Positions 1-64,000 are shown, numbered from the stretch's first letter. The stretch is DNA of 64,000 nucleotides from a virus (IMGVR_UViG_3300029319_000003:120188-184187), one strand, 5' to 3'. Translations and numbers: made by a program. The notes: generated by a model from the letters alone, not told the origin.

Positions 1-1580
1 GTACTGCCAGTGCCGTAATCAAGCACAGTAAATTCGTCACTCAACCTTTCTATCTTATAATAAGCATTTGGAAGTATATTGTTCTCCACAGCCTTGCTTG
101 CTACAGTATAAATAGTTGGCGACCAATCTTTTAATCGCGTATATAAGCGGAATCGGGCATCTTCGTTCCGTGTGTATTTTTGTTTTAAATTTGTAAGCGA
201 AATAACATAGTTCGGGGCTACCGAAGTATCCGGTGCCGAGTGGGTGTTGACACTGATCGATTCTGTGTGGAATGTCGCTCCACCAACCTCATGCCACTTG
301 ACATAAGCAGTGGTAGCGGCATTATCCCAAATCAGGCTCGCTTTATAAATTCCAGTCTCAGGGTTGGTTGCTGTTTGTGCATCAACCTGAGTGCTAAGAC
401 CAGAGTCGGAATACACTCGGCAAGTCACAGTGGGGTTGCCGGGAATATTGATTAGTGTACCGTCCTGATAGTTGTATAGAAAAAGAGTGTTAGCATTATC
501 ACTACGAAGGCTGCTTGATGCATAGAAATTCGAACGATCATCCGCTTTCGATGAATCCCATCTTGCTTCGATACAGGGGCGCTTAAACCAATACTCAGAA
601 CCACGTCCAGAAAATTTCTTGGTGTAAAATGACCGTGGCTCTTCTTCGTGACTTTGTGACAGTTTAATCAGGAAGCCATAATCAGCAGCGCCGCCTATCC
701 AATCGGAAACTTTGGAAGTAACGTCAACAAGTAAGTCTTCTGTGCCTTCTGTAAAAGTAAATGTTCCAATCTTAGAACCACCCACATGACCGCCGGCGGT
801 CGTCCATGCTGTGTAGTCATTTGATCCTGTCAAAGTGTTTCCTGATTTAATCACCACGCCAGTGTCATCGGAGCCTGACCCGCTGACTGTGATCGTAATG
901 TCATCACCAGAGGCTGCGGAGGCGGTCAGCGACACAACCTTGCCACTGACGGCGACATTAACAAGACTGGTAATATCACTATTTGCTTCCAGTGCAGAAC
1001 TCAAAGCAGTTGCCGTGGCATCGGCGTTCGCTCCAACATTTGCTTGAACAAAGTAACCGCCAACTCCGACATGAATCGTTGCGGGCGTAGATGTATCCGT
1101 AGGGTTAGTACTAACCGTAATACTACCGCTGGCATATTGAGATGGAGTGCTTGTGCGATTGATCCATGAGGCTGCGCCAATGTCGCCATACTCCTCCATA
1201 TCAAGACCCGTGCCCTCTTCCCAAGCCTGACCAAGCGCCCACACATCCATAGTGTAATTTGTTGGCAGCGTGCCTCCATGAGTTACGTTAAAAAGTCGCA
1301 AATAATATTTTGCATCGGCTGGAACAGTTCCTGCTGATCTATCGCTTACAATAAGCGATGAAGTGAACTGCACAAGAGTTCTTGCATATTCACGTTCAGC
1401 CTTAACAGCCTTGCCGCCGCCGCCAAAATCTGTGACCGTGGATGCTTGATCATAAATTGAAAAGACTTCTAAAGCATCGGAGGCTCCCATGTTGGAGCCC
1501 GTGCCGCGAAGCGTAAGACCGCTCTTATATGCATTTGTAATTGTCGTATCAGCAGTTGCTGCGTATCTTTTAATAGCCAC
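1..1580 (-). CDS. Putative virion/baseplate-associated structural protein, partial (runs off the left edge); absent from the ORF track
   Basis: Hand translation from GTG at 1580 (overlapping the TAG of the wedge gene) is open to the window edge: MAIKRYAATADTTITNAY...WEEGTGLDMEEY...FYTKKFSGRGSEYWFKRPCIEARWDS. Confidence 0.85.
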   Translation of the reverse strand, partial: MAIKRYAATADTTITNAYKSGLTLRGTGSNMGASDALEVFSIYDQASTVTDFGGGGKAVKAEREYARTLVQFTSSLIVSDRSAGTVPADAKYYLRLFNVTHGGTLPTNYTMDVWALGQAWEEGTGLDMEEYGDIGAASWINRTSTPSQYASGSITVSTNPTDTSTPATIHVGVGGYFVQANVGANADATATALSSALEANSDITSLVNVAVSGKVVSLTASAASGDDITITVSGSGSDDTGVVIKSGNTLTGSNDYTAWTTAGGHVGGSKIGTFTFTEGTEDLLVDVTSKVSDWIGGAADYGFLIKLSQSHEEEPRSFYTKKFSGRGSEYWFKRPCIEARWDSSKADDRSNFYASSSLRSDNANTLFLYNYQDGTLINIPGNPTVTCRVYSDSGLSTQVDAQTATNPETGIYKASLIWDNAATTAYVKWHEVGGATFHTESISVNTHSAPDTSVAPNYVISLTNLKQKYTRNEDARFRLYTRLKDWSPTIYTVASKAVENNILPNAYYKIERLSDEFTVLDYGTGS

Positions 1581-3379
1581 TACGTTACCACTCCCTTGAA
1601 GTCTACTGATGGGAATTTAATTTCAAAAACAACATTTTGTGGAATCATAATATAGCGCCCATCAGCAGAGGTCTGATCATTAATATCAAATCTAATATCA
1701 GAATATGAGCCACCGTACTTCTGAACAATCTTAACATCTGATACATCTACTACAGCATCCAAACGGTTTAATGCGGCAAACACCTCAGTAATAAACAATG
1801 GCTCACCGAAGTCGCGCTTCCTAGAAAAAAGAAGACTAAGTGCTCTTATACATGCAGTTTGCACATCATATTTTGCAACATCTATGCGCCCAACTACTTT
1901 GAAATTGACACCAAAGTTAACGATCTTTCCATCGATAATATCAACGGTATCGTTGACCATCTTGTTTTCATTCAGCCACACTTTTAAATTCTCTTTAATG
2001 GTAGCGTTGGTGGGAATAAGTTGACCAGCGGCACCCTCTGAAATCACATAAATATTTAGATTTCTTTTTAGCGAATCATGATCACGCACCACCTTGCATC
2101 TTTTAATTGCACCAAACTCTGGTGGCATATTATACACCATCGACTCGTAATCCTTTTGAGTGACGGCGCGGTTTTGGGTGGCAAACACATCCTTGATTCT
2201 CATTTTAAGTTCTGTACTAGAGGGCACCGAAACATCTCCAACAATTGGTGCCTCATTGTCAACTTCTAAAGTTTTACGAACGGCTCTGATTTGGTTTTGG
2301 TCCAGCGATGCAGCGTCTCGGAAATAAAATCTAGAGTTAGCAACTCTTGTCAGAGTATTTGTACCTGTGTTAACCATGTCGGCAGAATTCTTTCTATATG
2401 TCACGGTCAGCACAGTATTTGATGGCGCAATACCAAACTTGTCGCTCTCAATCAACCTCGTTGGATCAAAGGAGGTATCACTAATATAATCCTTGCCGTA
2501 TCGCTCTAAAACAACACTAGCAGGATCAGCAATATAATCTTCTGATACTTTAACATCTGAACTGGCTCCAAAAGTAATAAGTGTCTGCCTTCTTTGTTTT
2601 TCAACAATAAATCGACGTGGCACATGGAACGGCTTAAGCAGTGCAGGGGCGTAATCACGATCCTCGTTGGGGTTAGTGATTGGTCGGTAAATAACGTCCT
2701 GAGACAAATAGGGCACTTCGAAGTATTCGTGACCCTCGTTGTCGATAACAGAAATAATTTCTGCCACATCCATAACTCCAAGATTAATTTGTCTAAACTT
2801 TTTATAATCTCTGATGGTAATTCTTTTCTGACGAACCTCTCCCGATACCACCGTTCCATACGCCTTGACGGCAAAAGCAGTTGGAGTACCGGTGCCCGAA
2901 TCGACACGCCCGACTCGCACTTCGTTGTTTGGCTGATCAAAGTGTACATCTTCTGTCAAGGTAAAAGTCAAACCGCCACTTGTTCTAAATGTACTGCCCC
3001 TTTGAAGCACTGGCATATATCTCATATCAGGAGCCACGCCTGTGGTCTGAGCGGGAATCAAAATATAAAAGGTGGCTGTCCCGTATGATGATGGGACACC
3101 TCGGAACCGGTAGCCGGCTTGGCGTCCGAGTTTTAAAACATTATTGTATTCAACGGCAGTGTCAAGAAAAGTTTCATTTGCTTGATAGTCAACATAAAAC
3201 GATAAAACGTCGCCAACATAAGCAACTGTATCTAGCATCAATGAGCCAAAACTTGCCTCGTTAAAGTCCTTATAGGAATCTGGATAATATCTCTTCGCAT
3301 ATTGAACCAGTTCGCTCTTGATAGATTCAAAATCCCGTGCGGTATATTTAATTGGGACTGTTTTCTTGTCTGTTGCCAT
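1580..3379 (-). CDS. Baseplate wedge subunit (T4 gp6 / baseplate J-like)
   Basis: N-terminus YTARDFESIKSELVQYAKRYYPDSYKDFNEASFGSLMLDTVAYVGDVLSFY; later RAVTQKDY motif; adjacent to gp25-like gene. Confidence 0.9.
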   Translation of the reverse strand: MATDKKTVPIKYTARDFESIKSELVQYAKRYYPDSYKDFNEASFGSLMLDTVAYVGDVLSFYVDYQANETFLDTAVEYNNVLKLGRQAGYRFRGVPSSYGTATFYILIPAQTTGVAPDMRYMPVLQRGSTFRTSGGLTFTLTEDVHFDQPNNEVRVGRVDSGTGTPTAFAVKAYGTVVSGEVRQKRITIRDYKKFRQINLGVMDVAEIISVIDNEGHEYFEVPYLSQDVIYRPITNPNEDRDYAPALLKPFHVPRRFIVEKQRRQTLITFGASSDVKVSEDYIADPASVVLERYGKDYISDTSFDPTRLIESDKFGIAPSNTVLTVTYRKNSADMVNTGTNTLTRVANSRFYFRDAASLDQNQIRAVRKTLEVDNEAPIVGDVSVPSSTELKMRIKDVFATQNRAVTQKDYESMVYNMPPEFGAIKRCKVVRDHDSLKRNLNIYVISEGAAGQLIPTNATIKENLKVWLNENKMVNDTVDIIDGKIVNFGVNFKVVGRIDVAKYDVQTACIRALSLLFSRKRDFGEPLFITEVFAALNRLDAVVDVSDVKIVQKYGGSYSDIRFDINDQTSADGRYIMIPQNVVFEIKFPSVDFKGVVT

Positions 3380-3402
3380 TAGTGCTCGCCTCCAACCAAT
3401 AA

Positions 3403-3804
3403 TTAGTCATTCGAAACAGATACTGCCAAAGTATCCTTATATGATATTGGCGTAATTGTGTATACTATTTTAACCTTTAAAAAGTTTGGAGCCAGACCAG
3501 CATCATATCCTTCTGTTTCAGAACTTTCAAATCCAATATCATGTAGTTCGACAAATGGCATGTATTTCTTCATTTGCCTTTTAATCGTCGCAGCAATTGT
3601 CCCGTATGTTGATTGAATATTTGGCTCAAATAGAAACCGTCGCATACCCACACCGAATAGCGGATCCATGATCCGTTCGCCGGGATTCGTAAGAAGAATC
3701 ATTTTCATGTTTTGCAAAACCATTTCAGGATATGTCTTGTTTAAAGCATGTCCATCTTGCTCATCTGTTGTGAACGGTAGTTTTGGGGATAGTCCTTTTG
3801 CCAT
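3403..3804 (-). CDS. Baseplate wedge protein, gp25/GPW-like
   Basis: VLQNMKMILLTNPGERIMDPLFGVGMRRFLFEP is the gp25 signature; start moved to MAKGLSP (ATG 3804, GGAG upstream). Confidence 0.9.
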   Translation of the reverse strand: MAKGLSPKLPFTTDEQDGHALNKTYPEMVLQNMKMILLTNPGERIMDPLFGVGMRRFLFEPNIQSTYGTIAATIKRQMKKYMPFVELHDIGFESSETEGYDAGLAPNFLKVKIVYTITPISYKDTLAVSVSND

Positions 3805-3808
3805 ATCA

Positions 3809-6800
3809 TTAACACTCCGGTAAGCAGCCGCCGTCGTCACTCATTCCCTTTTCTTCAGCCTTGTTGGGCAATTCGAATCCAAGATCCATACCGCCGCCGG
3901 CGCTTGCGCTAAGATCGAGGTTACCTAATCCTAACGCCAAATAGATCAAACCAAGTGGCGTAATTGGTGGACCGGGCATCCCCAAGAATATATTCATAGG
4001 TAGCATGCCGAATGAAATAATTGGCACAGGAATTGCAACACCAAGCAAACATCCGAGAGAAAATAGTTTTACTGCAATAGAAATATTCGGATCCATAAAC
4101 TCGACAACAAACTTAAACACAAGTAGCGGTGTCATCAACATCATCTTGAAGACGAAACCAAGCCCTAAGCCCTTCAAGCAAAGTCCAAACCCAAAGTTCA
4201 AACCAAAACACTTTGCCAACTTACTTGCAAGTTTGCCCGAGGCATTACTGAGCCCTCCAGAGCCTCCGACGCAAAGCATATTATCATCTTCATATGTGTA
4301 ATCTCCACCATTCAAAAGAATCCAGAAAAGCCTATGAAGTTCATCACGGGTGTTTTCGAAACTCAACGGAACGCCATCATAATTAGACACGGCGGTGATA
4401 GTATAAAGCGTCAACATTGACATGTATCGGTTAAGAGGGAAAGTGTATCCAAACATCACGTCAAACCACTCGTCTTCTTGAATTTGCTGATGCAAATCAT
4501 AAGTTGGATGGCTTGTTTCAAAGTAACTTCCATCACTAACATCGCCAAGGAGCATAGACAAATCAAGATCTTGCTCAACAGAAACCAGTGGAACTGGGGT
4601 GATCAAGCGAACAATTTCAGTATCTTCTAAAGTATTTGTACCCAGCGCGGATGTGTCAAGGGTCGCTTTTTGTGCGGGGAAAGTTTCATACACCGCGAAC
4701 GCTGCGTTTTCTCTGGCTGCGGAATGATGCTCTTCGCTGAAAGTCTCGACCAAGGCTCCAAAATTATATGTGGCATTTTGTGCCCCGAGAGTGTTTGAAA
4801 TGACAGGGAAACTCTGCGAAGACAACACAGATGAATAATCAGACGAAGGCACCAGTGTCCCACTCGGATCTGTTTCCAGTGACGAACTCACATAAGGCAC
4901 CTCAACCATTTGTTGGTCGCTCATAGGAGGAATATATGTAAGACGATAACCATATTTTATTTCTGAATACAGTTCGTTTAGCCTTGCTTCCTCGCGTGGA
5001 TTTTCTGCACGCTCCTCTTCAGTCCTCAAGTCGGTTTCAATAATTTGAGCCATAAACTGTGAAAAGTTTTCAGGGTTTACAACGCCGGTTGTATTTGCAA
5101 ATTCTGTTGTGCTTCCCACCTCTTCGCCGTATCGTCTGGCAGTGTCCAACCACTCCTGCTTCAGACCACCCTTTTCCACAACCCTGACATATCTTTCAAG
5201 AATAAAGTTGCCGTTTGTAAGATCAAACGAAACGCCGTCTTTTGATGTGATTAGAGACTCGTTATCTAAAATGGCATCGCCTGTCTCATATTCGTCACTC
5301 GCAGAGCGCGTGCCATCGTCGTCAACATTTACACCGAGAACTTCATAATTATCAGCGGTTACCACATCATCATTCAACTCCGAGAATCGAACATCATATT
5401 GACTAGATGGAGTGTTAAATACCGGCACATAAGTACTGAGCCATTTATTCTTAACACTTGTTACATTACCAGTCGTGCCAAGCAGATCTTGAAGATCCTT
5501 TGCAACATCAGTGACCTGCTCTTTGATCAAGTAAGGCATGGACCAGCCGGTGGGATGAGAAAATTCATTAAATTCTCCCGAAGTTATTTTGATTTGCCGC
5601 TCTGCCTCTTCTTCTTCAAAGTAACCTTCAGCGACCATGTTATGGTAAGTCAGATCAGCCTGCTCCATAAATCGAAGATAATAATTCTGGCTATACGCAC
5701 GAATGTCGGTTTCCATCAACTTGGCAAACATATCTAATGATGCGGCGTCAAGAACGGCTTCCACATCAAACGTGGAAAATGCAAACACCCCTCTCAAGAA
5801 ATAGTCAATAAGATTTGCTCTAATCGTTGTTCGAATGCACGCATCCATTGCAGCCCTTTCGATAGAACTCATCTTGTCGCTGCCCTTTCCATCCGTTGCT
5901 GGGGGGTCGTCATCACAAAGACCAGCCAACGCATCATCCATAACTTTTTTCTTTAAGCAGTCAAGATTGAGCAAATGTGGATCGACACCACAAGCACGCT
6001 GGGCATCAGTTGGATCTGGGTTCAACTCGACCAATTCAACCTTCGGAGTCCATGACCAAATTTTATTATCTCCGCTGCCAACAGTTGATTCAATAACATC
6101 AAAGAAGGCTGACGCTGCGACTTCCCTACTGACATGTGAGAAAAGATCTTTTGAAATTTGGGAAAAGAGCGTTGTCTTGAAGTACGATGACATAGAGTCA
6201 TACTTTTCAATCATTGCGGGATTGGAACCAACTGTGCTGGTCCACATGTGCTTAACATACTCTCCGAATACTTCTTGCTGCGGTGAATAAATAACTGTCG
6301 AAAAATCACTACGAACTTTGTCCTGAATTACTTTTTTCCTATCGTAATCCATCTCTACCGAATTCTCTATATGAAGAATTGGCATCCCGTTCATCTTGAC
6401 GGAAATTATATATTCATCATCCAAATAGGTAGATGGATCGGGCGGTGTCACTGCTTCTGCGACTTCCGCAGCCGAAGCATCGCTTTCCAAAAGGGGCTCT
6501 CTGACACCTTCAATCGTACCTACGATGACTTCGGACTCATCCTCTTCTGTGACTATGGGCTTTGCAACCGGCATATGATATTCAATAGACCAGTTGGGAA
6601 GTGCATTTTGAAATTGGGAAAAGATTGAAGTGTCAATGTCCAGATCGCCAAAATCAATATCATCTAATTCTTGCAGCCCCTGCATGGCGTTAACAGCATT
6701 CGGATCCGGTGGCAAGATCATTTCATAATAATAACTTCCAGAAGTGTCGTACTTCATCGTGAAAGCGTCATTGCCTTCCAAGCCCTCAAGACTATCCTTC

Positions 6801-9800
6801 ACATGTGGAGCACACCGCTTCTTTTGAGTGTCAACATCTGTGTATTTGTTAATGTAGTCATCATGGTCCAAGTCAAACGGATCAGCCTTCTTTTTCAAAA
6901 AAGCAACTTCAGGAATTCCCTGCGCCATCATTCTTTTAACTTCAGGATGAGGAACCCAATGGTTGGTCATGTCTCCGTCTTCGTCTTTCAACTTTCTTTC
7001 GACAAGAGTAGGTACCTGTTGCTTTACAGTGGTATTCTCAATCATAGGAGATGCCCACTCTTGAGCGTCTAAATTAAATGCCATGTATGTTGGCTCAAAC
7101 ATAGTATCGATAGTCTTACGCATCATGTAAGTCACCGACTCAGGCAACTCATCCACCAAGCCGGGAGTAATCGTTCCGTCTGGGTTCTTTACACAAAACA
7201 CTGGGGGTGCTGTAAACTCTCCGTCTTCCAACTCTTCTAGAAGGTTTTGAATTTGCTCTGCTTGTTTTTTCTTTCTATCCTTAACCTTGTCAAGCATTTC
7301 TTCGATCTGATCATCGGTAATGTCATCGCCCTTGTCACGCAACAAGTCTTCCCGCAGTCTTCGCAGCGAACCGTCAATGTCACAAAGGGGTCGATCCGAA
7401 GGTAGGTAAAGTTTTGGCGCACCAATAGAGCCTTCAGCCAACTTGTCGCACAGACTACTGTCTGCCAAGCCGCCAATCGCCCTAAACGCCGCTACAATCT
7501 TTGTAGTGGAATTAAGTTTTGAGAACTCTTGTCTGTAATTTACAATTAAAGATTTTACAAGTTCAACAACATACGGAGGCGGGTTGCCATTCAAAAGCGC
7601 ACAAAGTTCGCCGGGTGTCAACAAGGCAGAAACGTCATCTAAGAAGCCACCAATTTGAGCGGCTGGAGTCTCCTCTGTCTGACCGCCGGCTTCATCTTGT
7701 GCTGCCTGATCATCCACTTCGTCAGGCGTCAAGCCCATTGCATCAAGAAGGTCTGCCACGTCATCTGCATTCGCGCCATTGTCTGCCAGCAGATCTCCAA
7801 TGTTTTCACCACCAAAATCATCTGTAGTGTTGTTGTCTGCATCCTTACAATCAGCAACCAAGCCGTTGAGCAAACCCTTGACCATTTCTACAAACATCTG
7901 GGTGATCATTTCTTTGATCATCTCAACCAGCATATCTTTGAAGCCTGCCATAATGTCGGCAATCGGCATTTCATCCGGCAATGACAACTTAGGGATCTTA
8001 AAGTTCTTTGGAAGTTCTGGCTCCCACAAAGCATCGACAGATTCGAATAAATCTTCAATACCACCGGCAAGGTCGCTTAAGTTATCCATCATATCACCAA
8101 TTGCAGATAAGTCAATCTCAACCGATGGAAGTGAAATTTGCTGACATGCTAACAATCTTAGCAATAGATCAGCAATTGGAATTCTTGCCAAAATTGCCCT
8201 AAAGGCATCGTCAAGATCATGAATCTGAGCAACGGTTGCTGCTAAGTCTTGAAGTACAGGATCTCCAGTGTAATCTTTCCTATTTTTCACACCAGCCACA
8301 ATTGCAGATTTAAGACCAAGATTATTCATAATCTCTGAATCTTCTTTCAACTTGACGGTGTTAGATTTTTTACCGTTTTTTGTTTTCGTCTCCGCTTCAA
8401 AGGCATCGGCAACATCAACAGAGCCGGCACACTTATTAGCCTTATCTGATGGATAGACCGTAGGCGGTTCTGGCTTGATGAACACATTTAAAAACTCCAT
8501 CCACGGAACATTGCTGTACTCAACATTAGAAATTACTTCTGAAAAGAATAGAAGCGCCATTGTGGTTGGATCATCAAACGGATCGGATTTGACTAATTGT
8601 TTAAATCCACGGGTGGGTAAGTTTCTTAAATAAGACGGGGCGCTTTCTGTGTACTGAATCCAAACTAAATTGAAATCTTTATCCCACCCCAACTCTACAA
8701 GATCTTCCGACTCTTCTCGGAACCGCCGGTCATTTTCCAGCATGTGAGTTTTTAGTTTCCCCACACATGCTCTAATACGATCACCCTGCTCTGTCAAGTT
8801 AATACATGGCTCGACCGCATAGCCACTCTTATTCATGTCTTTCTGATATTGCTGAAGTTTTTTAGCGGCTTTCTTGACAATAGCCCTCATTTGGTTAGAA
8901 TAAAAAGGCTGATAATAGATTACCTCGGATGCAGCAAAAGAACTACCGCTCTTTTCATATTCCTTATCAGGACTGTAGCCCATCGTCACCTTGCCTCGGG
9001 CTGCTACCGAATCAAGACCCCCAACATATTTCTCTGGGACGGTCACCAAGACTCTAAGGTGACTCTTTGGTCGCGGATCAATATACCAGTCTTCTGCGCG
9101 GGCAAAACAAAAATGGGACAACAATTCTTCAATATAATCTGTGCTGTGCTTTTTATCAAGGTAACTTAATATCTCTTCAACACCCGTGTAAAGTGCCTCT
9201 TCCATTCTGTTAGTAAGTTCAGATCCGCCTGTTGTAGTGTATTGTGTCTCTACTGGGATGCACCACTTTGCCGTTTGTTTATCAAAATAAACCTTATTGG
9301 GCGTCTGCCCATCCCAATTAATAAGCCATGCCGATGAGTCGGGAAGAGATTTTTTTGATGGAATCATCTCCAAAGAAGCGGGCGTTCCATCTAGCGGTTC
9401 CAAAAATTTATATTTAACATATACAGCCTCAGTGTATGCCGAGGTCGGGACGATCACTTGCGCCCATTCACATTTATATCCAACGCCTTCGTCCACCACG
9501 ATAACTTGAGCATCGTCGTCAAGCATTTCTAATAGTTTGCCTTTACGACCCGGATCCCTCTTTGCATAATCTGATGTACGGAGCAAGGAATAGTTATCTC
9601 GCAGCGCCAACCCCTTGCCCTCGGTGACCACTCGGTGCGTTGCAGTGGAGGGCATTGGTGGAACCATAGAAGTCATTTCATATTCTGAATCTTGCTCGGA
9701 AATCGTTGAGATTTCGGAAACTTCATTTTTCGATGCACTTGCTCTTTGGCTGTGCAACTCAGTAAGAGCCTGTGCAATGTGTGTATTCAGATCATTATCC

Positions 9801-9940
9801 CACGTTTTCGCCGCCGTTCGATTAGACGGGCGCGAACCACTTTTTTCTTCAAACTCAACAACCGCTGAATCATAAATCGCCTGCGCTTCGGGGTCGCGGG
9901 AAAGATTTATTGTTGTTCCATTAACTTTGATTGTCTTCAT
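3809..9940 (-). CDS. 2043-aa acidic protein, probably baseplate/tail associated; N-terminal SH3b-like segment and hydrophobic C-terminus
   Basis: Long intact ORF between spike and gp25 genes; HRVVTEGKGLALR...WAQVIVP...YVKYKFLEPL resembles SH3b; C-terminal ~100 aa are hydrophobic and Gly/Pro-rich. Confidence 0.55.
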   Translation of the reverse strand: MKTIKVNGTTINLSRDPEAQAIYDSAVVEFEEKSGSRPSNRTAAKTWDNDLNTHIAQALTELHSQRASASKNEVSEISTISEQDSEYEMTSMVPPMPSTATHRVVTEGKGLALRDNYSLLRTSDYAKRDPGRKGKLLEMLDDDAQVIVVDEGVGYKCEWAQVIVPTSAYTEAVYVKYKFLEPLDGTPASLEMIPSKKSLPDSSAWLINWDGQTPNKVYFDKQTAKWCIPVETQYTTTGGSELTNRMEEALYTGVEEILSYLDKKHSTDYIEELLSHFCFARAEDWYIDPRPKSHLRVLVTVPEKYVGGLDSVAARGKVTMGYSPDKEYEKSGSSFAASEVIYYQPFYSNQMRAIVKKAAKKLQQYQKDMNKSGYAVEPCINLTEQGDRIRACVGKLKTHMLENDRRFREESEDLVELGWDKDFNLVWIQYTESAPSYLRNLPTRGFKQLVKSDPFDDPTTMALLFFSEVISNVEYSNVPWMEFLNVFIKPEPPTVYPSDKANKCAGSVDVADAFEAETKTKNGKKSNTVKLKEDSEIMNNLGLKSAIVAGVKNRKDYTGDPVLQDLAATVAQIHDLDDAFRAILARIPIADLLLRLLACQQISLPSVEIDLSAIGDMMDNLSDLAGGIEDLFESVDALWEPELPKNFKIPKLSLPDEMPIADIMAGFKDMLVEMIKEMITQMFVEMVKGLLNGLVADCKDADNNTTDDFGGENIGDLLADNGANADDVADLLDAMGLTPDEVDDQAAQDEAGGQTEETPAAQIGGFLDDVSALLTPGELCALLNGNPPPYVVELVKSLIVNYRQEFSKLNSTTKIVAAFRAIGGLADSSLCDKLAEGSIGAPKLYLPSDRPLCDIDGSLRRLREDLLRDKGDDITDDQIEEMLDKVKDRKKKQAEQIQNLLEELEDGEFTAPPVFCVKNPDGTITPGLVDELPESVTYMMRKTIDTMFEPTYMAFNLDAQEWASPMIENTTVKQQVPTLVERKLKDEDGDMTNHWVPHPEVKRMMAQGIPEVAFLKKKADPFDLDHDDYINKYTDVDTQKKRCAPHVKDSLEGLEGNDAFTMKYDTSGSYYYEMILPPDPNAVNAMQGLQELDDIDFGDLDIDTSIFSQFQNALPNWSIEYHMPVAKPIVTEEDESEVIVGTIEGVREPLLESDASAAEVAEAVTPPDPSTYLDDEYIISVKMNGMPILHIENSVEMDYDRKKVIQDKVRSDFSTVIYSPQQEVFGEYVKHMWTSTVGSNPAMIEKYDSMSSYFKTTLFSQISKDLFSHVSREVAASAFFDVIESTVGSGDNKIWSWTPKVELVELNPDPTDAQRACGVDPHLLNLDCLKKKVMDDALAGLCDDDPPATDGKGSDKMSSIERAAMDACIRTTIRANLIDYFLRGVFAFSTFDVEAVLDAASLDMFAKLMETDIRAYSQNYYLRFMEQADLTYHNMVAEGYFEEEEAERQIKITSGEFNEFSHPTGWSMPYLIKEQVTDVAKDLQDLLGTTGNVTSVKNKWLSTYVPVFNTPSSQYDVRFSELNDDVVTADNYEVLGVNVDDDGTRSASDEYETGDAILDNESLITSKDGVSFDLTNGNFILERYVRVVEKGGLKQEWLDTARRYGEEVGSTTEFANTTGVVNPENFSQFMAQIIETDLRTEEERAENPREEARLNELYSEIKYGYRLTYIPPMSDQQMVEVPYVSSSLETDPSGTLVPSSDYSSVLSSQSFPVISNTLGAQNATYNFGALVETFSEEHHSAARENAAFAVYETFPAQKATLDTSALGTNTLEDTEIVRLITPVPLVSVEQDLDLSMLLGDVSDGSYFETSHPTYDLHQQIQEDEWFDVMFGYTFPLNRYMSMLTLYTITAVSNYDGVPLSFENTRDELHRLFWILLNGGDYTYEDDNMLCVGGSGGLSNASGKLASKLAKCFGLNFGFGLCLKGLGLGFVFKMMLMTPLLVFKFVVEFMDPNISIAVKLFSLGCLLGVAIPVPIISFGMLPMNIFLGMPGPPITPLGLIYLALGLGNLDLSASAGGGMDLGFELPNKAEEKGMSDDGGCLPEC

Positions 9941-9952
9941 AATAGCATCCTA

Positions 9953-10879
9953 CTAGTTCACATTATTGTACGCGCTGTTGATATACTTACCGCCGGAGAC
10001 AACAAGATATGTGTTTTCCATCATAACCAAGTTTGTTTTATGCATCATAAGACCGAGTTTAACTTGAGTCAACATGTCGATAGCCGCCTTAATCCCACCA
10101 GCCACAACAGGAGGTGAAGGAGAAGTGGGCATGCCATAAAACGGAGAAAAATGAAAATGAGAAGCCAACTGAGAATTAAAAGTCATTTGAATCATACACA
10201 AAGAATCAACAATACCATTTAGTTTATCCATGTGGTGTACAATTCTCTGGAGTGCCATTTCCAAGTTATTACCGAGAACCATCGGCTGCAAATTCTCATC
10301 ATCGTTACCTGCAATAATATCCACTCCACTTACGCCTTTAACGTCTGCTCCTTGTGAGTTCGTTAGGTCGGTCTTTGTAACGAGTTTTATTCCCTCTCTC
10401 GCAATGACACGAATCTGATCTGCCTTTAAAGCAACCGCAGATTTTGTGTCAGCAGTCCCGACAGCGCCGGGAGCCAAAGCAAAGTTTTTATCAACATCGG
10501 TTTTTTGGCTAATGTAGATGCGTGCGGCATCTGTTTTAAAACTTGGATCGACATATACCGGCTCGTCATCTTCAAATTCAGTTGGCTGGTAAGCCATACG
10601 CCCAACAACCATGTCGATGGAAGCACACTGAGTGTATCCCTTACCGCCGTATCCACTTAGACGAGATGCGTGCCTATCTCGACCAAGCACAACCCAAGAG
10701 TTAGCCATTTTATAAACCTTCTCTGTGTCGCATGAAATAAAGTTAGGTACCGGCTCTTTGATGGGGTCGCCACCAATGCCCATGTTTCTAAGTCTTGTTG
10801 TTTCACTGGACGCTGCCAGTTTGTCTGCTGCCTTTTGATTTCCATTCTCTAAATCAACGGCTTTTTTTAGATCACCCAT
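9953..10879 (-). CDS. Baseplate central spike-like protein
   Basis: Beta-helix-like stretch (DAARIYISQKTDVD; KSAVALKADQIRVIAREGIKLVT) and C-terminal HxH (SHFHFSP), as in metal-tipped spikes; baseplate context. Confidence 0.6.
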   Translation of the reverse strand: MGDLKKAVDLENGNQKAADKLAASSETTRLRNMGIGGDPIKEPVPNFISCDTEKVYKMANSWVVLGRDRHASRLSGYGGKGYTQCASIDMVVGRMAYQPTEFEDDEPVYVDPSFKTDAARIYISQKTDVDKNFALAPGAVGTADTKSAVALKADQIRVIAREGIKLVTKTDLTNSQGADVKGVSGVDIIAGNDDENLQPMVLGNNLEMALQRIVHHMDKLNGIVDSLCMIQMTFNSQLASHFHFSPFYGMPTSPSPPVVAGGIKAAIDMLTQVKLGLMMHKTNLVMMENTYLVVSGGKYINSAYNNVN

Positions 10880-10888
10880 GTGTCTTCC

Positions 10889-13678
10889 TTAATTTTTAAA
10901 ATATCCACCTGTCCAAGTGCGCTGCCCTTCTGCCCACGGGGGCTCGCCGCCTTGATCATACATCGTCAACAATACATCACCAAAAGTTGTCTGACCGGGC
11001 ACAAGCCCATTGTGGGATTCAAAGTGCCACCACTCAGAGTGTGCCTTACTGTGACTATAGAAGATGGCTCGACCGCCAATATTGTGCATACCATATGCAG
11101 ATGCTAAATTTGTAAAATGAACAAAGTTGCCAGAAACCGTCTTTGTTCCCGGTGGGGCGACCCTATATGTTCCACTTGAAACGTCGATAGCGTCCAAAGT
11201 CAGCGATTCAACCACATGTGTATTGCCCATTGCGTCTTGAGCGCTGGTACCTGCCGGCATATCTGACCGAGCGTAAACATAAAACTTTCTTCCATCTTCT
11301 TGGAACACGCACACATATTCGTCAGTTTCAGGATCTCCATCTGGATATAGACCAGCATGGGTCCAAATGTCAACCGCAAGTCCTGTATAGTGGAAAGACG
11401 TAGCGCTACGTCCCGGTCCCACAGAAGCATCCAAAGGACGGATGGCTCCAACGGACGCAAACACGCAGCCCAGTTCATTTAAAACTCTTTTTATATCCGA
11501 AAACGCTGGAGCAACATCCTCGCGGACCTTAACCGCCCCGTAGCCCTTACCAGCGGCAAAACCATATCGACACTGATCCATCTCTACACGAACCAACTTC
11601 ATCTTAGGATCAGATACAATCAAGTTACCGTTTTCATCAAAATAGCCACCACCACAAACAGAGGCTGCGGAGGGTGCGGATGGATTGGCGGCAGTTTCCG
11701 TGCCGTCAGTGGGTGTCGAACCTTCTCCTGAAGCGCTGGAGGTTTCAGAGGCGGCACCTTCCGTAGTTGCTGCGGTTTCAGTTGCCCCTTCTTCCGTTGG
11801 CTCTTCAGACGCCGATGCGCCGGACTCCGTGTCTTCCGTTGTTTCAGACGCTTCCCCGCCTTCCTCGATAACATAGCCCTGCGAGCCTTCAACTTGTGTG
11901 GCTTCAGCCTCGCCAACCGATGCCTTTTCAATTGGGCTTAATTCTCCTGTGAATAGTGACGGTGCTTCGTCTTGTGCTAACTCTTCATTCCATTCATCAT
12001 CGGGTCGTCCACCCGAAAACCAAGACCCGCCCCAAATTTCTCTCATATGTTCTGGCTGGAATGCGTAAATTTGATTACCACTATTGCGGGAATACCAATT
12101 CTGCCAAGTTTCCGATCCAACGCCGCCATAATATTCCTTATGGGATTCTGCAATTCTTAACTCTCCCGATGGTCCTGCATAAGCAATTGCGACATGAGTT
12201 ATTCCATTAATTAAGCCATCTGTGGATCTCTCGCTTTCCTTGTACTCTTCCCAAGTAGCAGGCTCGCGGAGGAACAGCGCACCCCCATCGTCATCAACCC
12301 CGCCGGGATACTCTGTACCATTTCCAGTGCCGACAAACAAAACATCACCGGGCATAATTGGATCATGATAGTCTTGCCAACTCTTGTTAAAATCAGCGCT
12401 CCCATGAACAGTGTTCCATTTTCCAATACGAGCGCTTTCATATATCCCATGTGCGAAATCGCCAATCCTGAATGAAATTCCGTGGGACCAGTGCTTCTCT
12501 TCTTCTTCTCCCTCGCCGCCGCGACCATCGAAGCCAGTAAACATTTGATTTCCAAACGCTTCGTTGCCCCCCATAATCAACTCAGTGCCAATTAAAACTA
12601 AATTAACAAATCCTGAAGCGTCAATTCCAGAACTTGTGAAGTTAAATGACTTGCAGCCTTGAGCATAAGGACGCCCAGCCTGATCTTCAATCATCAGTCT
12701 GAGAGCCAACAGAAATTTATCTTTTATCTCCCAACCCTCTTGTTCAGCACCGGCTAACCCAACGGTGCCCGACGAAGCACGACCGCTGCCACCGTCTTGA
12801 ATATATTTAACGAATGCCTCGTCCATCGAAGAGTCTAAGCCGGGTCGGGGAGAATCCTGATCTGTGGGTCCACCGTTCGCCTCGCCAAGAGGGTCGGCAG
12901 CGCAGATTTCTTTTTGGGACGCAGCATCCTCAAGGTATACCGAGTTCCTTAATACTACCGGCACAGTTTCTAAACCGCCGAGAGCGCCGGACATTTGTGT
13001 TTGATATGAAGTGTTCGCATCACCCTTTGCTGCTTCAGATTGAAGACCTGCTGTGCCTAAAGCCCCGCCGCAGCCGCCAGAGTATGCCCCGCTTGCGCCT
13101 CCTCCAGCACCGTCGGCTGCTCCAGCAGATGTTCCACTGCCGCCGGCTGATGGGAAAAGAGGTCCAAGAAACGTAGGGTCTTCCATCGTTTCTCTGTTTC
13201 CAAAATCTACCCACACCGTATCACCGGGGCATGCAGTATCGTCCGTTTCGCTAGACTCCGCAATAAATATGGGATACATGTCGATGACCGGATCAGTCGG
13301 CATGGGATTGCCAGAGTGTCCATCGTCGGTTGGCTGGGGCAAATGGGCGTGCAATTCTGGGATGCGGCACCGATATTTACCTAGTGGCTTATCCATCAGC
13401 CCAGATGGGAAAAGAGACTTCATCCATCCGGTCAGGACTCCACCGCCTTGTTCTTCAGGTTCCTTCCGAAGCAAAATCGCCTTATACGGTCCCATGCCGG
13501 AGGTTGCATCTTTTTTAAATGTTTCCTGCACAGCAGACTTAACCTGACCCCAAAAATTACTGGTGCCGCGATCAATTGTAGGTCCAGTCTGTTTTGAAAA
13601 AGCCGGGTTAAGATCACCAAAACTAGGCTCTGAGCGCTCGCCTGCTACAAGCGCTTGTCCGTCTTGATCAGTCGCCAT
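10889..13678 (-). CDS. gp5-like baseplate hub protein with NlpC/P60-like domain and C-terminal M15 peptidoglycan peptidase
   Basis: N-terminal YRCRIPELH...PGDTVWVDF (OB-like); PYAQG...GIDASGFV...PGDVLFV...THVAI (NlpC/P60 pattern); SFHYTGLAVD and EWWHFE (M15 SxHxxGxAxD / ExWH). Confidence 0.75.
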   Translation of the reverse strand: MATDQDGQALVAGERSEPSFGDLNPAFSKQTGPTIDRGTSNFWGQVKSAVQETFKKDATSGMGPYKAILLRKEPEEQGGGVLTGWMKSLFPSGLMDKPLGKYRCRIPELHAHLPQPTDDGHSGNPMPTDPVIDMYPIFIAESSETDDTACPGDTVWVDFGNRETMEDPTFLGPLFPSAGGSGTSAGAADGAGGGASGAYSGGCGGALGTAGLQSEAAKGDANTSYQTQMSGALGGLETVPVVLRNSVYLEDAASQKEICAADPLGEANGGPTDQDSPRPGLDSSMDEAFVKYIQDGGSGRASSGTVGLAGAEQEGWEIKDKFLLALRLMIEDQAGRPYAQGCKSFNFTSSGIDASGFVNLVLIGTELIMGGNEAFGNQMFTGFDGRGGEGEEEEKHWSHGISFRIGDFAHGIYESARIGKWNTVHGSADFNKSWQDYHDPIMPGDVLFVGTGNGTEYPGGVDDDGGALFLREPATWEEYKESERSTDGLINGITHVAIAYAGPSGELRIAESHKEYYGGVGSETWQNWYSRNSGNQIYAFQPEHMREIWGGSWFSGGRPDDEWNEELAQDEAPSLFTGELSPIEKASVGEAEATQVEGSQGYVIEEGGEASETTEDTESGASASEEPTEEGATETAATTEGAASETSSASGEGSTPTDGTETAANPSAPSAASVCGGGYFDENGNLIVSDPKMKLVRVEMDQCRYGFAAGKGYGAVKVREDVAPAFSDIKRVLNELGCVFASVGAIRPLDASVGPGRSATSFHYTGLAVDIWTHAGLYPDGDPETDEYVCVFQEDGRKFYVYARSDMPAGTSAQDAMGNTHVVESLTLDAIDVSSGTYRVAPPGTKTVSGNFVHFTNLASAYGMHNIGGRAIFYSHSKAHSEWWHFESHNGLVPGQTTFGDVLLTMYDQGGEPPWAEGQRTWTGGYFKN

Positions 13679-13979
13679 CCTCAGTGCCCTCCTCGGTAGA
13701 ATTATTAATTAGATCATAAATCTCTTCTTTCTCTGCATCAGAAAGCCCGACTCCGGCTTGTTCTTTCTTATGTACTAATGTGCCAACTTTAACTAATTGT
13801 TCATTAGATCTCTGGAGTGTTTCAACATATTTAGCAGCAACCGGACCTACCTGTTCATGGGTGTGGTCGCCCTGTACTTTCATGTATTTCATCAAATCAA
13901 GGAGGAGGGCGTTTGTAACCGCTCGGTCCTCCTTAATGTTTTTTACTGCTTGTTCTAATAGTTGATCAAGATTCTTCAT
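13668..13979 (-). CDS. Hypothetical helical protein
   Basis: 103-aa ORF overlapping both neighbours in operon fashion. Confidence 0.7.
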   Translation of the reverse strand: MKNLDQLLEQAVKNIKEDRAVTNALLLDLMKYMKVQGDHTHEQVGPVAAKYVETLQRSNEQLVKVGTLVHKKEQAGVGLSDAEKEEIYDLINNSTEEGTEDGD

Positions 13980-14742
13980 CAGCGCTAATACCTTTAATAT
14001 GTCGGACGTTGCCTTTGTTCCAGTCCGACTTAAAGGAATGATACCGGGTTCGCAACTTATTCAGATTATTAACAACCTGTTTTGTGTTTAGTCCGGTCAT
14101 CTCCCTTATGTAAAGATAAATAGCCTTTTTGTTGAAAATCTCTATGTCATCTGGGTTGTCTAAGAGGATTCTTATCGCCTTATACACCCTTTCTTCGTTT
14201 GGCTTCATTGGCATTTCTGCCCACAAGTCCATCTCTGCGTTCAATGCAAGCCAAAACTCTTGCTCTTCTCTTTGCGGAATATATTTATTTTCTGTAGTTA
14301 GAAACTCTTCTTCCGCTGATGGGGAAATGTCTTCAAAATAAACTTCTCGCTGTCTTTTGATTGTGTGCTTCTTAACCTTATGAATGAACCAGTTTTTAGT
14401 AATAACACTAAAATAAGAGAACGCCTTTGACCCCTTGCTCTGATCAAACTTGCTCAACACTGTTGTGAGCCACACCTTACACTCTTCCCGCAAATCATCA
14501 ATGTTTGGCAAGGTTGTAAACTTGTATGTAAAAACAATCTTATCAACCATCTCACTGAAAGCCGGCTGAATCAAGTCTCTGTACAGTGTCTCTCTTTGCT
14601 CCATTGTGGTGGTCGGCTTGCAATATTCAACAATTGCATCTTCGTGGGCTTGTGTAAAATAGTGTCGTCCACTACCACCACGGTTAATTCTTCTACGCCG
14701 GCGGCGCTTGGGTTTTGGGGGGCTGCTCTCGCTCATTAACAT
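13966..14742 (-). CDS. Phage RNA polymerase sigma factor (T4 gp55-like late sigma)
   Basis: Sigma region-2-like DDLREECKVWLTTVLSKFDQSKGSKAFSYFSVITKNWFI; YFTQAHEDAIVEY N-terminal motif; C-terminal helix-turn-helix-like region. Confidence 0.8.
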   Translation of the reverse strand: MLMSESSPPKPKRRRRRRINRGGSGRHYFTQAHEDAIVEYCKPTTTMEQRETLYRDLIQPAFSEMVDKIVFTYKFTTLPNIDDLREECKVWLTTVLSKFDQSKGSKAFSYFSVITKNWFIHKVKKHTIKRQREVYFEDISPSAEEEFLTTENKYIPQREEQEFWLALNAEMDLWAEMPMKPNEERVYKAIRILLDNPDDIEIFNKKAIYLYIREMTGLNTKQVVNNLNKLRTRYHSFKSDWNKGNVRHIKGISADEES

Positions 14743-15052
14743 CTTCTACCTTTATGATTTGTTCTTCTTCAGTTAGTAGAGAGAATGATTCAACAAAGTC
14801 TGAGCAATATTGATTGACGCCCTTTGTATGAACCAACAAAGCATCAAGAGTCGAGTCACCATAAAAAGTCGGCAATTCATATACCTGTTCTAAGTGCTCG
14901 GAATAAGATGAAACTTCGCGTACCAAATCTCGCACGCCCTGCTCGACATAAATAGTTCCCTGCCACATGCGCCGAGCCCACCACACTAACAACACATTAG
15001 CGCAGGTGGACAACGCAAAGCCAACAAGAATTCCTACATCAAAGCCCATCAC
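14693..15052 (-). CDS. Hypothetical protein with N-terminal transmembrane helix
   Basis: VGILVGFALSTCANVLLVWW hydrophobic segment; coupled to neighbours. Confidence 0.65.
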   Translation of the reverse strand: MMGFDVGILVGFALSTCANVLLVWWARRMWQGTIYVEQGVRDLVREVSSYSEHLEQVYELPTFYGDSTLDALLVHTKGVNQYCSDFVESFSLLTEEEQIIKVEDVNEREQPPKTQAPPA

Positions 15053-15312
15053 TTAATCTCCTCATTTCGCGATCTCTCTATTTCTTGTTCGATTTCTTCT
15101 TTCGCCGTTTTAATAAAATTCTTAATCCGACGACCCGCAGCGGCATCGCTATTACCGCTCAAAACTGTTACGCCAGTTGGCACCTTACGCACCGAACCAG
15201 CGCATTCACATTCCGCACAACACTGAGAACAAGTCTCGTACCTCTCCGTCATAGAGTGTGATACATCGAACACTCTTTCACACTCTTCGCACTGGTAGGT
15301 ATAGCGCGGCAA
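15049..15312 (-). CDS. FmdB-family zinc-ribbon protein
   Basis: MPRYTYQCEECERVFDVSHSM...CSQC. Confidence 0.85.
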   Translation of the reverse strand: MPRYTYQCEECERVFDVSHSMTERYETCSQCCAECECAGSVRKVPTGVTVLSGNSDAAAGRRIKNFIKTAKEEIEQEIERSRNEEIK

Positions 15313-15314
15313 AA

Positions 15315-15530
15315 TTACGACTCAACCGAGTCGGTATTGCCAATTGGTGTACTAAACTGTGATGGCGGGTTTTCAACCACCAATTCGCCATTCTTTGTAC
15401 CCCACTTTTTTGTGTCGTCGGACTTGACAAAATCAAACGACTTAAGCACGGGAACAATATCGGACTGCTCCATGATACTCTTCTGTAGGGCAACCATGAT
15501 TGCCGAAAGAGCCTGATTAGATAACTTCAT
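15315..15530 (-). CDS. Hypothetical protein
   Basis: 71-aa ORF in operon, GGAG RBS, ATGA overlap with GT2 gene. Confidence 0.75.
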   Translation of the reverse strand: MKLSNQALSAIMVALQKSIMEQSDIVPVLKSFDFVKSDDTKKWGTKNGELVVENPPSQFSTPIGNTDSVES

Positions 15531-16375
15531 TGTTTTTCTCCTTGTTTGTATATTCTATCAGAGTTTTTCTCTAATTTTAAAAGAATTTTAATTGCATCGA
15601 TAATCCAACTGCTTTTAAAACTGCTGTCAGACATAATAAACTCAATGGGCACATCAGACACCTTATATCGATAGATCTCGGATGACTGCCCAAACACTCG
15701 GCGTGAAAAGAACTGACGGGACTTTTGACCGTAGAACGGAAACTTTTTAAATTGTCTCAGTTCGGATTCCACTGCGGATGTTCTTCGATCATAAATATAG
15801 TATTTGATTTCTGTCTGAAACATTCCACCATATGAAATGAAATTATCAAACTCAAGTTCCTCAAGCACTTCACGCCGATAAGCCTGATAGCCGCTGGTGG
15901 CGTCACTAAAGTCCATCTTCAACCAAAAATTTGCCATGATTGTGCCGATGCGGGAAACCAACTTTCGAAACAGGGAACCCTCATATAGAGAATCTTTTGA
16001 AAACCGAGTGGCAAACACGGCATCATCACCGGCATCAAGTCGATCTAAAAACTCTTTGAGGTGTTCAGGTTTGTGGGAAAATCCCGAATCCATCTCCACG
16101 ATATAATCGTATCCCTGTTCTACACAATGCTTGTAGCCGTAAATATATGAACTAACAAGACCTGTAGAATTCTCATGAAACAACACGACCACATCATCTG
16201 CAAAGTCAGTTTCTAGTATTTCCTGTGTTCGGTCTTTGCTGTAAGAATCCATAATATAAAACACTTGGAATTTATACTGGTCCAGTCGGCTGCACTCCTG
16301 TAATAAACAGGAAGTAAACTCTTTAATAGTTCTTGCTTCGTTTGCAACGGGAATTAAGATTCCAACAGTCTTCAT
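15527..16375 (-). CDS. Glycosyltransferase family 2 (Dpm1/polyprenol-phosphate mannosyltransferase-like)
   Basis: ILIPVANEA, MDSYSKDRT, EMDSGFSHKPE, SDATSGYQAYRREVL. Confidence 0.9.
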   Translation of the reverse strand: MKTVGILIPVANEARTIKEFTSCLLQECSRLDQYKFQVFYIMDSYSKDRTQEILETDFADDVVVLFHENSTGLVSSYIYGYKHCVEQGYDYIVEMDSGFSHKPEHLKEFLDRLDAGDDAVFATRFSKDSLYEGSLFRKLVSRIGTIMANFWLKMDFSDATSGYQAYRREVLEELEFDNFISYGGMFQTEIKYYIYDRRTSAVESELRQFKKFPFYGQKSRQFFSRRVFGQSSEIYRYKVSDVPIEFIMSDSSFKSSWIIDAIKILLKLEKNSDRIYKQGEKQ

Positions 16376-17577
16376 ACTTGTACCCCTACGCTCTTCATGA
16401 ACTTGGAAAAGATCTTTTCATTGTTGATCACTTCCTCTCTTGCATATTGGTAATTGGATACCGCTTGGGCTGCAAGTTCATCAGGGCTTCGCTTCCAAGC
16501 CTCATACGCCATTCGAAGTTTGTGTCTTAAGTCACGGTAATCCGTCTCAACCAAACTCATATCAAGAGTTGAGAACATTGGATTATCAATCATGCAAGGC
16601 TCCATAGAGGAGTCCACAAGATAAGGGTTCTTGTCATCAAAATAATCTCGGTGTCCACCGAGCGATGGTACAATTGCCGTTCTATTAGAGATGACAGCCT
16701 CACCGATAGTCAAGCCAAAACTATCACATCGCGTAGGCAAACAATACACTGACGACTTCTTGAATAACTCTGAAATGTAACTTTTCGCGACGAGCCCGCA
16801 CACCACGTTAATACGCACGCCGCTCTTGTTTCCATAGTGAGTAATTTTATTTTTGAGTTCAGAGATTTCCTTAATAACCTCTGCCTTCTCACTTCTCGGG
16901 TCGGCTCCAACATGTTCGTTTCGGAATGTTTTAATTGTCAACTCAACATCGTCGTGGTGGAAAAATTCATGACACACAGCAGGAATTAAAATGTCCCATC
17001 CTTTTCTCGGGTTCCACTGAGACATGGAAAAGATTTCAAATTTATCCCTATTGAGGGTTTCAGCGTCGGTGCTCTCAATATCAAAAATAGGATGTGGAAC
17101 AAGATGTACATTTTCTTCCGCGAACCCATGATTGAGAAAACACTGCCTTGTGAAATCGCAATACACAATTACATTCCCAACATACTTTTCATAATACTGG
17201 AGCCAGTTAGAAGGCAGTGTGTCTGGTTCCCACGCTAACGATGAGTAGATATTGTCTTTACCAACCCTGTCGATAATCGGATCCCAAAATTTTGCATTGG
17301 CAAACGCTGTTGGAACCAAGTGGCAAATGACTCTTGTGTTGGAGTCCAGATACGCCATGAAGTCATTAGCATCGCCCTGCAATCGGTACTTATTAATCAG
17401 TTCATTTTCTTCATCAGTACATGAGTTTTGTTTTTCAAAGTTCTGAGGGATAACCTTAAAATCAACCTTGTCATCATGCTGCCCCAAAAACATATCAAGA
17501 CACTTCAAGTAATTGCGTGCAGCATTACCATAGCCAGAACTATCATTAAACTGACCGATGTATATAACCTTAGTCAT
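16372..17577 (-). CDS. GT-B glycosyltransferase (family 4-like)
   Basis: SGYGNAARNY, QWNPRKGWDIL, PTRCDSFGLTIGEA. Confidence 0.85.
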   Translation of the reverse strand: MTKVIYIGQFNDSSGYGNAARNYLKCLDMFLGQHDDKVDFKVIPQNFEKQNSCTDEENELINKYRLQGDANDFMAYLDSNTRVICHLVPTAFANAKFWDPIIDRVGKDNIYSSLAWEPDTLPSNWLQYYEKYVGNVIVYCDFTRQCFLNHGFAEENVHLVPHPIFDIESTDAETLNRDKFEIFSMSQWNPRKGWDILIPAVCHEFFHHDDVELTIKTFRNEHVGADPRSEKAEVIKEISELKNKITHYGNKSGVRINVVCGLVAKSYISELFKKSSVYCLPTRCDSFGLTIGEAVISNRTAIVPSLGGHRDYFDDKNPYLVDSSMEPCMIDNPMFSTLDMSLVETDYRDLRHKLRMAYEAWKRSPDELAAQAVSNYQYAREEVINNEKIFSKFMKSVGVQV

Positions 17578-18571
17578 TGACGCGCCTCTTCTCGCTTTCC
17601 AGATCTGACTCGTACATCATCACAGCCAAATCGCGAAAACTTACTTCTGGCTTCCATCCAAGTGCAGTTTGCGCTTTCGTTGGGTCACCCCAAAGTCTGG
17701 GCACTTCACATGGTCTATAAAAGCGGGGATCAATGCCAACATGCTCTGCGACATTCAATCCTGCATGTTCAAAAACAAATTCTAGAAACTGTTGGACCGA
17801 GTGTGTTGTGCCAGTCGCAATAACATAATCATCAGCCGACTCTTGTTGCAGCATCATCCACATCGCCTTAACGTAATCACCAGCAAACCCCCAGTCGCGC
17901 TGTGCCTCAAGATTACCAAGAAGCAGTTGATCCTGAAGACCCAACTTGATGCGTGCTGCTGCCTTTGTAATTTTTCTAGTTACAAAGTTTTCACCGCGTC
18001 GTGGCGATTCGTGATTAAAAAGAATTCCTGAACTTGCATGCATCTCGTATGACTTGCGGTACACAGAAACCATATTGTGCGCCATCATCTTAGAGACAGC
18101 ATATGGAGAAACCGGCGAGAAGCGAGTACCCTCTGATTGAGGGCATACAATATTATCGCCAAACATTTCTGATGTGGAAGCCTGATAAAACCTAATATCA
18201 GGATTGATATTTCGAATTGCCTCAAGAATATTTAAGGTGCCAATCGCATTTATTTCCGTAGTGCTGATTGGCGACTTAAAAGACTCTCCCACATGTGATT
18301 GTGCTGCAAGATTATAAACCTCAGTCGGAGAGTGTTGGTTGATGACTCTCCACAAAGAAGAACTGTCAGTTACATCGCCAGATTCAATAATGAAGTCTTG
18401 ATTATGCAGCAAGTGCAGAATGTTTCTCTGCTTATCTTCATTTGAACCCACTGTCCTGCGCTGCAAGCCGATCACTTTATAGTCTTTAGACAATAAAAAA
18501 TCAGCAAGGTAGGAGCCATCCTGTCCAGTGACTCCTGTAATCAAAGCCACCTTTTGACTGGATGAACTCAC
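17570..18571 (-). CDS. gmd: GDP-mannose 4,6-dehydratase
   Basis: ALITGVTGQDGSYLA, YNLAAQSHV, FYQASTSEMFG, SPYAVSK, GILFNHESPRRGENFVTRKIT, RDWGFAGDYV. Confidence 0.97.
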   Translation of the reverse strand: MSSSSQKVALITGVTGQDGSYLADFLLSKDYKVIGLQRRTVGSNEDKQRNILHLLHNQDFIIESGDVTDSSSLWRVINQHSPTEVYNLAAQSHVGESFKSPISTTEINAIGTLNILEAIRNINPDIRFYQASTSEMFGDNIVCPQSEGTRFSPVSPYAVSKMMAHNMVSVYRKSYEMHASSGILFNHESPRRGENFVTRKITKAAARIKLGLQDQLLLGNLEAQRDWGFAGDYVKAMWMMLQQESADDYVIATGTTHSVQQFLEFVFEHAGLNVAEHVGIDPRFYRPCEVPRLWGDPTKAQTALGWKPEVSFRDLAVMMYESDLESEKRRVND

Positions 18572-19807
18572 TTAAATCACCACTACGGGAGTATCTTCAA
18601 TCGCTGTCTTATTCTCCTCGATGGCATCAACAACGTGCTGTACAAACTGCTCGTAAACCGTATCGGTTGAATACTTCTCAGTCAAATGAGCCTTCAATTT
18701 CAGCGCCATTGATTCATACTTCTTGTAGTTCTTGAACACTTGCCGCATTTGCTGACGGGCACTGCTTTCAGAAGGATAACACCATTGAGAGCCTTGATTA
18801 ATGACGCCCTCCCAAACATGCTCCGGCTGTACTTCTTTTATTTCATACTTGACAGCAGCAATCATAGTCTTGTTGCGGGTGGTATTCTTCTTCTTTGACC
18901 GACTCTTGACTGGCACTGTTGAGAACTCTGCAAACCCGCCCCACTCGGGAGCAACCAGCGGAATGCCAGCAGAAGCAGCCTCAAAGGCTGGTAGACCCCA
19001 TCCTTCTCCATGAGACAAAGTAGTGTATGCTTTAATCTTGGGGTGGTCATACAAAGATAGAATTTCGTCATTCTGCATGTCGCCATGAAGCAAATAAATT
19101 TTACACAACCTTTCTTCGGGGGCTCCCTTCAAAAGAGATTTGAGGCGGCTTTCTGCATGCATACGATCCAATTTTGAATTGTTCTTAAGAGAAGTTCTGA
19201 TTACCAACCCCACTTCTTCGTTCTGAAATTCGTTAACAAATGCCACAATTGTGTTTTCAAGATTCTTTCGTGGAGCCCACTGGCTGTTCGTGATGAAGTT
19301 AAAATCATACTTCAAGTCCAACGGAACATCTACGTTGTTATATTCGCGAACTGGAAATCCAACGCTGACCACATCTGTTTCTGCAAGTTCCACACCGGCA
19401 TTATAGAACGCATCTCGCGAATGCTTTGACAAGGTGATGACCTTTTCAATTTGCGATGCTACTTGCGCCCACTCTGGTGGCACTGTTGTTGTTTCAACGC
19501 CTGCGGTATACCCAATATTAATTGGGGCAATTGGTTGCCACTCATTTGGAAGTTGCACCTGAAGGGATACATCGAACGAGTTGCCTTCTTGCATATAATT
19601 TATTGTCTTCATGAGGAGGGCGTCAATCGTGCGGCGCTGCTCATCATCCTCAACAATCCAGCCAGTTGCCCCCCAGCCAGTCGCAACCAGATAAATGTCA
19701 AACAAGTCTTCGCGAGACTGTAGGCTCTTCAGCGCAAGTCGCGCCATTTCACCGTACCCACTGCGGGATAATACTGGACCTCTAATAACGATCTTTGTTT
19801 TACTCAT
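18572..19807 (-). CDS. GT-B glycosyltransferase (family 4-like)
   Basis: GPVLSRSGYGEMAR, QWAPRKNL, SHGEGWGLPAFEA; start set at MSKTKIV (ATGA overlap). Confidence 0.85.
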   Translation of the reverse strand: MSKTKIVIRGPVLSRSGYGEMARLALKSLQSREDLFDIYLVATGWGATGWIVEDDEQRRTIDALLMKTINYMQEGNSFDVSLQVQLPNEWQPIAPINIGYTAGVETTTVPPEWAQVASQIEKVITLSKHSRDAFYNAGVELAETDVVSVGFPVREYNNVDVPLDLKYDFNFITNSQWAPRKNLENTIVAFVNEFQNEEVGLVIRTSLKNNSKLDRMHAESRLKSLLKGAPEERLCKIYLLHGDMQNDEILSLYDHPKIKAYTTLSHGEGWGLPAFEAASAGIPLVAPEWGGFAEFSTVPVKSRSKKKNTTRNKTMIAAVKYEIKEVQPEHVWEGVINQGSQWCYPSESSARQQMRQVFKNYKKYESMALKLKAHLTEKYSTDTVYEQFVQHVVDAIEENKTAIEDTPVVVI

Positions 19808-21099
19808 GCTACTTCCTTCAACTCCCATGATTGATAATTTTTTCTTGTATTCCAAGAGCCATGCTCTTCAATGACGCTTGAAAGGAACTCATCCCACCAC
19901 TTAGTATAAAACTTTAAGTCATGATTTTTAAGCACAAATTGACGTGCAAGTTGACCCATTTCGTTTCGCTCTTCCACTGACATACGATACATGGTTTCCA
20001 GTGCATCTACAACCTCATCAGTGTTGATACGATCCTCATAGATATAGGGAATTGCCTGCGAGCCCACAATACACTTCGAAGATGGCTGGATGCCAATACC
20101 GAACCAGTTCTCGCCATCGGTAACCTGTTGTTGAAGACCACCCGTCATGTTAACAATAATCGGTGTACCACAAGCAAGCGACTCAAGTGTGCCAAGACCA
20201 AAACCTTCAGCGTCAGCAATATTAACGGTTACATCTGCATAGTTGTAGAAGTATGATAACATCTTTGGGTGCAACTTCGCTGTCGAGATCCGAAACTCCG
20301 TGGTAGACAGTCCCAACTCTTGTGCAATGTGTGGCAAGTCCTGACCATGTGGATCGTGAGGATCGGTGTGCATGATTAGCGTTGCCTTTTCGCGTCCGAG
20401 TCGTTGAAGCAATTCATTGAAAATATAAACTAACGTACCCGATTGCTTGCGGCGAGCGTTGCGATTATTCCAGAATATAACAAATCGCTCCTCATCATTC
20501 AGACCTGATTCTGCTTGAAACGCATCCTTCCACACATCATAAGATACTTCCACTTCTTCATCAGAATCTTGCTCTGATACTGGACAGAAAATCTGTGTGT
20601 CAATGCAGTGCGGAATATATTCACATCGCACATCTGGCGACACTGTGCGGACAATATCATCTGTAACCTTTGAAATTGTTGCAATCGCATCGCAAGAATC
20701 ATACCAAATCTTGTTAAACTTTGGATATGGATAGTTGTCCCAAACATGGTAATACACCATTGGGCAAATTGCACGGATCTCGTTTTCAATAGACCACAAC
20801 CAGTCATAAAATCGAGGGTCAGTCATAAACCAAATCATATCTGGGCGTTCCGTTCGAAGAGTTGAACGGATCATATCTGGCGTGCCATATCCCTCAATCG
20901 GAATGATTGTCCAGTCGTCGCCCCACTCTTCAGTGCGTATAGGCTGTGTGGACTTATGCTTGGCTGCTCCACCCAGTGAAACAAATTCATACTTTCCGGT
21001 TGCCAGCAAGGCTTCAATAATATACTTTGTTTGTGTTCCGACGCCCGATGGGGCTAGCGGGTGATCGCCCAAAGTTACGATCTTGATTTTGTCTGTCAT
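19804..21099 (-). CDS. GT-B glycosyltransferase (family 4-like)
   Basis: PSGVGTQ, NRNARRKQ, ADAEGFGLGTLESLACGTPII. Confidence 0.88.
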   Translation of the reverse strand: MTDKIKIVTLGDHPLAPSGVGTQTKYIIEALLATGKYEFVSLGGAAKHKSTQPIRTEEWGDDWTIIPIEGYGTPDMIRSTLRTERPDMIWFMTDPRFYDWLWSIENEIRAICPMVYYHVWDNYPYPKFNKIWYDSCDAIATISKVTDDIVRTVSPDVRCEYIPHCIDTQIFCPVSEQDSDEEVEVSYDVWKDAFQAESGLNDEERFVIFWNNRNARRKQSGTLVYIFNELLQRLGREKATLIMHTDPHDPHGQDLPHIAQELGLSTTEFRISTAKLHPKMLSYFYNYADVTVNIADAEGFGLGTLESLACGTPIIVNMTGGLQQQVTDGENWFGIGIQPSSKCIVGSQAIPYIYEDRINTDEVVDALETMYRMSVEERNEMGQLARQFVLKNHDLKFYTKWWDEFLSSVIEEHGSWNTRKNYQSWELKEVA

Positions 21100-21111
21100 T
21101 AGTATCTCCGT

Positions 21112-27824: not shown

Positions 27825-28159
27825 TGGTGGAGGCGGCGGGAATCGAACCCGCGTCCAAAATAAGTCCAATATAAGTCGTTCACAAGTTTAGTCAGTTTCT
27901 ATCACCCACTGACAAAGATAGACGGTTGTAATCTAATGCTTACCGTCCTGTTGCATTAGATGGTTTGATTTTTACAACTTGTCTGTTGTTTTGCTCAAAT
28001 TGGATAGAAGGTTTTGAGCGACCTCCCGACTAAGCAGCGAGTGCTACAGCGTCGAAGTGTGTGTTGTTATTTGCAACTATTGTGTTTGAACGATTAAGGT
28101 TGTATCTCACCTACTTGCACTTTTTCTCTTTCTTACCCTGTCGAATCCGTATCGCCCCC
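27825..28159 (-). ncRNA. ssrA: tmRNA (transfer-messenger RNA), tag (A)NNNTHFDAVALAA
   Basis: 5' GGGGGCGATACGGATTCGAC, 3' GGTTCGATTCCCGCCGCCTCCACCA, G3-U70 pair; tag ORF 28074-28030 after ATAGTT resume context, ending ALAA-TAG. Confidence 0.96.
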
Positions 28160-28564
28160 TTTGAATCTTTTACTAATATAGCCTCTCTTGGAGCCTTTGT
28201 CAAGTTCTTTTTCAGAAAAATATTCTTCAATCTTAAATTTTTCTTGAAGTTTGTAGAAGTGGCTGGGAGTGAGTCCTAAGAATCTCATCGCCTCGCCTTT
28301 GGTTCTAGTTGCTGAGAAAGTATATTTCAAGACAGCATCTTGCACAATGTCTTTTAAAGAATGCCATAGCGGTAGTCCATACAAAGCACTGCCTGCCGAC
28401 TTCGAAGCCAACTCCAGTTTTAGACCGATCACTTCCTCCAGTGTCAGACTGTTTAACATGATTTCGAATTGATAGTTCGAACGCTTTTCTTTCCTCAGTT
28501 TACGAATAAGTGAGTACTCAGCGTTAACCCCTTTATGAATTCTTCTTTTCTTATTCCAAGGCAT
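28133..28564 (-). CDS. Fis-like helix-turn-helix protein whose 3' end overlaps the ssrA promoter and 5' end
   Basis: RTKGEAMRFLGLTPSHFYKL resembles the Fis-type HTH; the stop lies inside the tmRNA. Confidence 0.65.
   Translation of the reverse strand: MPWNKKRRIHKGVNAEYSLIRKLRKEKRSNYQFEIMLNSLTLEEVIGLKLELASKSAGSALYGLPLWHSLKDIVQDAVLKYTFSATRTKGEAMRFLGLTPSHFYKLQEKFKIEEYFSEKELDKGSKRGYISKRFKGGDTDSTG
28175..28203 (-). promoter_or_regulatory. sigma70-type promoter of ssrA
   Basis: TTGACA-17 bp-TATATT, 15 nt before the tmRNA 5' end. Confidence 0.85.
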
Positions 28565-28778
28565 TAAGAGCCTCGATCAGATCTGACTTTTTCAATTTAT
28601 AGTATTGTGAAATTTCTTTCTCTTTAGCAATTGCTTTTAGTTCACTTACCGTCATTGAACTGTAATCAATATCTTCTTTAATCTCTTTCGTTTCTTCTTT
28701 TTCAACATTATCAAAGAAACCGTTTGGATAGAATTTCTCTAAAGCCTTTGCAATCTCAAGACGTTTCTTAATAGACAT
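28551..28778 (-). CDS. Rho-N (Rho termination factor N-terminal-like) domain protein
   Basis: DYSSMTVSELKAIAKEKEISQYYKLKKSDLIEAL. Confidence 0.85.
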   Translation of the reverse strand: MSIKKRLEIAKALEKFYPNGFFDNVEKEETKEIKEDIDYSSMTVSELKAIAKEKEISQYYKLKKSDLIEALNALE

Positions 28779-28816
28779 AAGATCTTAACCTCATCACTCA
28801 TAAGTAGTAGTTAATA

Positions 28817-28855
28817 AAAGAAGAAGGAGGTACCTAATAAGATACCTCCTTTCTC
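28817..28855 (-). terminator. Intrinsic terminator
   Basis: AAGGAGGTA-TCTTATTAGG-TACCTCCTT followed by CTTCTTTT on the minus strand. Confidence 0.75.
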
Positions 28856-28916
28856 AGCGTCTGTTAAGTTAGTTAAGTCAGTTTTGACAACTTTTTTACA
28901 ATTAATAATTTAACTA

Positions 28917-30179
28917 TCAAGTAGAGTCAGATGACACATTCCAAGAAAGTACGAAACCAAGCCCGGTTGAGCCGAGTTCTTCATTATCTGCGAGTGTACT
29001 GCCATCATCCTTAAGAGAGCCAGAAAACGGAAGTCGCGCAGCCGATTCATTATCTGTGTTCGCGGGTACAATCCACTCTACAATAATACCATCAGCGCCA
29101 GCGGAAGCATAATCCAAAGAAGCCTTCATGTCGATAGTACCGGCAGTCTGTGCAGTACTGGCAGAACCTGTGGCAGCGCTCATGCCCGTGATAGCAGTAA
29201 GAGTGGTACCGTTGAGTTGCCAGACGCGCATTGAATCGCCATCAGCAAGAGCACCGTACAACATTAAGTTAATTGCTTTACCAGAAGCCCATGACTCGGG
29301 CTTGATTGTGAGATAAGCAGCGGTACCGCCTCGGCTGACTCCATTGAAGTCTTGGTGATACTTTACAGCAGGACCGGCAGGGTCAAACAAAAGACCAGTG
29401 TCATCAGTGATAACTGTTCCACCGCCCTTGGTCGTACTGGCACGCTCATCGAGAAAGTGAAGGGCATGTGTTCCAGCAGCAGCGACAGCGGCAACGCCGC
29501 CGACAAAGTTTGTTGCGGTAGTTGTGGCAACGCCAGACATATCAACAGCAGTGTTGCCAGAGGAACCAGCAGCCTGCTGGGTTAGAGTCATCCCCCCAGA
29601 ACTGGTTTCAGTGGGAGTTATTGCAGCATCGGAGGCAGTAATTGCTGCTCTAATCCTATCTCCGACTGCCGCTGCTGAACCAGTCGCACCACTAACCCCG
29701 ATGATAACATTGGAGCCGTCCTTGGTCCCATCTACAGTTGAAACGCCGGTCTTAAAAACAAATGTCACTGCTGTTCCAGCAGCATCCGTAAGGGTAAAGG
29801 TTTCGTCGTTGCCGGGGTTTCCAGTGGTGGTAATTGTTGCAGTTGCAGCCTCGGCAATATCAGTATCGGAAAGCCCAGAAAGCAGCCCATCACCAGCCTC
29901 CATCTTTGTGGAAGTCGATTCCCAAGAAGACACTCGACCCTTCAAATCATCAAGCAGGATTTTATCACCATTTGTAAAGGGACGCTTTGGTCCATCGTAC
30001 ATGTGGTCCGACAACATCAGCAGATCTAAAAGATACTCTTGTCCATTCGCAATCTGCGTAGCGGTTAAAGCCTGTTCTGTCTTGGTTGCTTCTGTGCCAC
30101 CTACAACAGAACTGCTGTAAAATTTCTTATGAAGTCGAGCGAACGCCCCACCTAATTTTCTCTTTCTTGGGTTTCCCAT
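28917..30179 (-). CDS. Putative virion structural protein (Gly/Ala/Thr-rich, carries the shared module)
   Basis: ATATITTTGNPGNDETFTLTDAAGTAVTFVFKTG...LTQQAAGSSGNTAV module; basic N-terminus. Confidence 0.65.
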   Translation of the reverse strand: MGNPRKRKLGGAFARLHKKFYSSSVVGGTEATKTEQALTATQIANGQEYLLDLLMLSDHMYDGPKRPFTNGDKILLDDLKGRVSSWESTSTKMEAGDGLLSGLSDTDIAEAATATITTTGNPGNDETFTLTDAAGTAVTFVFKTGVSTVDGTKDGSNVIIGVSGATGSAAAVGDRIRAAITASDAAITPTETSSGGMTLTQQAAGSSGNTAVDMSGVATTTATNFVGGVAAVAAAGTHALHFLDERASTTKGGGTVITDDTGLLFDPAGPAVKYHQDFNGVSRGGTAAYLTIKPESWASGKAINLMLYGALADGDSMRVWQLNGTTLTAITGMSAATGSASTAQTAGTIDMKASLDYASAGADGIIVEWIVPANTDNESAARLPFSGSLKDDGSTLADNEELGSTGLGFVLSWNVSSDST

Positions 30180-30278
30180 TGTTTTTATTTCCTCCGATAT
30201 TCAATCTCAAGATTGTAATAATCTACACTACTATATAGTCTCATGTATTTGTATTTGCCTGTGATGTGGTGACTTTCT

Positions 30279-31145
30279 TTATAGACCAAGATCTTCTAGT
30301 TCTTCGTCACCACCAAGGTCTTCTTCGCCACCTTCGACTTCGGCGTCTTCGCCTTCTTCATCGCCGGCTTCCATATCATCTTTTTCTTCTTCATACTCAG
30401 GAGTTGTAGGCTCTGGAAGTGTTTGAGACAGTTCGTCTTCAAACTTATCAAAATACAACTTAGCGTTCGTCAGAAGGTAATCATAAAATAAATTTTGATC
30501 TTCTTCGTTTGCTAACAGTGAGTATGCGTCAATAATTTGTTGTTCAATTTTATCAAAGGTTGCCTGAGCAAAGTTCCGTCCGGTTTGGTCTTCGCCATCA
30601 ATTCCGAACTCTTCACCTTCTTCACCTTCCCCACCAGAAATATCAATAAATGCTCCGTCAGCGTCTTCGCCTTCTGAATCGCCACCAGCGGCTAACGCTT
30701 CATCGTCCACTGCAAGTTCAATTTCAACTTCATCAAGCGCGACCTCTTCCATTGATAATGGCTCATCCATACCGGGTATATCGCCACCCTCACCGGCTGA
30801 CTTCGCGGCTTTAGCGGGGGCAATTGCATTCTGCATTGCGTTAACGATGTGAGCGCGGTATGACTCTCTTTGTGTAGGATCAGTAGTTAATTGCTTATAG
30901 TCAACTTCAATAACGGGTACGATCTTCTTAAGCAGATCCGCAAGCACATTGATACCAGTAGAAGCGTGAGGAGCCTCTGAGTCAGTTTCCTCAACAAGAA
31001 TGCTTCGGATTAAGGAACGCAACTTACGCTCTTGAATCAAGCGTGTGTCAACCTTATCTTTCCGACGCGACTTGACAACCTTAATTGCTCTTTTAATTTC
31101 TTCTCTGAGTTTCAACTCTTCAATGTATTTCGAACGCGAAATCAT
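30279..31145 (-). CDS. Acidic protein, putative internal head protein
   Basis: RKLRSLIRSILVEE motif; Glu/Asp-rich C-terminus. Confidence 0.6.
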   Translation of the reverse strand: MISRSKYIEELKLREEIKRAIKVVKSRRKDKVDTRLIQERKLRSLIRSILVEETDSEAPHASTGINVLADLLKKIVPVIEVDYKQLTTDPTQRESYRAHIVNAMQNAIAPAKAAKSAGEGGDIPGMDEPLSMEEVALDEVEIELAVDDEALAAGGDSEGEDADGAFIDISGGEGEEGEEFGIDGEDQTGRNFAQATFDKIEQQIIDAYSLLANEEDQNLFYDYLLTNAKLYFDKFEDELSQTLPEPTTPEYEEEKDDMEAGDEEGEDAEVEGGEEDLGGDEELEDLGL

Positions 31146-33754
31146 AATCTTTCTCCCGCTTGTGATGCACTATAATTAGGTGCCGCTTTCTCTAAAATCA
31201 AATTTAATACTTCTTCAATTATACTTTCCGATTCGTCCAATGCGCCCTTATAACTGACTTTTGGATATTCGCGTGCAAGTTCTAGAAGTTCCCGAATCGG
31301 CATATCAACTCTAATGACACCAAACATGCCACCCTCTTCCATCATCCGCACAGCCCACCATCTGTGGTGACCGTCAACAAGATAATTGTCACTTGAAATA
31401 ATTGCAGGCTTGCCAAATGCTAAATACTCTTGAGACTTCGCTTGCATCATGCCATCGACTTTTTCCATATTCAATTCTTTTTGAATTGGTTTAAGATCCG
31501 CTACAGAAACCTTGTCTGGCTTTGAGGCGACACCTTGAGACTCCAGCCAAGATCTAAAATCCTGTACATCTCCTGAAGAAATTTGTGGCATCTCTTCTCG
31601 CGCCACACCCAACGACTCGGGGAACTCTACAATGCCCGGTCCTTTAAGTTCTTTATAAACTCGGCGCACCTCTTCAGGGGCTTCTTCTTCGTGAGGGTCG
31701 TCAATGATTTCGCCGGATGAGCCAGAGGACACATCGTGTGCATCAGCAAATCCAGCCTGTTTATATTTCTTTTGCTTTTTGACAAATGCTTGCCCAGCAT
31801 ACCCCGAAACATTGCCGCTTTGAACATTGTTTATCTCATCCAAAGCCTCGTTGATCAACCGAAATAAATCGGCAGAGCGAAAGGATTCGGCAACTGCCTC
31901 CACCTCCGACTCTGGCTGTGGTTCATTAACCAAATCAGGGCGCACGATTTCCCACGCTAAATTAATTGCTTCGGGATTTTTCAATGGAGTGAACTTTGCA
32001 AACTGTTCTTTCTTACCGCATGCAATAAAGTCATCCCGCATTTGCGTCCCTGAGACGCCGCCCGCCATCATAGGAGTGTTGACCTGCTCAACGGTGATAC
32101 CAAGTTGCTTTTTGTCTGCCCATGCTTGTGCATTTTTAAAGCGGTGGTCGGATTCATCTTTCTCGCCTTTGCCCAACATTACTATTGTGCCTTGTTCCAT
32201 TTGCTCCATGAAGTCATAGGTTGATTTCACAGGACTCTCTGAAGTTGCAATAGAGGCAATGATTTTTCCTCTCAAACCATTTTCAGCGATGTAGAGTTTC
32301 CACAGTCTCAGCGATTGTTCTTTTTTAATTTCTAGTCGTGTTTCCCCACAGTGACCTGCTCGCGGCTTTGGCGAGATAAGCACATGAACCATGTCAGCAG
32401 CGGGTCGCCCATCCTTACCAGCATCTAAAAACCACTTAGCGCCCAAGAAGTGTCCTGCGTGTGGAGGTTTAAATCCACCGGGAACAATAGCAATAACGCG
32501 ACCACCAGTGGCTGTTTCATCGTCTCCTTCGGCTTCACCGAGAGCACGGGCTTCCCCGCGTCCGTATTTGAAAAGCCCAAGAATTTGGTTCATGGGTGCA
32601 AAGTTTCCTGTGAACTTATATGTGATACCATCCCAGTCAAAAACAAATCCTTCGCTGGCAGTTTCAACATTTTCAACAGCCTTCAACTTTTCCATTTGTT
32701 TCTGTAGGATCTTCATGTGGGCTGCATTATCTTCAGCCGCTTCAATTCCCTGAATAGCCTTTGCAACCTCGCCTTGCAATCGCTTAACTTCTTTTTTATT
32801 GTCAAGAATAAACGCGCTTTGCAGTCCCTTCAACATTGCCACGGCAAAATCGTGGATAGCGTTTTCTAGTGGTCGAATGATTTCTGATTTAATTTTACCA
32901 GTTTCCCCGACTAATTCACGAACAGCAACCTTGCCGTCTTTGTCCAAGCCTTTATAAACATCTGTAAGTTTGACACCTTTGACGCCAAGCATTCTCTTCA
33001 GCAGGAGCATTTGGTTTTGGTCTGGAAGATCGGGCAATCGTTGGTCAATGATGGGTCCAAGTTTGGTAACCATGTATTGATCGATGCTCATGCCATCGTT
33101 GCCGCCCATCTTGTCAATCGCAGCGATGACCGACTTAAGTGCCTCATCGTTGTCGAGTGCTTTAAGGTTGCGAATGGCGTTCATTTGGACTTGGTAGTCG
33201 TCACCCTGAATAGCCGTTTGCATGCGCTCTAGTGCCCCTCTAAGCGCTTCTACGTTGCCGCTAACGTCTTTGTCCGTTACCTGTCCAGTTTCTCTGTCAT
33301 ACTCGGTGTGACCTTGCTGATGGATGACCAATCCCTTCACGTCATAGTTTACAACATTGGGGCTTGCCGGATCCATCACCTCGGCGTTATACCAGATATT
33401 TGCATCGGCACCAAAGATTGCAGATTGAGCGTCTGGGTCCAAACTTGCTGCTGCTTTTTCGAATGCCTGAAAAGATTTTACGAAAGCATCGCGAAGATTT
33501 GGATTGTCGTGTGAAGCAAACTTGTCTGCTAAACCTTGTGCATCGAGCCCGCCGGCTTTGATGTTGCCTTTGTTTCGTGCAGCCTTCGCTTTGTTTTCAG
33601 GAACAGAATAGGAGATCATAATGTTCTGACCGTCCACCTTTTCGGTGCCCTCTAGTTCACCGGCAGATGCCTTGCTCAGAATATTTTTAATATCACCAAA
33701 TGTGAGATCACCATTATCATATAGGTGATTCATATGTCCCTGTAGGGCACCCAT
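31142..33754 (-). CDS. Three-domain fusion: ligase-like nucleotidyltransferase + HIGH nucleotidyltransferase + ParB/Srx-like domain
   Basis: GHMNHLYD...TEKVDGQN and SEGFVF...YKFTG; PGGFKPPHAGH...SGTQMRD; DLKPIQKE...IISSDNYLVDGHHRW. Confidence 0.75.
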   Translation of the reverse strand: MGALQGHMNHLYDNGDLTFGDIKNILSKASAGELEGTEKVDGQNIMISYSVPENKAKAARNKGNIKAGGLDAQGLADKFASHDNPNLRDAFVKSFQAFEKAAASLDPDAQSAIFGADANIWYNAEVMDPASPNVVNYDVKGLVIHQQGHTEYDRETGQVTDKDVSGNVEALRGALERMQTAIQGDDYQVQMNAIRNLKALDNDEALKSVIAAIDKMGGNDGMSIDQYMVTKLGPIIDQRLPDLPDQNQMLLLKRMLGVKGVKLTDVYKGLDKDGKVAVRELVGETGKIKSEIIRPLENAIHDFAVAMLKGLQSAFILDNKKEVKRLQGEVAKAIQGIEAAEDNAAHMKILQKQMEKLKAVENVETASEGFVFDWDGITYKFTGNFAPMNQILGLFKYGRGEARALGEAEGDDETATGGRVIAIVPGGFKPPHAGHFLGAKWFLDAGKDGRPAADMVHVLISPKPRAGHCGETRLEIKKEQSLRLWKLYIAENGLRGKIIASIATSESPVKSTYDFMEQMEQGTIVMLGKGEKDESDHRFKNAQAWADKKQLGITVEQVNTPMMAGGVSGTQMRDDFIACGKKEQFAKFTPLKNPEAINLAWEIVRPDLVNEPQPESEVEAVAESFRSADLFRLINEALDEINNVQSGNVSGYAGQAFVKKQKKYKQAGFADAHDVSSGSSGEIIDDPHEEEAPEEVRRVYKELKGPGIVEFPESLGVAREEMPQISSGDVQDFRSWLESQGVASKPDKVSVADLKPIQKELNMEKVDGMMQAKSQEYLAFGKPAIISSDNYLVDGHHRWWAVRMMEEGGMFGVIRVDMPIRELLELAREYPKVSYKGALDESESIIEEVLNLILEKAAPNYSASQAGERL

Positions 33755-33756
33755 CT

Positions 33757-34032
33757 TTAACTCTCCTTACTCTCTTCAAGAACCGAGAGTTTTTCTTCAA
33801 GCAAGGTCAACTTTTCTTCAGCAATTTGAACTTGCTCTTCTAACATTTTAACACGCTTGCGAACTTCTCGCAAGTGATTTTTTGCCATAATAATTCGGTT
33901 GCGCTCGGCTTTAGAGCGACCTTTCAGCGATTCAAGAAGATCTCCAATTGATTGGATGTATCCAGTAACAGTTGGCTTATCAGCCTTCCATTCGCCCAAA
34001 ATAAACTTCTTTGTCATTCTATCAAAATTCAT
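33757..34032 (-). CDS. Small coiled-coil protein
   Basis: Heptad-like KMLEEQVQIAEEKLTLLEEKL; CTATTTA motif upstream. Confidence 0.75.
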   Translation of the reverse strand: MNFDRMTKKFILGEWKADKPTVTGYIQSIGDLLESLKGRSKAERNRIIMAKNHLREVRKRVKMLEEQVQIAEEKLTLLEEKLSVLEESKES

Positions 34033-34067
34033 GATTGTGTCCTCGCCTATAAATAGTAAAAAATATT

Positions 34068-36113
34068 CTAACTGTTAGATCCTGTTAGAGTTAAACCGTC
34101 ATATCCCTTGGTAACAACATACGCTGACCCGCTCACTGTGTAACCACCGTTGTCAAACAACTTGATGTATGTAATGTTTGTAGTGCCGTGCGTAGCAACA
34201 GGAGTCATTCCATTTGGACCAGCATGATCTTGCGTTAATTTAAAATATCCATCGCCGGCAGAACTGTGATCATCTGCGGTAATTGCAACTTTAGTTTGAG
34301 CATTCATTGTTGAAACAACTCTGTCAGCAAGTTGCTCATATCCAGTTGCGCCGCCTGATAGACCTGATAGACCCACTTCGTAGTACCCATCACCATCAAT
34401 GACGGAGGCATCTGAAGTTGTAACCCCACCTTTGAACTTAAGGGTGATTGAGATGCCCCGAGCATCTTTAAAGGTCACGCGGCTGTTTGCATTGGGAAAA
34501 CCAGTAAATCTTAGAATCATTGTTGCGTATTCATATGAGGCGTTTCGAAGCGAACCCGGTCCTTTTCGGTAAAGAGAGAATGGCACCTGCTCGATAGCCT
34601 TAGTGCCACCAGCATCAGCGTGAGGAACGCCCTTAATGTGTTCTGCTGATAGTTGTTCAATCGTTGCATCACAAATATTGTATCTCTTCTCTTCGTCAAT
34701 ACAAGTTGGGCAATGCACGTTAATGGTTACAGTTGATGTAGATTCGAAACCACACTCAGTTTTTATTTTCCAAGGAATGGTGACACTGCCTGACCAGTTG
34801 ATAGGCGGGATATAAGTCATAATTCCAAGCGCAGATGAATTCGAACCGCTTCCGTGACATGGGTGTGGATCGGTTCCATCAGCGCCATAGCCGGTGTTTG
34901 AAGGTCGCGGCGAGCCTCCGGTCGGATAGTATACCCCATCAGCACAAGGCTCGGCGGTGGTGGCATCGGGACAAGAGAAATACAATTGTCCCAAATCCGA
35001 ACCGTTAGATGGATCCAAAGTTGGGTTAGAGGTGGTATGGAAACATTGCGCTTCCGCTCCTCCAACTTGCCGTCCGTCGAGAGCAAAGGTAATATAATTT
35101 GTAGTGGGATCTGTAGTGCCTGTTGTTGTTAAATTGCAATCCACATAAAATGATTGATCAAATGTGCATGGATACAGGTTACAACATGGAATTGCAACCT
35201 CGGCGGCACCACAACCATCAGTGCTAGCAAGATGTTCAAACTGCCATTCAGTCATTCTTGTAGATTGAAGTTGTTTGTCTTCTGCAATTGCATTTGATCC
35301 GGTATAATAATTCAACAGCGCTGGGTTTGTTGTCCACAAAAGAGAGCCGCATTTGGTAGTAGCAATAACCATATACTTGTATTTGTGAGATTGACACCCG
35401 TACTCACCGCCTGCTTCACAGTTTTTTGCAAGTGACCAGAATGTGCCGGGGGCTACACCATCTGTAATGCTGGCGAGCGAGTGCCCTTCGTCGTCTTCCG
35501 CTCCTGTACCTGATGATCCAGTTAGGTGATGCTTGGTTGGAATCTTGCCAACAAAATATGTGGTTCTGCCCATAGGATACGTTGCCCATGAGCCCGTACC
35601 TGCGGTGCCGGGGGCTACCTGTACAGACGTACTGTCTTGAAAGGTTGTTGCAGTAGAACCAGTTGTATGAACCAGTTGCCAGTTGCCTCGTCCATATGTA
35701 TTCCAATCTGCGGCTGTGACCCCTTCTCCATCATCAAATGGACCGGAACTGTGCAAACGCCAAATTTGAAGTTGGTCAATACTGTCTGTCAAGGGTGTTG
35801 GTCCCGACGTATCAGATGCCGGCGCAGACCAAGTTAAAGCGACAACAGCGTTGTATTCTACGCTTGTATCTTCTGGACAAGAGTCGGTATCGGATCTGAT
35901 AGTCGCTGAGAGCGTGCGGCACAATGGTAAAGGATTACAATAAATCGTACCGGCTTCAGAATAAACAGGGCTGGTATTCTCAACATCGTGGGCGTTTTCT
36001 ACTTTAGCGCCGAGGTTGTTGCAAACAACTTCGTGCTCTAAGGCTTTTAAATCGCCTTGCTCGGGACACTCAGAGCCAGCCCTAATGACCTTCGTTATAA
36101 CAGGTATCGACAT
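34068..36113 (-). CDS. Cys-rich putative virion surface/fibre protein with FN3-like and shared module
   Basis: VALTWSAPASD...QIWRL (FN3-like); many Cys; C-terminal FTGFPNANSRVTFKDARG...LTQDHAGPNG module. Confidence 0.6.
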   Translation of the reverse strand: MSIPVITKVIRAGSECPEQGDLKALEHEVVCNNLGAKVENAHDVENTSPVYSEAGTIYCNPLPLCRTLSATIRSDTDSCPEDTSVEYNAVVALTWSAPASDTSGPTPLTDSIDQLQIWRLHSSGPFDDGEGVTAADWNTYGRGNWQLVHTTGSTATTFQDSTSVQVAPGTAGTGSWATYPMGRTTYFVGKIPTKHHLTGSSGTGAEDDEGHSLASITDGVAPGTFWSLAKNCEAGGEYGCQSHKYKYMVIATTKCGSLLWTTNPALLNYYTGSNAIAEDKQLQSTRMTEWQFEHLASTDGCGAAEVAIPCCNLYPCTFDQSFYVDCNLTTTGTTDPTTNYITFALDGRQVGGAEAQCFHTTSNPTLDPSNGSDLGQLYFSCPDATTAEPCADGVYYPTGGSPRPSNTGYGADGTDPHPCHGSGSNSSALGIMTYIPPINWSGSVTIPWKIKTECGFESTSTVTINVHCPTCIDEEKRYNICDATIEQLSAEHIKGVPHADAGGTKAIEQVPFSLYRKGPGSLRNASYEYATMILRFTGFPNANSRVTFKDARGISITLKFKGGVTTSDASVIDGDGYYEVGLSGLSGGATGYEQLADRVVSTMNAQTKVAITADDHSSAGDGYFKLTQDHAGPNGMTPVATHGTTNITYIKLFDNGGYTVSGSAYVVTKGYDGLTLTGSNS

Positions 36114-36131
36114 TTATTTACGCTCCTTCAA

Positions 36132-38654
36132 TTAAAATAACACTGTTGTTATCAAACTCGCAGATGGAGCAACACAACATGGTACAATTTTATAATAATA
36201 GTTTTTGTTTGCACATCCCGGTTCTGTTGGATTCGGTGCCATTGACCACTTTTGTTTTTCCGGTCCATCAATAAAATTGTCCCTTGGATCATTGTATGTC
36301 CATGTGGTAAAGTACCCGCCGGCAAAGCCGGTGCCGCTCGCACCACCCTGCGTGGCATCATACACTGTTTTATCAGTTGTGGTTTGACCGGTTGTTGTGC
36401 CATCAGGGGGAGGAGAACCGGGAAGATATTTATTACCACTAGGGGTGACATTATAATATTGACCACAACCCGGCCTCATCCAATATGAGCCAGACAAAGG
36501 ATCTATTGTATTATACTTATTACCAATATGAACCCACGATGAGTCATCCTCGGGAGTTTGTGTTCGCCAAACCTCAAATCTGTGATAGCATTCACCAACG
36601 GTTCTCCAGCCTACATCAATTGTTCCATATTTATCAAGTTCGGTGCAGTCATAACTATCAGTAAATACGTCAGTGACGGGTGCGGGCGGCATAACTACTT
36701 TAATAGAACCCGTGGCTCCGCAACACCCCTCTGGATCCCAAACTGTATATTCGTAATATTCGACGCCACAACAAGGATCCGCATTCCGTGCTCCTTCAGC
36801 AATGGCGTTAGCAGCACGCGAACCTTCTCCTTCTTTCCGATCAGGGCAATCGCTAAAGTTATCGTCACAGCAGCAGTTATTTTCAAATGTGAAAATGGGA
36901 GCACCAGTCACTCCAAAAAGTTGTTTCTCCATCCCAGCCATGCCAGTGATTGCCGGGTTGATAATGTTTGTCCGTGCAGACCACTGCATCCAATTTACAT
37001 CTGAGACGCCGTTAACATTCGCAAAACTCAAAGCCTGCCAGCGCTTGAAAACTGGACCGGGATCGGTCATCATCAATTGCACACAGTTAGTGTTATTTGG
37101 GTTGACTTTTGCTACTATTCTTAATCCCGTGTTAGTTCTATGCTTTAAGTCAACTGTCTCCCTAACATCGACATGATTAATTGCTTGGATTACTTTTGTC
37201 ACTGTTGCGGCTGTGGTGCTCACACCATTCATAGGGATATATACAAACTTTAAATTTCTTTCAACTTCAGTTTTGGAAGTGTCGAAAATAAATTTTAGAT
37301 ATGTTCCATACTGGTCCTCTAAAATAAAATGATCGTTGTTATTTGGAACCTGAGAGAAGTCAAAATTAACCTGCGGAAATGTAGTACTCGCGCCCCAAAC
37401 ATCAAACCTTTCGGGAGGAGGAATTGGGATTGGCCACTTTTCAAGCATATCCAGAATTCGCTGGTTTACCCAGTCTTTTCTTGTAATGCGATCCCAGTCT
37501 GGCTGCTTGGTTTCCCAAGGTTCCCATTTTTCCCACTTGGGTATATCATCATTATTGCCAAATCTGCCGTCCCAAGGAACCTGTTCTCTTCGCATGCCAG
37601 ACTCTGGATTAAAGTTATCCTGCGTCTCTTGTTGACCGTGAACCGACCAGCACTGCTCATCTTTCTGGCTTTTATATGTGATATTATAATCCATATGATA
37701 CAAGGGGTAATCAAACATCTTGATCCCAACGCCATACCTATCTGTGACTGAGTATCCATGCAACTGAACATGATCCAGTAGGTTAATACTAAAAGAGGTG
37801 GTTTCAGAGCAAGATGCGGTGACTTCAATATCGCTAGCGGTAATATATTTACAACACTCGACGTTCGCGACAACACAATCAGATTTTGTTTGGGCTTCTT
37901 GTGGCACATAGGCTTGACCATTATAAACAAACATCATTGCCTGCACCATATAGCCAAACTTCTTCTGAGTACCTTGAGGGCAGCAGCCCATTTCAGCAGA
38001 TAAATCTTCAACAAACTCGGCAATGAATTGTCCAGAGAAAGTACTGTTGGCGTGGTCAATTCCGCTAGCCTTGAGTATCTTGTTGAATGTACCCTTGCAA
38101 TCATTGTACCATTCAACATGATTTGGGGCGATAAAATAAGATGCTTCCGTACCATCGGCTGGTGCGTCAATAATATCTGCAACTCGCACATATCCATACT
38201 TTTGGATTTCTTCTTCGCTACACGGATTTGCTGTTATACTCAAAGGGGGAATTTTACTAACATCGAAATTTTTCCTTACAGACCAACTGTCGCTACGAAG
38301 TCTTACTTTTGTTACAGTCGGATCATTCGCACCATATGATGGGTTATAGGGAACTTGCCCGCCCTGAGCAACAACCCGCTCTTCTTCACAGCAAGTTTGG
38401 CGTCCGTCTGGGCACACTGTGACTGGTGTACGATAAACTCTATATCCAAAAAATGATTTCTGATTTTCGCCTGAACCTTGTACGAGGTCGCTGGCATCAT
38501 CCCACTGCCACTGAAGTGCAATGTGCATAGGGTCGCTGCCGGCACAAGCAAAATTTGAAGCATGGGTTTTATAATCAAGAACACGAAGATTGGTGGTATA
38601 ATTCCAATCTGTTTTGCACAATAAGTTTTCTGCTGAAGGGTTTGCTATTGCCAT
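36132..38654 (-). CDS. Cys-rich putative virion surface protein with two FN3-like regions
   Basis: LQWQW...GYRVYRT; VGWRT...FEVWRT; several CC/CCC clusters; FSQVPNNNDHFILEDQYG module. Confidence 0.6.
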   Translation of the reverse strand: MAIANPSAENLLCKTDWNYTTNLRVLDYKTHASNFACAGSDPMHIALQWQWDDASDLVQGSGENQKSFFGYRVYRTPVTVCPDGRQTCCEEERVVAQGGQVPYNPSYGANDPTVTKVRLRSDSWSVRKNFDVSKIPPLSITANPCSEEEIQKYGYVRVADIIDAPADGTEASYFIAPNHVEWYNDCKGTFNKILKASGIDHANSTFSGQFIAEFVEDLSAEMGCCPQGTQKKFGYMVQAMMFVYNGQAYVPQEAQTKSDCVVANVECCKYITASDIEVTASCSETTSFSINLLDHVQLHGYSVTDRYGVGIKMFDYPLYHMDYNITYKSQKDEQCWSVHGQQETQDNFNPESGMRREQVPWDGRFGNNDDIPKWEKWEPWETKQPDWDRITRKDWVNQRILDMLEKWPIPIPPPERFDVWGASTTFPQVNFDFSQVPNNNDHFILEDQYGTYLKFIFDTSKTEVERNLKFVYIPMNGVSTTAATVTKVIQAINHVDVRETVDLKHRTNTGLRIVAKVNPNNTNCVQLMMTDPGPVFKRWQALSFANVNGVSDVNWMQWSARTNIINPAITGMAGMEKQLFGVTGAPIFTFENNCCCDDNFSDCPDRKEGEGSRAANAIAEGARNADPCCGVEYYEYTVWDPEGCCGATGSIKVVMPPAPVTDVFTDSYDCTELDKYGTIDVGWRTVGECYHRFEVWRTQTPEDDSSWVHIGNKYNTIDPLSGSYWMRPGCGQYYNVTPSGNKYLPGSPPPDGTTTGQTTTDKTVYDATQGGASGTGFAGGYFTTWTYNDPRDNFIDGPEKQKWSMAPNPTEPGCANKNYYYKIVPCCVAPSASLITTVLF

Positions 38655-38663
38655 TGTTTAATC

Positions 38664-41639
38664 CTATTTTGGGGTATCCTTGCAAAATGGTACGCCGCAC
38701 TGATCGCTTGGAGCATGCAGAATGGTGCCAACTGCCGGTCCACCAGTTGCACCCGGTGCGGCGGCTTTGAAAATACCGTTAACTCCTGCGGCTCTATCAA
38801 TATAATAAGTATACAGCGCGACAAGATCGTATACATCAAAATAATCATTATTTGTCGGAGACGCTATTTTTGCCCAAAAATGTATAGTCTTTGTCTTGCC
38901 ACCGGTGAACCTTCTAGGGTTTCCACTGCTTGCTAAGGTGTTCTGGAAGGATGCTGCATATGCTATCTCTGTGTTTCCGTTAACACCTTTCTTTGCTCCA
39001 ATTGCACCCTGTGTAACATTGATAACTCCGTTACCAGCATTTGCAACAGTTAATTTACCAAAGTGTCCACCACCACCCCCGGTGAGATTATTAAGCGTAG
39101 AGTTGCTGACATTACCACTAATTGTCTTATTGCCGTTTGTGCCGGCTGCGTCTTGTACAAGCACAACAACTCCAGCGGATGCGCCAACAGACGCCGTGAT
39201 TGCCACTGCCGTCTGGGTGTTGATTACGGTCTTAATTCTGGTCGCCAATGCTGTAACGTCTGCGAGCCCAGATAATCCGATAATAAAATCACCATTCTGA
39301 TCTACCGAACCGTCTGCGGTCTGAACACCGCCTTTAAAAACAAATCCCTTTGCAGTATTACCGGCATCAGTAAGAACGAATTTTTCATTGTTGTTTGGAA
39401 AGCCACTAAAAACAACTGAGCCCCGTGCCTGCCCTTTTACTGCTGCTGCAAAATTTGCAGCGGTTCCAAGTTTAGTGGCGCATGCATTGAATTCATTATT
39501 GCTTCCGACGGCAGTACCATCGTTTTTAATTTTATATGTTACAGCGGTTTGTGTGCCGTTTGCCAGTGTAGAAGTTAAAGTTGCTGTACCGTTATTTGTT
39601 TGCTTATGCTTGGTCGCGTGAAAGGTGAACCCTGCTGAAGCGGCAGCGCCGACCGAGGGCTTCTTTTTCTTTGTGATTAGGTCTTGTAACCACACCAGAG
39701 ATTCACCACTGACATATCCAGTGCCATCATCACCAGTCCAACTATTGCTTGCCTTCTGTTTCTTTGAGCCAAATCCAGCAGTAGAGCCGCACCCAGACGA
39801 AGCCATCGGCTTGACACTTTGGTGTCCGGTGGAAACAATTCTTGTTGCAACCACTTTAGGTGTTTGACCAGTTGCATATGGACCCTTTGTTCGCACCCTT
39901 AATAGACTTTTAAATTCCGTTGATGGATCAGCCACTGCTGCCATGCCGGGATTAAAGACCGTAATAGTTTGTCGATAAGTGGAGCCTACCAAAAATGGCT
40001 CAGACACTAAGGTCATACAACCAGCACGATAAATTGGAGAAGACAAAGGAACTTGAATTGGCTTAATAATACCACCTGTCCTTTTTCCTACTTTAGCAAA
40101 CCCTTCAACCGTGAACTCTAATGCTGTAATGTAAGAGTCAGCATTAACTTGACCACTCGTTATCTCAGCATCTGTTTTATATTGTAATGTGAAATCGTAT
40201 GTTGGAGTGCGGCGACTTCTAACGAAAACATTTGATTCAGCCGAATCAACAACCCTTATACCAGAGTTTTTCTGGCAAGGTGTATAAACAAGACTGTCGC
40301 ATGAGCCCACTATTTGCCCACAGGCTGTACTCCCAGCAGAGCCGATTTCGCCGGCAGAGTTTGCAGTGGTGTAAGCGTTTGACATTCGAACGTCCAAGCC
40401 ATCTGTGCAAATTACAAAAGAGTGGTGGTTTTGAATTGTTCCACCGTTGAGAGACGCGCTTAATAAAACGTCGCTCCCGCCGCCGTTCGCATATGTATAA
40501 AGTTCCCAATCATAAATTGGCTTGGTTACCGTGTTGTCGGAAACCGGCGAACTCATTGTCACGTCATACCAATCTGTTGTCCCGTTCTTACCTCCAGAGG
40601 CGATGGTACATGTCCAGTTTTTATTGGAATGTTTGGCAACGCCACCCACTAGTGCGTTGATTGTAATACCGTCATCGGATGGCGCATTGGCACTGGTTGA
40701 CTTGTAACCAAATCTAAAAGTAATGTTTGAAAATCCTTTGACTCCACACCCAGCAGAATAGCCACCGCGAATAATTGCCTTATTGTCTCCGCTGGCTCCT
40801 GATACATCCAAATAATAGCCGGGATTGTTTGCAAGGCTGTTGTTGCCTGTCTCATCAGTGTATTTAATTTGTGCGTAATCACCGTAGGCTGTCGCACATG
40901 AATCACCACCAGCCATCTTCTGGATCGGGTAAACAGAGTTTGCGCCACCGATTGGAGGACCAAGCACAAATCGATAATTGTTTGACGAGCCGTTGTGGGT
41001 GTTGGTGGCACCGATACCGGTCTGCCCTGACGCCTCAGAAAAGAATCGAATCTTCGTAGGACCAGTGGCAAACTCAATTTCAGCCTCATGTCTTGCTCCC
41101 GGCGCTTGGCTTGGCACGTTGTGTGTGTTAGCAGTTGAGTTATCGGTAAACTGTAGAAGCGGAGCGTTTCCTGTAAGTTTAATTACGGGCGCGGGATTTT
41201 CACAGTCAGCCAACCTGAACGTAATTTTTGCGAGATGAGTGGGCGCTGCTGCATCAAGATTCGCGTACCAAGCATTGTTCATAGCAATTTTTGGATAGGC
41301 TGTTGGTGAGTTACCACAACCATTTATAAGTTGCCAAGCGTCTCCATCGCCTCCAGCCATGTCGTCTCCGGTGAGCACGCTATTCACGCGGATAGCCGAC
41401 TGTCCACACAAAGTACTTAAATCTAGTTCAATTTTTAAATCTGTTAATTTAGTGGGCTTTGCAGAACCGGGCGCTGTAGAATAAACTGAGGATACTTGAT
41501 TAACACAAGCATACAGATCTACTGCTGTCTGTTCTACGCAGCCATCGGTTTTGAAAAAGGGTGCCATCCACACAGCGATCCATGTTTCTTGACCATTGAC
41601 ATTTCGAATCCATGAGCATTGATTACAATTAATAGGCAT
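38664..41639 (-). CDS. Large putative virion surface protein (beta-sandwich domains, two shared modules, dockerin/EF-hand-like C-terminus)
   Basis: Gly/Ser/Thr/Asn-rich; FSGFPNNNEKFVLTDAG module; NNDYFDVYDLVAL. Confidence 0.55.
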   Translation of the reverse strand: MPINCNQCSWIRNVNGQETWIAVWMAPFFKTDGCVEQTAVDLYACVNQVSSVYSTAPGSAKPTKLTDLKIELDLSTLCGQSAIRVNSVLTGDDMAGGDGDAWQLINGCGNSPTAYPKIAMNNAWYANLDAAAPTHLAKITFRLADCENPAPVIKLTGNAPLLQFTDNSTANTHNVPSQAPGARHEAEIEFATGPTKIRFFSEASGQTGIGATNTHNGSSNNYRFVLGPPIGGANSVYPIQKMAGGDSCATAYGDYAQIKYTDETGNNSLANNPGYYLDVSGASGDNKAIIRGGYSAGCGVKGFSNITFRFGYKSTSANAPSDDGITINALVGGVAKHSNKNWTCTIASGGKNGTTDWYDVTMSSPVSDNTVTKPIYDWELYTYANGGGSDVLLSASLNGGTIQNHHSFVICTDGLDVRMSNAYTTANSAGEIGSAGSTACGQIVGSCDSLVYTPCQKNSGIRVVDSAESNVFVRSRRTPTYDFTLQYKTDAEITSGQVNADSYITALEFTVEGFAKVGKRTGGIIKPIQVPLSSPIYRAGCMTLVSEPFLVGSTYRQTITVFNPGMAAVADPSTEFKSLLRVRTKGPYATGQTPKVVATRIVSTGHQSVKPMASSGCGSTAGFGSKKQKASNSWTGDDGTGYVSGESLVWLQDLITKKKKPSVGAAASAGFTFHATKHKQTNNGTATLTSTLANGTQTAVTYKIKNDGTAVGSNNEFNACATKLGTAANFAAAVKGQARGSVVFSGFPNNNEKFVLTDAGNTAKGFVFKGGVQTADGSVDQNGDFIIGLSGLADVTALATRIKTVINTQTAVAITASVGASAGVVVLVQDAAGTNGNKTISGNVSNSTLNNLTGGGGGHFGKLTVANAGNGVINVTQGAIGAKKGVNGNTEIAYAASFQNTLASSGNPRRFTGGKTKTIHFWAKIASPTNNDYFDVYDLVALYTYYIDRAAGVNGIFKAAAPGATGGPAVGTILHAPSDQCGVPFCKDTPK

Positions 41640-41718
41640 TTAAATTTCCACCGTCATTTACTTTAATGTGCCGTTCACGCTTCTAATTAGTTATTTATTC
41701 GTTTATTTCACAAATAGA

Positions 41719-41754
41719 AACACCCTCTAAACACAGAAAGTGCGAGAGGGTGTT
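41719..41754 (-). terminator. Intrinsic terminator
   Basis: AACACCCTCT...AGAGGGTGTT followed by TCTATTT on the minus strand, downstream of the 839-aa gene. Confidence 0.65.
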
Positions 41755-41791
41755 CATATAATTTCTACTGTTAAGTGCGAGAATAGATCAC

Positions 41792-44311
41792 CTACTTGAT
41801 TTTAAACCATTGACGCATCAGTCTTTCGTTTAGAGCGGTTGCCCTAATTGCATATTGATCATCAACTGTTTCTTCCATCGGGTCCATCCCCATGAAATCT
41901 TCGATAGCAGCCATGATCTCTTCAGGAGCATAATTCCCTTCGACACCGGGTTGCGCCATGACCGCTTGCATAATTTCTTGCTCACCAGCACCGGGGTTAG
42001 CCTCAAGAACGTCTTCAATGGTGAACTTGAGTTGATTCATATGCTCGTCACCCTCAACACCTGCCATTGGATCGTCTTGCCAATCTTCTTCCAACGCTCC
42101 ACTGTGAAGCGCGTCAAGGTACTTCTGATCTGGTGCTTTGACTGGTAGCGGATCTTCACCGCGAGCCATCAGAACGGCGTTGTATGCCTCCATATAGGCT
42201 TCGTCGCCCTGTCCAATCTTTGATGGGGGGTTGCCATCTTCAGCGTCAATCTTTCCATATTCAGCCATTGAGCCACCTTCGTACATCTTCTTTTTCTTTT
42301 TATCGTCGCGCTTGTACTTGCCTTCACTCATCAATGAATATTCGTCTCCGAAATCCTCGTCTGGGATCAGTCTAAGTGACTTCTGCTGAACCAGTGCATC
42401 AAGGAAAGCCTTAACTTCTTCATGCATAATGTCTGGATTTTCTTCGACAACGACTGCAATTAGTTCGTCTGCCGAAATTGTGCCGTCCCTCTTCATTGGA
42501 GTATTGTCAACGACAGAACTCCACATTCTTTCAGGTTTGTCACCGTCAATGACGTTTTCTTGTATATTATAATCGGCTTTGGCTTGTTCTGAATCGAGAT
42601 ATGCCGCTGCCTCGGCAGGGTCATAGATTTTCGGGGATTTTGACCCAGCCCATAAAGACGCTTTTACCCCATCTGCACCAGCCGCCATACCAACGTATCC
42701 TTTTGTTCCATCTTCAAAATAGGCTATTACATCAGTGCCATCGTCTTCCGTTTTGACCAACTTCTTCTGCATTTGTTTCGCCATCGCATCAACAAATTTC
42801 TCCCGAGCGTCACCATCACCGAACATGTCTCTGTCGGAGTAACCACCGTCTTCGTCGTCGTAGTCACCGAATCCGTCAATTTCTTGCAATGAGCCTTCTG
42901 AAAGAGCAGCAAGGACCATTTTTTCAATAGACTTTCTTAGAGACTCATCCTTCTTCTTGTCTTCAACTTCATCTCCAACATCCTCATCTTCTTTGCCGCT
43001 GCGAAGTCCAGCAAGATCAGATGGTTCAATCTTTCCATCATCATCGAGATCTAGTTCTTTCTGAGCCGGGGAAAGATCGCCCTGTGGTTCGTCTTCGTCT
43101 CCGTCATCTTCTTGAATCATGGTCGAGCCGATGAAGTTGAGCAACTTTGAAACATTGGCATTATTAAAGCGAGCCTTGTTTGTTTCATTTAGCGCATCAT
43201 AGACAGTCACCAGTTCTTGAGCCTGTGCCTGAGAAACAGGAATACCATCTACTTTTTCGGTTGCGTTTGCTTCCGAAAGATTGCTTGCAATCCAACGAAG
43301 ATTATTGATTCGTTCGCCACCGACGGGCTTGGTTGTTTCTTTCAACATCTTGATCACTTCAGGATCAAAAAGGTTGACGCCAGCCTCTTGAAGTCGGCTC
43401 ACGATTTCTTCTGCAATATATTTGTTGATATTCATTTTGGTATCCTCTTGTCTATTAAATAGATTATTATTCTCAACTAGTAATCCTTTTTTTCCATTTT
43501 CTTGAGCCTGTGGTTTTGGCGTCTTTGGGGTTGGATTAATTTTTTGTTCAAACTGGGTTTGACTGTAATACTTGCTACCCCATGTGTCGTCGTCGTCCAA
43601 CTCTTTCATTATTTGAATTGTTTGAACCTCTCCAGTGGGAGGGTGCTTCTTTGACAACTGAGCAACGAGGTCGTCCCACGCCTGTACTAATTTTTCAGGG
43701 TCTGATGGGGGGATTTGACCTTTTAGCCAATAAACGAATGACATGATCTCGCGGGGCTCTTCCGTCCACCACTCTTCCATATTTGGAAAGCCATTCATAC
43801 CTTCAACAACTTTTGACTCGTTGATAAATCCCCAACTTTTAAGCAAGCGGTGGTTTAATCGCGTGTGCTTGTGACCATATAAATCTTTGCCTTCATAAAT
43901 CGCACCCGGTTGCATTTGAGATTTAACAGTGTCTTCCCAGTCTCGGAAACACAGATTACCCTGCTCATATGCCTCTCTTTCCATTTCTCTCAGATGCGAG
44001 TCGTTTTGAGCATATCCCTGCTCTCCCACATTGGAAGCGCCATCAAACGCGCCACGGCAGTTCTGAGCGTGATGTACCAACTCATGAGACACTGAGCGCA
44101 TAATGTCTTTGATATGACGACCGGTTGTAAATACGGTGACCTCGCTTGTTTGAGGGTTATAGTATGCTGTCTTGCCAAAAGGCTTCTCTGCGTTTTCAGC
44201 ATCATTCACAAAGTGGATCTTTGCATCACGATCAAACCCGTAGGTCTTCTTCGCATATGGATAAAAACTTTTAGTTAATTTCTGGAGCAGTTTTGATTTA
44301 AGATTCGGCAT
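41792..44311 (-). CDS. Modular acidic protein with N-terminal HExxH domain and EF-hand-like motif; putative internal head protein
   Basis: MRSVSHELVHHAQN...EMEREAY; DLDDDGKIEPSDL; many (L/I/M)xE junctions. Confidence 0.65.
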   Translation of the reverse strand: MPNLKSKLLQKLTKSFYPYAKKTYGFDRDAKIHFVNDAENAEKPFGKTAYYNPQTSEVTVFTTGRHIKDIMRSVSHELVHHAQNCRGAFDGASNVGEQGYAQNDSHLREMEREAYEQGNLCFRDWEDTVKSQMQPGAIYEGKDLYGHKHTRLNHRLLKSWGFINESKVVEGMNGFPNMEEWWTEEPREIMSFVYWLKGQIPPSDPEKLVQAWDDLVAQLSKKHPPTGEVQTIQIMKELDDDDTWGSKYYSQTQFEQKINPTPKTPKPQAQENGKKGLLVENNNLFNRQEDTKMNINKYIAEEIVSRLQEAGVNLFDPEVIKMLKETTKPVGGERINNLRWIASNLSEANATEKVDGIPVSQAQAQELVTVYDALNETNKARFNNANVSKLLNFIGSTMIQEDDGDEDEPQGDLSPAQKELDLDDDGKIEPSDLAGLRSGKEDEDVGDEVEDKKKDESLRKSIEKMVLAALSEGSLQEIDGFGDYDDEDGGYSDRDMFGDGDAREKFVDAMAKQMQKKLVKTEDDGTDVIAYFEDGTKGYVGMAAGADGVKASLWAGSKSPKIYDPAEAAAYLDSEQAKADYNIQENVIDGDKPERMWSSVVDNTPMKRDGTISADELIAVVVEENPDIMHEEVKAFLDALVQQKSLRLIPDEDFGDEYSLMSEGKYKRDDKKKKKMYEGGSMAEYGKIDAEDGNPPSKIGQGDEAYMEAYNAVLMARGEDPLPVKAPDQKYLDALHSGALEEDWQDDPMAGVEGDEHMNQLKFTIEDVLEANPGAGEQEIMQAVMAQPGVEGNYAPEEIMAAIEDFMGMDPMEETVDDQYAIRATALNERLMRQWFKIK

Positions 44312-44852
44312 TCAAGTCTCTCCCTGAAATCATTTTCATTAATTGATAGGCATCATCGCCGTCAAGTTCTGACTGGGCAGCGGCTTGTTCGAATCCCACA
44401 CTCTTGGTGGTCTTTAAAAAATCTTTTGCTTGGTCGCGGTCGCCACCAAAGAATTCAGCAATCGAAGCAAGGAATTGCTCTTCAACACTGGGTTGACTGT
44501 CAATGCCAAAACGCTGCATAGGACCGCCCTGAGAGCCGCTGTGACCGCCTCCAGCGGAGGCAGCGTGTGTTGAGGCTACCCGAGTTTCGTCAATTTTTTC
44601 TGGCAGTCCTTTGTGGGAAGTGCTAGCAAAATCTTCAGCGTCCTTTGCTTTCATATTGCGGGCTACATCTTCAACTTCTTTCGAAGCACAATCTTTATAT
44701 CCACTCTTCTTGCAAGCATGAACCATACCCATGAACTCTTGTTGATTTTTTGATTTAGCCTTTTCTTGTAGGATGGAACGTACCATTACCTCAATCAGTC
44801 TTTGCAAACGTGACTCAGAGATTCGAAGTTTTGGCTGCGCTCGCAATTTCAT
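44298..44852 (-). CDS. DUF3008-like protein with leader motif
   Basis: EKAKSKNQQEFMG...AEDFASTSHKGLPEKI; N-terminal RLQRLIEVMVRSILQE. Confidence 0.65.
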   Translation of the reverse strand: MKLRAQPKLRISESRLQRLIEVMVRSILQEKAKSKNQQEFMGMVHACKKSGYKDCASKEVEDVARNMKAKDAEDFASTSHKGLPEKIDETRVASTHAASAGGGHSGSQGGPMQRFGIDSQPSVEEQFLASIAEFFGGDRDQAKDFLKTTKSVGFEQAAAQSELDGDDAYQLMKMISGRDLNAES

Positions 44853-47008
44853 TTTTCAGATAGAATCCGCTTTACTTCAGCAATAATCTTTTTTGTTCTT
44901 GCCTCTGCCAACCCCTGCCTAAACTCGTTGGCACCGTCTTGATGCCCCGCTCGGCAAGCGGCGAAGTCAGAAACAGGACCGTCTCTGAGGGCGGTTTTAA
45001 CATCTACGCCCTTTCTGCCCATTTCAAAGCAGCGTGAATAGGCTTTCTCGTTTGCTTCTTGTTGCTCTGGGCTCACCTCTTCTTCAATGTCTCGTCTGGT
45101 GTTTACTTGTTGGGCTTGTGCTTGGGCTTGTAATACTGGAGTAATTGCTTCTGGAATTTCTTGAGCCAACATCATAAGAATATCCATGTGAGAATTACCC
45201 TTGCCGTGCAAAGAGCGAATAATTTCTTCTGCTTGCATCGCGCCTTCACGATAGCCTTCGTCAATCTTTGGCGTACCTTCAACTTTCTTAAGATGATCTG
45301 CTTTGATAATTGCAGCCTCGCCATTTTCATCGACCACCATGACCGCGCCGTCTGCACGAACCTCGGTGACCTTATATGCCTTGTCGTTGCGAATGTCATT
45401 AACTTGATCACCCTTTTCGAACATTGAGGCAGCACCTTCTTGCATGTGTGACCGAACCATATCGCGGATCGTATTCAAAGAAATTTTAATTGTCTTGTTG
45501 GCAGGAGCGGGAAGAGCCTCCATTGTAAGCGAAGCAATTTCTTCACGGTCAATATACATGTCCTTGCCTCTGTCATAAAATTCACCCTCCTTGGGGTCAT
45601 AATAAAGAACTGCACCAGACCTAAACTGGAATGGTCCTTCCAAGCCGGGGAGTGGTCCCATATCACCCTTGAGGTTGGGTACCTTGCCCTTGTCCATGAC
45701 AGACTTGTGGAACTCTCGATCTTCGTCAGAAAGTTTCCCTTCAGCAAACATCTCATCAGGCAAGCCGCCGACAACATCTTGAATGTCAGCGCCGGCGTAA
45801 ACTCTACCGGCAGAATCTTGAATTGAATCGCCGGATTCTAATTCTCCATAAAGCCAAGTAAGTAATTCACCCGGCATGTTCTCCACATCAGCCACATGAT
45901 CGCCGGTAAACTGAATGTCTGGGAGCATATAAATTGTGCCCCCATACTTCTTATCTTCTCTGGATTGGATTTGAGAAACATCAAAGCCGCCCATTGCTTC
46001 CTGCATAAACTTGGCTCCAACAGCGATTCCATCTTCAGTCATTTCCCAAGTATCACCAAAAGCGTCACTCAGTTGCCCCTGTAGTTGTGGGTCTGATTCA
46101 AGGCGTGCAATAGACTCAGGGCTCAATACAATTTCGAAACCGCCCATGTCATCTTCGTAAACTTCAGCCTCGGGAAAAATGGCAGTTGCTTTTGCAATCA
46201 TGCTGTCGCCTGAGTCTTCCTGCATCGGATTCTGTGTGTGTTGATACCCTAATACATATGGACCAATTTCTCTGAAATCTTCAGCAGGGTCAATGTCGAA
46301 CTTGGATGGTTTGCCAATAAAATACTTATCGCCAACAACAAGGACACCGGACAAGACGCGAGCATCGAACGCTTCATCCTTGAGAGCGTTTGCAATCTGC
46401 ATTAACTGCCCGCCTTGTTCAACGACGGTCAAAGCAATATCTTGTACTTGGTCCATTTCAGGGTCTTGGTTCCAGCCGCCTTGGTTGCGACTTGATTCGG
46501 TTTCTCCACCAGCGGCTTGCGTTTCGTGGTCGCCATATTCTTCTAGTTGTTGGCGAATGAAGCCCTTTAGTTGATCGATTGTAACTCTCACTGAGTTAAT
46601 GCCTCCAACAGAATTTTCATCCAAATAGTCACTCTCGCCTCCGATTGGTGGATCTGTTGGGCGCTTCATGGGTTCTGCTGGTCTTCCAAGAGACTCCTTT
46701 GCCGCATCAATAACTTTCCTAATGACTCCACCAGATACATAATCAGGCAAGATAGCCTCCAACGCGCTTTCGGGGTTGCTGCCTGCCTTTTGTTTAAATT
46801 GGTCACTATAGCGGCTCAACATTTTAAACTCTGGTTCTGACGCCATCAACTCTGCAATCTTTTCTATCAGTTCAACATCAGGCTTCGGAGCGGGACTACG
46901 AGGGACATATTCGCCTCGTTCTTCTTTCATATTATAACCTGAATTAATATCCTTCTCTTGCAGTTGCTGACGCACCAGTGCCCGCAATTGATCTACTGTA
47001 ACTTTCAT
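44849..47008 (-). CDS. Modular acidic protein with repeated leader motifs and an SH3/KOW-like module
   Basis: MKVTVDQLRALVRQQLQE, VRVTIDQLKGFIRQQLEE, IKISLNTIRDMVRSHMQE; FEKGDQV...YKVTEV. Confidence 0.7.
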   Translation of the reverse strand: MKVTVDQLRALVRQQLQEKDINSGYNMKEERGEYVPRSPAPKPDVELIEKIAELMASEPEFKMLSRYSDQFKQKAGSNPESALEAILPDYVSGGVIRKVIDAAKESLGRPAEPMKRPTDPPIGGESDYLDENSVGGINSVRVTIDQLKGFIRQQLEEYGDHETQAAGGETESSRNQGGWNQDPEMDQVQDIALTVVEQGGQLMQIANALKDEAFDARVLSGVLVVGDKYFIGKPSKFDIDPAEDFREIGPYVLGYQHTQNPMQEDSGDSMIAKATAIFPEAEVYEDDMGGFEIVLSPESIARLESDPQLQGQLSDAFGDTWEMTEDGIAVGAKFMQEAMGGFDVSQIQSREDKKYGGTIYMLPDIQFTGDHVADVENMPGELLTWLYGELESGDSIQDSAGRVYAGADIQDVVGGLPDEMFAEGKLSDEDREFHKSVMDKGKVPNLKGDMGPLPGLEGPFQFRSGAVLYYDPKEGEFYDRGKDMYIDREEIASLTMEALPAPANKTIKISLNTIRDMVRSHMQEGAASMFEKGDQVNDIRNDKAYKVTEVRADGAVMVVDENGEAAIIKADHLKKVEGTPKIDEGYREGAMQAEEIIRSLHGKGNSHMDILMMLAQEIPEAITPVLQAQAQAQQVNTRRDIEEEVSPEQQEANEKAYSRCFEMGRKGVDVKTALRDGPVSDFAACRAGHQDGANEFRQGLAEARTKKIIAEVKRILSEK

Positions 47009-47625
47009 TTGTCCTGCTCTCCTTCTTTGTTAGGATCTTGTTTTCCCTGCGATGCAACTTGTTTTGCAAATTTAATTAAAATGTTTTTCACAGCGGTTGG
47101 CTTGATACTCGGGTGTTGTGCCGCCAAATTAACAAACTCTTTAAAGAGTCCTTCGAATTCATCGGCGTTACTAATCTTCTTAAACAGGGGTGCCATCTGT
47201 GAAGATTCAAGTTTATCGACTGCTTTCTGAACGTCTTTGCCACCCTGCTGCTTTTCTTCCCCGCCTTCAGCGGCTTCTTCTGCTTCATTAAAAGATGAAT
47301 ACCCGCTGGGCATTTCCATGTGCAAGCCAATATATCTGTCTGCTGCTTCTTGTGGGGAGCGACCTTGACCTATAAAGTGGTCCATCATCATCTGAAAGTC
47401 CTCACCAATCTCTACTGCGTCTGGGTCTGCTTTAATCAGCGATATAACTTGTTGGTAAAATTGATCACCACCTTCGACCTCTTTAATTGTCTTAGAAATC
47501 AAATCAGCAATAAAGGCATTCGAAATCTGATTGTCGGTGGGTTGTGTTGTCTGCAACTGCTTCGCCACCATTTCTCTCAGCAGTTTACTAGTAAGTTTGT
47601 TCTTACTTGGCTTTTTTAATTTCAT
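47005..47625 (-). CDS. Putative internal head protein
   Basis: KLTSKLLREMVAKQLQ leader; acidic. Confidence 0.6.
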   Translation of the reverse strand: MKLKKPSKNKLTSKLLREMVAKQLQTTQPTDNQISNAFIADLISKTIKEVEGGDQFYQQVISLIKADPDAVEIGEDFQMMMDHFIGQGRSPQEAADRYIGLHMEMPSGYSSFNEAEEAAEGGEEKQQGGKDVQKAVDKLESSQMAPLFKKISNADEFEGLFKEFVNLAAQHPSIKPTAVKNILIKFAKQVASQGKQDPNKEGEQDK

Positions 47626-47667
47626 TACTATTCCCTCGTAAACTCAAACTGAGTTTTCTTTTTCCGG

Positions 47668-48399
47668 TCAGTCTTTTTCTTCTGCGAGGACTGTGAGCCA
47701 CTCTTCAAAGGTCTGATCTTCGTTTTGTTGACCGCCTTTCGCAGCCTTTTCTAACGCGAACACGCGACGGGTCAACCTAACAATCTGCTCGATGCCGCCA
47801 ATCTGCTTAAAAGCATTTTCAATTTGGAAAACCCTCTGGGTCAAATTTTGAATCTGCTTAGTATTTGCAGATCCTGCAACTTCTCCCTTGGCTCTCCCTT
47901 GTGACTTGACTCGTACTCCGGCGAATTCATCTTCTTCAAGCACTGAATAAACCATATCTAGATAACTCTGCCGCTCACTATAAGCACTCATTAGCGCATC
48001 GGCAGCGTCTTCCAGTCCTGACGCTTTCAGTGCGTCTCCCACTGCTCTAGCCTTCTGGGGGTATCCTCCAAGTGCATTGCCAAGTTTCTCAGCGTGCTTG
48101 ACTATCTCTGGGCTGGCTACATCGGTTGAACGGAATGGCGGCTTCAAAACTGCTGTAGCCGCATCGGACAACCCAACCTTTTCCAGAGCGCCTGCAATAC
48201 GTTGTGCCTGCGCGGGATTCAATTCGGCACTGAGCGGCTTGATAATCTGGGCAATCTGATCAGACGTGGCTACATCCTCTCTCAGTTTACGAACTTTATT
48301 AATCTCATTAATAATGAGCGCTCGCACACGCTGCTCGCCTTTAATTTTATCAACCTCCTCAGAGATGATTTGATTTAGTTTATCTGCCGTAATCTTCAT
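47668..48399 (-). CDS. Putative internal head protein with internal duplication
   Basis: MKITADKLNQIISEE leader; AQRIAGALEKVGLSDAA / ARAVGDALKASGLEDAA repeat. Confidence 0.65.
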   Translation of the reverse strand: MKITADKLNQIISEEVDKIKGEQRVRALIINEINKVRKLREDVATSDQIAQIIKPLSAELNPAQAQRIAGALEKVGLSDAATAVLKPPFRSTDVASPEIVKHAEKLGNALGGYPQKARAVGDALKASGLEDAADALMSAYSERQSYLDMVYSVLEEDEFAGVRVKSQGRAKGEVAGSANTKQIQNLTQRVFQIENAFKQIGGIEQIVRLTRRVFALEKAAKGGQQNEDQTFEEWLTVLAEEKD

Positions 48400-48400
48400 T

Positions 48401-48664
48401 TTAAATTCCAGCCTGTGGTGCCGGCTCGACGCCCTGCATTTGTGCGAGGAGATCGGTAATCATGTTATCAATCATTTCAAGACGCTCAGACACCGCCGGG
48501 TCAGCAACCATGCCGCCAACACGGACGATTTCATCGCCAATTTTTTCAATCTGAGTGATCATTCTGGAGTGATCATCGCCTTCAGCGATTGCATCTCGCT
48601 CACTAAGCACTGCTTGGTATTCCTGCTTAATGAATTGCTTTAACTGCTCTTGTGTGATTTTCAT
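48401..48664 (-). CDS. Small putative internal head protein
   Basis: MKITQEQLKQFIKQEYQAVLSE leader. Confidence 0.7.
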   Translation of the reverse strand: MKITQEQLKQFIKQEYQAVLSERDAIAEGDDHSRMITQIEKIGDEIVRVGGMVADPAVSERLEMIDNMITDLLAQMQGVEPAPQAGI

Positions 48665-48672
48665 TTTTATAT

Positions 48673-48858
48673 TTACTCCTTTCGTTCGTGAATGACAACC
48701 ATAATTTCTGCGCGAAGTTGCTTGAGTGCCTTCATTTGTTCAACAGCGACCTTACGCAGCCGCTTACCAGCCGATGCGTTTCCACGATCAAACTTATCTG
48801 CGTCTGCCATTGCTTCTTCAAGCGCAGCAAGGATTTCTTCTAATTGTTCTCTAATCAT
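48673..48858 (-). CDS. Histone H1-like Hc1-family small protein
   Basis: ADADKFDRGNASAGKRLRK...KQLRAEI. Confidence 0.75.
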   Translation of the reverse strand: MIREQLEEILAALEEAMADADKFDRGNASAGKRLRKVAVEQMKALKQLRAEIMVVIHERKE

Positions 48859-49187
48859 TTTTTATTCCTCCGTTGGGGCGAATTGTTTTCTTGCATTGGT
48901 GGTCCACCACAACCACCGCCGCCATATTTATCGAACACCGCAGAAAGTTCATGATAATGCTTTCCAGCCGGTGTGTCGGGGTTTCTTTCAGTCCAAGCAT
49001 CGAGAATTGCCTGAAGATCAGACAATAGTGAATCAACTTCCTCTTCGGCTGTTGCCTCTGGACCTGCGGCAATTGCTACCGCTGGACCATCTGGTATGGG
49101 GCTCGGCATAGGCATTCCCATGCCCATTTCATTAATTTGACTACGCACCAAATGCGTAAGGTACTCTTCTGTAATCTTCATCGGCAA
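48855..49187 (-). CDS. Small putative internal head protein
   Basis: MKITEEYLTHLVRSQINE leader. Confidence 0.7.
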   Translation of the reverse strand: MPMKITEEYLTHLVRSQINEMGMGMPMPSPIPDGPAVAIAAGPEATAEEEVDSLLSDLQAILDAWTERNPDTPAGKHYHELSAVFDKYGGGGCGGPPMQENNSPQRRNKK

Positions 49188-49250
49188 ACTCTCCGCTGTC
49201 CGTTTACTTCATTAAATAGTATGTTTATGGGCTTCTATCCTAAAAACACA

Positions 49251-49283
49251 CAAAGAAAAAGCCACCCCGTCAAGGGTGGCTTC
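49251..49283 (-). terminator. Intrinsic terminator
   Basis: AAGCCACCC-TTGAC-GGGGTGGCTT followed by TTTCTTT. Confidence 0.85.
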
Positions 49284-49305
49284 GTTGATAAATAGTTGGA
49301 ACTGA

Positions 49306-49497
49306 TTAATCGATACTGTAATCGATTATTGCAATGCCTCTTTCTGGCTTTTCTTCGTTTGAACCGGTAACCTCTTCCGTTCGCGGAGGCTCAGGGGGAG
49401 GCATATAAAGCGGCACTTGTGCGGTTGTTTCCTCTTCTTTTCTCTTTCTTTCCTCAATGCCGACAATAATGTCAAGCGGGATTTTCCTCCAGTTCAT
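49306..49497 (-). CDS. Hypothetical small protein
   Basis: IPLDIIVGIEERKR...QVPLYMPPP...RGIAIIDY; overlaps upstream gene. Confidence 0.7.
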   Translation of the reverse strand: MNWRKIPLDIIVGIEERKRKEEETTAQVPLYMPPPEPPRTEEVTGSNEEKPERGIAIIDYSID

Positions 49498-50128
49498 TTC
49501 TCAAGCCCTCCAAGTGCTCAATGGTTTCACCAACCAACGCGGCAACGTGGAGAATACCTCGACCACCATGTTCGTTGAACGGCTCAACCTTGGTTTCGAA
49601 ATCATCAATCAGTACGCGGGGGTTACCCTCCTCATCAGTAGCGTAATCATACTTGTTGTGGGCAAAGATAATGTTCTTTGGACCCTCATTAGTATCTAGT
49701 TCGCCAAGGTCATTAAGCCCAAGATTCTTTTCAATCCAACGAGCCTTTCCAGCCAACGACTCCGTGTGACCCCTCTTATCCATTGGCGAGGTTAGAATCA
49801 CCGGATTGTACTGTCGAATATGAGCCCAGAGTTCCTGACCACCGGGCATCCAAGGCAGGTTAGCCCACCAGTCTTCGTCTCTCTCAAGGAGACGGTACAT
49901 GAACTCTGTAAGTCGTGGGTTTCTATTCTTCTCACCGGTTGGCGTGAACTTGGCAAGATCACCCCTTGTGATGGGGTAGGCTACCTCGTTTAGAACCTCC
50001 GCAGCAAGAGCCACAAGATCTTCGGGCGGCTCCAATAGAGCCTCGTTGATGGTCACCACAGCAGCGGCTTCGAAATCACAAAGCACGCCGTCCATGTCAC
50101 AGCAGATTTGATAGGGAATATTAGTCAT
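49472..50128 (-). CDS. 5'(3')-deoxyribonucleotidase (NT5C, HAD fold)
   Basis: CCDMDGVLCDF, WWANLPWMPGG, LTSP, VLIDD...GGRGILH. Confidence 0.85.
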   Translation of the reverse strand: MTNIPYQICCDMDGVLCDFEAAAVVTINEALLEPPEDLVALAAEVLNEVAYPITRGDLAKFTPTGEKNRNPRLTEFMYRLLERDEDWWANLPWMPGGQELWAHIRQYNPVILTSPMDKRGHTESLAGKARWIEKNLGLNDLGELDTNEGPKNIIFAHNKYDYATDEEGNPRVLIDDFETKVEPFNEHGGRGILHVAALVGETIEHLEGLRNELEENPA

Positions 50129-50150
50129 ACCTCTCTCACCTCACATTAAT

Positions 50151-50179
50151 AATGTAACATATGTTGCAAGAAAAAGCAA
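50151..50179 (-). promoter_or_regulatory. sigma70-type promoter
   Basis: TTGCTT-17 bp-TACATT. Confidence 0.7.
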
Positions 50180-50202
50180 GCACTTTTTTAATTTTTTTTA
50201 AG

Positions 50203-50421
50203 TTATTTTTTGTTTTCCATCGTTGCCAACTGTACTAAATGGTGAGTGCTTGTCCAAGCAACATGCCCCTGCGGCTTAGACCAGTGAACCTTCACTTCGC
50301 TGTATGGCTTCGGAACGGATGCACCTGCACTTGCATGCGGCGATACATACTTTTCGATGACAATTCCCACACCGTAATCAGGAATGCCAGCAAGGTATCG
50401 AACCAGATCTCCTACTTGCAT
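50203..50421 (-). CDS. Small SH3/KOW-like beta-barrel protein (VGDLV family)
   Basis: MQVGDLVRY...GVGIVIE...VKVHW. Confidence 0.75.
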   Translation of the reverse strand: MQVGDLVRYLAGIPDYGVGIVIEKYVSPHASAGASVPKPYSEVKVHWSKPQGHVAWTSTHHLVQLATMENKK

Positions 50422-50660
50422 TAGCCGACCACCTCTCCGTAGCGTGCAAAGTTAGTGGCGCGGATAGTTTGGGTTACACCGCGTTGGAAGTGGATACGAA
50501 TAAGATAATCTGCACGATTAGCACGTTTACGAGCCTCGATAACAACTCCAGTGTCGTAGACCCATTCAAAGGCAAGTTCGCCACGGGCAGCGCGTTCTCG
50601 TCCGCGTTCGGGATGAACAACGGCGCGACGATAGCGAACAACATCTCCAACATTAACCAT
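50421..50660 (-). CDS. VGDLV-family small protein
   Basis: MVNVGDVVRY...TGVVIE...IRIHF. Confidence 0.75.
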   Translation of the reverse strand: MVNVGDVVRYRRAVVHPERGRERAARGELAFEWVYDTGVVIEARKRANRADYLIRIHFQRGVTQTIRATNFARYGEVVG

Positions 50661-50662
50661 GA

Positions 50663-50791
50663 TTAAAACCCTTCCACGCCGCAGCGGGCGTAACACTCAA
50701 GCAATGATTCGTACTCCACCAGCCACGCCCGACGGAGGATGATACCTCCCGGCTGGAGTTCAAGAGGAGTGATTTGAACGAACTTAGTCAT
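50663..50791 (-). CDS. 42-aa hypothetical protein (not in ORF track)
   Basis: MTKFVQITPLELQPGGIILRRAWLVEYESLLECYARCGVEGF; fills the gap between neighbours. Confidence 0.5.
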   Translation of the reverse strand: MTKFVQITPLELQPGGIILRRAWLVEYESLLECYARCGVEGF

Positions 50792-50806
50792 GATTAAAAA
50801 CCTTTC

Positions 50807-51013
50807 TTAAAACGGAATCGGATCTTCTACAATCTCAAAATCTTCGCCAACAAAGAGCCAAACATTTTCCTTTGCCGTCACACGAAGCGGAGCACCGCTT
50901 GCGATGATCTCTTCCTCACGAAGAGCGATGTAGAAGTAAGTCCCTCGCTGGATAGTGTGGATGCCGTCGGCAACTGGGGTCACAATATCTCGGATAGTAC
51001 GAATGCGTGTCAT
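50807..51013 (-). CDS. Hypothetical beta-rich protein
   Basis: MTRIRTIRDI...; AGAGAG RBS. Confidence 0.7.
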   Translation of the reverse strand: MTRIRTIRDIVTPVADGIHTIQRGTYFYIALREEEIIASGAPLRVTAKENVWLFVGEDFEIVEDPIPF

Positions 51014-51031
51014 ATCTAAAATCTCTCTTTC

Positions 51032-51268
51032 TTAACCAACAGTACCAACAACAACTGGAAGAACAACATAATCATCTGGATCAAGAGCAACAACACCAGC
51101 ATCAGGATCTGCTAAATCACAAGGAACAAAAAGAGCAGCACCACAAGCACCATCCGCTCCCCAACGATTAGCAGCAACATCATCATCAGTAACAACACGA
51201 AGTGCGCCCTCACCAATACGAACAACACCACCAAAATCAACATCACGAACAATACGAATAATTGCCAT
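51032..51268 (-). CDS. Hypothetical protein with extreme T-ending codon bias
   Basis: MAIIRIVRDVDF...; about 66 of 78 codons end in T by hand count. Confidence 0.7.
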   Translation of the reverse strand: MAIIRIVRDVDFGGVVRIGEGALRVVTDDDVAANRWGADGACGAALFVPCDLADPDAGVVALDPDDYVVLPVVVGTVG

Positions 51269-51314
51269 TTTCTTTTTCCACCGGGCGGGACACTATCGCC
51301 CCAACCACAAATAT

Positions 51315-51342
51315 ATTGTAGCAGGCGACCGGTGGAAGTCAA
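51315..51342 (-). promoter_or_regulatory. sigma70-type promoter
   Basis: TTGACT-16 bp-TACAAT. Confidence 0.7.
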
Positions 51343-51350
51343 GGAAGAAA

Positions 51351-51599
51351 TTAAGTTTTTTTCTTTTTTTCTCGATATAAATCACATAGTCGTCGGATGT
51401 TTTCGGGAGATCTCTTCAACAACTCTAGATCTCTTGCGGCGATTCGTTTTACTTCGCCACTGCCTTGCAGCACAACCGTAGCAATCTTTTCCCACGACTC
51501 ATATTTTAAAACGATAGCGACGGCATTCCAGCCCTTCTTGCCAGCATGCTCATCGTCCTCGTTGATGCACCAAACCCTTACCAGATCACCTTTTTCCAT
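51351..51599 (-). CDS. VGDLV-family small protein
   Basis: MEKGDLVRV...AIVLKY...DLELL. Confidence 0.75.
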   Translation of the reverse strand: MEKGDLVRVWCINEDDEHAGKKGWNAVAIVLKYESWEKIATVVLQGSGEVKRIAARDLELLKRSPENIRRLCDLYREKKKKT

Positions 51600-51825
51600 A
51601 TTCGACTGGAAGAGAAATAATTTTCAAATCAACAGCAGCGACGGACTCAATACATGGCACAGTGCTGATCACCTTAAACACTGGATGGTCCTGCCACAAC
51701 ACCTTGTATCGCTCGCCGCGCAACTCTTCTGGTGCGTCATAGTTGACATACGGCGCAGACACCACAATACCGATTCTTTCAATGTTGCGTGCGATGGCGG
51801 TCTTAACTAATGTGCCTTTCTCCAT
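51586..51825 (-). CDS. VGDLV-family small protein
   Basis: MEKGTLVKT...IGIVVS...YKVLWQ...DLKIIS. Confidence 0.75.
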   Translation of the reverse strand: MEKGTLVKTAIARNIERIGIVVSAPYVNYDAPEELRGERYKVLWQDHPVFKVISTVPCIESVAAVDLKIISLPVEYGKR

Positions 51826-52114
51826 TCTCTTCTTCCTTTTTGTTTTTATAAAACTTTGCCCTTCCACTTCGGAGGGCATCAAATATATTTTGCTCTATTT
51901 CGAACTGATCGTCTCCGCGTCCGTCCTTACCGCCACCTATCCAATAGATCTCCCAACACCAACAGACAGACGGCGAAAAGTCTGCCGACACTCTTACTTC
52001 GCCCGTTAGATTGAACCGACTCATGAGTATGCCAGCGCTGGGTGGTGTGTCATCTGTTGCTAAAACATGGATCAGATCCCCGGCTTTTAATTTTATATCC
52101 TCACCTTTTCCCAT
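51803..52114 (-). CDS. VGDLV-family small protein
   Basis: LKAGDLIHV...AGILMS...WEIYW. Confidence 0.7.
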   Translation of the reverse strand: MGKGEDIKLKAGDLIHVLATDDTPPSAGILMSRFNLTGEVRVSADFSPSVCWCWEIYWIGGGKDGRGDDQFEIEQNIFDALRSGRAKFYKNKKEEENGERHIS

Positions 52115-52135
52115 GAAGATAAATAGAACAAGTTT

Positions 52136-52717
52136 TCAGTACGCCCTATATGGATCTTCAAAAGTATAAAATTCGAAGCCGTCCACTTCGTCTTGAAGTT
52201 TCTCAAACACCTTTAGAGTACGCTCACAGTCTGCCAATGCAGTGTGTGCTTCGCCGGTCCATTGAACCTTAAAGTGTTCGCATAAATAATCCATACGGGT
52301 TTTCTGAAGTACGCCAGCCCACTTTAACTCATCTGCCATTGACTTTGTGTCAACGTAGGGTGGGTATTTAATTTCTTTTAACTTATTTCTTTCACACATT
52401 TCATGGATAAAGTTTAAATCGAATATCAGGTTCTGCCCAATAAGAAAGTCTGACTCTGTAATTGCTTTTTGAATTGTGGGGTATGCTTCTTGAAATGGAA
52501 TCGCCTCTGCCCACTTCTCTTCTGCGTATCCGTTGATCTCCAATGCCTTGGGAGAAGCCAAGTGAATGGCTTCTGGTTTGATTTTCTGATCGTACTTGCG
52601 AAGCACATATTCATTTCCATCGGCATCCACAATATAACTAATAAAAGCAATCTCAATAATCTCATGCTTTTTTCGATTAAGCCCTGTTGTTTCAGTATCG
52701 ATAACCGTAAATATCAT
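52136..52717 (-). CDS. DEDDh 3'-5' exonuclease (DnaQ-like)
   Basis: VIDTETTGL, IIEIAF, GQNLIFDLNF, AHTALADC. Confidence 0.92.
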   Translation of the reverse strand: MIFTVIDTETTGLNRKKHEIIEIAFISYIVDADGNEYVLRKYDQKIKPEAIHLASPKALEINGYAEEKWAEAIPFQEAYPTIQKAITESDFLIGQNLIFDLNFIHEMCERNKLKEIKYPPYVDTKSMADELKWAGVLQKTRMDYLCEHFKVQWTGEAHTALADCERTLKVFEKLQDEVDGFEFYTFEDPYRAY

Positions 52718-52765
52718 AATATACAGCCCCGCCGATGAAAGAGCGAGGCGTTCTCCTTTTAATTT

Positions 52766-53311
52766 TTATTCGTCAGCAGCCCAGTTGATATAGGACATAA
52801 GACATTGTGTCATTTGCGCGTCATACTTGGCGTCATCAACATACAAGCCCAGCCGAGCGGCTAGCCGCCGCCCACGCTTCCATGCTTCAATCTCCTCTGC
52901 AACCAGAGACACCCGATAAGCGGCAGAACGCTGGACGCGACCGTCGGTGGTCTGAGCGTACATTGGATGCTCTTGACTAAACTTTTCTGAGGTTCGATCA
53001 ACCAGCAAGTGACCACACTCATGAAGCAAGGTGTAGAATCTTGACTGTGCATGCTTGCGTGAGTTAAGATAAATCCTCTTCTTCTGGTAGATAATCGCGT
53101 CCTCAAGGTCGGTATACTCAATGACGGCGAACCCCTTTGTGGCGACCCAATCTTTAACCGCGTCGATTTGGTCTACCCAGTCCGCATTATCAAGAGGGCA
53201 AGTCAAGGCTTCTCCTTTGTTAGAGGCAACAACTCTTCCTACATTCATAATATAACATGCATACATCAGCGCGTCAACTGGTGTAATGTCAAAATTAATT
53301 TCGCCGGACAA
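52766..53311 (-). CDS. HExxH metallopeptidase-like protein (ImmA/IrrE-like)
   Basis: YTLLHECGHLL...EEIEAWKRG. Confidence 0.7.
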   Translation of the reverse strand: MSGEINFDITPVDALMYACYIMNVGRVVASNKGEALTCPLDNADWVDQIDAVKDWVATKGFAVIEYTDLEDAIIYQKKRIYLNSRKHAQSRFYTLLHECGHLLVDRTSEKFSQEHPMYAQTTDGRVQRSAAYRVSLVAEEIEAWKRGRRLAARLGLYVDDAKYDAQMTQCLMSYINWAADE

Positions 53312-53319
53312 TTTTTGAC

Positions 53320-53514
53320 CTACGACTTCAGTTTATTTTTTTGTTCAGGCGGGTAAACCATTTCCAAAGATTGCATGATCTTATCATAGGCTCCTTGATG
53401 AACCTTGATAGCGTCTTCGGTTGATGCGCTTCCGTGCATCCCTTGCCATATGTCTAACACTTCTTTACCGACTTTGGCTTCTTCAATTCTAAGAATAATT
53501 TCTTTTGCCGTCAT
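53320..53514 (-). CDS. Hypothetical protein
   Basis: 64 aa, AAGGAG RBS. Confidence 0.65.
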   Translation of the reverse strand: MTAKEIILRIEEAKVGKEVLDIWQGMHGSASTEDAIKVHQGAYDKIMQSLEMVYPPEQKNKLKS

Positions 53515-53533
53515 TTTTCTTCTCCTTAAAAAA

Positions 53534-53684
53534 AGGCTTAGGGAGGATCGCTCTCCTCGCTTGCGATCTTGCCAGTCATCCGTTAATTTTTAATCTGGTG
53601 CCTTTCTCTCAATTCCTTTTGCGCTCGGTTATGGGTTCGTTGATGACGATGAACCCCGCATATACCATGTGGCTCCCTAAGCCT
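53534..53684 (-). ncRNA. Unassigned structured RNA, copy B of a two-copy family
   Basis: 12-bp perfect terminal stem AGGCTTAGGGAG/CTCCCTAAGCCT then U-run; GGGTTC/GAACCC and GATCGC/GCGATC hairpins; loop GTCATC complementary to GATGAC; matches 26179-26310. Confidence 0.75.
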
Positions 53685-53877
53685 ATCGATATACAGATCT
53701 TTCTAAAACTTGTATATCATTATTTAAGTCGCCTATCTCGTCTCTAAGTAAATCATTTTCATTTTCTAACGATTCAATTCTTTTAAGCAGCAAGTCAATC
53801 TTAAGTCGTAAAACTTTAACAGAGTTTGTCTTGCGATAGTCAATAGCCTCAATGCTTTCGGGATCCATCTTTTGCAC
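53683..53877 (-). CDS. Small coiled-coil protein
   Basis: LKIDLLLKRIESLENENDLLRDEI heptads. Confidence 0.65.
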   Translation of the reverse strand: MQKMDPESIEAIDYRKTNSVKVLRLKIDLLLKRIESLENENDLLRDEIGDLNNDIQVLERSVYR

Positions 53878-53882
53878 CTACA

Positions 53883-54116
53883 CTAACTGGTGAATCCCGC
53901 CATACGCGCAGACTTCAGATCTTGTTCGGATGGCATAAACTCTTTGTTGATATGCCGACACGAAGCGCATCGAAAAATTGGAATTGGAATAACTCCACCC
54001 GGCATCCGCTTTACAATAAACACGGTGTCGAATGTGTTTGCATTACACTTTTCACAGACCACATCTTGTGCCCCGCTCAAATCCATTTTTGGCATCCCGC
54101 CCATTTGATTGTTCAT
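53883..54116 (-). CDS. Zinc-ribbon protein
   Basis: VCEKCNANTF...FRCASCRH. Confidence 0.8.
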   Translation of the reverse strand: MNNQMGGMPKMDLSGAQDVVCEKCNANTFDTVFIVKRMPGGVIPIPIFRCASCRHINKEFMPSEQDLKSARMAGFTS

Positions 54117-54136
54117 CTTTATCTCCTTGTGTAGAA

Positions 54137-54165
54137 AGTATATCTCTTATATTTGCGAGTGTTAA
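54137..54165 (-). promoter_or_regulatory. sigma70-type promoter
   Basis: TTAACA-17 bp-TATACT. Confidence 0.7.
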
Positions 54166-54392
54166 GAATTTTCTGAAACTACTCGCAACTCAGCCTCAAA
54201 AAATGTTTGTTTCTCTCCGTTGACAAAAACAAGATAGGCTACACCGTCACCTCTTTCAAGGTCCATATAGTAGTCCGAATCGCCGGGACTCGCAAACTCC
54301 ACCTTGTCAAGCACAATGCCAACTGCGTTGTTGAAGTTCTCCGTCTTGTCTAAGTGGCTGGTAATCTTTACTGCGCTGCCTATAGGAATCAT
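54162..54392 (-). CDS. VGDLV-family small protein
   Basis: IPIGSAVKI...VGIVLD...YLVFV...ELRVVS. Confidence 0.75.
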   Translation of the reverse strand: MIPIGSAVKITSHLDKTENFNNAVGIVLDKVEFASPGDSDYYMDLERGDGVAYLVFVNGEKQTFFEAELRVVSENS

Positions 54393-54796
54393 TCATCCCG
54401 CCTTTTAACCTCTTCGCTGAGAAGTTTGCCGCACTCTGGGCATTCGGCAGGTAGCCTGTTGACCATTCCCCACCTACAGTGTATGCATAGCCATCGATGA
54501 TCACTCTTTCCACTATTGAGGGTTACTACTTCCACCGGGTCAATATTTTCTTTACTCATATCTCTCGCTTTGCTAATAATTTCAAGGTTCTTGTCGCGGA
54601 GGTCACCCAAGCACCATTCGGCATTTTTGGGATTGTATATCACCACACAGTTTGAATCTTTTTGAGATACCTCAATCACTATTCCATATTCATAGATTGG
54701 GTCATAAGGGTACACCATGCCAACATCGTCGGCTGCAAAAGATTCATAATCTACAATCCATCTTACCAGATCACCACGCTTTATAGGGTCGCTCAC
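54389..54796 (-). CDS. VGDLV-family protein with C-terminal zinc ribbon
   Basis: IKRGDLVRW...YGIVIE...LEIIS, then CIHC...CPECG. Confidence 0.7.
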   Translation of the reverse strand: MSDPIKRGDLVRWIVDYESFAADDVGMVYPYDPIYEYGIVIEVSQKDSNCVVIYNPKNAEWCLGDLRDKNLEIISKARDMSKENIDPVEVVTLNSGKSDHRWLCIHCRWGMVNRLPAECPECGKLLSEEVKRRDE

Positions 54797-54816
54797 ATGT
54801 TTAAATATAAGCAGTA

Positions 54817-55077
54817 CTAAGTAGTCGCAACCTTTTTTATAATCTCAGAATCATAGACCCAAGTTTTATCACCCGGCTTTTTAAATGGGATCGACCATCG
54901 CTTTCTCAGTACATCAATCTCAGATTGATAAACCATTTCGGCACGCCAGCCTTTGTATCCGTCCCAAGAGCCGGTTGACTCTTGTATTCTCCGCTCAAGC
55001 AATCTGACGTGAAATTTAGGAATAGCCTTTCCAGTCATGCTTCTGATGAGAACTACATCGCCTTCTTTATATGTCAC
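54817..55077 (-). CDS. VGDLV-family small protein
   Basis: YKEGDVVLI. Confidence 0.7.
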   Translation of the reverse strand: MTYKEGDVVLIRSMTGKAIPKFHVRLLERRIQESTGSWDGYKGWRAEMVYQSEIDVLRKRWSIPFKKPGDKTWVYDSEIIKKVATT

Positions 55078-55361
55078 TAGAATGGACTCCCGTCGTTTAC
55101 ACGACCGTTGATAATAAAACCTGTCCCTTGTTCAATTGCATCCACCAATCGCACTGAGGAAACAGGGAGCAATGTTGTGAGGATGGTGCTCTCGTACCAC
55201 AATTTAAAATCTTCGAATGGAATCAGATAATCTAGATCGCCGGCGGTGGTATACAACACTACGTTACCCAGCCAGTTTCTGGAACTGCTGAGTGTACGAC
55301 TAGAGGCGAGATAGACAATTCTATCTCGCCACTCAAACAGGCTTTGCTGACGGCTCATCAC
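55077..55361 (-). CDS. Hypothetical protein
   Basis: 94-aa ORF coupled to neighbours. Confidence 0.55.
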   Translation of the reverse strand: MMSRQQSLFEWRDRIVYLASSRTLSSSRNWLGNVVLYTTAGDLDYLIPFEDFKLWYESTILTTLLPVSSVRLVDAIEQGTGFIINGRVNDGSPF

Positions 55362-55663
55362 CGTGCTCGGAGAGGAGGAACACCGGGAGGTAGTTCGCCA
55401 TCAACCAAGCCACCGTGCTTTGCGATGACCAGTGCAACAGTTTGTGATGGCACCCATCCGTAGACGGTTTCTGTTGGTCTACCGGGTTCTTCTGCGAATT
55501 CAATCAACAACTCTTCTGTTGCGCTTGGAAAGCCAACCTCTACTGCTGTATATTTTTCTGCGCCGTCCCTGCGAGGAGAGCAGTAGTTTGTAGAACTTGC
55601 TTGCACGCTCATGCTAAAGCCGTCAGCGCACACTGCTCGTTTATAAGTTTTACGATCAAACAT
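55358..55663 (-). CDS. Hypothetical phage protein
   Basis: VCADGFSMSVQASSTNYCSPR...VEVGFPS...VYGWVP. Confidence 0.8.
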   Translation of the reverse strand: MFDRKTYKRAVCADGFSMSVQASSTNYCSPRRDGAEKYTAVEVGFPSATEELLIEFAEEPGRPTETVYGWVPSQTVALVIAKHGGLVDGELPPGVPPLRAR

Positions 55664-55925
55664 ACTTGTTCATTCCCTTGTTTTGTTGGTTAAAAATCTC
55701 GTCTGCAAATTGCTTTGCATCCTTCAGTCCAGAAGAGCGCTCGCCAGATTCAACCATTCGGGCATACCGGCGAAGGAGTTTAATAAATTCAATCTTTCCA
55801 AATTTTACCGTATACATCCGGCGTGACTGCTTATCTAGATACTCACCAACAAGATGATCCATAATCTTGCGAGCATCGTTCATGCCGCGCTCATCTTCAG
55901 TATCGAAACAGATAACAGTTTTCAT
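55656..55925 (-). CDS. Hypothetical protein, C-terminus resembling the ribosomal L7/L12 GLKEAK helix
   Basis: KIEFIKLLR...SGLKDAKQFAD. Confidence 0.65.
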   Translation of the reverse strand: MKTVICFDTEDERGMNDARKIMDHLVGEYLDKQSRRMYTVKFGKIEFIKLLRRYARMVESGERSSGLKDAKQFADEIFNQQNKGMNKYV

Positions 55926-56138
55926 TTATCCCCTCGGGCTCAAAAGAGCAAGTTGATCTTCGGTATACCATCGCTCTTTACACTCATCGCCGGCGAGACG
56001 GTAGACAGTCCGCATGCGAAAAATACCAGTCTCTGTCGCGCCCCAATCGCCATGCTGCGGGACAATCTCATCCCGCTTATTGACAATAACTCGTTTTGTG
56101 CCTGTGCCCCAAATGGCAACAATGTCTCCGACGTTCAT
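55926..56138 (-). CDS. VGDLV-family small protein
   Basis: MNVGDIVAI...WYTEDQLALLS. Confidence 0.75.
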   Translation of the reverse strand: MNVGDIVAIWGTGTKRVIVNKRDEIVPQHGDWGATETGIFRMRTVYRLAGDECKERWYTEDQLALLSPRG

Positions 56139-56143
56139 TTCAC

Positions 56144-56359
56144 TTATCCCCTGCTGATAATCCGAACATTTGCATCCCGAAAGATTTCTCTTTGACCACT
56201 GATGCACAGGTATCGTCTGACGCCGCCAATGAAAGGAGAACGCTCAATCCTATAGACAACGCCTGTTATATCTGTCTTCCACCCACTGGGCGAGTAGACT
56301 TGAACCAAGTCACCCACCTCTGCCCATGAGCCATGATTGTTTTGGTCGCTACGGTTCAC
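56144..56359 (-). CDS. VGDLV-family small protein
   Basis: AEVGDLVQV...TGVVYR...VRIIS. Confidence 0.7.
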   Translation of the reverse strand: MNRSDQNNHGSWAEVGDLVQVYSPSGWKTDITGVVYRIERSPFIGGVRRYLCISGQREIFRDANVRIISRG

Positions 56360-56862
56360 GCCGCACTAACCAACTCAAGGTCACGCTGTGGGAAGCCATA
56401 GTTATAACGCGGAGGATATTCCTCACCCATCCAGTGAACCTTAACGTAACTCCCAGTATCCATCACAAGACCAGTCTTGCCGGCATAGCCATTACGCTGC
56501 GCTCGCTTGTTGTCCTTGCCTCGGACAAGAGCACCGACCGGAAACTTTGGTGCTGGGGGCTTCAAAGAGTGAAGCATCTGCGTGCAGTTGTCGCGGAAAG
56601 AACCAGCAAAGTAGTCCGTCATCAAATCAGAATGGTCATTGCTTCGACGGATATGCCAGTTGTGGGCATAGGCTTCGTCCTTCGGACCATAGTTACCTTC
56701 AGCATCCTCGCCGTAGGCTTGCTGCGTCAGGAAAGAGCCAACGTAGTTTTCGTAAGTGAAGTAATACTTCGCATGATATTTGGTATTCACACCATGCTCG
56801 TCCTTCGTAACTTTAACGCCGAGGTATTTCTCAATCTTTTTAATTGCTTTCGAAACTTCCAC
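56356..56862 (-). CDS. Two-domain protein with C-terminal VGDLV-family barrel
   Basis: C-terminal FPVGALVRG...TGLVMD...VKVHW...DLELVS; first gene after a promoter. Confidence 0.75.
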   Translation of the reverse strand: MEVSKAIKKIEKYLGVKVTKDEHGVNTKYHAKYYFTYENYVGSFLTQQAYGEDAEGNYGPKDEAYAHNWHIRRSNDHSDLMTDYFAGSFRDNCTQMLHSLKPPAPKFPVGALVRGKDNKRAQRNGYAGKTGLVMDTGSYVKVHWMGEEYPPRYNYGFPQRDLELVSAA

Positions 56863-56901
56863 TTACTCACTCCTTGGGGCTCTCCCCATCAGTACATTCA
56901 T

Positions 56902-56956
56902 ATTATCGCATAGATTCTAACAGAAGTCAAGCGATAACCGGACAAAAAATGTCCGG
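56902..56956 (-). promoter_or_regulatory. sigma70-type promoter with upstream CCGGACA-N5-TGTCCGG inverted repeat
   Basis: TTGACT-17 bp-GATAAT; inverted repeat at 56938-56956, 7 bp from the -35 box. Confidence 0.75.
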
Positions 56957-56964
56957 CACCCAAA

Positions 56965-57303
56965 TTAATATTGAACTCCGTATGGGGTAATCGGCAACAC
57001 CGCATCAAAGATGCTTCCTCTTACATAGTTCAGCGCCGGAGCCTTCCAAGTCGCTGCCTTAAGGATGGCACCATCCTGCGCCCGAACAAAACAGTAAACG
57101 CTGGTCTGGTTGTCAACCTTCGCGATTTTAATATATTTTCGCCCGCCCATGATTCGAATAGTGGGGGGTTTTAGATTACTCAAGTTAGCGGCAAAATGTG
57201 CATCCACCAGTTCTTGAATCCGGTTAACAAAATTAGGCAGTTCTTCCTGCACCATCGCGGGACACCGGGTTTCATCAATAGCCATTCGGGGATCTTGGTT
57301 CAT
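56965..57303 (-). CDS. Hypothetical phage early protein
   Basis: GGRKYIKI...SVYCFV...GAILKAATWKAPA; start MNQDPR after AAGGAG. Confidence 0.8.
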   Translation of the reverse strand: MNQDPRMAIDETRCPAMVQEELPNFVNRIQELVDAHFAANLSNLKPPTIRIMGGRKYIKIAKVDNQTSVYCFVRAQDGAILKAATWKAPALNYVRGSIFDAVLPITPYGVQY

Positions 57304-57326
57304 CACTAACTCCTTCTTACATATAT

Positions 57327-57380
57327 AATATAGCATGTACACAATGCGCTGTCAAGCAAAAACCGGACAGAAAATGTCCG
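57327..57380 (-). promoter_or_regulatory. sigma70-type promoter with the same upstream inverted repeat
   Basis: TTGACA-17 bp-TATATT; CCGGACA-GAAAA-TGTCCG at 57363-57380, 7 bp from the -35 box. Confidence 0.8.
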
Positions 57381-57569
57381 CTAGTAATTTTTTATTTTTG
57401 CCGCGCATGTATTGTACGCTTCCTCGCTATGATCATTGGCTTCAGTCATACAGTCCATGACACTCTCCAAGAACAGTGTGCGAGGGTGAACCCACATTGC
57501 CCACCAACCAGCAGCGAGACTAATGCACACAACAGAAAATAAAATCATATCTCTAATTTCGTTTTTCAC
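57381..57569 (-). CDS. Small membrane protein
   Basis: ILFSVVCISLAAGWWAMWV. Confidence 0.7.
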   Translation of the reverse strand: MKNEIRDMILFSVVCISLAAGWWAMWVHPRTLFLESVMDCMTEANDHSEEAYNTCAAKIKNY

Positions 57570-57723
57570 TTACGATCTCCAACAGTCCTGTGGTCATCCA
57601 GTTCGTTCGACCATCAACATTAACTTTCACAGAGTTACCACTAACATCAAGCACAATACACAAGATAGTATCACGCTGATTACCTTTGGCTCGATAGAGT
57701 CTCACCAAGTCACCCACATTCAT
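57553..57723 (-). CDS. VGDLV-family small protein (not in ORF track)
   Basis: MNVGDLVRLYRAKGNQRDTILCIVLDVSGNSVKVNVDGRTNWMTTGLLEIVSEKRN. Confidence 0.8.
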   Translation of the reverse strand: MNVGDLVRLYRAKGNQRDTILCIVLDVSGNSVKVNVDGRTNWMTTGLLEIVSEKRN

Positions 57724-57928
57724 GCACCACCTCTAGTTCAATAACCGGAATAGTCATCTTCCGCTCCTGTCCAAAAAATACAACAGCATGCTCTTCAGGC
57801 TCCACAATATCCCAGTTGATCTGCCGCCCGAGTTCGTGAGTTCGCCAACACTTCTTTTGTAGAAAGTCTATTGCGACCCCAACACTGAGGGAACCTTTTC
57901 TAAGTCTAACTAAATCACCGACCTTCAC
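57710..57928 (-). CDS. VGDLV-family small protein
   Basis: MKVGDLVRL...VGVAID...ELEVV. Confidence 0.8.
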   Translation of the reverse strand: MKVGDLVRLRKGSLSVGVAIDFLQKKCWRTHELGRQINWDIVEPEEHAVVFFGQERKMTIPVIELEVVHECG

Positions 57929-58199
57929 CAACTACCTCCACTCCATCAGTGATCCGACCCATCGTGGTGGGTGTTCCGTTAACCGGCGGGTAAATCATTT
58001 GCGGATAATCGCTCCGTTCTCTACCTCCCGACACACAACGATCAACTTCAATAACATATCGCTGACAGCCTTCAAACTCGTTGAGCCCGATCACGACGCC
58101 CTCCATATAACATGAACGAGGTCCGTCAAGATCCCGCATATAATGAAAGTCAAAAGACCGAACACGATTGCCAATTTCAATTTCCATTTTTATCTCCAT
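57915..58199 (-). CDS. VGDLV-family small protein
   Basis: IEIGNRVRS...EGVVIG...VEVV. Confidence 0.75.
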   Translation of the reverse strand: MEIKMEIEIGNRVRSFDFHYMRDLDGPRSCYMEGVVIGLNEFEGCQRYVIEVDRCVSGGRERSDYPQMIYPPVNGTPTTMGRITDGVEVVGEGR

Positions 58200-58392
58200 A
58201 GGGTGAACTGATTACTTGTAAATATGTGTCGTTGATAGTGTGTACATGAGATTTGCCGTGGGCAGTCCACAAGACGCGAAATCTTTGTTGCCCCGGTCGG
58301 TCCCAAGCAGGATCGTTTGGCAGAACTTCAAGCACAAGACCAGAGCCCTGCAATGTCCCAAACTTGTGTTTAACTAAGTTACCGACCAGCAC
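58177..58392 (-). CDS. VGDLV-family small protein
   Basis: MLVGNLVKH...SGLVLE...FRVLW...LQVIS. Confidence 0.75.
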   Translation of the reverse strand: MLVGNLVKHKFGTLQGSGLVLEVLPNDPAWDRPGQQRFRVLWTAHGKSHVHTINDTYLQVISSPYGDKNGN

Positions 58393-58558
58393 TAACCACC
58401 TCAAGGTCACAAGGAGAGCATATCACATTTCGTGTATGGTCAAGCGGCTTCACAACCCACTCTAGTCCAAAGACAGAGGAATGGTGGTGTCTAACAATCA
58501 CAGCCAACTTCTGACCGTAATGTTTTGTTTGAACTTTTACTAAATCACCGACTTGCAT
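58379..58558 (-). CDS. VGDLV-family small protein
   Basis: MQVGDLVKV...DLEVVS. Confidence 0.8.
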   Translation of the reverse strand: MQVGDLVKVQTKHYGQKLAVIVRHHHSSVFGLEWVVKPLDHTRNVICSPCDLEVVSAGR

Positions 58559-58721
58559 CAACCAACTCCAAACCATCTTGGGCGAGCACCATGATGTGAC
58601 CCGCAATCAAAACTTCCCAACACTTCACAATACGGGCGAAGGGGCGAACAATAAGACCAACATCTCTGACCGACCCGCTGGGTCCGAAACCCTTGAGGAC
58701 TACCAAGTCACCGACCTGCAT
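58545..58721 (-). CDS. VGDLV-family small protein (not in ORF track)
   Basis: MQVGDLVVLKGFGPSGSVRDVGLIVRPFARIVKCWEVLIAGHIMVLAQDGLELVDASR. Confidence 0.8.
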   Translation of the reverse strand: MQVGDLVVLKGFGPSGSVRDVGLIVRPFARIVKCWEVLIAGHIMVLAQDGLELVDASR

Positions 58722-58942
58722 TAATCACCTTCCACGACGGCTTCAAACTTATCAGCACGATCAAAGATTTGTGCCAACTGATTAACCACTCGACCGTCGA
58801 TCACATTATCGACAGGAGTTTGGAACTGGACTTTAAACCCACCCCACTCAGCATTATACATAGTGTGTTCAACAACGATACCAACTCCACCCGTTCGCGG
58901 GTGTCGGACCAAGGTTCCTACGGTGATTGCTGGCTGGTTCAT
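58721..58942 (-). CDS. VGDLV-family small protein
   Basis: MNQPAITVGTLVRH...VGIVVE...FKVQF. Confidence 0.8.
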   Translation of the reverse strand: MNQPAITVGTLVRHPRTGGVGIVVEHTMYNAEWGGFKVQFQTPVDNVIDGRVVNQLAQIFDRADKFEAVVEGD

Positions 58943-58971
58943 TACTAACTCCTTCCGCTCAGTACATATAT

Positions 58972-59026
58972 AATGTAGCATAGGAGCGCAGCACTTGCAA
59001 GGTTTAAATGTAAAGAAAATGTCAAG
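58972..59026 (-). promoter_or_regulatory. sigma70-type promoter with a degenerate third copy of the upstream element
   Basis: TTGCAA-17 bp-TACATT; ATGTAAA-GAAAA-TGTCAAG at 59008-59026, again 7 bp from the -35 box. Confidence 0.65.
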
Positions 59027-59042
59027 AAAAATTAAATAGGGG

Positions 59043-59279
59043 TCATTCAGCATCTTCCTCACTATAGAACTCTGACACTAGCCCAATTCTACCGGGATGC
59101 TCCCAGTGTATTTTTCCATTGTTCCACAGCACCTTATAAACTCTATCTGTAAACTGCAAGTGCCACGTTGTCTGGTTTTTGATTTCCTCTACTTCTAAAA
59201 TCAGCCCAACCTCATCTTCGTCCATGTGGGCGATGTTTTCTTTGTAAATAATCCTTACAACCAAGTCGCCTATTTTCAC
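59043..59279 (-). CDS. VGDLV-family small protein
   Basis: MKIGDLVVR...VGLILE...YKVLW. Confidence 0.8.
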   Translation of the reverse strand: MKIGDLVVRIIYKENIAHMDEDEVGLILEVEEIKNQTTWHLQFTDRVYKVLWNNGKIHWEHPGRIGLVSEFYSEEDAE

Positions 59280-59518
59280 TTTGCTCTGCTTACAATCTTA
59301 AGATCTGTTCTATAGAAAAAATTAATCCACCGGTCCCGCCCATGTGTTGGTCCGTTGTTTCCAATCCATTGAACGTGGTATCGATTGTCGTATCGGCTTT
59401 TCTCAACCCTCTTAAGCAGCCCCACGACCTTTCCTTCGCGAACTTCCTTAGTCCATGTTTTGAGTGAAATCAATTTACAGCCCCGTGCTGAAAGTGTCAC
59501 CAGATCTCCCGGTTTCAT
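59276..59518 (-). CDS. VGDLV-family small protein
   Basis: MKPGDLVTL...VGLLK...YHVQW...DLKIVS. Confidence 0.8.
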   Translation of the reverse strand: MKPGDLVTLSARGCKLISLKTWTKEVREGKVVGLLKRVEKSRYDNRYHVQWIGNNGPTHGRDRWINFFYRTDLKIVSRAK

Positions 59519-59530
59519 ATTTTCTCCAAG

Positions 59531-59707
59531 TTATTTATTTTCCCAATCACCGTCGTCAAACAGCGCCTGTACTCTTTTATTTAGTTCTTCAATTTCTTGT
59601 CTGCGCTCTCTTGCTTTCTGCCAAGATTGGATCGTTACGCCGACAACCAAAACCGACACAAGCCCGAGCGAGAATAATCCAAATATAACCACGTCCAGTG
59701 TTACCAT
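59531..59707 (-). CDS. Small single-pass membrane protein (not in ORF track)
   Basis: MVTLDVVIFGLFSLGLVSVLVVGVTIQSWQKARERRQEIEEL... Confidence 0.65.
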   Translation of the reverse strand: MVTLDVVIFGLFSLGLVSVLVVGVTIQSWQKARERRQEIEELNKRVQALFDDGDWENK

Positions 59708-59802
59708 TTCATATCATCCCATACGCCCCACCAGACATATATCATCGCAGCGTTGGCGGCACAAACGAGCAACAGCCCGCCTACAATAACTTCAATGTTC
59801 AT
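59701..59802 (-). CDS. 33-aa membrane peptide (not in ORF track)
   Basis: MNIEVIVGGLLLVCAANAAMIYVWWGVWDDMKW; overlaps both neighbours. Confidence 0.5.
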   Translation of the reverse strand: MNIEVIVGGLLLVCAANAAMIYVWWGVWDDMKW

Positions 59803-59956
59803 CGATCACCTCAAACACCACATGGTTTGGATCGCATACAATTTTAAAACCCTTCTCATCAATCAATATAACGTACCCGCGTTGAGCGTCAGTATACTTA
59901 CCAACCAATACAAGCCCATCGGTCCATGTTGCCCTAACCTTGTCACCGATCTTCAT
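59792..59956 (-). CDS. VGDLV-family small protein
   Basis: MKIGDKVRA...FEVI. Confidence 0.75.
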   Translation of the reverse strand: MKIGDKVRATWTDGLVLVGKYTDAQRGYVILIDEKGFKIVCDPNHVVFEVIDEH

Positions 59957-60119
59957 TGATAGCCTCAAGCCTTTGCGCCTGCTCTTTTGTGTAGTGCCAT
60001 TCACCATTTATATTGTCCCACCGGACCACAACATAATCTTTGCTTATCTTGACAACCTCGCCAAGCGCTTCGTCATACTTCCACATTGGAGCCATGCGGA
60101 CTCGATCTTTAACTTTCAT
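59943..60119 (-). CDS. VGDLV-family small protein (not in ORF track)
   Basis: MKVKDRVRMAPMWKYDEALGEVVKISKDYVVVRWDNINGEWHYTKEQAQRLEAINEDR. Confidence 0.75.
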   Translation of the reverse strand: MKVKDRVRMAPMWKYDEALGEVVKISKDYVVVRWDNINGEWHYTKEQAQRLEAINEDR

Positions 60120-60330
60120 TTATTATCTCCACTTCATATTTCTTCACATCGATCATGCAGCGAATCCCCCGGCACAGTCCCACATATATGTAATCTATAT
60201 CTGGATGCCAATCTCGCAAATCCTCTGAATACAGACTACCAGAAAACTTTTCAATCACCAGTGTTGGCGGTGACCAGTCATCGGGGGAACCAAACGCCAT
60301 GCGGAACTTAACCAGATCTCCGATCTTCAC
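60109..60330 (-). CDS. VGDLV-family small protein
   Basis: MKIGDLVKF...YEVEIIN. Confidence 0.75.
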   Translation of the reverse strand: MKIGDLVKFRMAFGSPDDWSPPTLVIEKFSGSLYSEDLRDWHPDIDYIYVGLCRGIRCMIDVKKYEVEIINES

Positions 60331-60611
60331 TTGCCCGCCCAAAAAATATCAACATGACCGACGGGCACCTTAAGAACAACCATGCGCCAGCCTTGCCATA
60401 TAGGCAGCAAGATCTTGCTACGGGTCTGCTCGTCAAGGTTTTGATCTGTGTCTTCCATTTCCAGAATAGCGCGAATAATATTGCCGCCGTCATCGGACCA
60501 GAAGTCAACGGTGAAGCGCCCCTCCCAGTGCATTGCAATATGCTTCATAAGGGAACGCTTCGCTTCCTCGCGGGGAGCCTTGTTCTTCTTGTTGAAATAG
60601 ATATTAGCCAT
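60327..60611 (-). CDS. Hypothetical protein
   Basis: 94-aa ORF with CTAATTA motif 7 nt upstream. Confidence 0.7.
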   Translation of the reverse strand: MANIYFNKKNKAPREEAKRSLMKHIAMHWEGRFTVDFWSDDGGNIIRAILEMEDTDQNLDEQTRSKILLPIWQGWRMVVLKVPVGHVDIFWAGK

Positions 60612-60703
60612 GTCACTTTAATTAGGGTTGAGTGTTGTCAATATTGCTGTTATTGCCGTTTTTCGAAAAAAATTATTTTGCGTTTAAAGCCCTCAAACGC
60701 TAA

Positions 60704-60913
60704 TCATGCTTTACTCACAATTTCTAAAAGTGCAAAGTCGTTACCACGCATTAGTTGCATAGCATTGATTCCTTTAATTTTTGGTCCCATCCATCGGACA
60801 TGGACAGTGTAAGGTTCTTCGTCAATTGCGATAATCATTCCCATTTGCTCCCAAGGCAAAACGCTTTCGCGAATTCGAACGAGGTCACCAACCTTATAGT
60901 CAAGAACAGCCAT
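60704..60913 (-). CDS. VGDLV-family small protein
   Basis: YKVGDLVRI...MGMIIA...VHVRW...LEIVS. Confidence 0.8.
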   Translation of the reverse strand: MAVLDYKVGDLVRIRESVLPWEQMGMIIAIDEEPYTVHVRWMGPKIKGINAMQLMRGNDFALLEIVSKA

Positions 60914-60962
60914 GCGTTATAAATAGTACAGCCGCCGATGCATGAATTGCAATTTAATTTTT

Positions 60963-61196
60963 TTATTCTTCAACTTCATCGCAATCAATATTGTCAGGAC
61001 AGTCAGTATAAGAAACATCAAAGTGGTGCAATTGATCTCCGTCAATAAGACGCAGCCGCCCGAACACACTTACAATATACTTGTCTTCATCTTTGTTTGG
61101 CTGTTCCATGACCAACCCTACAAGTTGCTTCAAGAAAGGCTCGGGCATATCGCGTGGAATGTCGATCTTCACCATGTCACCAGTTTTAAAATTCAT
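60963..61196 (-). CDS. VGDLV-family small protein
   Basis: MNFKTGDMVKI...VGLVME...YIVSV. Confidence 0.75.
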   Translation of the reverse strand: MNFKTGDMVKIDIPRDMPEPFLKQLVGLVMEQPNKDEDKYIVSVFGRLRLIDGDQLHHFDVSYTDCPDNIDCDEVEE

Positions 61197-61324
61197 CAGA
61201 CAATCACCGACAAAATAATAAGACCAAGAAACATTGCCAGTGGGGCAATCCAAAGCATATGCACATCACTCTTGCTCTCGGGGGTCATGCCCCGCAGCAA
61301 TGCCTTCCAATACTCTTCCATCAT
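61196..61324 (-). CDS. 42-aa membrane peptide (not in ORF track)
   Basis: MMEEYWKALLRG...WIAPLAMFLGLIILSVIV; ATGA/TGATG overlaps. Confidence 0.6.
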   Translation of the reverse strand: MMEEYWKALLRGMTPESKSDVHMLWIAPLAMFLGLIILSVIV

Positions 61325-61500
61325 GGTAACACCTCCGCAATCCTATCGCGAGCAAAAATAAAATACCCGCCAACATCAGGGTGCTTCAACTTGACACTTT
61401 GGTCTTGCACCTCAACAACAGTATACACCACATCGCCATACATTTGCAATGATTTTTCGTGTACCATCATTCGAATCTTATCGCCTACTTTTACTTTCAT
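61321..61500 (-). CDS. VGDLV-family small protein
   Basis: MKVKVGDKIRM...YTVVEV. Confidence 0.75.
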   Translation of the reverse strand: MKVKVGDKIRMMVHEKSLQMYGDVVYTVVEVQDQSVKLKHPDVGGYFIFARDRIAEVLP

Positions 61501-61672
61501 ATGCCACTTCCAATTGGTCTTCGTACCACCACCCAGTCGGGGAGGACTCCGAAGACCACAGTATTTTAAAACTTGCCGGGACCGACCGGTCGTCCGTGTC
61601 GAGCACCAAACCAAGACATTCAATACCGCGTGCAATATCATACACACCATAAACCAGATCGCCAATTTTCAT
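61478..61672 (-). CDS. VGDLV-family small protein
   Basis: MKIGDLVYG...LGLVLD...FKILW...QLEVA. Confidence 0.8.
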   Translation of the reverse strand: MKIGDLVYGVYDIARGIECLGLVLDTDDRSVPASFKILWSSESSPTGWWYEDQLEVAYESKSRR

Positions 61673-61803
61673 TTACGATATTCCGATTGTCTTTGTCGAA
61701 AAAAATTTTCTACCACACTTATGCTTATAGCCAGCAATAAGCCGCTACTCATCAGTATGCATCCGAGCCATGCAGTCTCAGATATAAATTCACTTAGTTC
61801 CAC
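61669..61803 (-). CDS. 44-aa membrane peptide (not in ORF track)
   Basis: MELSEFISETAWLGCILMSSGLLLAISISVVENFFRQRQSEYRK. Confidence 0.55.
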   Translation of the reverse strand: MELSEFISETAWLGCILMSSGLLLAISISVVENFFRQRQSEYRK

Positions 61804-61966
61804 TTACTATCTCCATACTAGCGTAATGCACTTGATATGGATGCATGCGACCATTAATGACCACGATCCATTGACCCGGCACTTGCTCCCGAACCAGTAA
61901 GCCAAGTTTCCCTTTGTATTGAGGATAACTCGCGTCACATAGTTTGACGAGTTCACCCGGCTTCAT
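61790..61966 (-). CDS. VGDLV-family small protein
   Basis: MKPGELVKL...LGLLVR...MEIVS. Confidence 0.8.
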   Translation of the reverse strand: MKPGELVKLCDASYPQYKGKLGLLVREQVPGQWIVVINGRMHPYQVHYASMEIVSGTK

Positions 61967-62279
61967 GATCTCCACCACAGTCATGCTTTATCTTTTGTGC
62001 CTTACCACCTTTAAATTTAATCCACAACCCCCACATGATGGGTACCGCCAACCAGTGGAGGCAGAGTATCCAAGCGGCAGGTGCGCCGGCATAGAACGCG
62101 GGATGAACATGATTTCCAAGAAATATAAAAAGCAAAGGGAATAGCACATCCTCGATAATCTCCCAACCGATAATGATAACTACCAGCGCCACCCCATTTT
62201 CACGCATCGTCTTTTTAATGTTGCTCCACTTGAAGTGTTCCAACTTATGAGACAATCTATGCTTAAGCCATTTAATCAT
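61953..62279 (-). CDS. Membrane protein (2-3 TM)
   Basis: GVALVVIIIGWEIIEDVLFPLLFIFLG; AWILCLHWLAVPIMWGLW. Confidence 0.75.
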   Translation of the reverse strand: MIKWLKHRLSHKLEHFKWSNIKKTMRENGVALVVIIIGWEIIEDVLFPLLFIFLGNHVHPAFYAGAPAAWILCLHWLAVPIMWGLWIKFKGGKAQKIKHDCGGDHEAG

Positions 62280-62499
62280 TTGAAGAACCTACAAGTTTGA
62301 GATAAGAAAAATGCTCGGTGGTTTGCTTTGTGTCAGCCCACAGTACTCTAAACCGATGCCCTGTCGAGAATCGCGATGGTCCAGATACATCTTCTAATAC
62401 CAGACCGGGGTTCGCGTAATCTTTGCGATTCATCACCCAAGAGTTCGTGTGGAACATAACTAGATCACCGACATTTATTTCTTCTCTATCGGTCATCAA
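62272..62499 (-). CDS. VGDLV-family small protein
   Basis: INVGDLVMF...PGLVLE...FRVLW...LKLV. Confidence 0.8.
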   Translation of the reverse strand: MMTDREEINVGDLVMFHTNSWVMNRKDYANPGLVLEDVSGPSRFSTGHRFRVLWADTKQTTEHFSYLKLVGSSND

Positions 62500-62846
62500 G
62501 ACTTGCCTTTGTGATTTGCATTGCCGGCGTTATAGGCAACATGGCGCATCGGTCGATTGCCGATAGTTGTTTGCGAACCGGATAGGTGGCACGACTTGCC
62601 CTTGTGAAAGCCCGTGACGGCTTTCCAAGCCTTAGAGTAGGCTTCCCTATCCGCATCGCTTTCAAAGGCGACTATGGACATGCCAGCAGCCTTGCCATCG
62701 CCTCCTTGCAGTCCTAGATACTTTACGGCAGTCTCCGTGCCAAGTTCCTCCACGCAATCTGGGCATTCATTAATCTTGCCGCCGGCTTGACGCTTTGCCC
62801 ACGAATCGGGGTCGAACGGATAATTGCAATGCACACACTCTCTCAT
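62496..62846 (-). CDS. Zinc-binding hypothetical protein
   Basis: CVHC...CPDC. Confidence 0.75.
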   Translation of the reverse strand: MRECVHCNYPFDPDSWAKRQAGGKINECPDCVEELGTETAVKYLGLQGGDGKAAGMSIVAFESDADREAYSKAWKAVTGFHKGKSCHLSGSQTTIGNRPMRHVAYNAGNANHKGKS

Positions 62847-63043
62847 ACTTCACTCACCTTTGAAATAACTTTTAAATACTGGCAGTCATACCACTCTGGA
62901 TCGCCCCAGCCAATCCACTGGACCAATGCCAACAAAGCACCGCCGGGGATGCTGTCGTCTTCTACTGGACCAGATAAAAGAATACCATGCGCTATCGGCG
63001 CATCTGACGTAAACTTGTCAACAACTAAATCTCCAACATTCAT
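62843..63043 (-). CDS. VGDLV-family small protein
   Basis: MNVGDLVVD...HGILLS...LVQW...LKVIS. Confidence 0.8.
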   Translation of the reverse strand: MNVGDLVVDKFTSDAPIAHGILLSGPVEDDSIPGGALLALVQWIGWGDPEWYDCQYLKVISKVSEV

Positions 63044-63183
63044 GTGTTGCACTTCCCCTTGTGTTTAACCTTTCGCGTATACCGTGACTTGTCTTTGTGC
63101 TTACCCGCGCCACTGCGGAAGTGGGCTGCGACCGCCAACCAGTTACGCGGTTTTGGTTTAGTGACTACTACTTTGTTTTTCAT
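63040..63183 (-). CDS. 47-aa basic protein resembling ArfA-type alternative ribosome-rescue factors (not in ORF track)
   Basis: MKNKVVVTKPKPRNWLAVAAHFRSGAGKHKDKSRYTRKVKHKGKCNT; ATGA overlaps on both sides; YxRKxKH motif. Confidence 0.6.
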   Translation of the reverse strand: MKNKVVVTKPKPRNWLAVAAHFRSGAGKHKDKSRYTRKVKHKGKCNT

Positions 63184-63401
63184 GATCCTGCGACCTTAAA
63201 CTCTTTAGATTGCTCCCAACAACCAAAGCCGCCCATAATACCGGGAGCGATAGGAACGTCGGGCGCAGCCGGATCTTCCTCAACCAAAAGAACCCATGAA
63301 CCATCGTCATCGTCCATAGTAGCCGCTACCTCAAATACCAACTCCGCGTCATCTGGATGCGGGCGAACGTACTGAACTAAATCTCCAACTGAAACAAACA
63401 T
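63180..63401 (-). CDS. VGDLV-family small protein
   Basis: VSVGDLVQY...FEVAA...FKVAG; first gene after a promoter. Confidence 0.75.
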   Translation of the reverse strand: MFVSVGDLVQYVRPHPDDAELVFEVAATMDDDDGSWVLLVEEDPAAPDVPIAPGIMGGFGCWEQSKEFKVAGS

Positions 63402-63423
63402 ACACTACCTCCTATGCACTAGC

Positions 63424-63452
63424 ATTATCGCATTTCTGCAATCTGCTGTCAA
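63424..63452 (-). promoter_or_regulatory. sigma70-type promoter
   Basis: TTGACA-17 bp-GATAAT, followed by GGAGG RBS. Confidence 0.8.
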
Positions 63453-63473
63453 GTGTTTTTTTTAAATCTGAAA

Positions 63474-63701
63474 TTATTTTTTGGGGGATTTTTTCCCTCG
63501 CTTCTTTTTTACGATCATCCCAACTGGGCTGCTGTTCTCATCGTCCAACCAAATGATTACTTCTTTAGCGCTCTCCACCCGTTCGGTCTTATGGTGCCCG
63601 ATTTCTTTCGCCGCTTTTTTTAATGCTGCACTCTCGGATGAATGACTGCCGATCAACTCGCCTTGAATATAGTGACCGTCGTATTTATAAACTTTCCACA
63701 T
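63474..63701 (-). CDS. Hypothetical protein with basic C-terminus
   Basis: MWKVYKYDG...KKKRGKKSPKK; GAGGA RBS. Confidence 0.7.
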   Translation of the reverse strand: MWKVYKYDGHYIQGELIGSHSSESAALKKAAKEIGHHKTERVESAKEVIIWLDDENSSPVGMIVKKKRGKKSPKK

Positions 63702-63754
63702 GATTCCTCAAATCTCAAAAATTTCCCGCAGATCGAAAACTGCCTTAGCCCCAA

Positions 63755-63870
63755 TATGGGGGTCCAGTAGGGGGGTGGGACATAGATTCCGGTAGGGGGC
63801 TCCCTCCCTCGGGGGGTAGGGGGTACCCCCCCCTATACCCTTGTATACCCTTATACCCTATATACCCCTA
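63755..63870. repeat. G-run cluster, GGGGGTACCCCC palindrome and four TATACCC repeats
   Basis: Five G5-6 runs then CTATACCC, GTATACCC, TTATACCC, ATATACCCC in a non-coding gap. Confidence 0.7.
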
Positions 63871-64000
63871 TGCACACTCTCTCCACAGCAGATGGTCTTC
63901 CACCTCTTCTGCTGCTCCCTCCACCTCATTCAGCAGAGCCTCACATGCTGCTCGCTCTCTCCACTCACCGTGCCAGTGTACCAACACGGCTTCCATCTCT
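63868..64000 (-). CDS. 3' end of a CDS entering from the right edge
   Basis: Open frame ...EMEAVLVHWHGEWRERAACEALLNEVEGAAEEVEDHLLWRECA-TAG. Confidence 0.55.
   Translation of the reverse strand, partial: EMEAVLVHWHGEWRERAACEALLNEVEGAAEEVEDHLLWRECA

What the first reader, a model, noticed from the sequence alone, without database searches (positions are those of the whole stretch)
50203..63401. Expansion of about 31 paralogous small SH3/KOW-like 'VGDLV' proteins in the early region
Seen: 31 ORFs (mostly 54-103 aa, three of them not in the ORF track) share (K/Q/N)-(V/I/P)-G-D-L-V-x, a central G-(I/L/V)-(V/I)-x-x strand, a (Y/F/V)-x-V-x-W strand and a terminal L-E-(V/I/L)-(V/I)-S, while loops are completely divergent. 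They are driven by strong sigma70 promoters and interleaved with tiny single-pass membrane peptides. Known: this pattern fits small five-stranded beta-barrels (SH3/KOW/Tudor-like) that bind RNA or proteins. Inference: a diversified library of one scaffold used as early host-takeover or anti-defence binders, comparable to a variable-loop repertoire.
Basis: partly seen in the sequence, partly recalled or inferred. Interest (0 to 1): 0.8.

Follow-up and report, generated by a model that had tools for sequence, protein, structure and literature searches.

The report
Chained SH3-like mini-gene family in phage
An uncultured 184-kb marine T4-like phage devotes at least 42 tiny, head-to-tail, often overlapping genes to very diverged copies of one unnamed small barrel-shaped (SH3/KOW/Tudor-like) protein; what they bind is unknown, and the same chains occur in many large marine phages.

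Summary
All 31 minus-strand ORFs exist. Leave-one-out profiles recover 23 of them clearly; 8 are weak by sequence. The family continues across the joined contig ends, giving at least 42 copies over about 23.7 kb. Codons at the shared motif vary synonymously, so conservation is at protein level. Two AlphaFold models (pLDDT 82 and 80) give a five-stranded SH3/KOW/Tudor-like barrel. No Pfam, PHROG or NCBIfam model hits the family. Its profile reaches PsaE, CPH/Cul7 and Mind-bomb SH3 repeats only weakly.

New here: many neighbours overlap by a fixed 14 nt, with the upstream stop inside the downstream Gly-Asp codons. The conserved tail is therefore partly the next gene's start read out of frame. 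The Leu-Glu codons also form the next gene's ribosome-binding site (GAG 259 : GAA 3 in relatives).

Paralogues are old: the best pair is 34% identical, while orthologues reach 37-83% and pN/pS is about 0.18. The arrays are widespread in 185-293-kb marine phage contigs but absent from cultured far-T4 relatives and T4.

The early binder or host-takeover reading is plausible but untested. A hypervariable-repertoire analogy is not supported. This scan found the same family earlier on other DNA.

The parts
50203..50421 (-). family member, 72 aa
   Evidence: leave-one-out 30.5 bits
50421..50660 (-). family member, 79 aa from ATG 50660
   Evidence: leave-one-out 14.3 bits
51351..51599 (-). family member, 82 aa; 14-nt overlap with upstream member
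   Evidence: 14.9 bits; orthologue 51% in L018; junction
51586..51825 (-). family member, 79 aa (GTLV variant)
   Evidence: 12.1 bits
51803..52114 (-). candidate member, 103 aa, weak by sequence
   Evidence: 3.9 bits; motif AGDLI
54162..54392 (-). family member, 76 aa (GSAV variant)
   Evidence: 16.8 bits
54389..54796 (-). family member, 135 aa, barrel plus C-terminal CxxC...CxxC tail
   Evidence: 18.6 bits; sequence
54817..55077 (-). candidate member, 86 aa, weak by sequence but same predicted fold
   Evidence: 1.9 bits; AF2 pLDDT 80, five strands; Tudor/BAH/KOW matches Z 6-8
55926..56138 (-). candidate member, 70 aa, weak
   Evidence: 5.4 bits
56144..56317 (-). candidate member, 57 aa (71 aa from GTG 56359), weak
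   Evidence: 6.2 bits; orthologues 35-40% in L018 and L142
56356..56862 (-). 168-aa protein with the family barrel as its C-terminal 69 aa
   Evidence: 12.0 bits for the domain; 47-80% orthologues in 9 IMG/VR contigs
57553..57723 (-). family member, 56 aa; 14-nt overlap upstream
   Evidence: 34.4 bits; 98% orthologue in L002
57710..57928 (-). family member, 72 aa; 14-nt overlap upstream
   Evidence: 11.9 bits; junction
57915..58187 (-). candidate member, 90 aa, weak by sequence
   Evidence: 1.0 bits; orthologues 97% (L002) and 51% (L144); pN/pS 0.24
58177..58392 (-). family member, 71 aa (GNLV; upstream stop TAA inside the G-N codons)
   Evidence: 20.8 bits; junction
58379..58558 (-). family member, 59 aa; 14-nt overlap upstream
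   Evidence: 15.2 bits; junction
58545..58721 (-). family member, 58 aa
   Evidence: 14.2 bits
58721..58942 (-). family member, 73 aa, behind a copy of the promoter cassette
   Evidence: 19.3 bits; shared 5' leader with gene 57342
59043..59279 (-). family member, 78 aa
   Evidence: 31.9 bits
59276..59518 (-). family member, 80 aa, net charge +11
   Evidence: 23.3 bits; charge
59792..59956 (-). candidate member, 54 aa, weak; 14-nt overlap upstream
   Evidence: 6.4 bits; 62% orthologue in L016
59943..60119 (-). candidate member, 58 aa (MKVKDRV; upstream stop replaces the Gly codon)
   Evidence: 5.2 bits; junction
60109..60330 (-). family member, 73 aa
   Evidence: 12.4 bits
60704..60913 (-). family member, 69 aa, modelled representative
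   Evidence: 21.2 bits; AF2 pLDDT 82, pTM 0.70; Spt5 KOW Z 7.8
60963..61196 (-). family member, 77 aa
   Evidence: 12.8 bits
61321..61500 (-). candidate member, 59 aa, weak; 23-nt overlap upstream
   Evidence: 8.5 bits; junction
61478..61672 (-). family member, 64 aa
   Evidence: 22.9 bits
61790..61966 (-). family member, 58 aa; 14-nt overlap upstream
   Evidence: 11.0 bits; junction
62272..62496 (-). family member, 74 aa
   Evidence: 18.7 bits; orthologues 38-43% in L018 and L016
62843..63043 (-). family member, 66 aa
   Evidence: 30.0 bits
63180..63401 (-). family member, 73 aa, net charge -12; first gene behind promoter 63452
   Evidence: 9.4 bits; charge
63424..63452 (-). sigma70-like promoter, 11 of 12 matches, TG-extended -10
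57318..57380 (-). hairpin plus T-run plus sigma70-like promoter cassette (PeSL-like)
   Evidence: (repeat D6)
56893..56955 (-). second copy of the hairpin-promoter cassette, 73% identical
58935..58990 (-). third, partial copy of the promoter cassette with the same 5' leader
   Evidence: (D7, D9)
54137..54165 (-). sigma70-like promoter, 10 of 12
51315..51342 (-). sigma70-like promoter, 10 of 12
57381..57569 (-). 62-aa single-pass membrane peptide, 17-nt overlap with the member upstream
   Evidence: hydropathy 1.95 over 19 aa; junction
59531..59707 (-). 58-aa single-pass membrane peptide
   Evidence: hydropathy 2.73
60917..61069 (-). 50-aa hydrophobic peptide
   Evidence: hydropathy 2.31
61196..61324 (-). 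42-aa C-terminally anchored peptide
   Evidence: hydropathy 2.63
61669..61803 (-). 44-aa single-pass membrane peptide, 14-nt overlap with the member upstream
   Evidence: hydropathy 2.27; junction
61953..62279 (-). 108-aa multi-pass membrane protein
   Evidence: hydropathy 2.09

Best explanation
This is an old, lineage-wide multigene family of small soluble SH3/KOW/Tudor-like beta-barrel proteins, median 72 aa. This phage has at least 42 copies, 31 of them in the window. The genes lie head to tail on one strand in a hyperplastic, sigma70-promoter-driven region that wraps the contig ends. A few promoter cassettes head long operons. Inside the operons the genes are chained by a compact junction. 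The Leu-Glu codons of the last strand form the Shine-Dalgarno site of the next gene. The next start codon sits inside the following Ser or Asn codon. The upstream stop sits inside the next gene's Gly-Asp codons, which gives the 14-nt overlap. Those points are shown. Inferred: the core residues hold the barrel, while loops that differ in length, sequence and charge give each paralogue its own ligand. Each copy would then act early in infection as a small binder of a different host or phage protein or nucleic acid, for host takeover, regulation or counter-defence. The targets are unknown.
For: Family and protein-level conservation. Fold: AF2 pLDDT 82 and 80 with the same five-strand topology. 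The best structural matches are all small SH3-class barrels: Spt5/NusG KOW Z 7.8, UvrD/PcrA and CarD Tudor-like RNA-polymerase-binding domains, PsaE, NdhS, PARC CPH, R67 DHFR and BAH/Tudor. Profile links: PsaE E 1.5e-4 and HERC2 CPH 1e-3, plus Cul7/CPH and Mind-bomb SH3 repeat proteins at the same residues. These are real genes under selection: pN/pS about 0.18 against a 97.5%-identical contig, and orthologues at 37-83% against at most 34% between paralogues. Surfaces are diverse: pI 4.1-10.8, net charge -12 to +11, and loop segments of 9-32 and 10-52 residues. Junction: 10 of 42 starts have the 14-nt overlap and 31 of 42 overlap the upstream ORF. In relatives the Glu codon is GAG 259: GAA 3, against 348: 443 elsewhere (Fisher 4e-70), and G precedes it in 175 of 262 cases. 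Promoters and the repeated hairpin-promoter cassette. Spread: 689 representative clusters at E<=1e-3, at least 120 IMG/VR stretches with the junction, 11-23 copies in five complete 185-293-kb genomes, and 692 ORFs in 80 loci, always on one strand.
Against: No binding partner, expression or phenotype is known, so the functional half rests on fold class and context only. Structural Z scores of 6-8 are middling for such small barrels. Both models used an alignment of the family itself, which biases them towards one fold. Eight of the 31 members are not recovered by leave-one-out profiles. In this genome alone the GAG preference is only marginal (14:6 against 94:106, p=0.06). 'Early' is inferred from promoter type and neighbouring genes, not measured.
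Confidence: 0.55

Rival explanations
1. The proteins are mainly RNA or nucleic-acid binders (LSm/KOW/Tudor-like) that adjust mRNA stability, translation or transcription elongation early in infection, rather than protein-protein adaptors.
For: The top structural matches include NusG/Spt5 KOW, ribosomal L24/L21e, LSm and PWWP-ssDNA. 13 of 42 copies are basic, pI above 8.5. [quoted passage not shown]
Against: Half of the copies are acidic, pI below 6.5 and net charge down to -12. The nearest sequence relatives, CPH and Mind-bomb SH3, are protein-binding modules. The family profile finds nothing in T4 at E<=1.
Confidence: 0.2
2. The array is largely a by-product of cassette proliferation. The conserved junction promotes duplication and exchange, and most copies are nearly neutral passengers without individual functions.
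For: The junction DNA is the most conserved DNA in the array (D1-D5). Content differs greatly between relatives whose anchor genes are 57-80% identical. Copy number ranges from 11 to 42 per genome.
Against: There are no recent duplicates; the best paralogue pair is 34% identical. Individual paralogues are kept as orthologues at 37-83% across diverged phages. pN/pS is about 0.18. All frames are intact.
Confidence: 0.12
3. The copies are mimics of photosynthetic SH3-like subunits (PsaE, NdhS, NdhO) used by a cyanophage to rewire electron transport.
For: The profile hits PsaE at E 1.5e-4 over its whole length. PsaE and NdhS are among the structural matches. One member gives a weak NdhO Pfam hit.
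Against: The genome has no psbA. The capsid protein is closest to non-Kyanoviridae far-T4 phages. No member reaches the PsaE Pfam model. About 40 divergent copies do not fit a single-subunit mimic.
Confidence: 0.03
4. The ORFs are not genes, and the shared motif reflects a repeated DNA or RNA element.
For: The conserved motifs lie at gene ends, where the DNA repeats D1-D5 are found.
Against: Codons vary synonymously at the motif. Interior motifs are conserved and models are confident. pN/pS is about 0.18. Hundreds of intact homologues exist.
Confidence: 0.02

Closest known systems
CPH (Cul7/PARC/HERC2, PF11515) and Mind-bomb SH3 repeat (SH3_15, PF18346) domains of eukaryotic E3 ligases; DUF1918 (PF08940)
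   Same: These are the nearest sequence relatives at profile level. The family profile matches the repeats at the same residues as the Pfam models, and the G-D-x-V ... V-x-W ... L-E-h-h strand pattern is shared. They are small SH3-class barrels that often occur many times in a row. CPH is a protein-binding module (established knowledge; reviewed in PMC8044464, listed but not read here).
   Different: No member reaches any of these Pfam models at E<=0.1. Here the units are separate, overlapping genes rather than repeats within one polypeptide, they are viral, and they have no RING or HECT partner.
KOW domains of NusG/Spt5 and ribosomal uL24 (PF00467)
   Same: This is the best structural match: Spt5 KOW with Z 7.8, rmsd 2.6 A over 62 residues. 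The N-terminal Gly-containing first strand is shared, and L24 gives a weak profile hit (E 0.06).
   Different: There is no Pfam KOW hit, no NGN domain and no ribosomal context.
T4 early LSm-like fold proteins GoF, MotB.1 and Frd.2 (Kim et al. 2025, PMC12152347)
   Same: These are small beta-barrel proteins of unknown function encoded among early genes of a T4-type phage, forming a small family with very dissimilar sequences.
   Different: T4 has three copies, against 42 here. There is no sequence link: the profile finds nothing in T4. No chained overlapping junction is described for them.
PeSL (promoter-early stem-loop) cassettes and hyperplastic regions of T4-type phages (Arbiol 2010, PMC2839356; Comeau 2014, PMC4122927)
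   Same: A variable block of small accessory ORFs lies between conserved modules. Repeated composite hairpin-plus-early-promoter cassettes are present: 57318-57380 and 56893-56955, with partial copies at 58963 and 53240. Gene content is scrambled between relatives.
   Different: Most units here are joined not by PeSLs but by a roughly 30-nt dual-coding junction inside the coding sequences, and the shuffled units all belong to one protein family.
Multigene families of large eukaryotic DNA viruses (for example ASFV MGF genes, poxvirus ankyrin or host-range families) - recalled from general knowledge, not tested here
   Same: Dozens of diverged paralogues of one small binding scaffold cluster near the genome ends, with variable copy number between strains.
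   Different: The hosts, folds and genome scale differ, and no link to host range has been shown here.

Membership tests
SH3-class small beta-barrel (structural class) | Five antiparallel strands forming a barrel, with a short 3-10 helix or turn before the last strand | tested here: met
   Two AF2 models: strands at 11-14, 24-31, 36-42, 52-56, then a helix, then 63-67; and 8-11, 22-31, 42-50, 71-75, 79-84. All top structural matches belong to this class. Caveat: the models used the family's own alignment.
KOW (PF00467) | Match to the Pfam KOW model | tested here: not met
   None of the 31 members hits it at E<=0.1.
KOW (PF00467) | Fold similarity to NusG/Spt5 KOW | tested here: met
   4zn3_A Z 7.8 over 62 residues; 2xhc_A Z 6.3.
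CPH/Cul7 (PF11515) and SH3_15 (PF18346) | Match of the members to the Pfam models | tested here: not met
   No hit at E<=0.1 for the 31 members.
CPH/Cul7 (PF11515) and SH3_15 (PF18346) | Superfamily-level homology (reciprocal profile match) | tested here: inconclusive
   The family profile hits multi-repeat Cul7 and SH3_15 proteins (summed E 1e-21 to 1e-8) on the same residues, and HERC2 at E 1e-3 in the PDB. Single repeats score only about 15 bits.
PsaE (PF02427) | Pfam match and photosystem context | tested here: not met
   No Pfam hit and no psbA in the genome. There is only a profile-level E of 1.5e-4 to PsaE chains.
T4 GoF/MotB.1/Frd.2 LSm-like family | Sequence relationship to the T4 proteins | tested here: not met
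   The family profile finds nothing in the T4 genome at E<=1. Fold-level similarity to those proteins was not tested.
PeSL cassettes of T4-type phages | Repeated composite terminator-like hairpin plus early promoter flanking variable ORFs | tested here: met
   Two 63-nt copies at 73% identity plus partial copies. The definition is taken from PMC4122927.
PeSL cassettes of T4-type phages | Recombination breakpoints at the cassettes | not tested
   No relative close enough to map breakpoints was retrieved. The relatives found are scrambled at 57-80% anchor identity.
Diversity-generating retroelement target (variable repertoire) | Reverse transcriptase with template and variable repeats | tested here: not met
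   The genome has no RVT_1 match, and no near-identical repeat pairs occur among the members.

The most novel reading that the evidence does not exclude
The roughly 30-nt dual-coding junction (ribosome-binding site within the Leu-Glu codons, start within the Ser/Asn codon, stop within the Gly-Asp codons) is more than compact packing. It may be a cassette-exchange site at which co-infecting large marine phages gain, lose and swap whole SH3-like binder genes. That would be an integrase-free, integron-like pan-genomic library of counter-defence or takeover binders, expressed in coupled chains.
Probability: 0.25. Interest if true: 0.85.

Novelty: new variant of a known kind. Interest (0 to 1): 0.62.

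Why it matters
At about one gene per kb in the arrays, up to 42 genes per 184-kb genome, and at least 689 clusters at 50% identity, this is one of the larger unannotated protein families in marine phage genomes. No Pfam, PHROG or NCBIfam model covers it.

The chained junction is a clean natural example of three signals (stop, start and ribosome-binding site) written into the conserved codons of two proteins. It can be tested directly with synonymous mutations.

If the copies prove to be specific binders, they would offer a ready-made set of tiny natural affinity scaffolds and a way into how large uncultured phages take over their hosts. If they are not, the arrays still show how phage hyperplastic regions grow.

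Tried and rejected
- Megablast of the region against GenBank phages: no match.
- tblastn of an 840-aa neighbour and of a two-domain homologue against GenBank phages: no match.
- Pfam, PHROG and NCBIfam scans of every member: only scattered single weak hits and no shared family.
- The search for related loci with the alignment failed because no stretch was conserved enough.
- Family profile against cultured far-T4 relatives (Flavobacterium phage immuto, Microcystis phage Mel-JY01, Rhodothermus phage RM378), a 484-kb uncultured phage and T4: no matches. The first-look filter is loose, so very distant copies could be missed.
- Reverse transcriptase and psbA in the genome: absent.
- Programmed +1 frameshifting to fuse neighbours was considered. 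In-frame two-domain homologues exist (P0007 and P0010), but the overlap contains no slippery site, so I give this low weight.
- The complex-prediction job was not used, because no partner could be named.
- Four literature searches found no description of this family or its junction. They were not exhaustive.

Full report
**What the window is.** The window is the last 64 kb of a single 184,187-bp virus contig, rated 100% complete by CheckV. The contig encodes a T4-type major capsid protein (Pfam Gp23, 206 bits). Its nearest cultured relatives, at about 50% identity, are Flavobacterium phage immuto, Microcystis phage Mel-JY01 and Rhodothermus phage RM378, so it is a 'far-T4' myovirus. Near-identical fragments come from Tara Oceans and other marine metagenomes. 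The genome has PhoH, a small heat-shock protein and a baseplate wedge protein, but no psbA. The host is unknown. Canonical sigma70-type promoters and strong Shine-Dalgarno sites argue, from general knowledge, against a Bacteroidota host.

- All 31 ORFs are on the minus strand and align on xVGDLV, G-h-V-h, h-x-V-x-W and L-E-h-h.
- The short motif G[DE][LIVM]V occurs 25 times in minus-strand frames, 24 of them beyond 48 kb, and never in plus-strand frames.
- In leave-one-out tests, 23 of the 31 score 9-34 bits and beat all 20 of their own shuffles. Eight are weak: 51803, 54817, 55926, 56144, 57915, 59792, 59943 and 61321.
- The weak ones are still real genes of the same kind where this could be checked. 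54817-55077 models as the same barrel. 57915-58187 has orthologues at 97% and 51%, 59792-59956 at 62%, and 56144-56317 at 35-40%.
- At the G-D-L-V positions the 41 members that carry the motif use four Gly, two Asp, six Leu and four Val codons. Conservation is therefore at protein level, not a DNA repeat.

**The family is larger than reported.**
- A profile of the 31 finds further minus-strand copies at the other end of the contig, at 1054-9394.
- The two ends join. The small heat-shock gene cut by the contig start continues for 13 codons into the contig end and then stops.
- A relative, L018, has the orthologue of 2463-2678 directly upstream of the orthologue of window 62272-62496.
- The block is therefore about 23.7 kb with at least 42 members.

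**Fold.**
- AlphaFold2 on 60704-60913 with the 42-member alignment gives pLDDT 82 and pTM 0.70, with five strands and a short helix before the last strand.
- Foldseek and VIA-align return only small SH3-class barrels: Spt5 KOW (Z 7.8, 62 residues, rmsd 2.6), NusG, UvrD/PcrA and CarD Tudor-like domains, RecD2 SH3, NdhS, PsaE, PARC CPH, R67 DHFR and HspQ. The ESM Atlas agrees.
- The sequence-weak 54817-55077 gives pLDDT 80, the same topology, and BAH/Tudor/KOW/PWWP matches at Z 6-8.
- Caveats: Z below 8 is middling, and both models leaned on the family's own alignment.

**Relatives.**
- No Pfam, PHROG or NCBIfam model covers the family.
- Its profile finds 689 cluster representatives at E<=1e-3 among 1.84 billion. 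About 60% of the best 150 are unnamed 53-105-aa metagenomic proteins of the form MKVGDLV...LEVI(S/N)ESR.
- The rest are multi-repeat proteins, mostly eukaryotic RING/TRIM E3 ligases with Cul7/CPH or Mind-bomb SH3 repeats, plus DUF1918-like tandem proteins. They match at the same residues as the Pfam models.
- Against PDB sequences the best hits are PsaE (1.5e-4), HERC2 CPH (1e-3) and L24 KOW (0.06).
- I read this as a new family inside the SH3 superfamily, nearest to the CPH and Mind-bomb group.

**The junction.** I found this before consulting earlier notes.
- Ten of 42 members start exactly 14 nt before the stop of the upstream ORF. The consensus is RTG-NNN-GTN-GGT-RA, so the upstream TGA or TAA lies inside the downstream Gly-Asp or Gly-Asn codons.
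- 31 of 42 starts overlap the upstream ORF by at least 1 nt.
- The conserved C-terminal tail, such as ...NESR or ...SAGR, is therefore the next gene's M-K-V-G-D read in another frame.
- Half of the small metagenomic homologues end in the same tail: 45 of 90 and 361 of 692.
- The Leu-Glu codons also build the next gene's ribosome-binding site. In 262 such junctions from IMG/VR loci the Glu codon is GAG 259 times and GAA 3 times, against 348:443 elsewhere in the same ORFs (Fisher 4e-70). G precedes it in 175 cases, giving GGAG, and GTN follows it, giving GAGGT.
- The scan pattern allowed both GAG and GAA, so it did not create this bias. In this genome alone the trend is only marginal (p=0.06).

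**Promoters and peptides.**
- Six sigma70-like sites with at least 10 of 12 matches lie on the coding strand, in gaps.
- Two of them (57318-57380 and 56893-56955) are copies of a 63-nt cassette made of a hairpin, a T-run and a TG-extended promoter. Partial copies lie at 58963 and 53240. One copy carries the same 5' leader and first three codons into two unrelated genes.
- This resembles the PeSL cassettes of T4-type hyperplastic regions (PMC4122927).
- A few promoters therefore head long, translationally coupled operons. Individual genes are not each driven by a promoter.
- Five peptides of 42-62 aa and one 108-aa protein have hydrophobic segments typical of membrane spans. Two of them are chained to family members by the same kind of overlap.

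**Evolution.**
- Within the genome the best paralogue pair is 34% identical over 62 residues, and most pairs are barely detectable.
- Specific paralogues have clearer orthologues in other contigs, at 37-83%.
- Against a 97.5%-identical Tara contig, the four family genes covered show 10.5 synonymous and 6.5 non-synonymous changes, a pN/pS of about 0.18.
- The copies are therefore old and individually maintained. They are not a recent accordion or a hypermutated repertoire, and the genome has no reverse transcriptase.
- Array content is nevertheless plastic. L018 has about 3 kb where this genome has about 14 kb. Contigs whose 168-aa anchor protein is 57-80% identical carry other cassettes in another order.
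Many are in 185-293-kb contigs.
- Five complete genomes carry 11-23 profile hits each. The cultured far-T4 phages and T4 have none.

**Function.** This part is inferred, not shown.
- Conserved residues are the core of the strands. Loop segments range from 9-32 and 10-52 residues, and net charge runs from -12 to +11.
- The nearest relatives, CPH and Mind-bomb SH3, are protein-binding modules, while KOW and Tudor-like domains are protein- or nucleic-acid-binding modules.
- The most likely reading is a set of small binders made early in coupled chains, each with its own target. A nucleic-acid-binding subset is the main rival, with T4's GoF family as precedent (PMC12152347).
- No partner, host or expression data are available.

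**Earlier findings in this scan.** The same family and junction were reported before on other uncultured marine T4-like phages and on a groundwater phage. A comparable SH3-like expansion was reported in an Acinetobacter phage. My results agree with those notes.

Noticed in passing
window 63040-63183 (-): A 47-aa, very basic peptide lies directly downstream of the first family member with an ATGA overlap. It gives a weak match to DUF7230 (E 1.4e-3, below the cut-off). By recollection it resembles the Lys/Arg-rich motif of ribosome-rescue factor ArfA; that resemblance was not tested.
   Followed up: partly
window 57296-57316 and 58935-58955 (-): The same 21-nt leader (ribosome-binding site plus the first three codons, M-N-Q) is shared at 95% by two unrelated genes: the DUF7717 protein at 56965-57303 and the family member at 58721-58942. 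Each sits behind a copy of the promoter cassette, so the cassette seems to have moved together with a start codon.
   Followed up: partly
window 54389-54796 (-) and 62496-62846 (-): Two proteins in the block carry paired CxxC motifs that look like zinc ribbons. One is fused to the C-terminus of a family barrel (135 aa). The other is a separate 116-aa protein.
   Followed up: no
G000:C1 184150-184187 joined to 1-438 (L001 1-438, -): A small heat-shock protein (Hsp20-like) gene is split by the contig ends and reads through when the ends are joined. The contig therefore looks like a circularly closed or permuted assembly, with the family arrays on both sides of this gene.
   Followed up: yes
L001 9891-11742 (-): Directly upstream of the family block, several larger ORFs begin with the same leader of about 14 aa, MK(L/N/H)(I/L)(I/M)ENWR(K/S/R)(F/Y)(L/V). 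Another first-stage note flagged this too.
   Followed up: no
window 52766-53311 (-), 52136-52717 (-), 49472-50128 (-): An IrrE/Peptidase_M78-like protein, an RNase T-type exonuclease and a 5'-3' deoxyribonucleotidase lie inside or next to the array. They keep their order in the relative L018, while the small genes between them differ.
   Followed up: partly
P0007, P0010, P0002, P0006 (metagenomic homologues): In-frame fusions of two to five family barrels in one polypeptide exist in metagenomes. This is the third possible outcome of packing the cassettes without spacers, alongside the two overlapping frames.
   Followed up: partly
L011 (G000:C1 72848-74518, -): The T4-type major capsid protein matches its relatives in two pieces covering only about 53% of a 557-residue open frame. 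This suggests a large insertion in the capsid protein.
   Followed up: no
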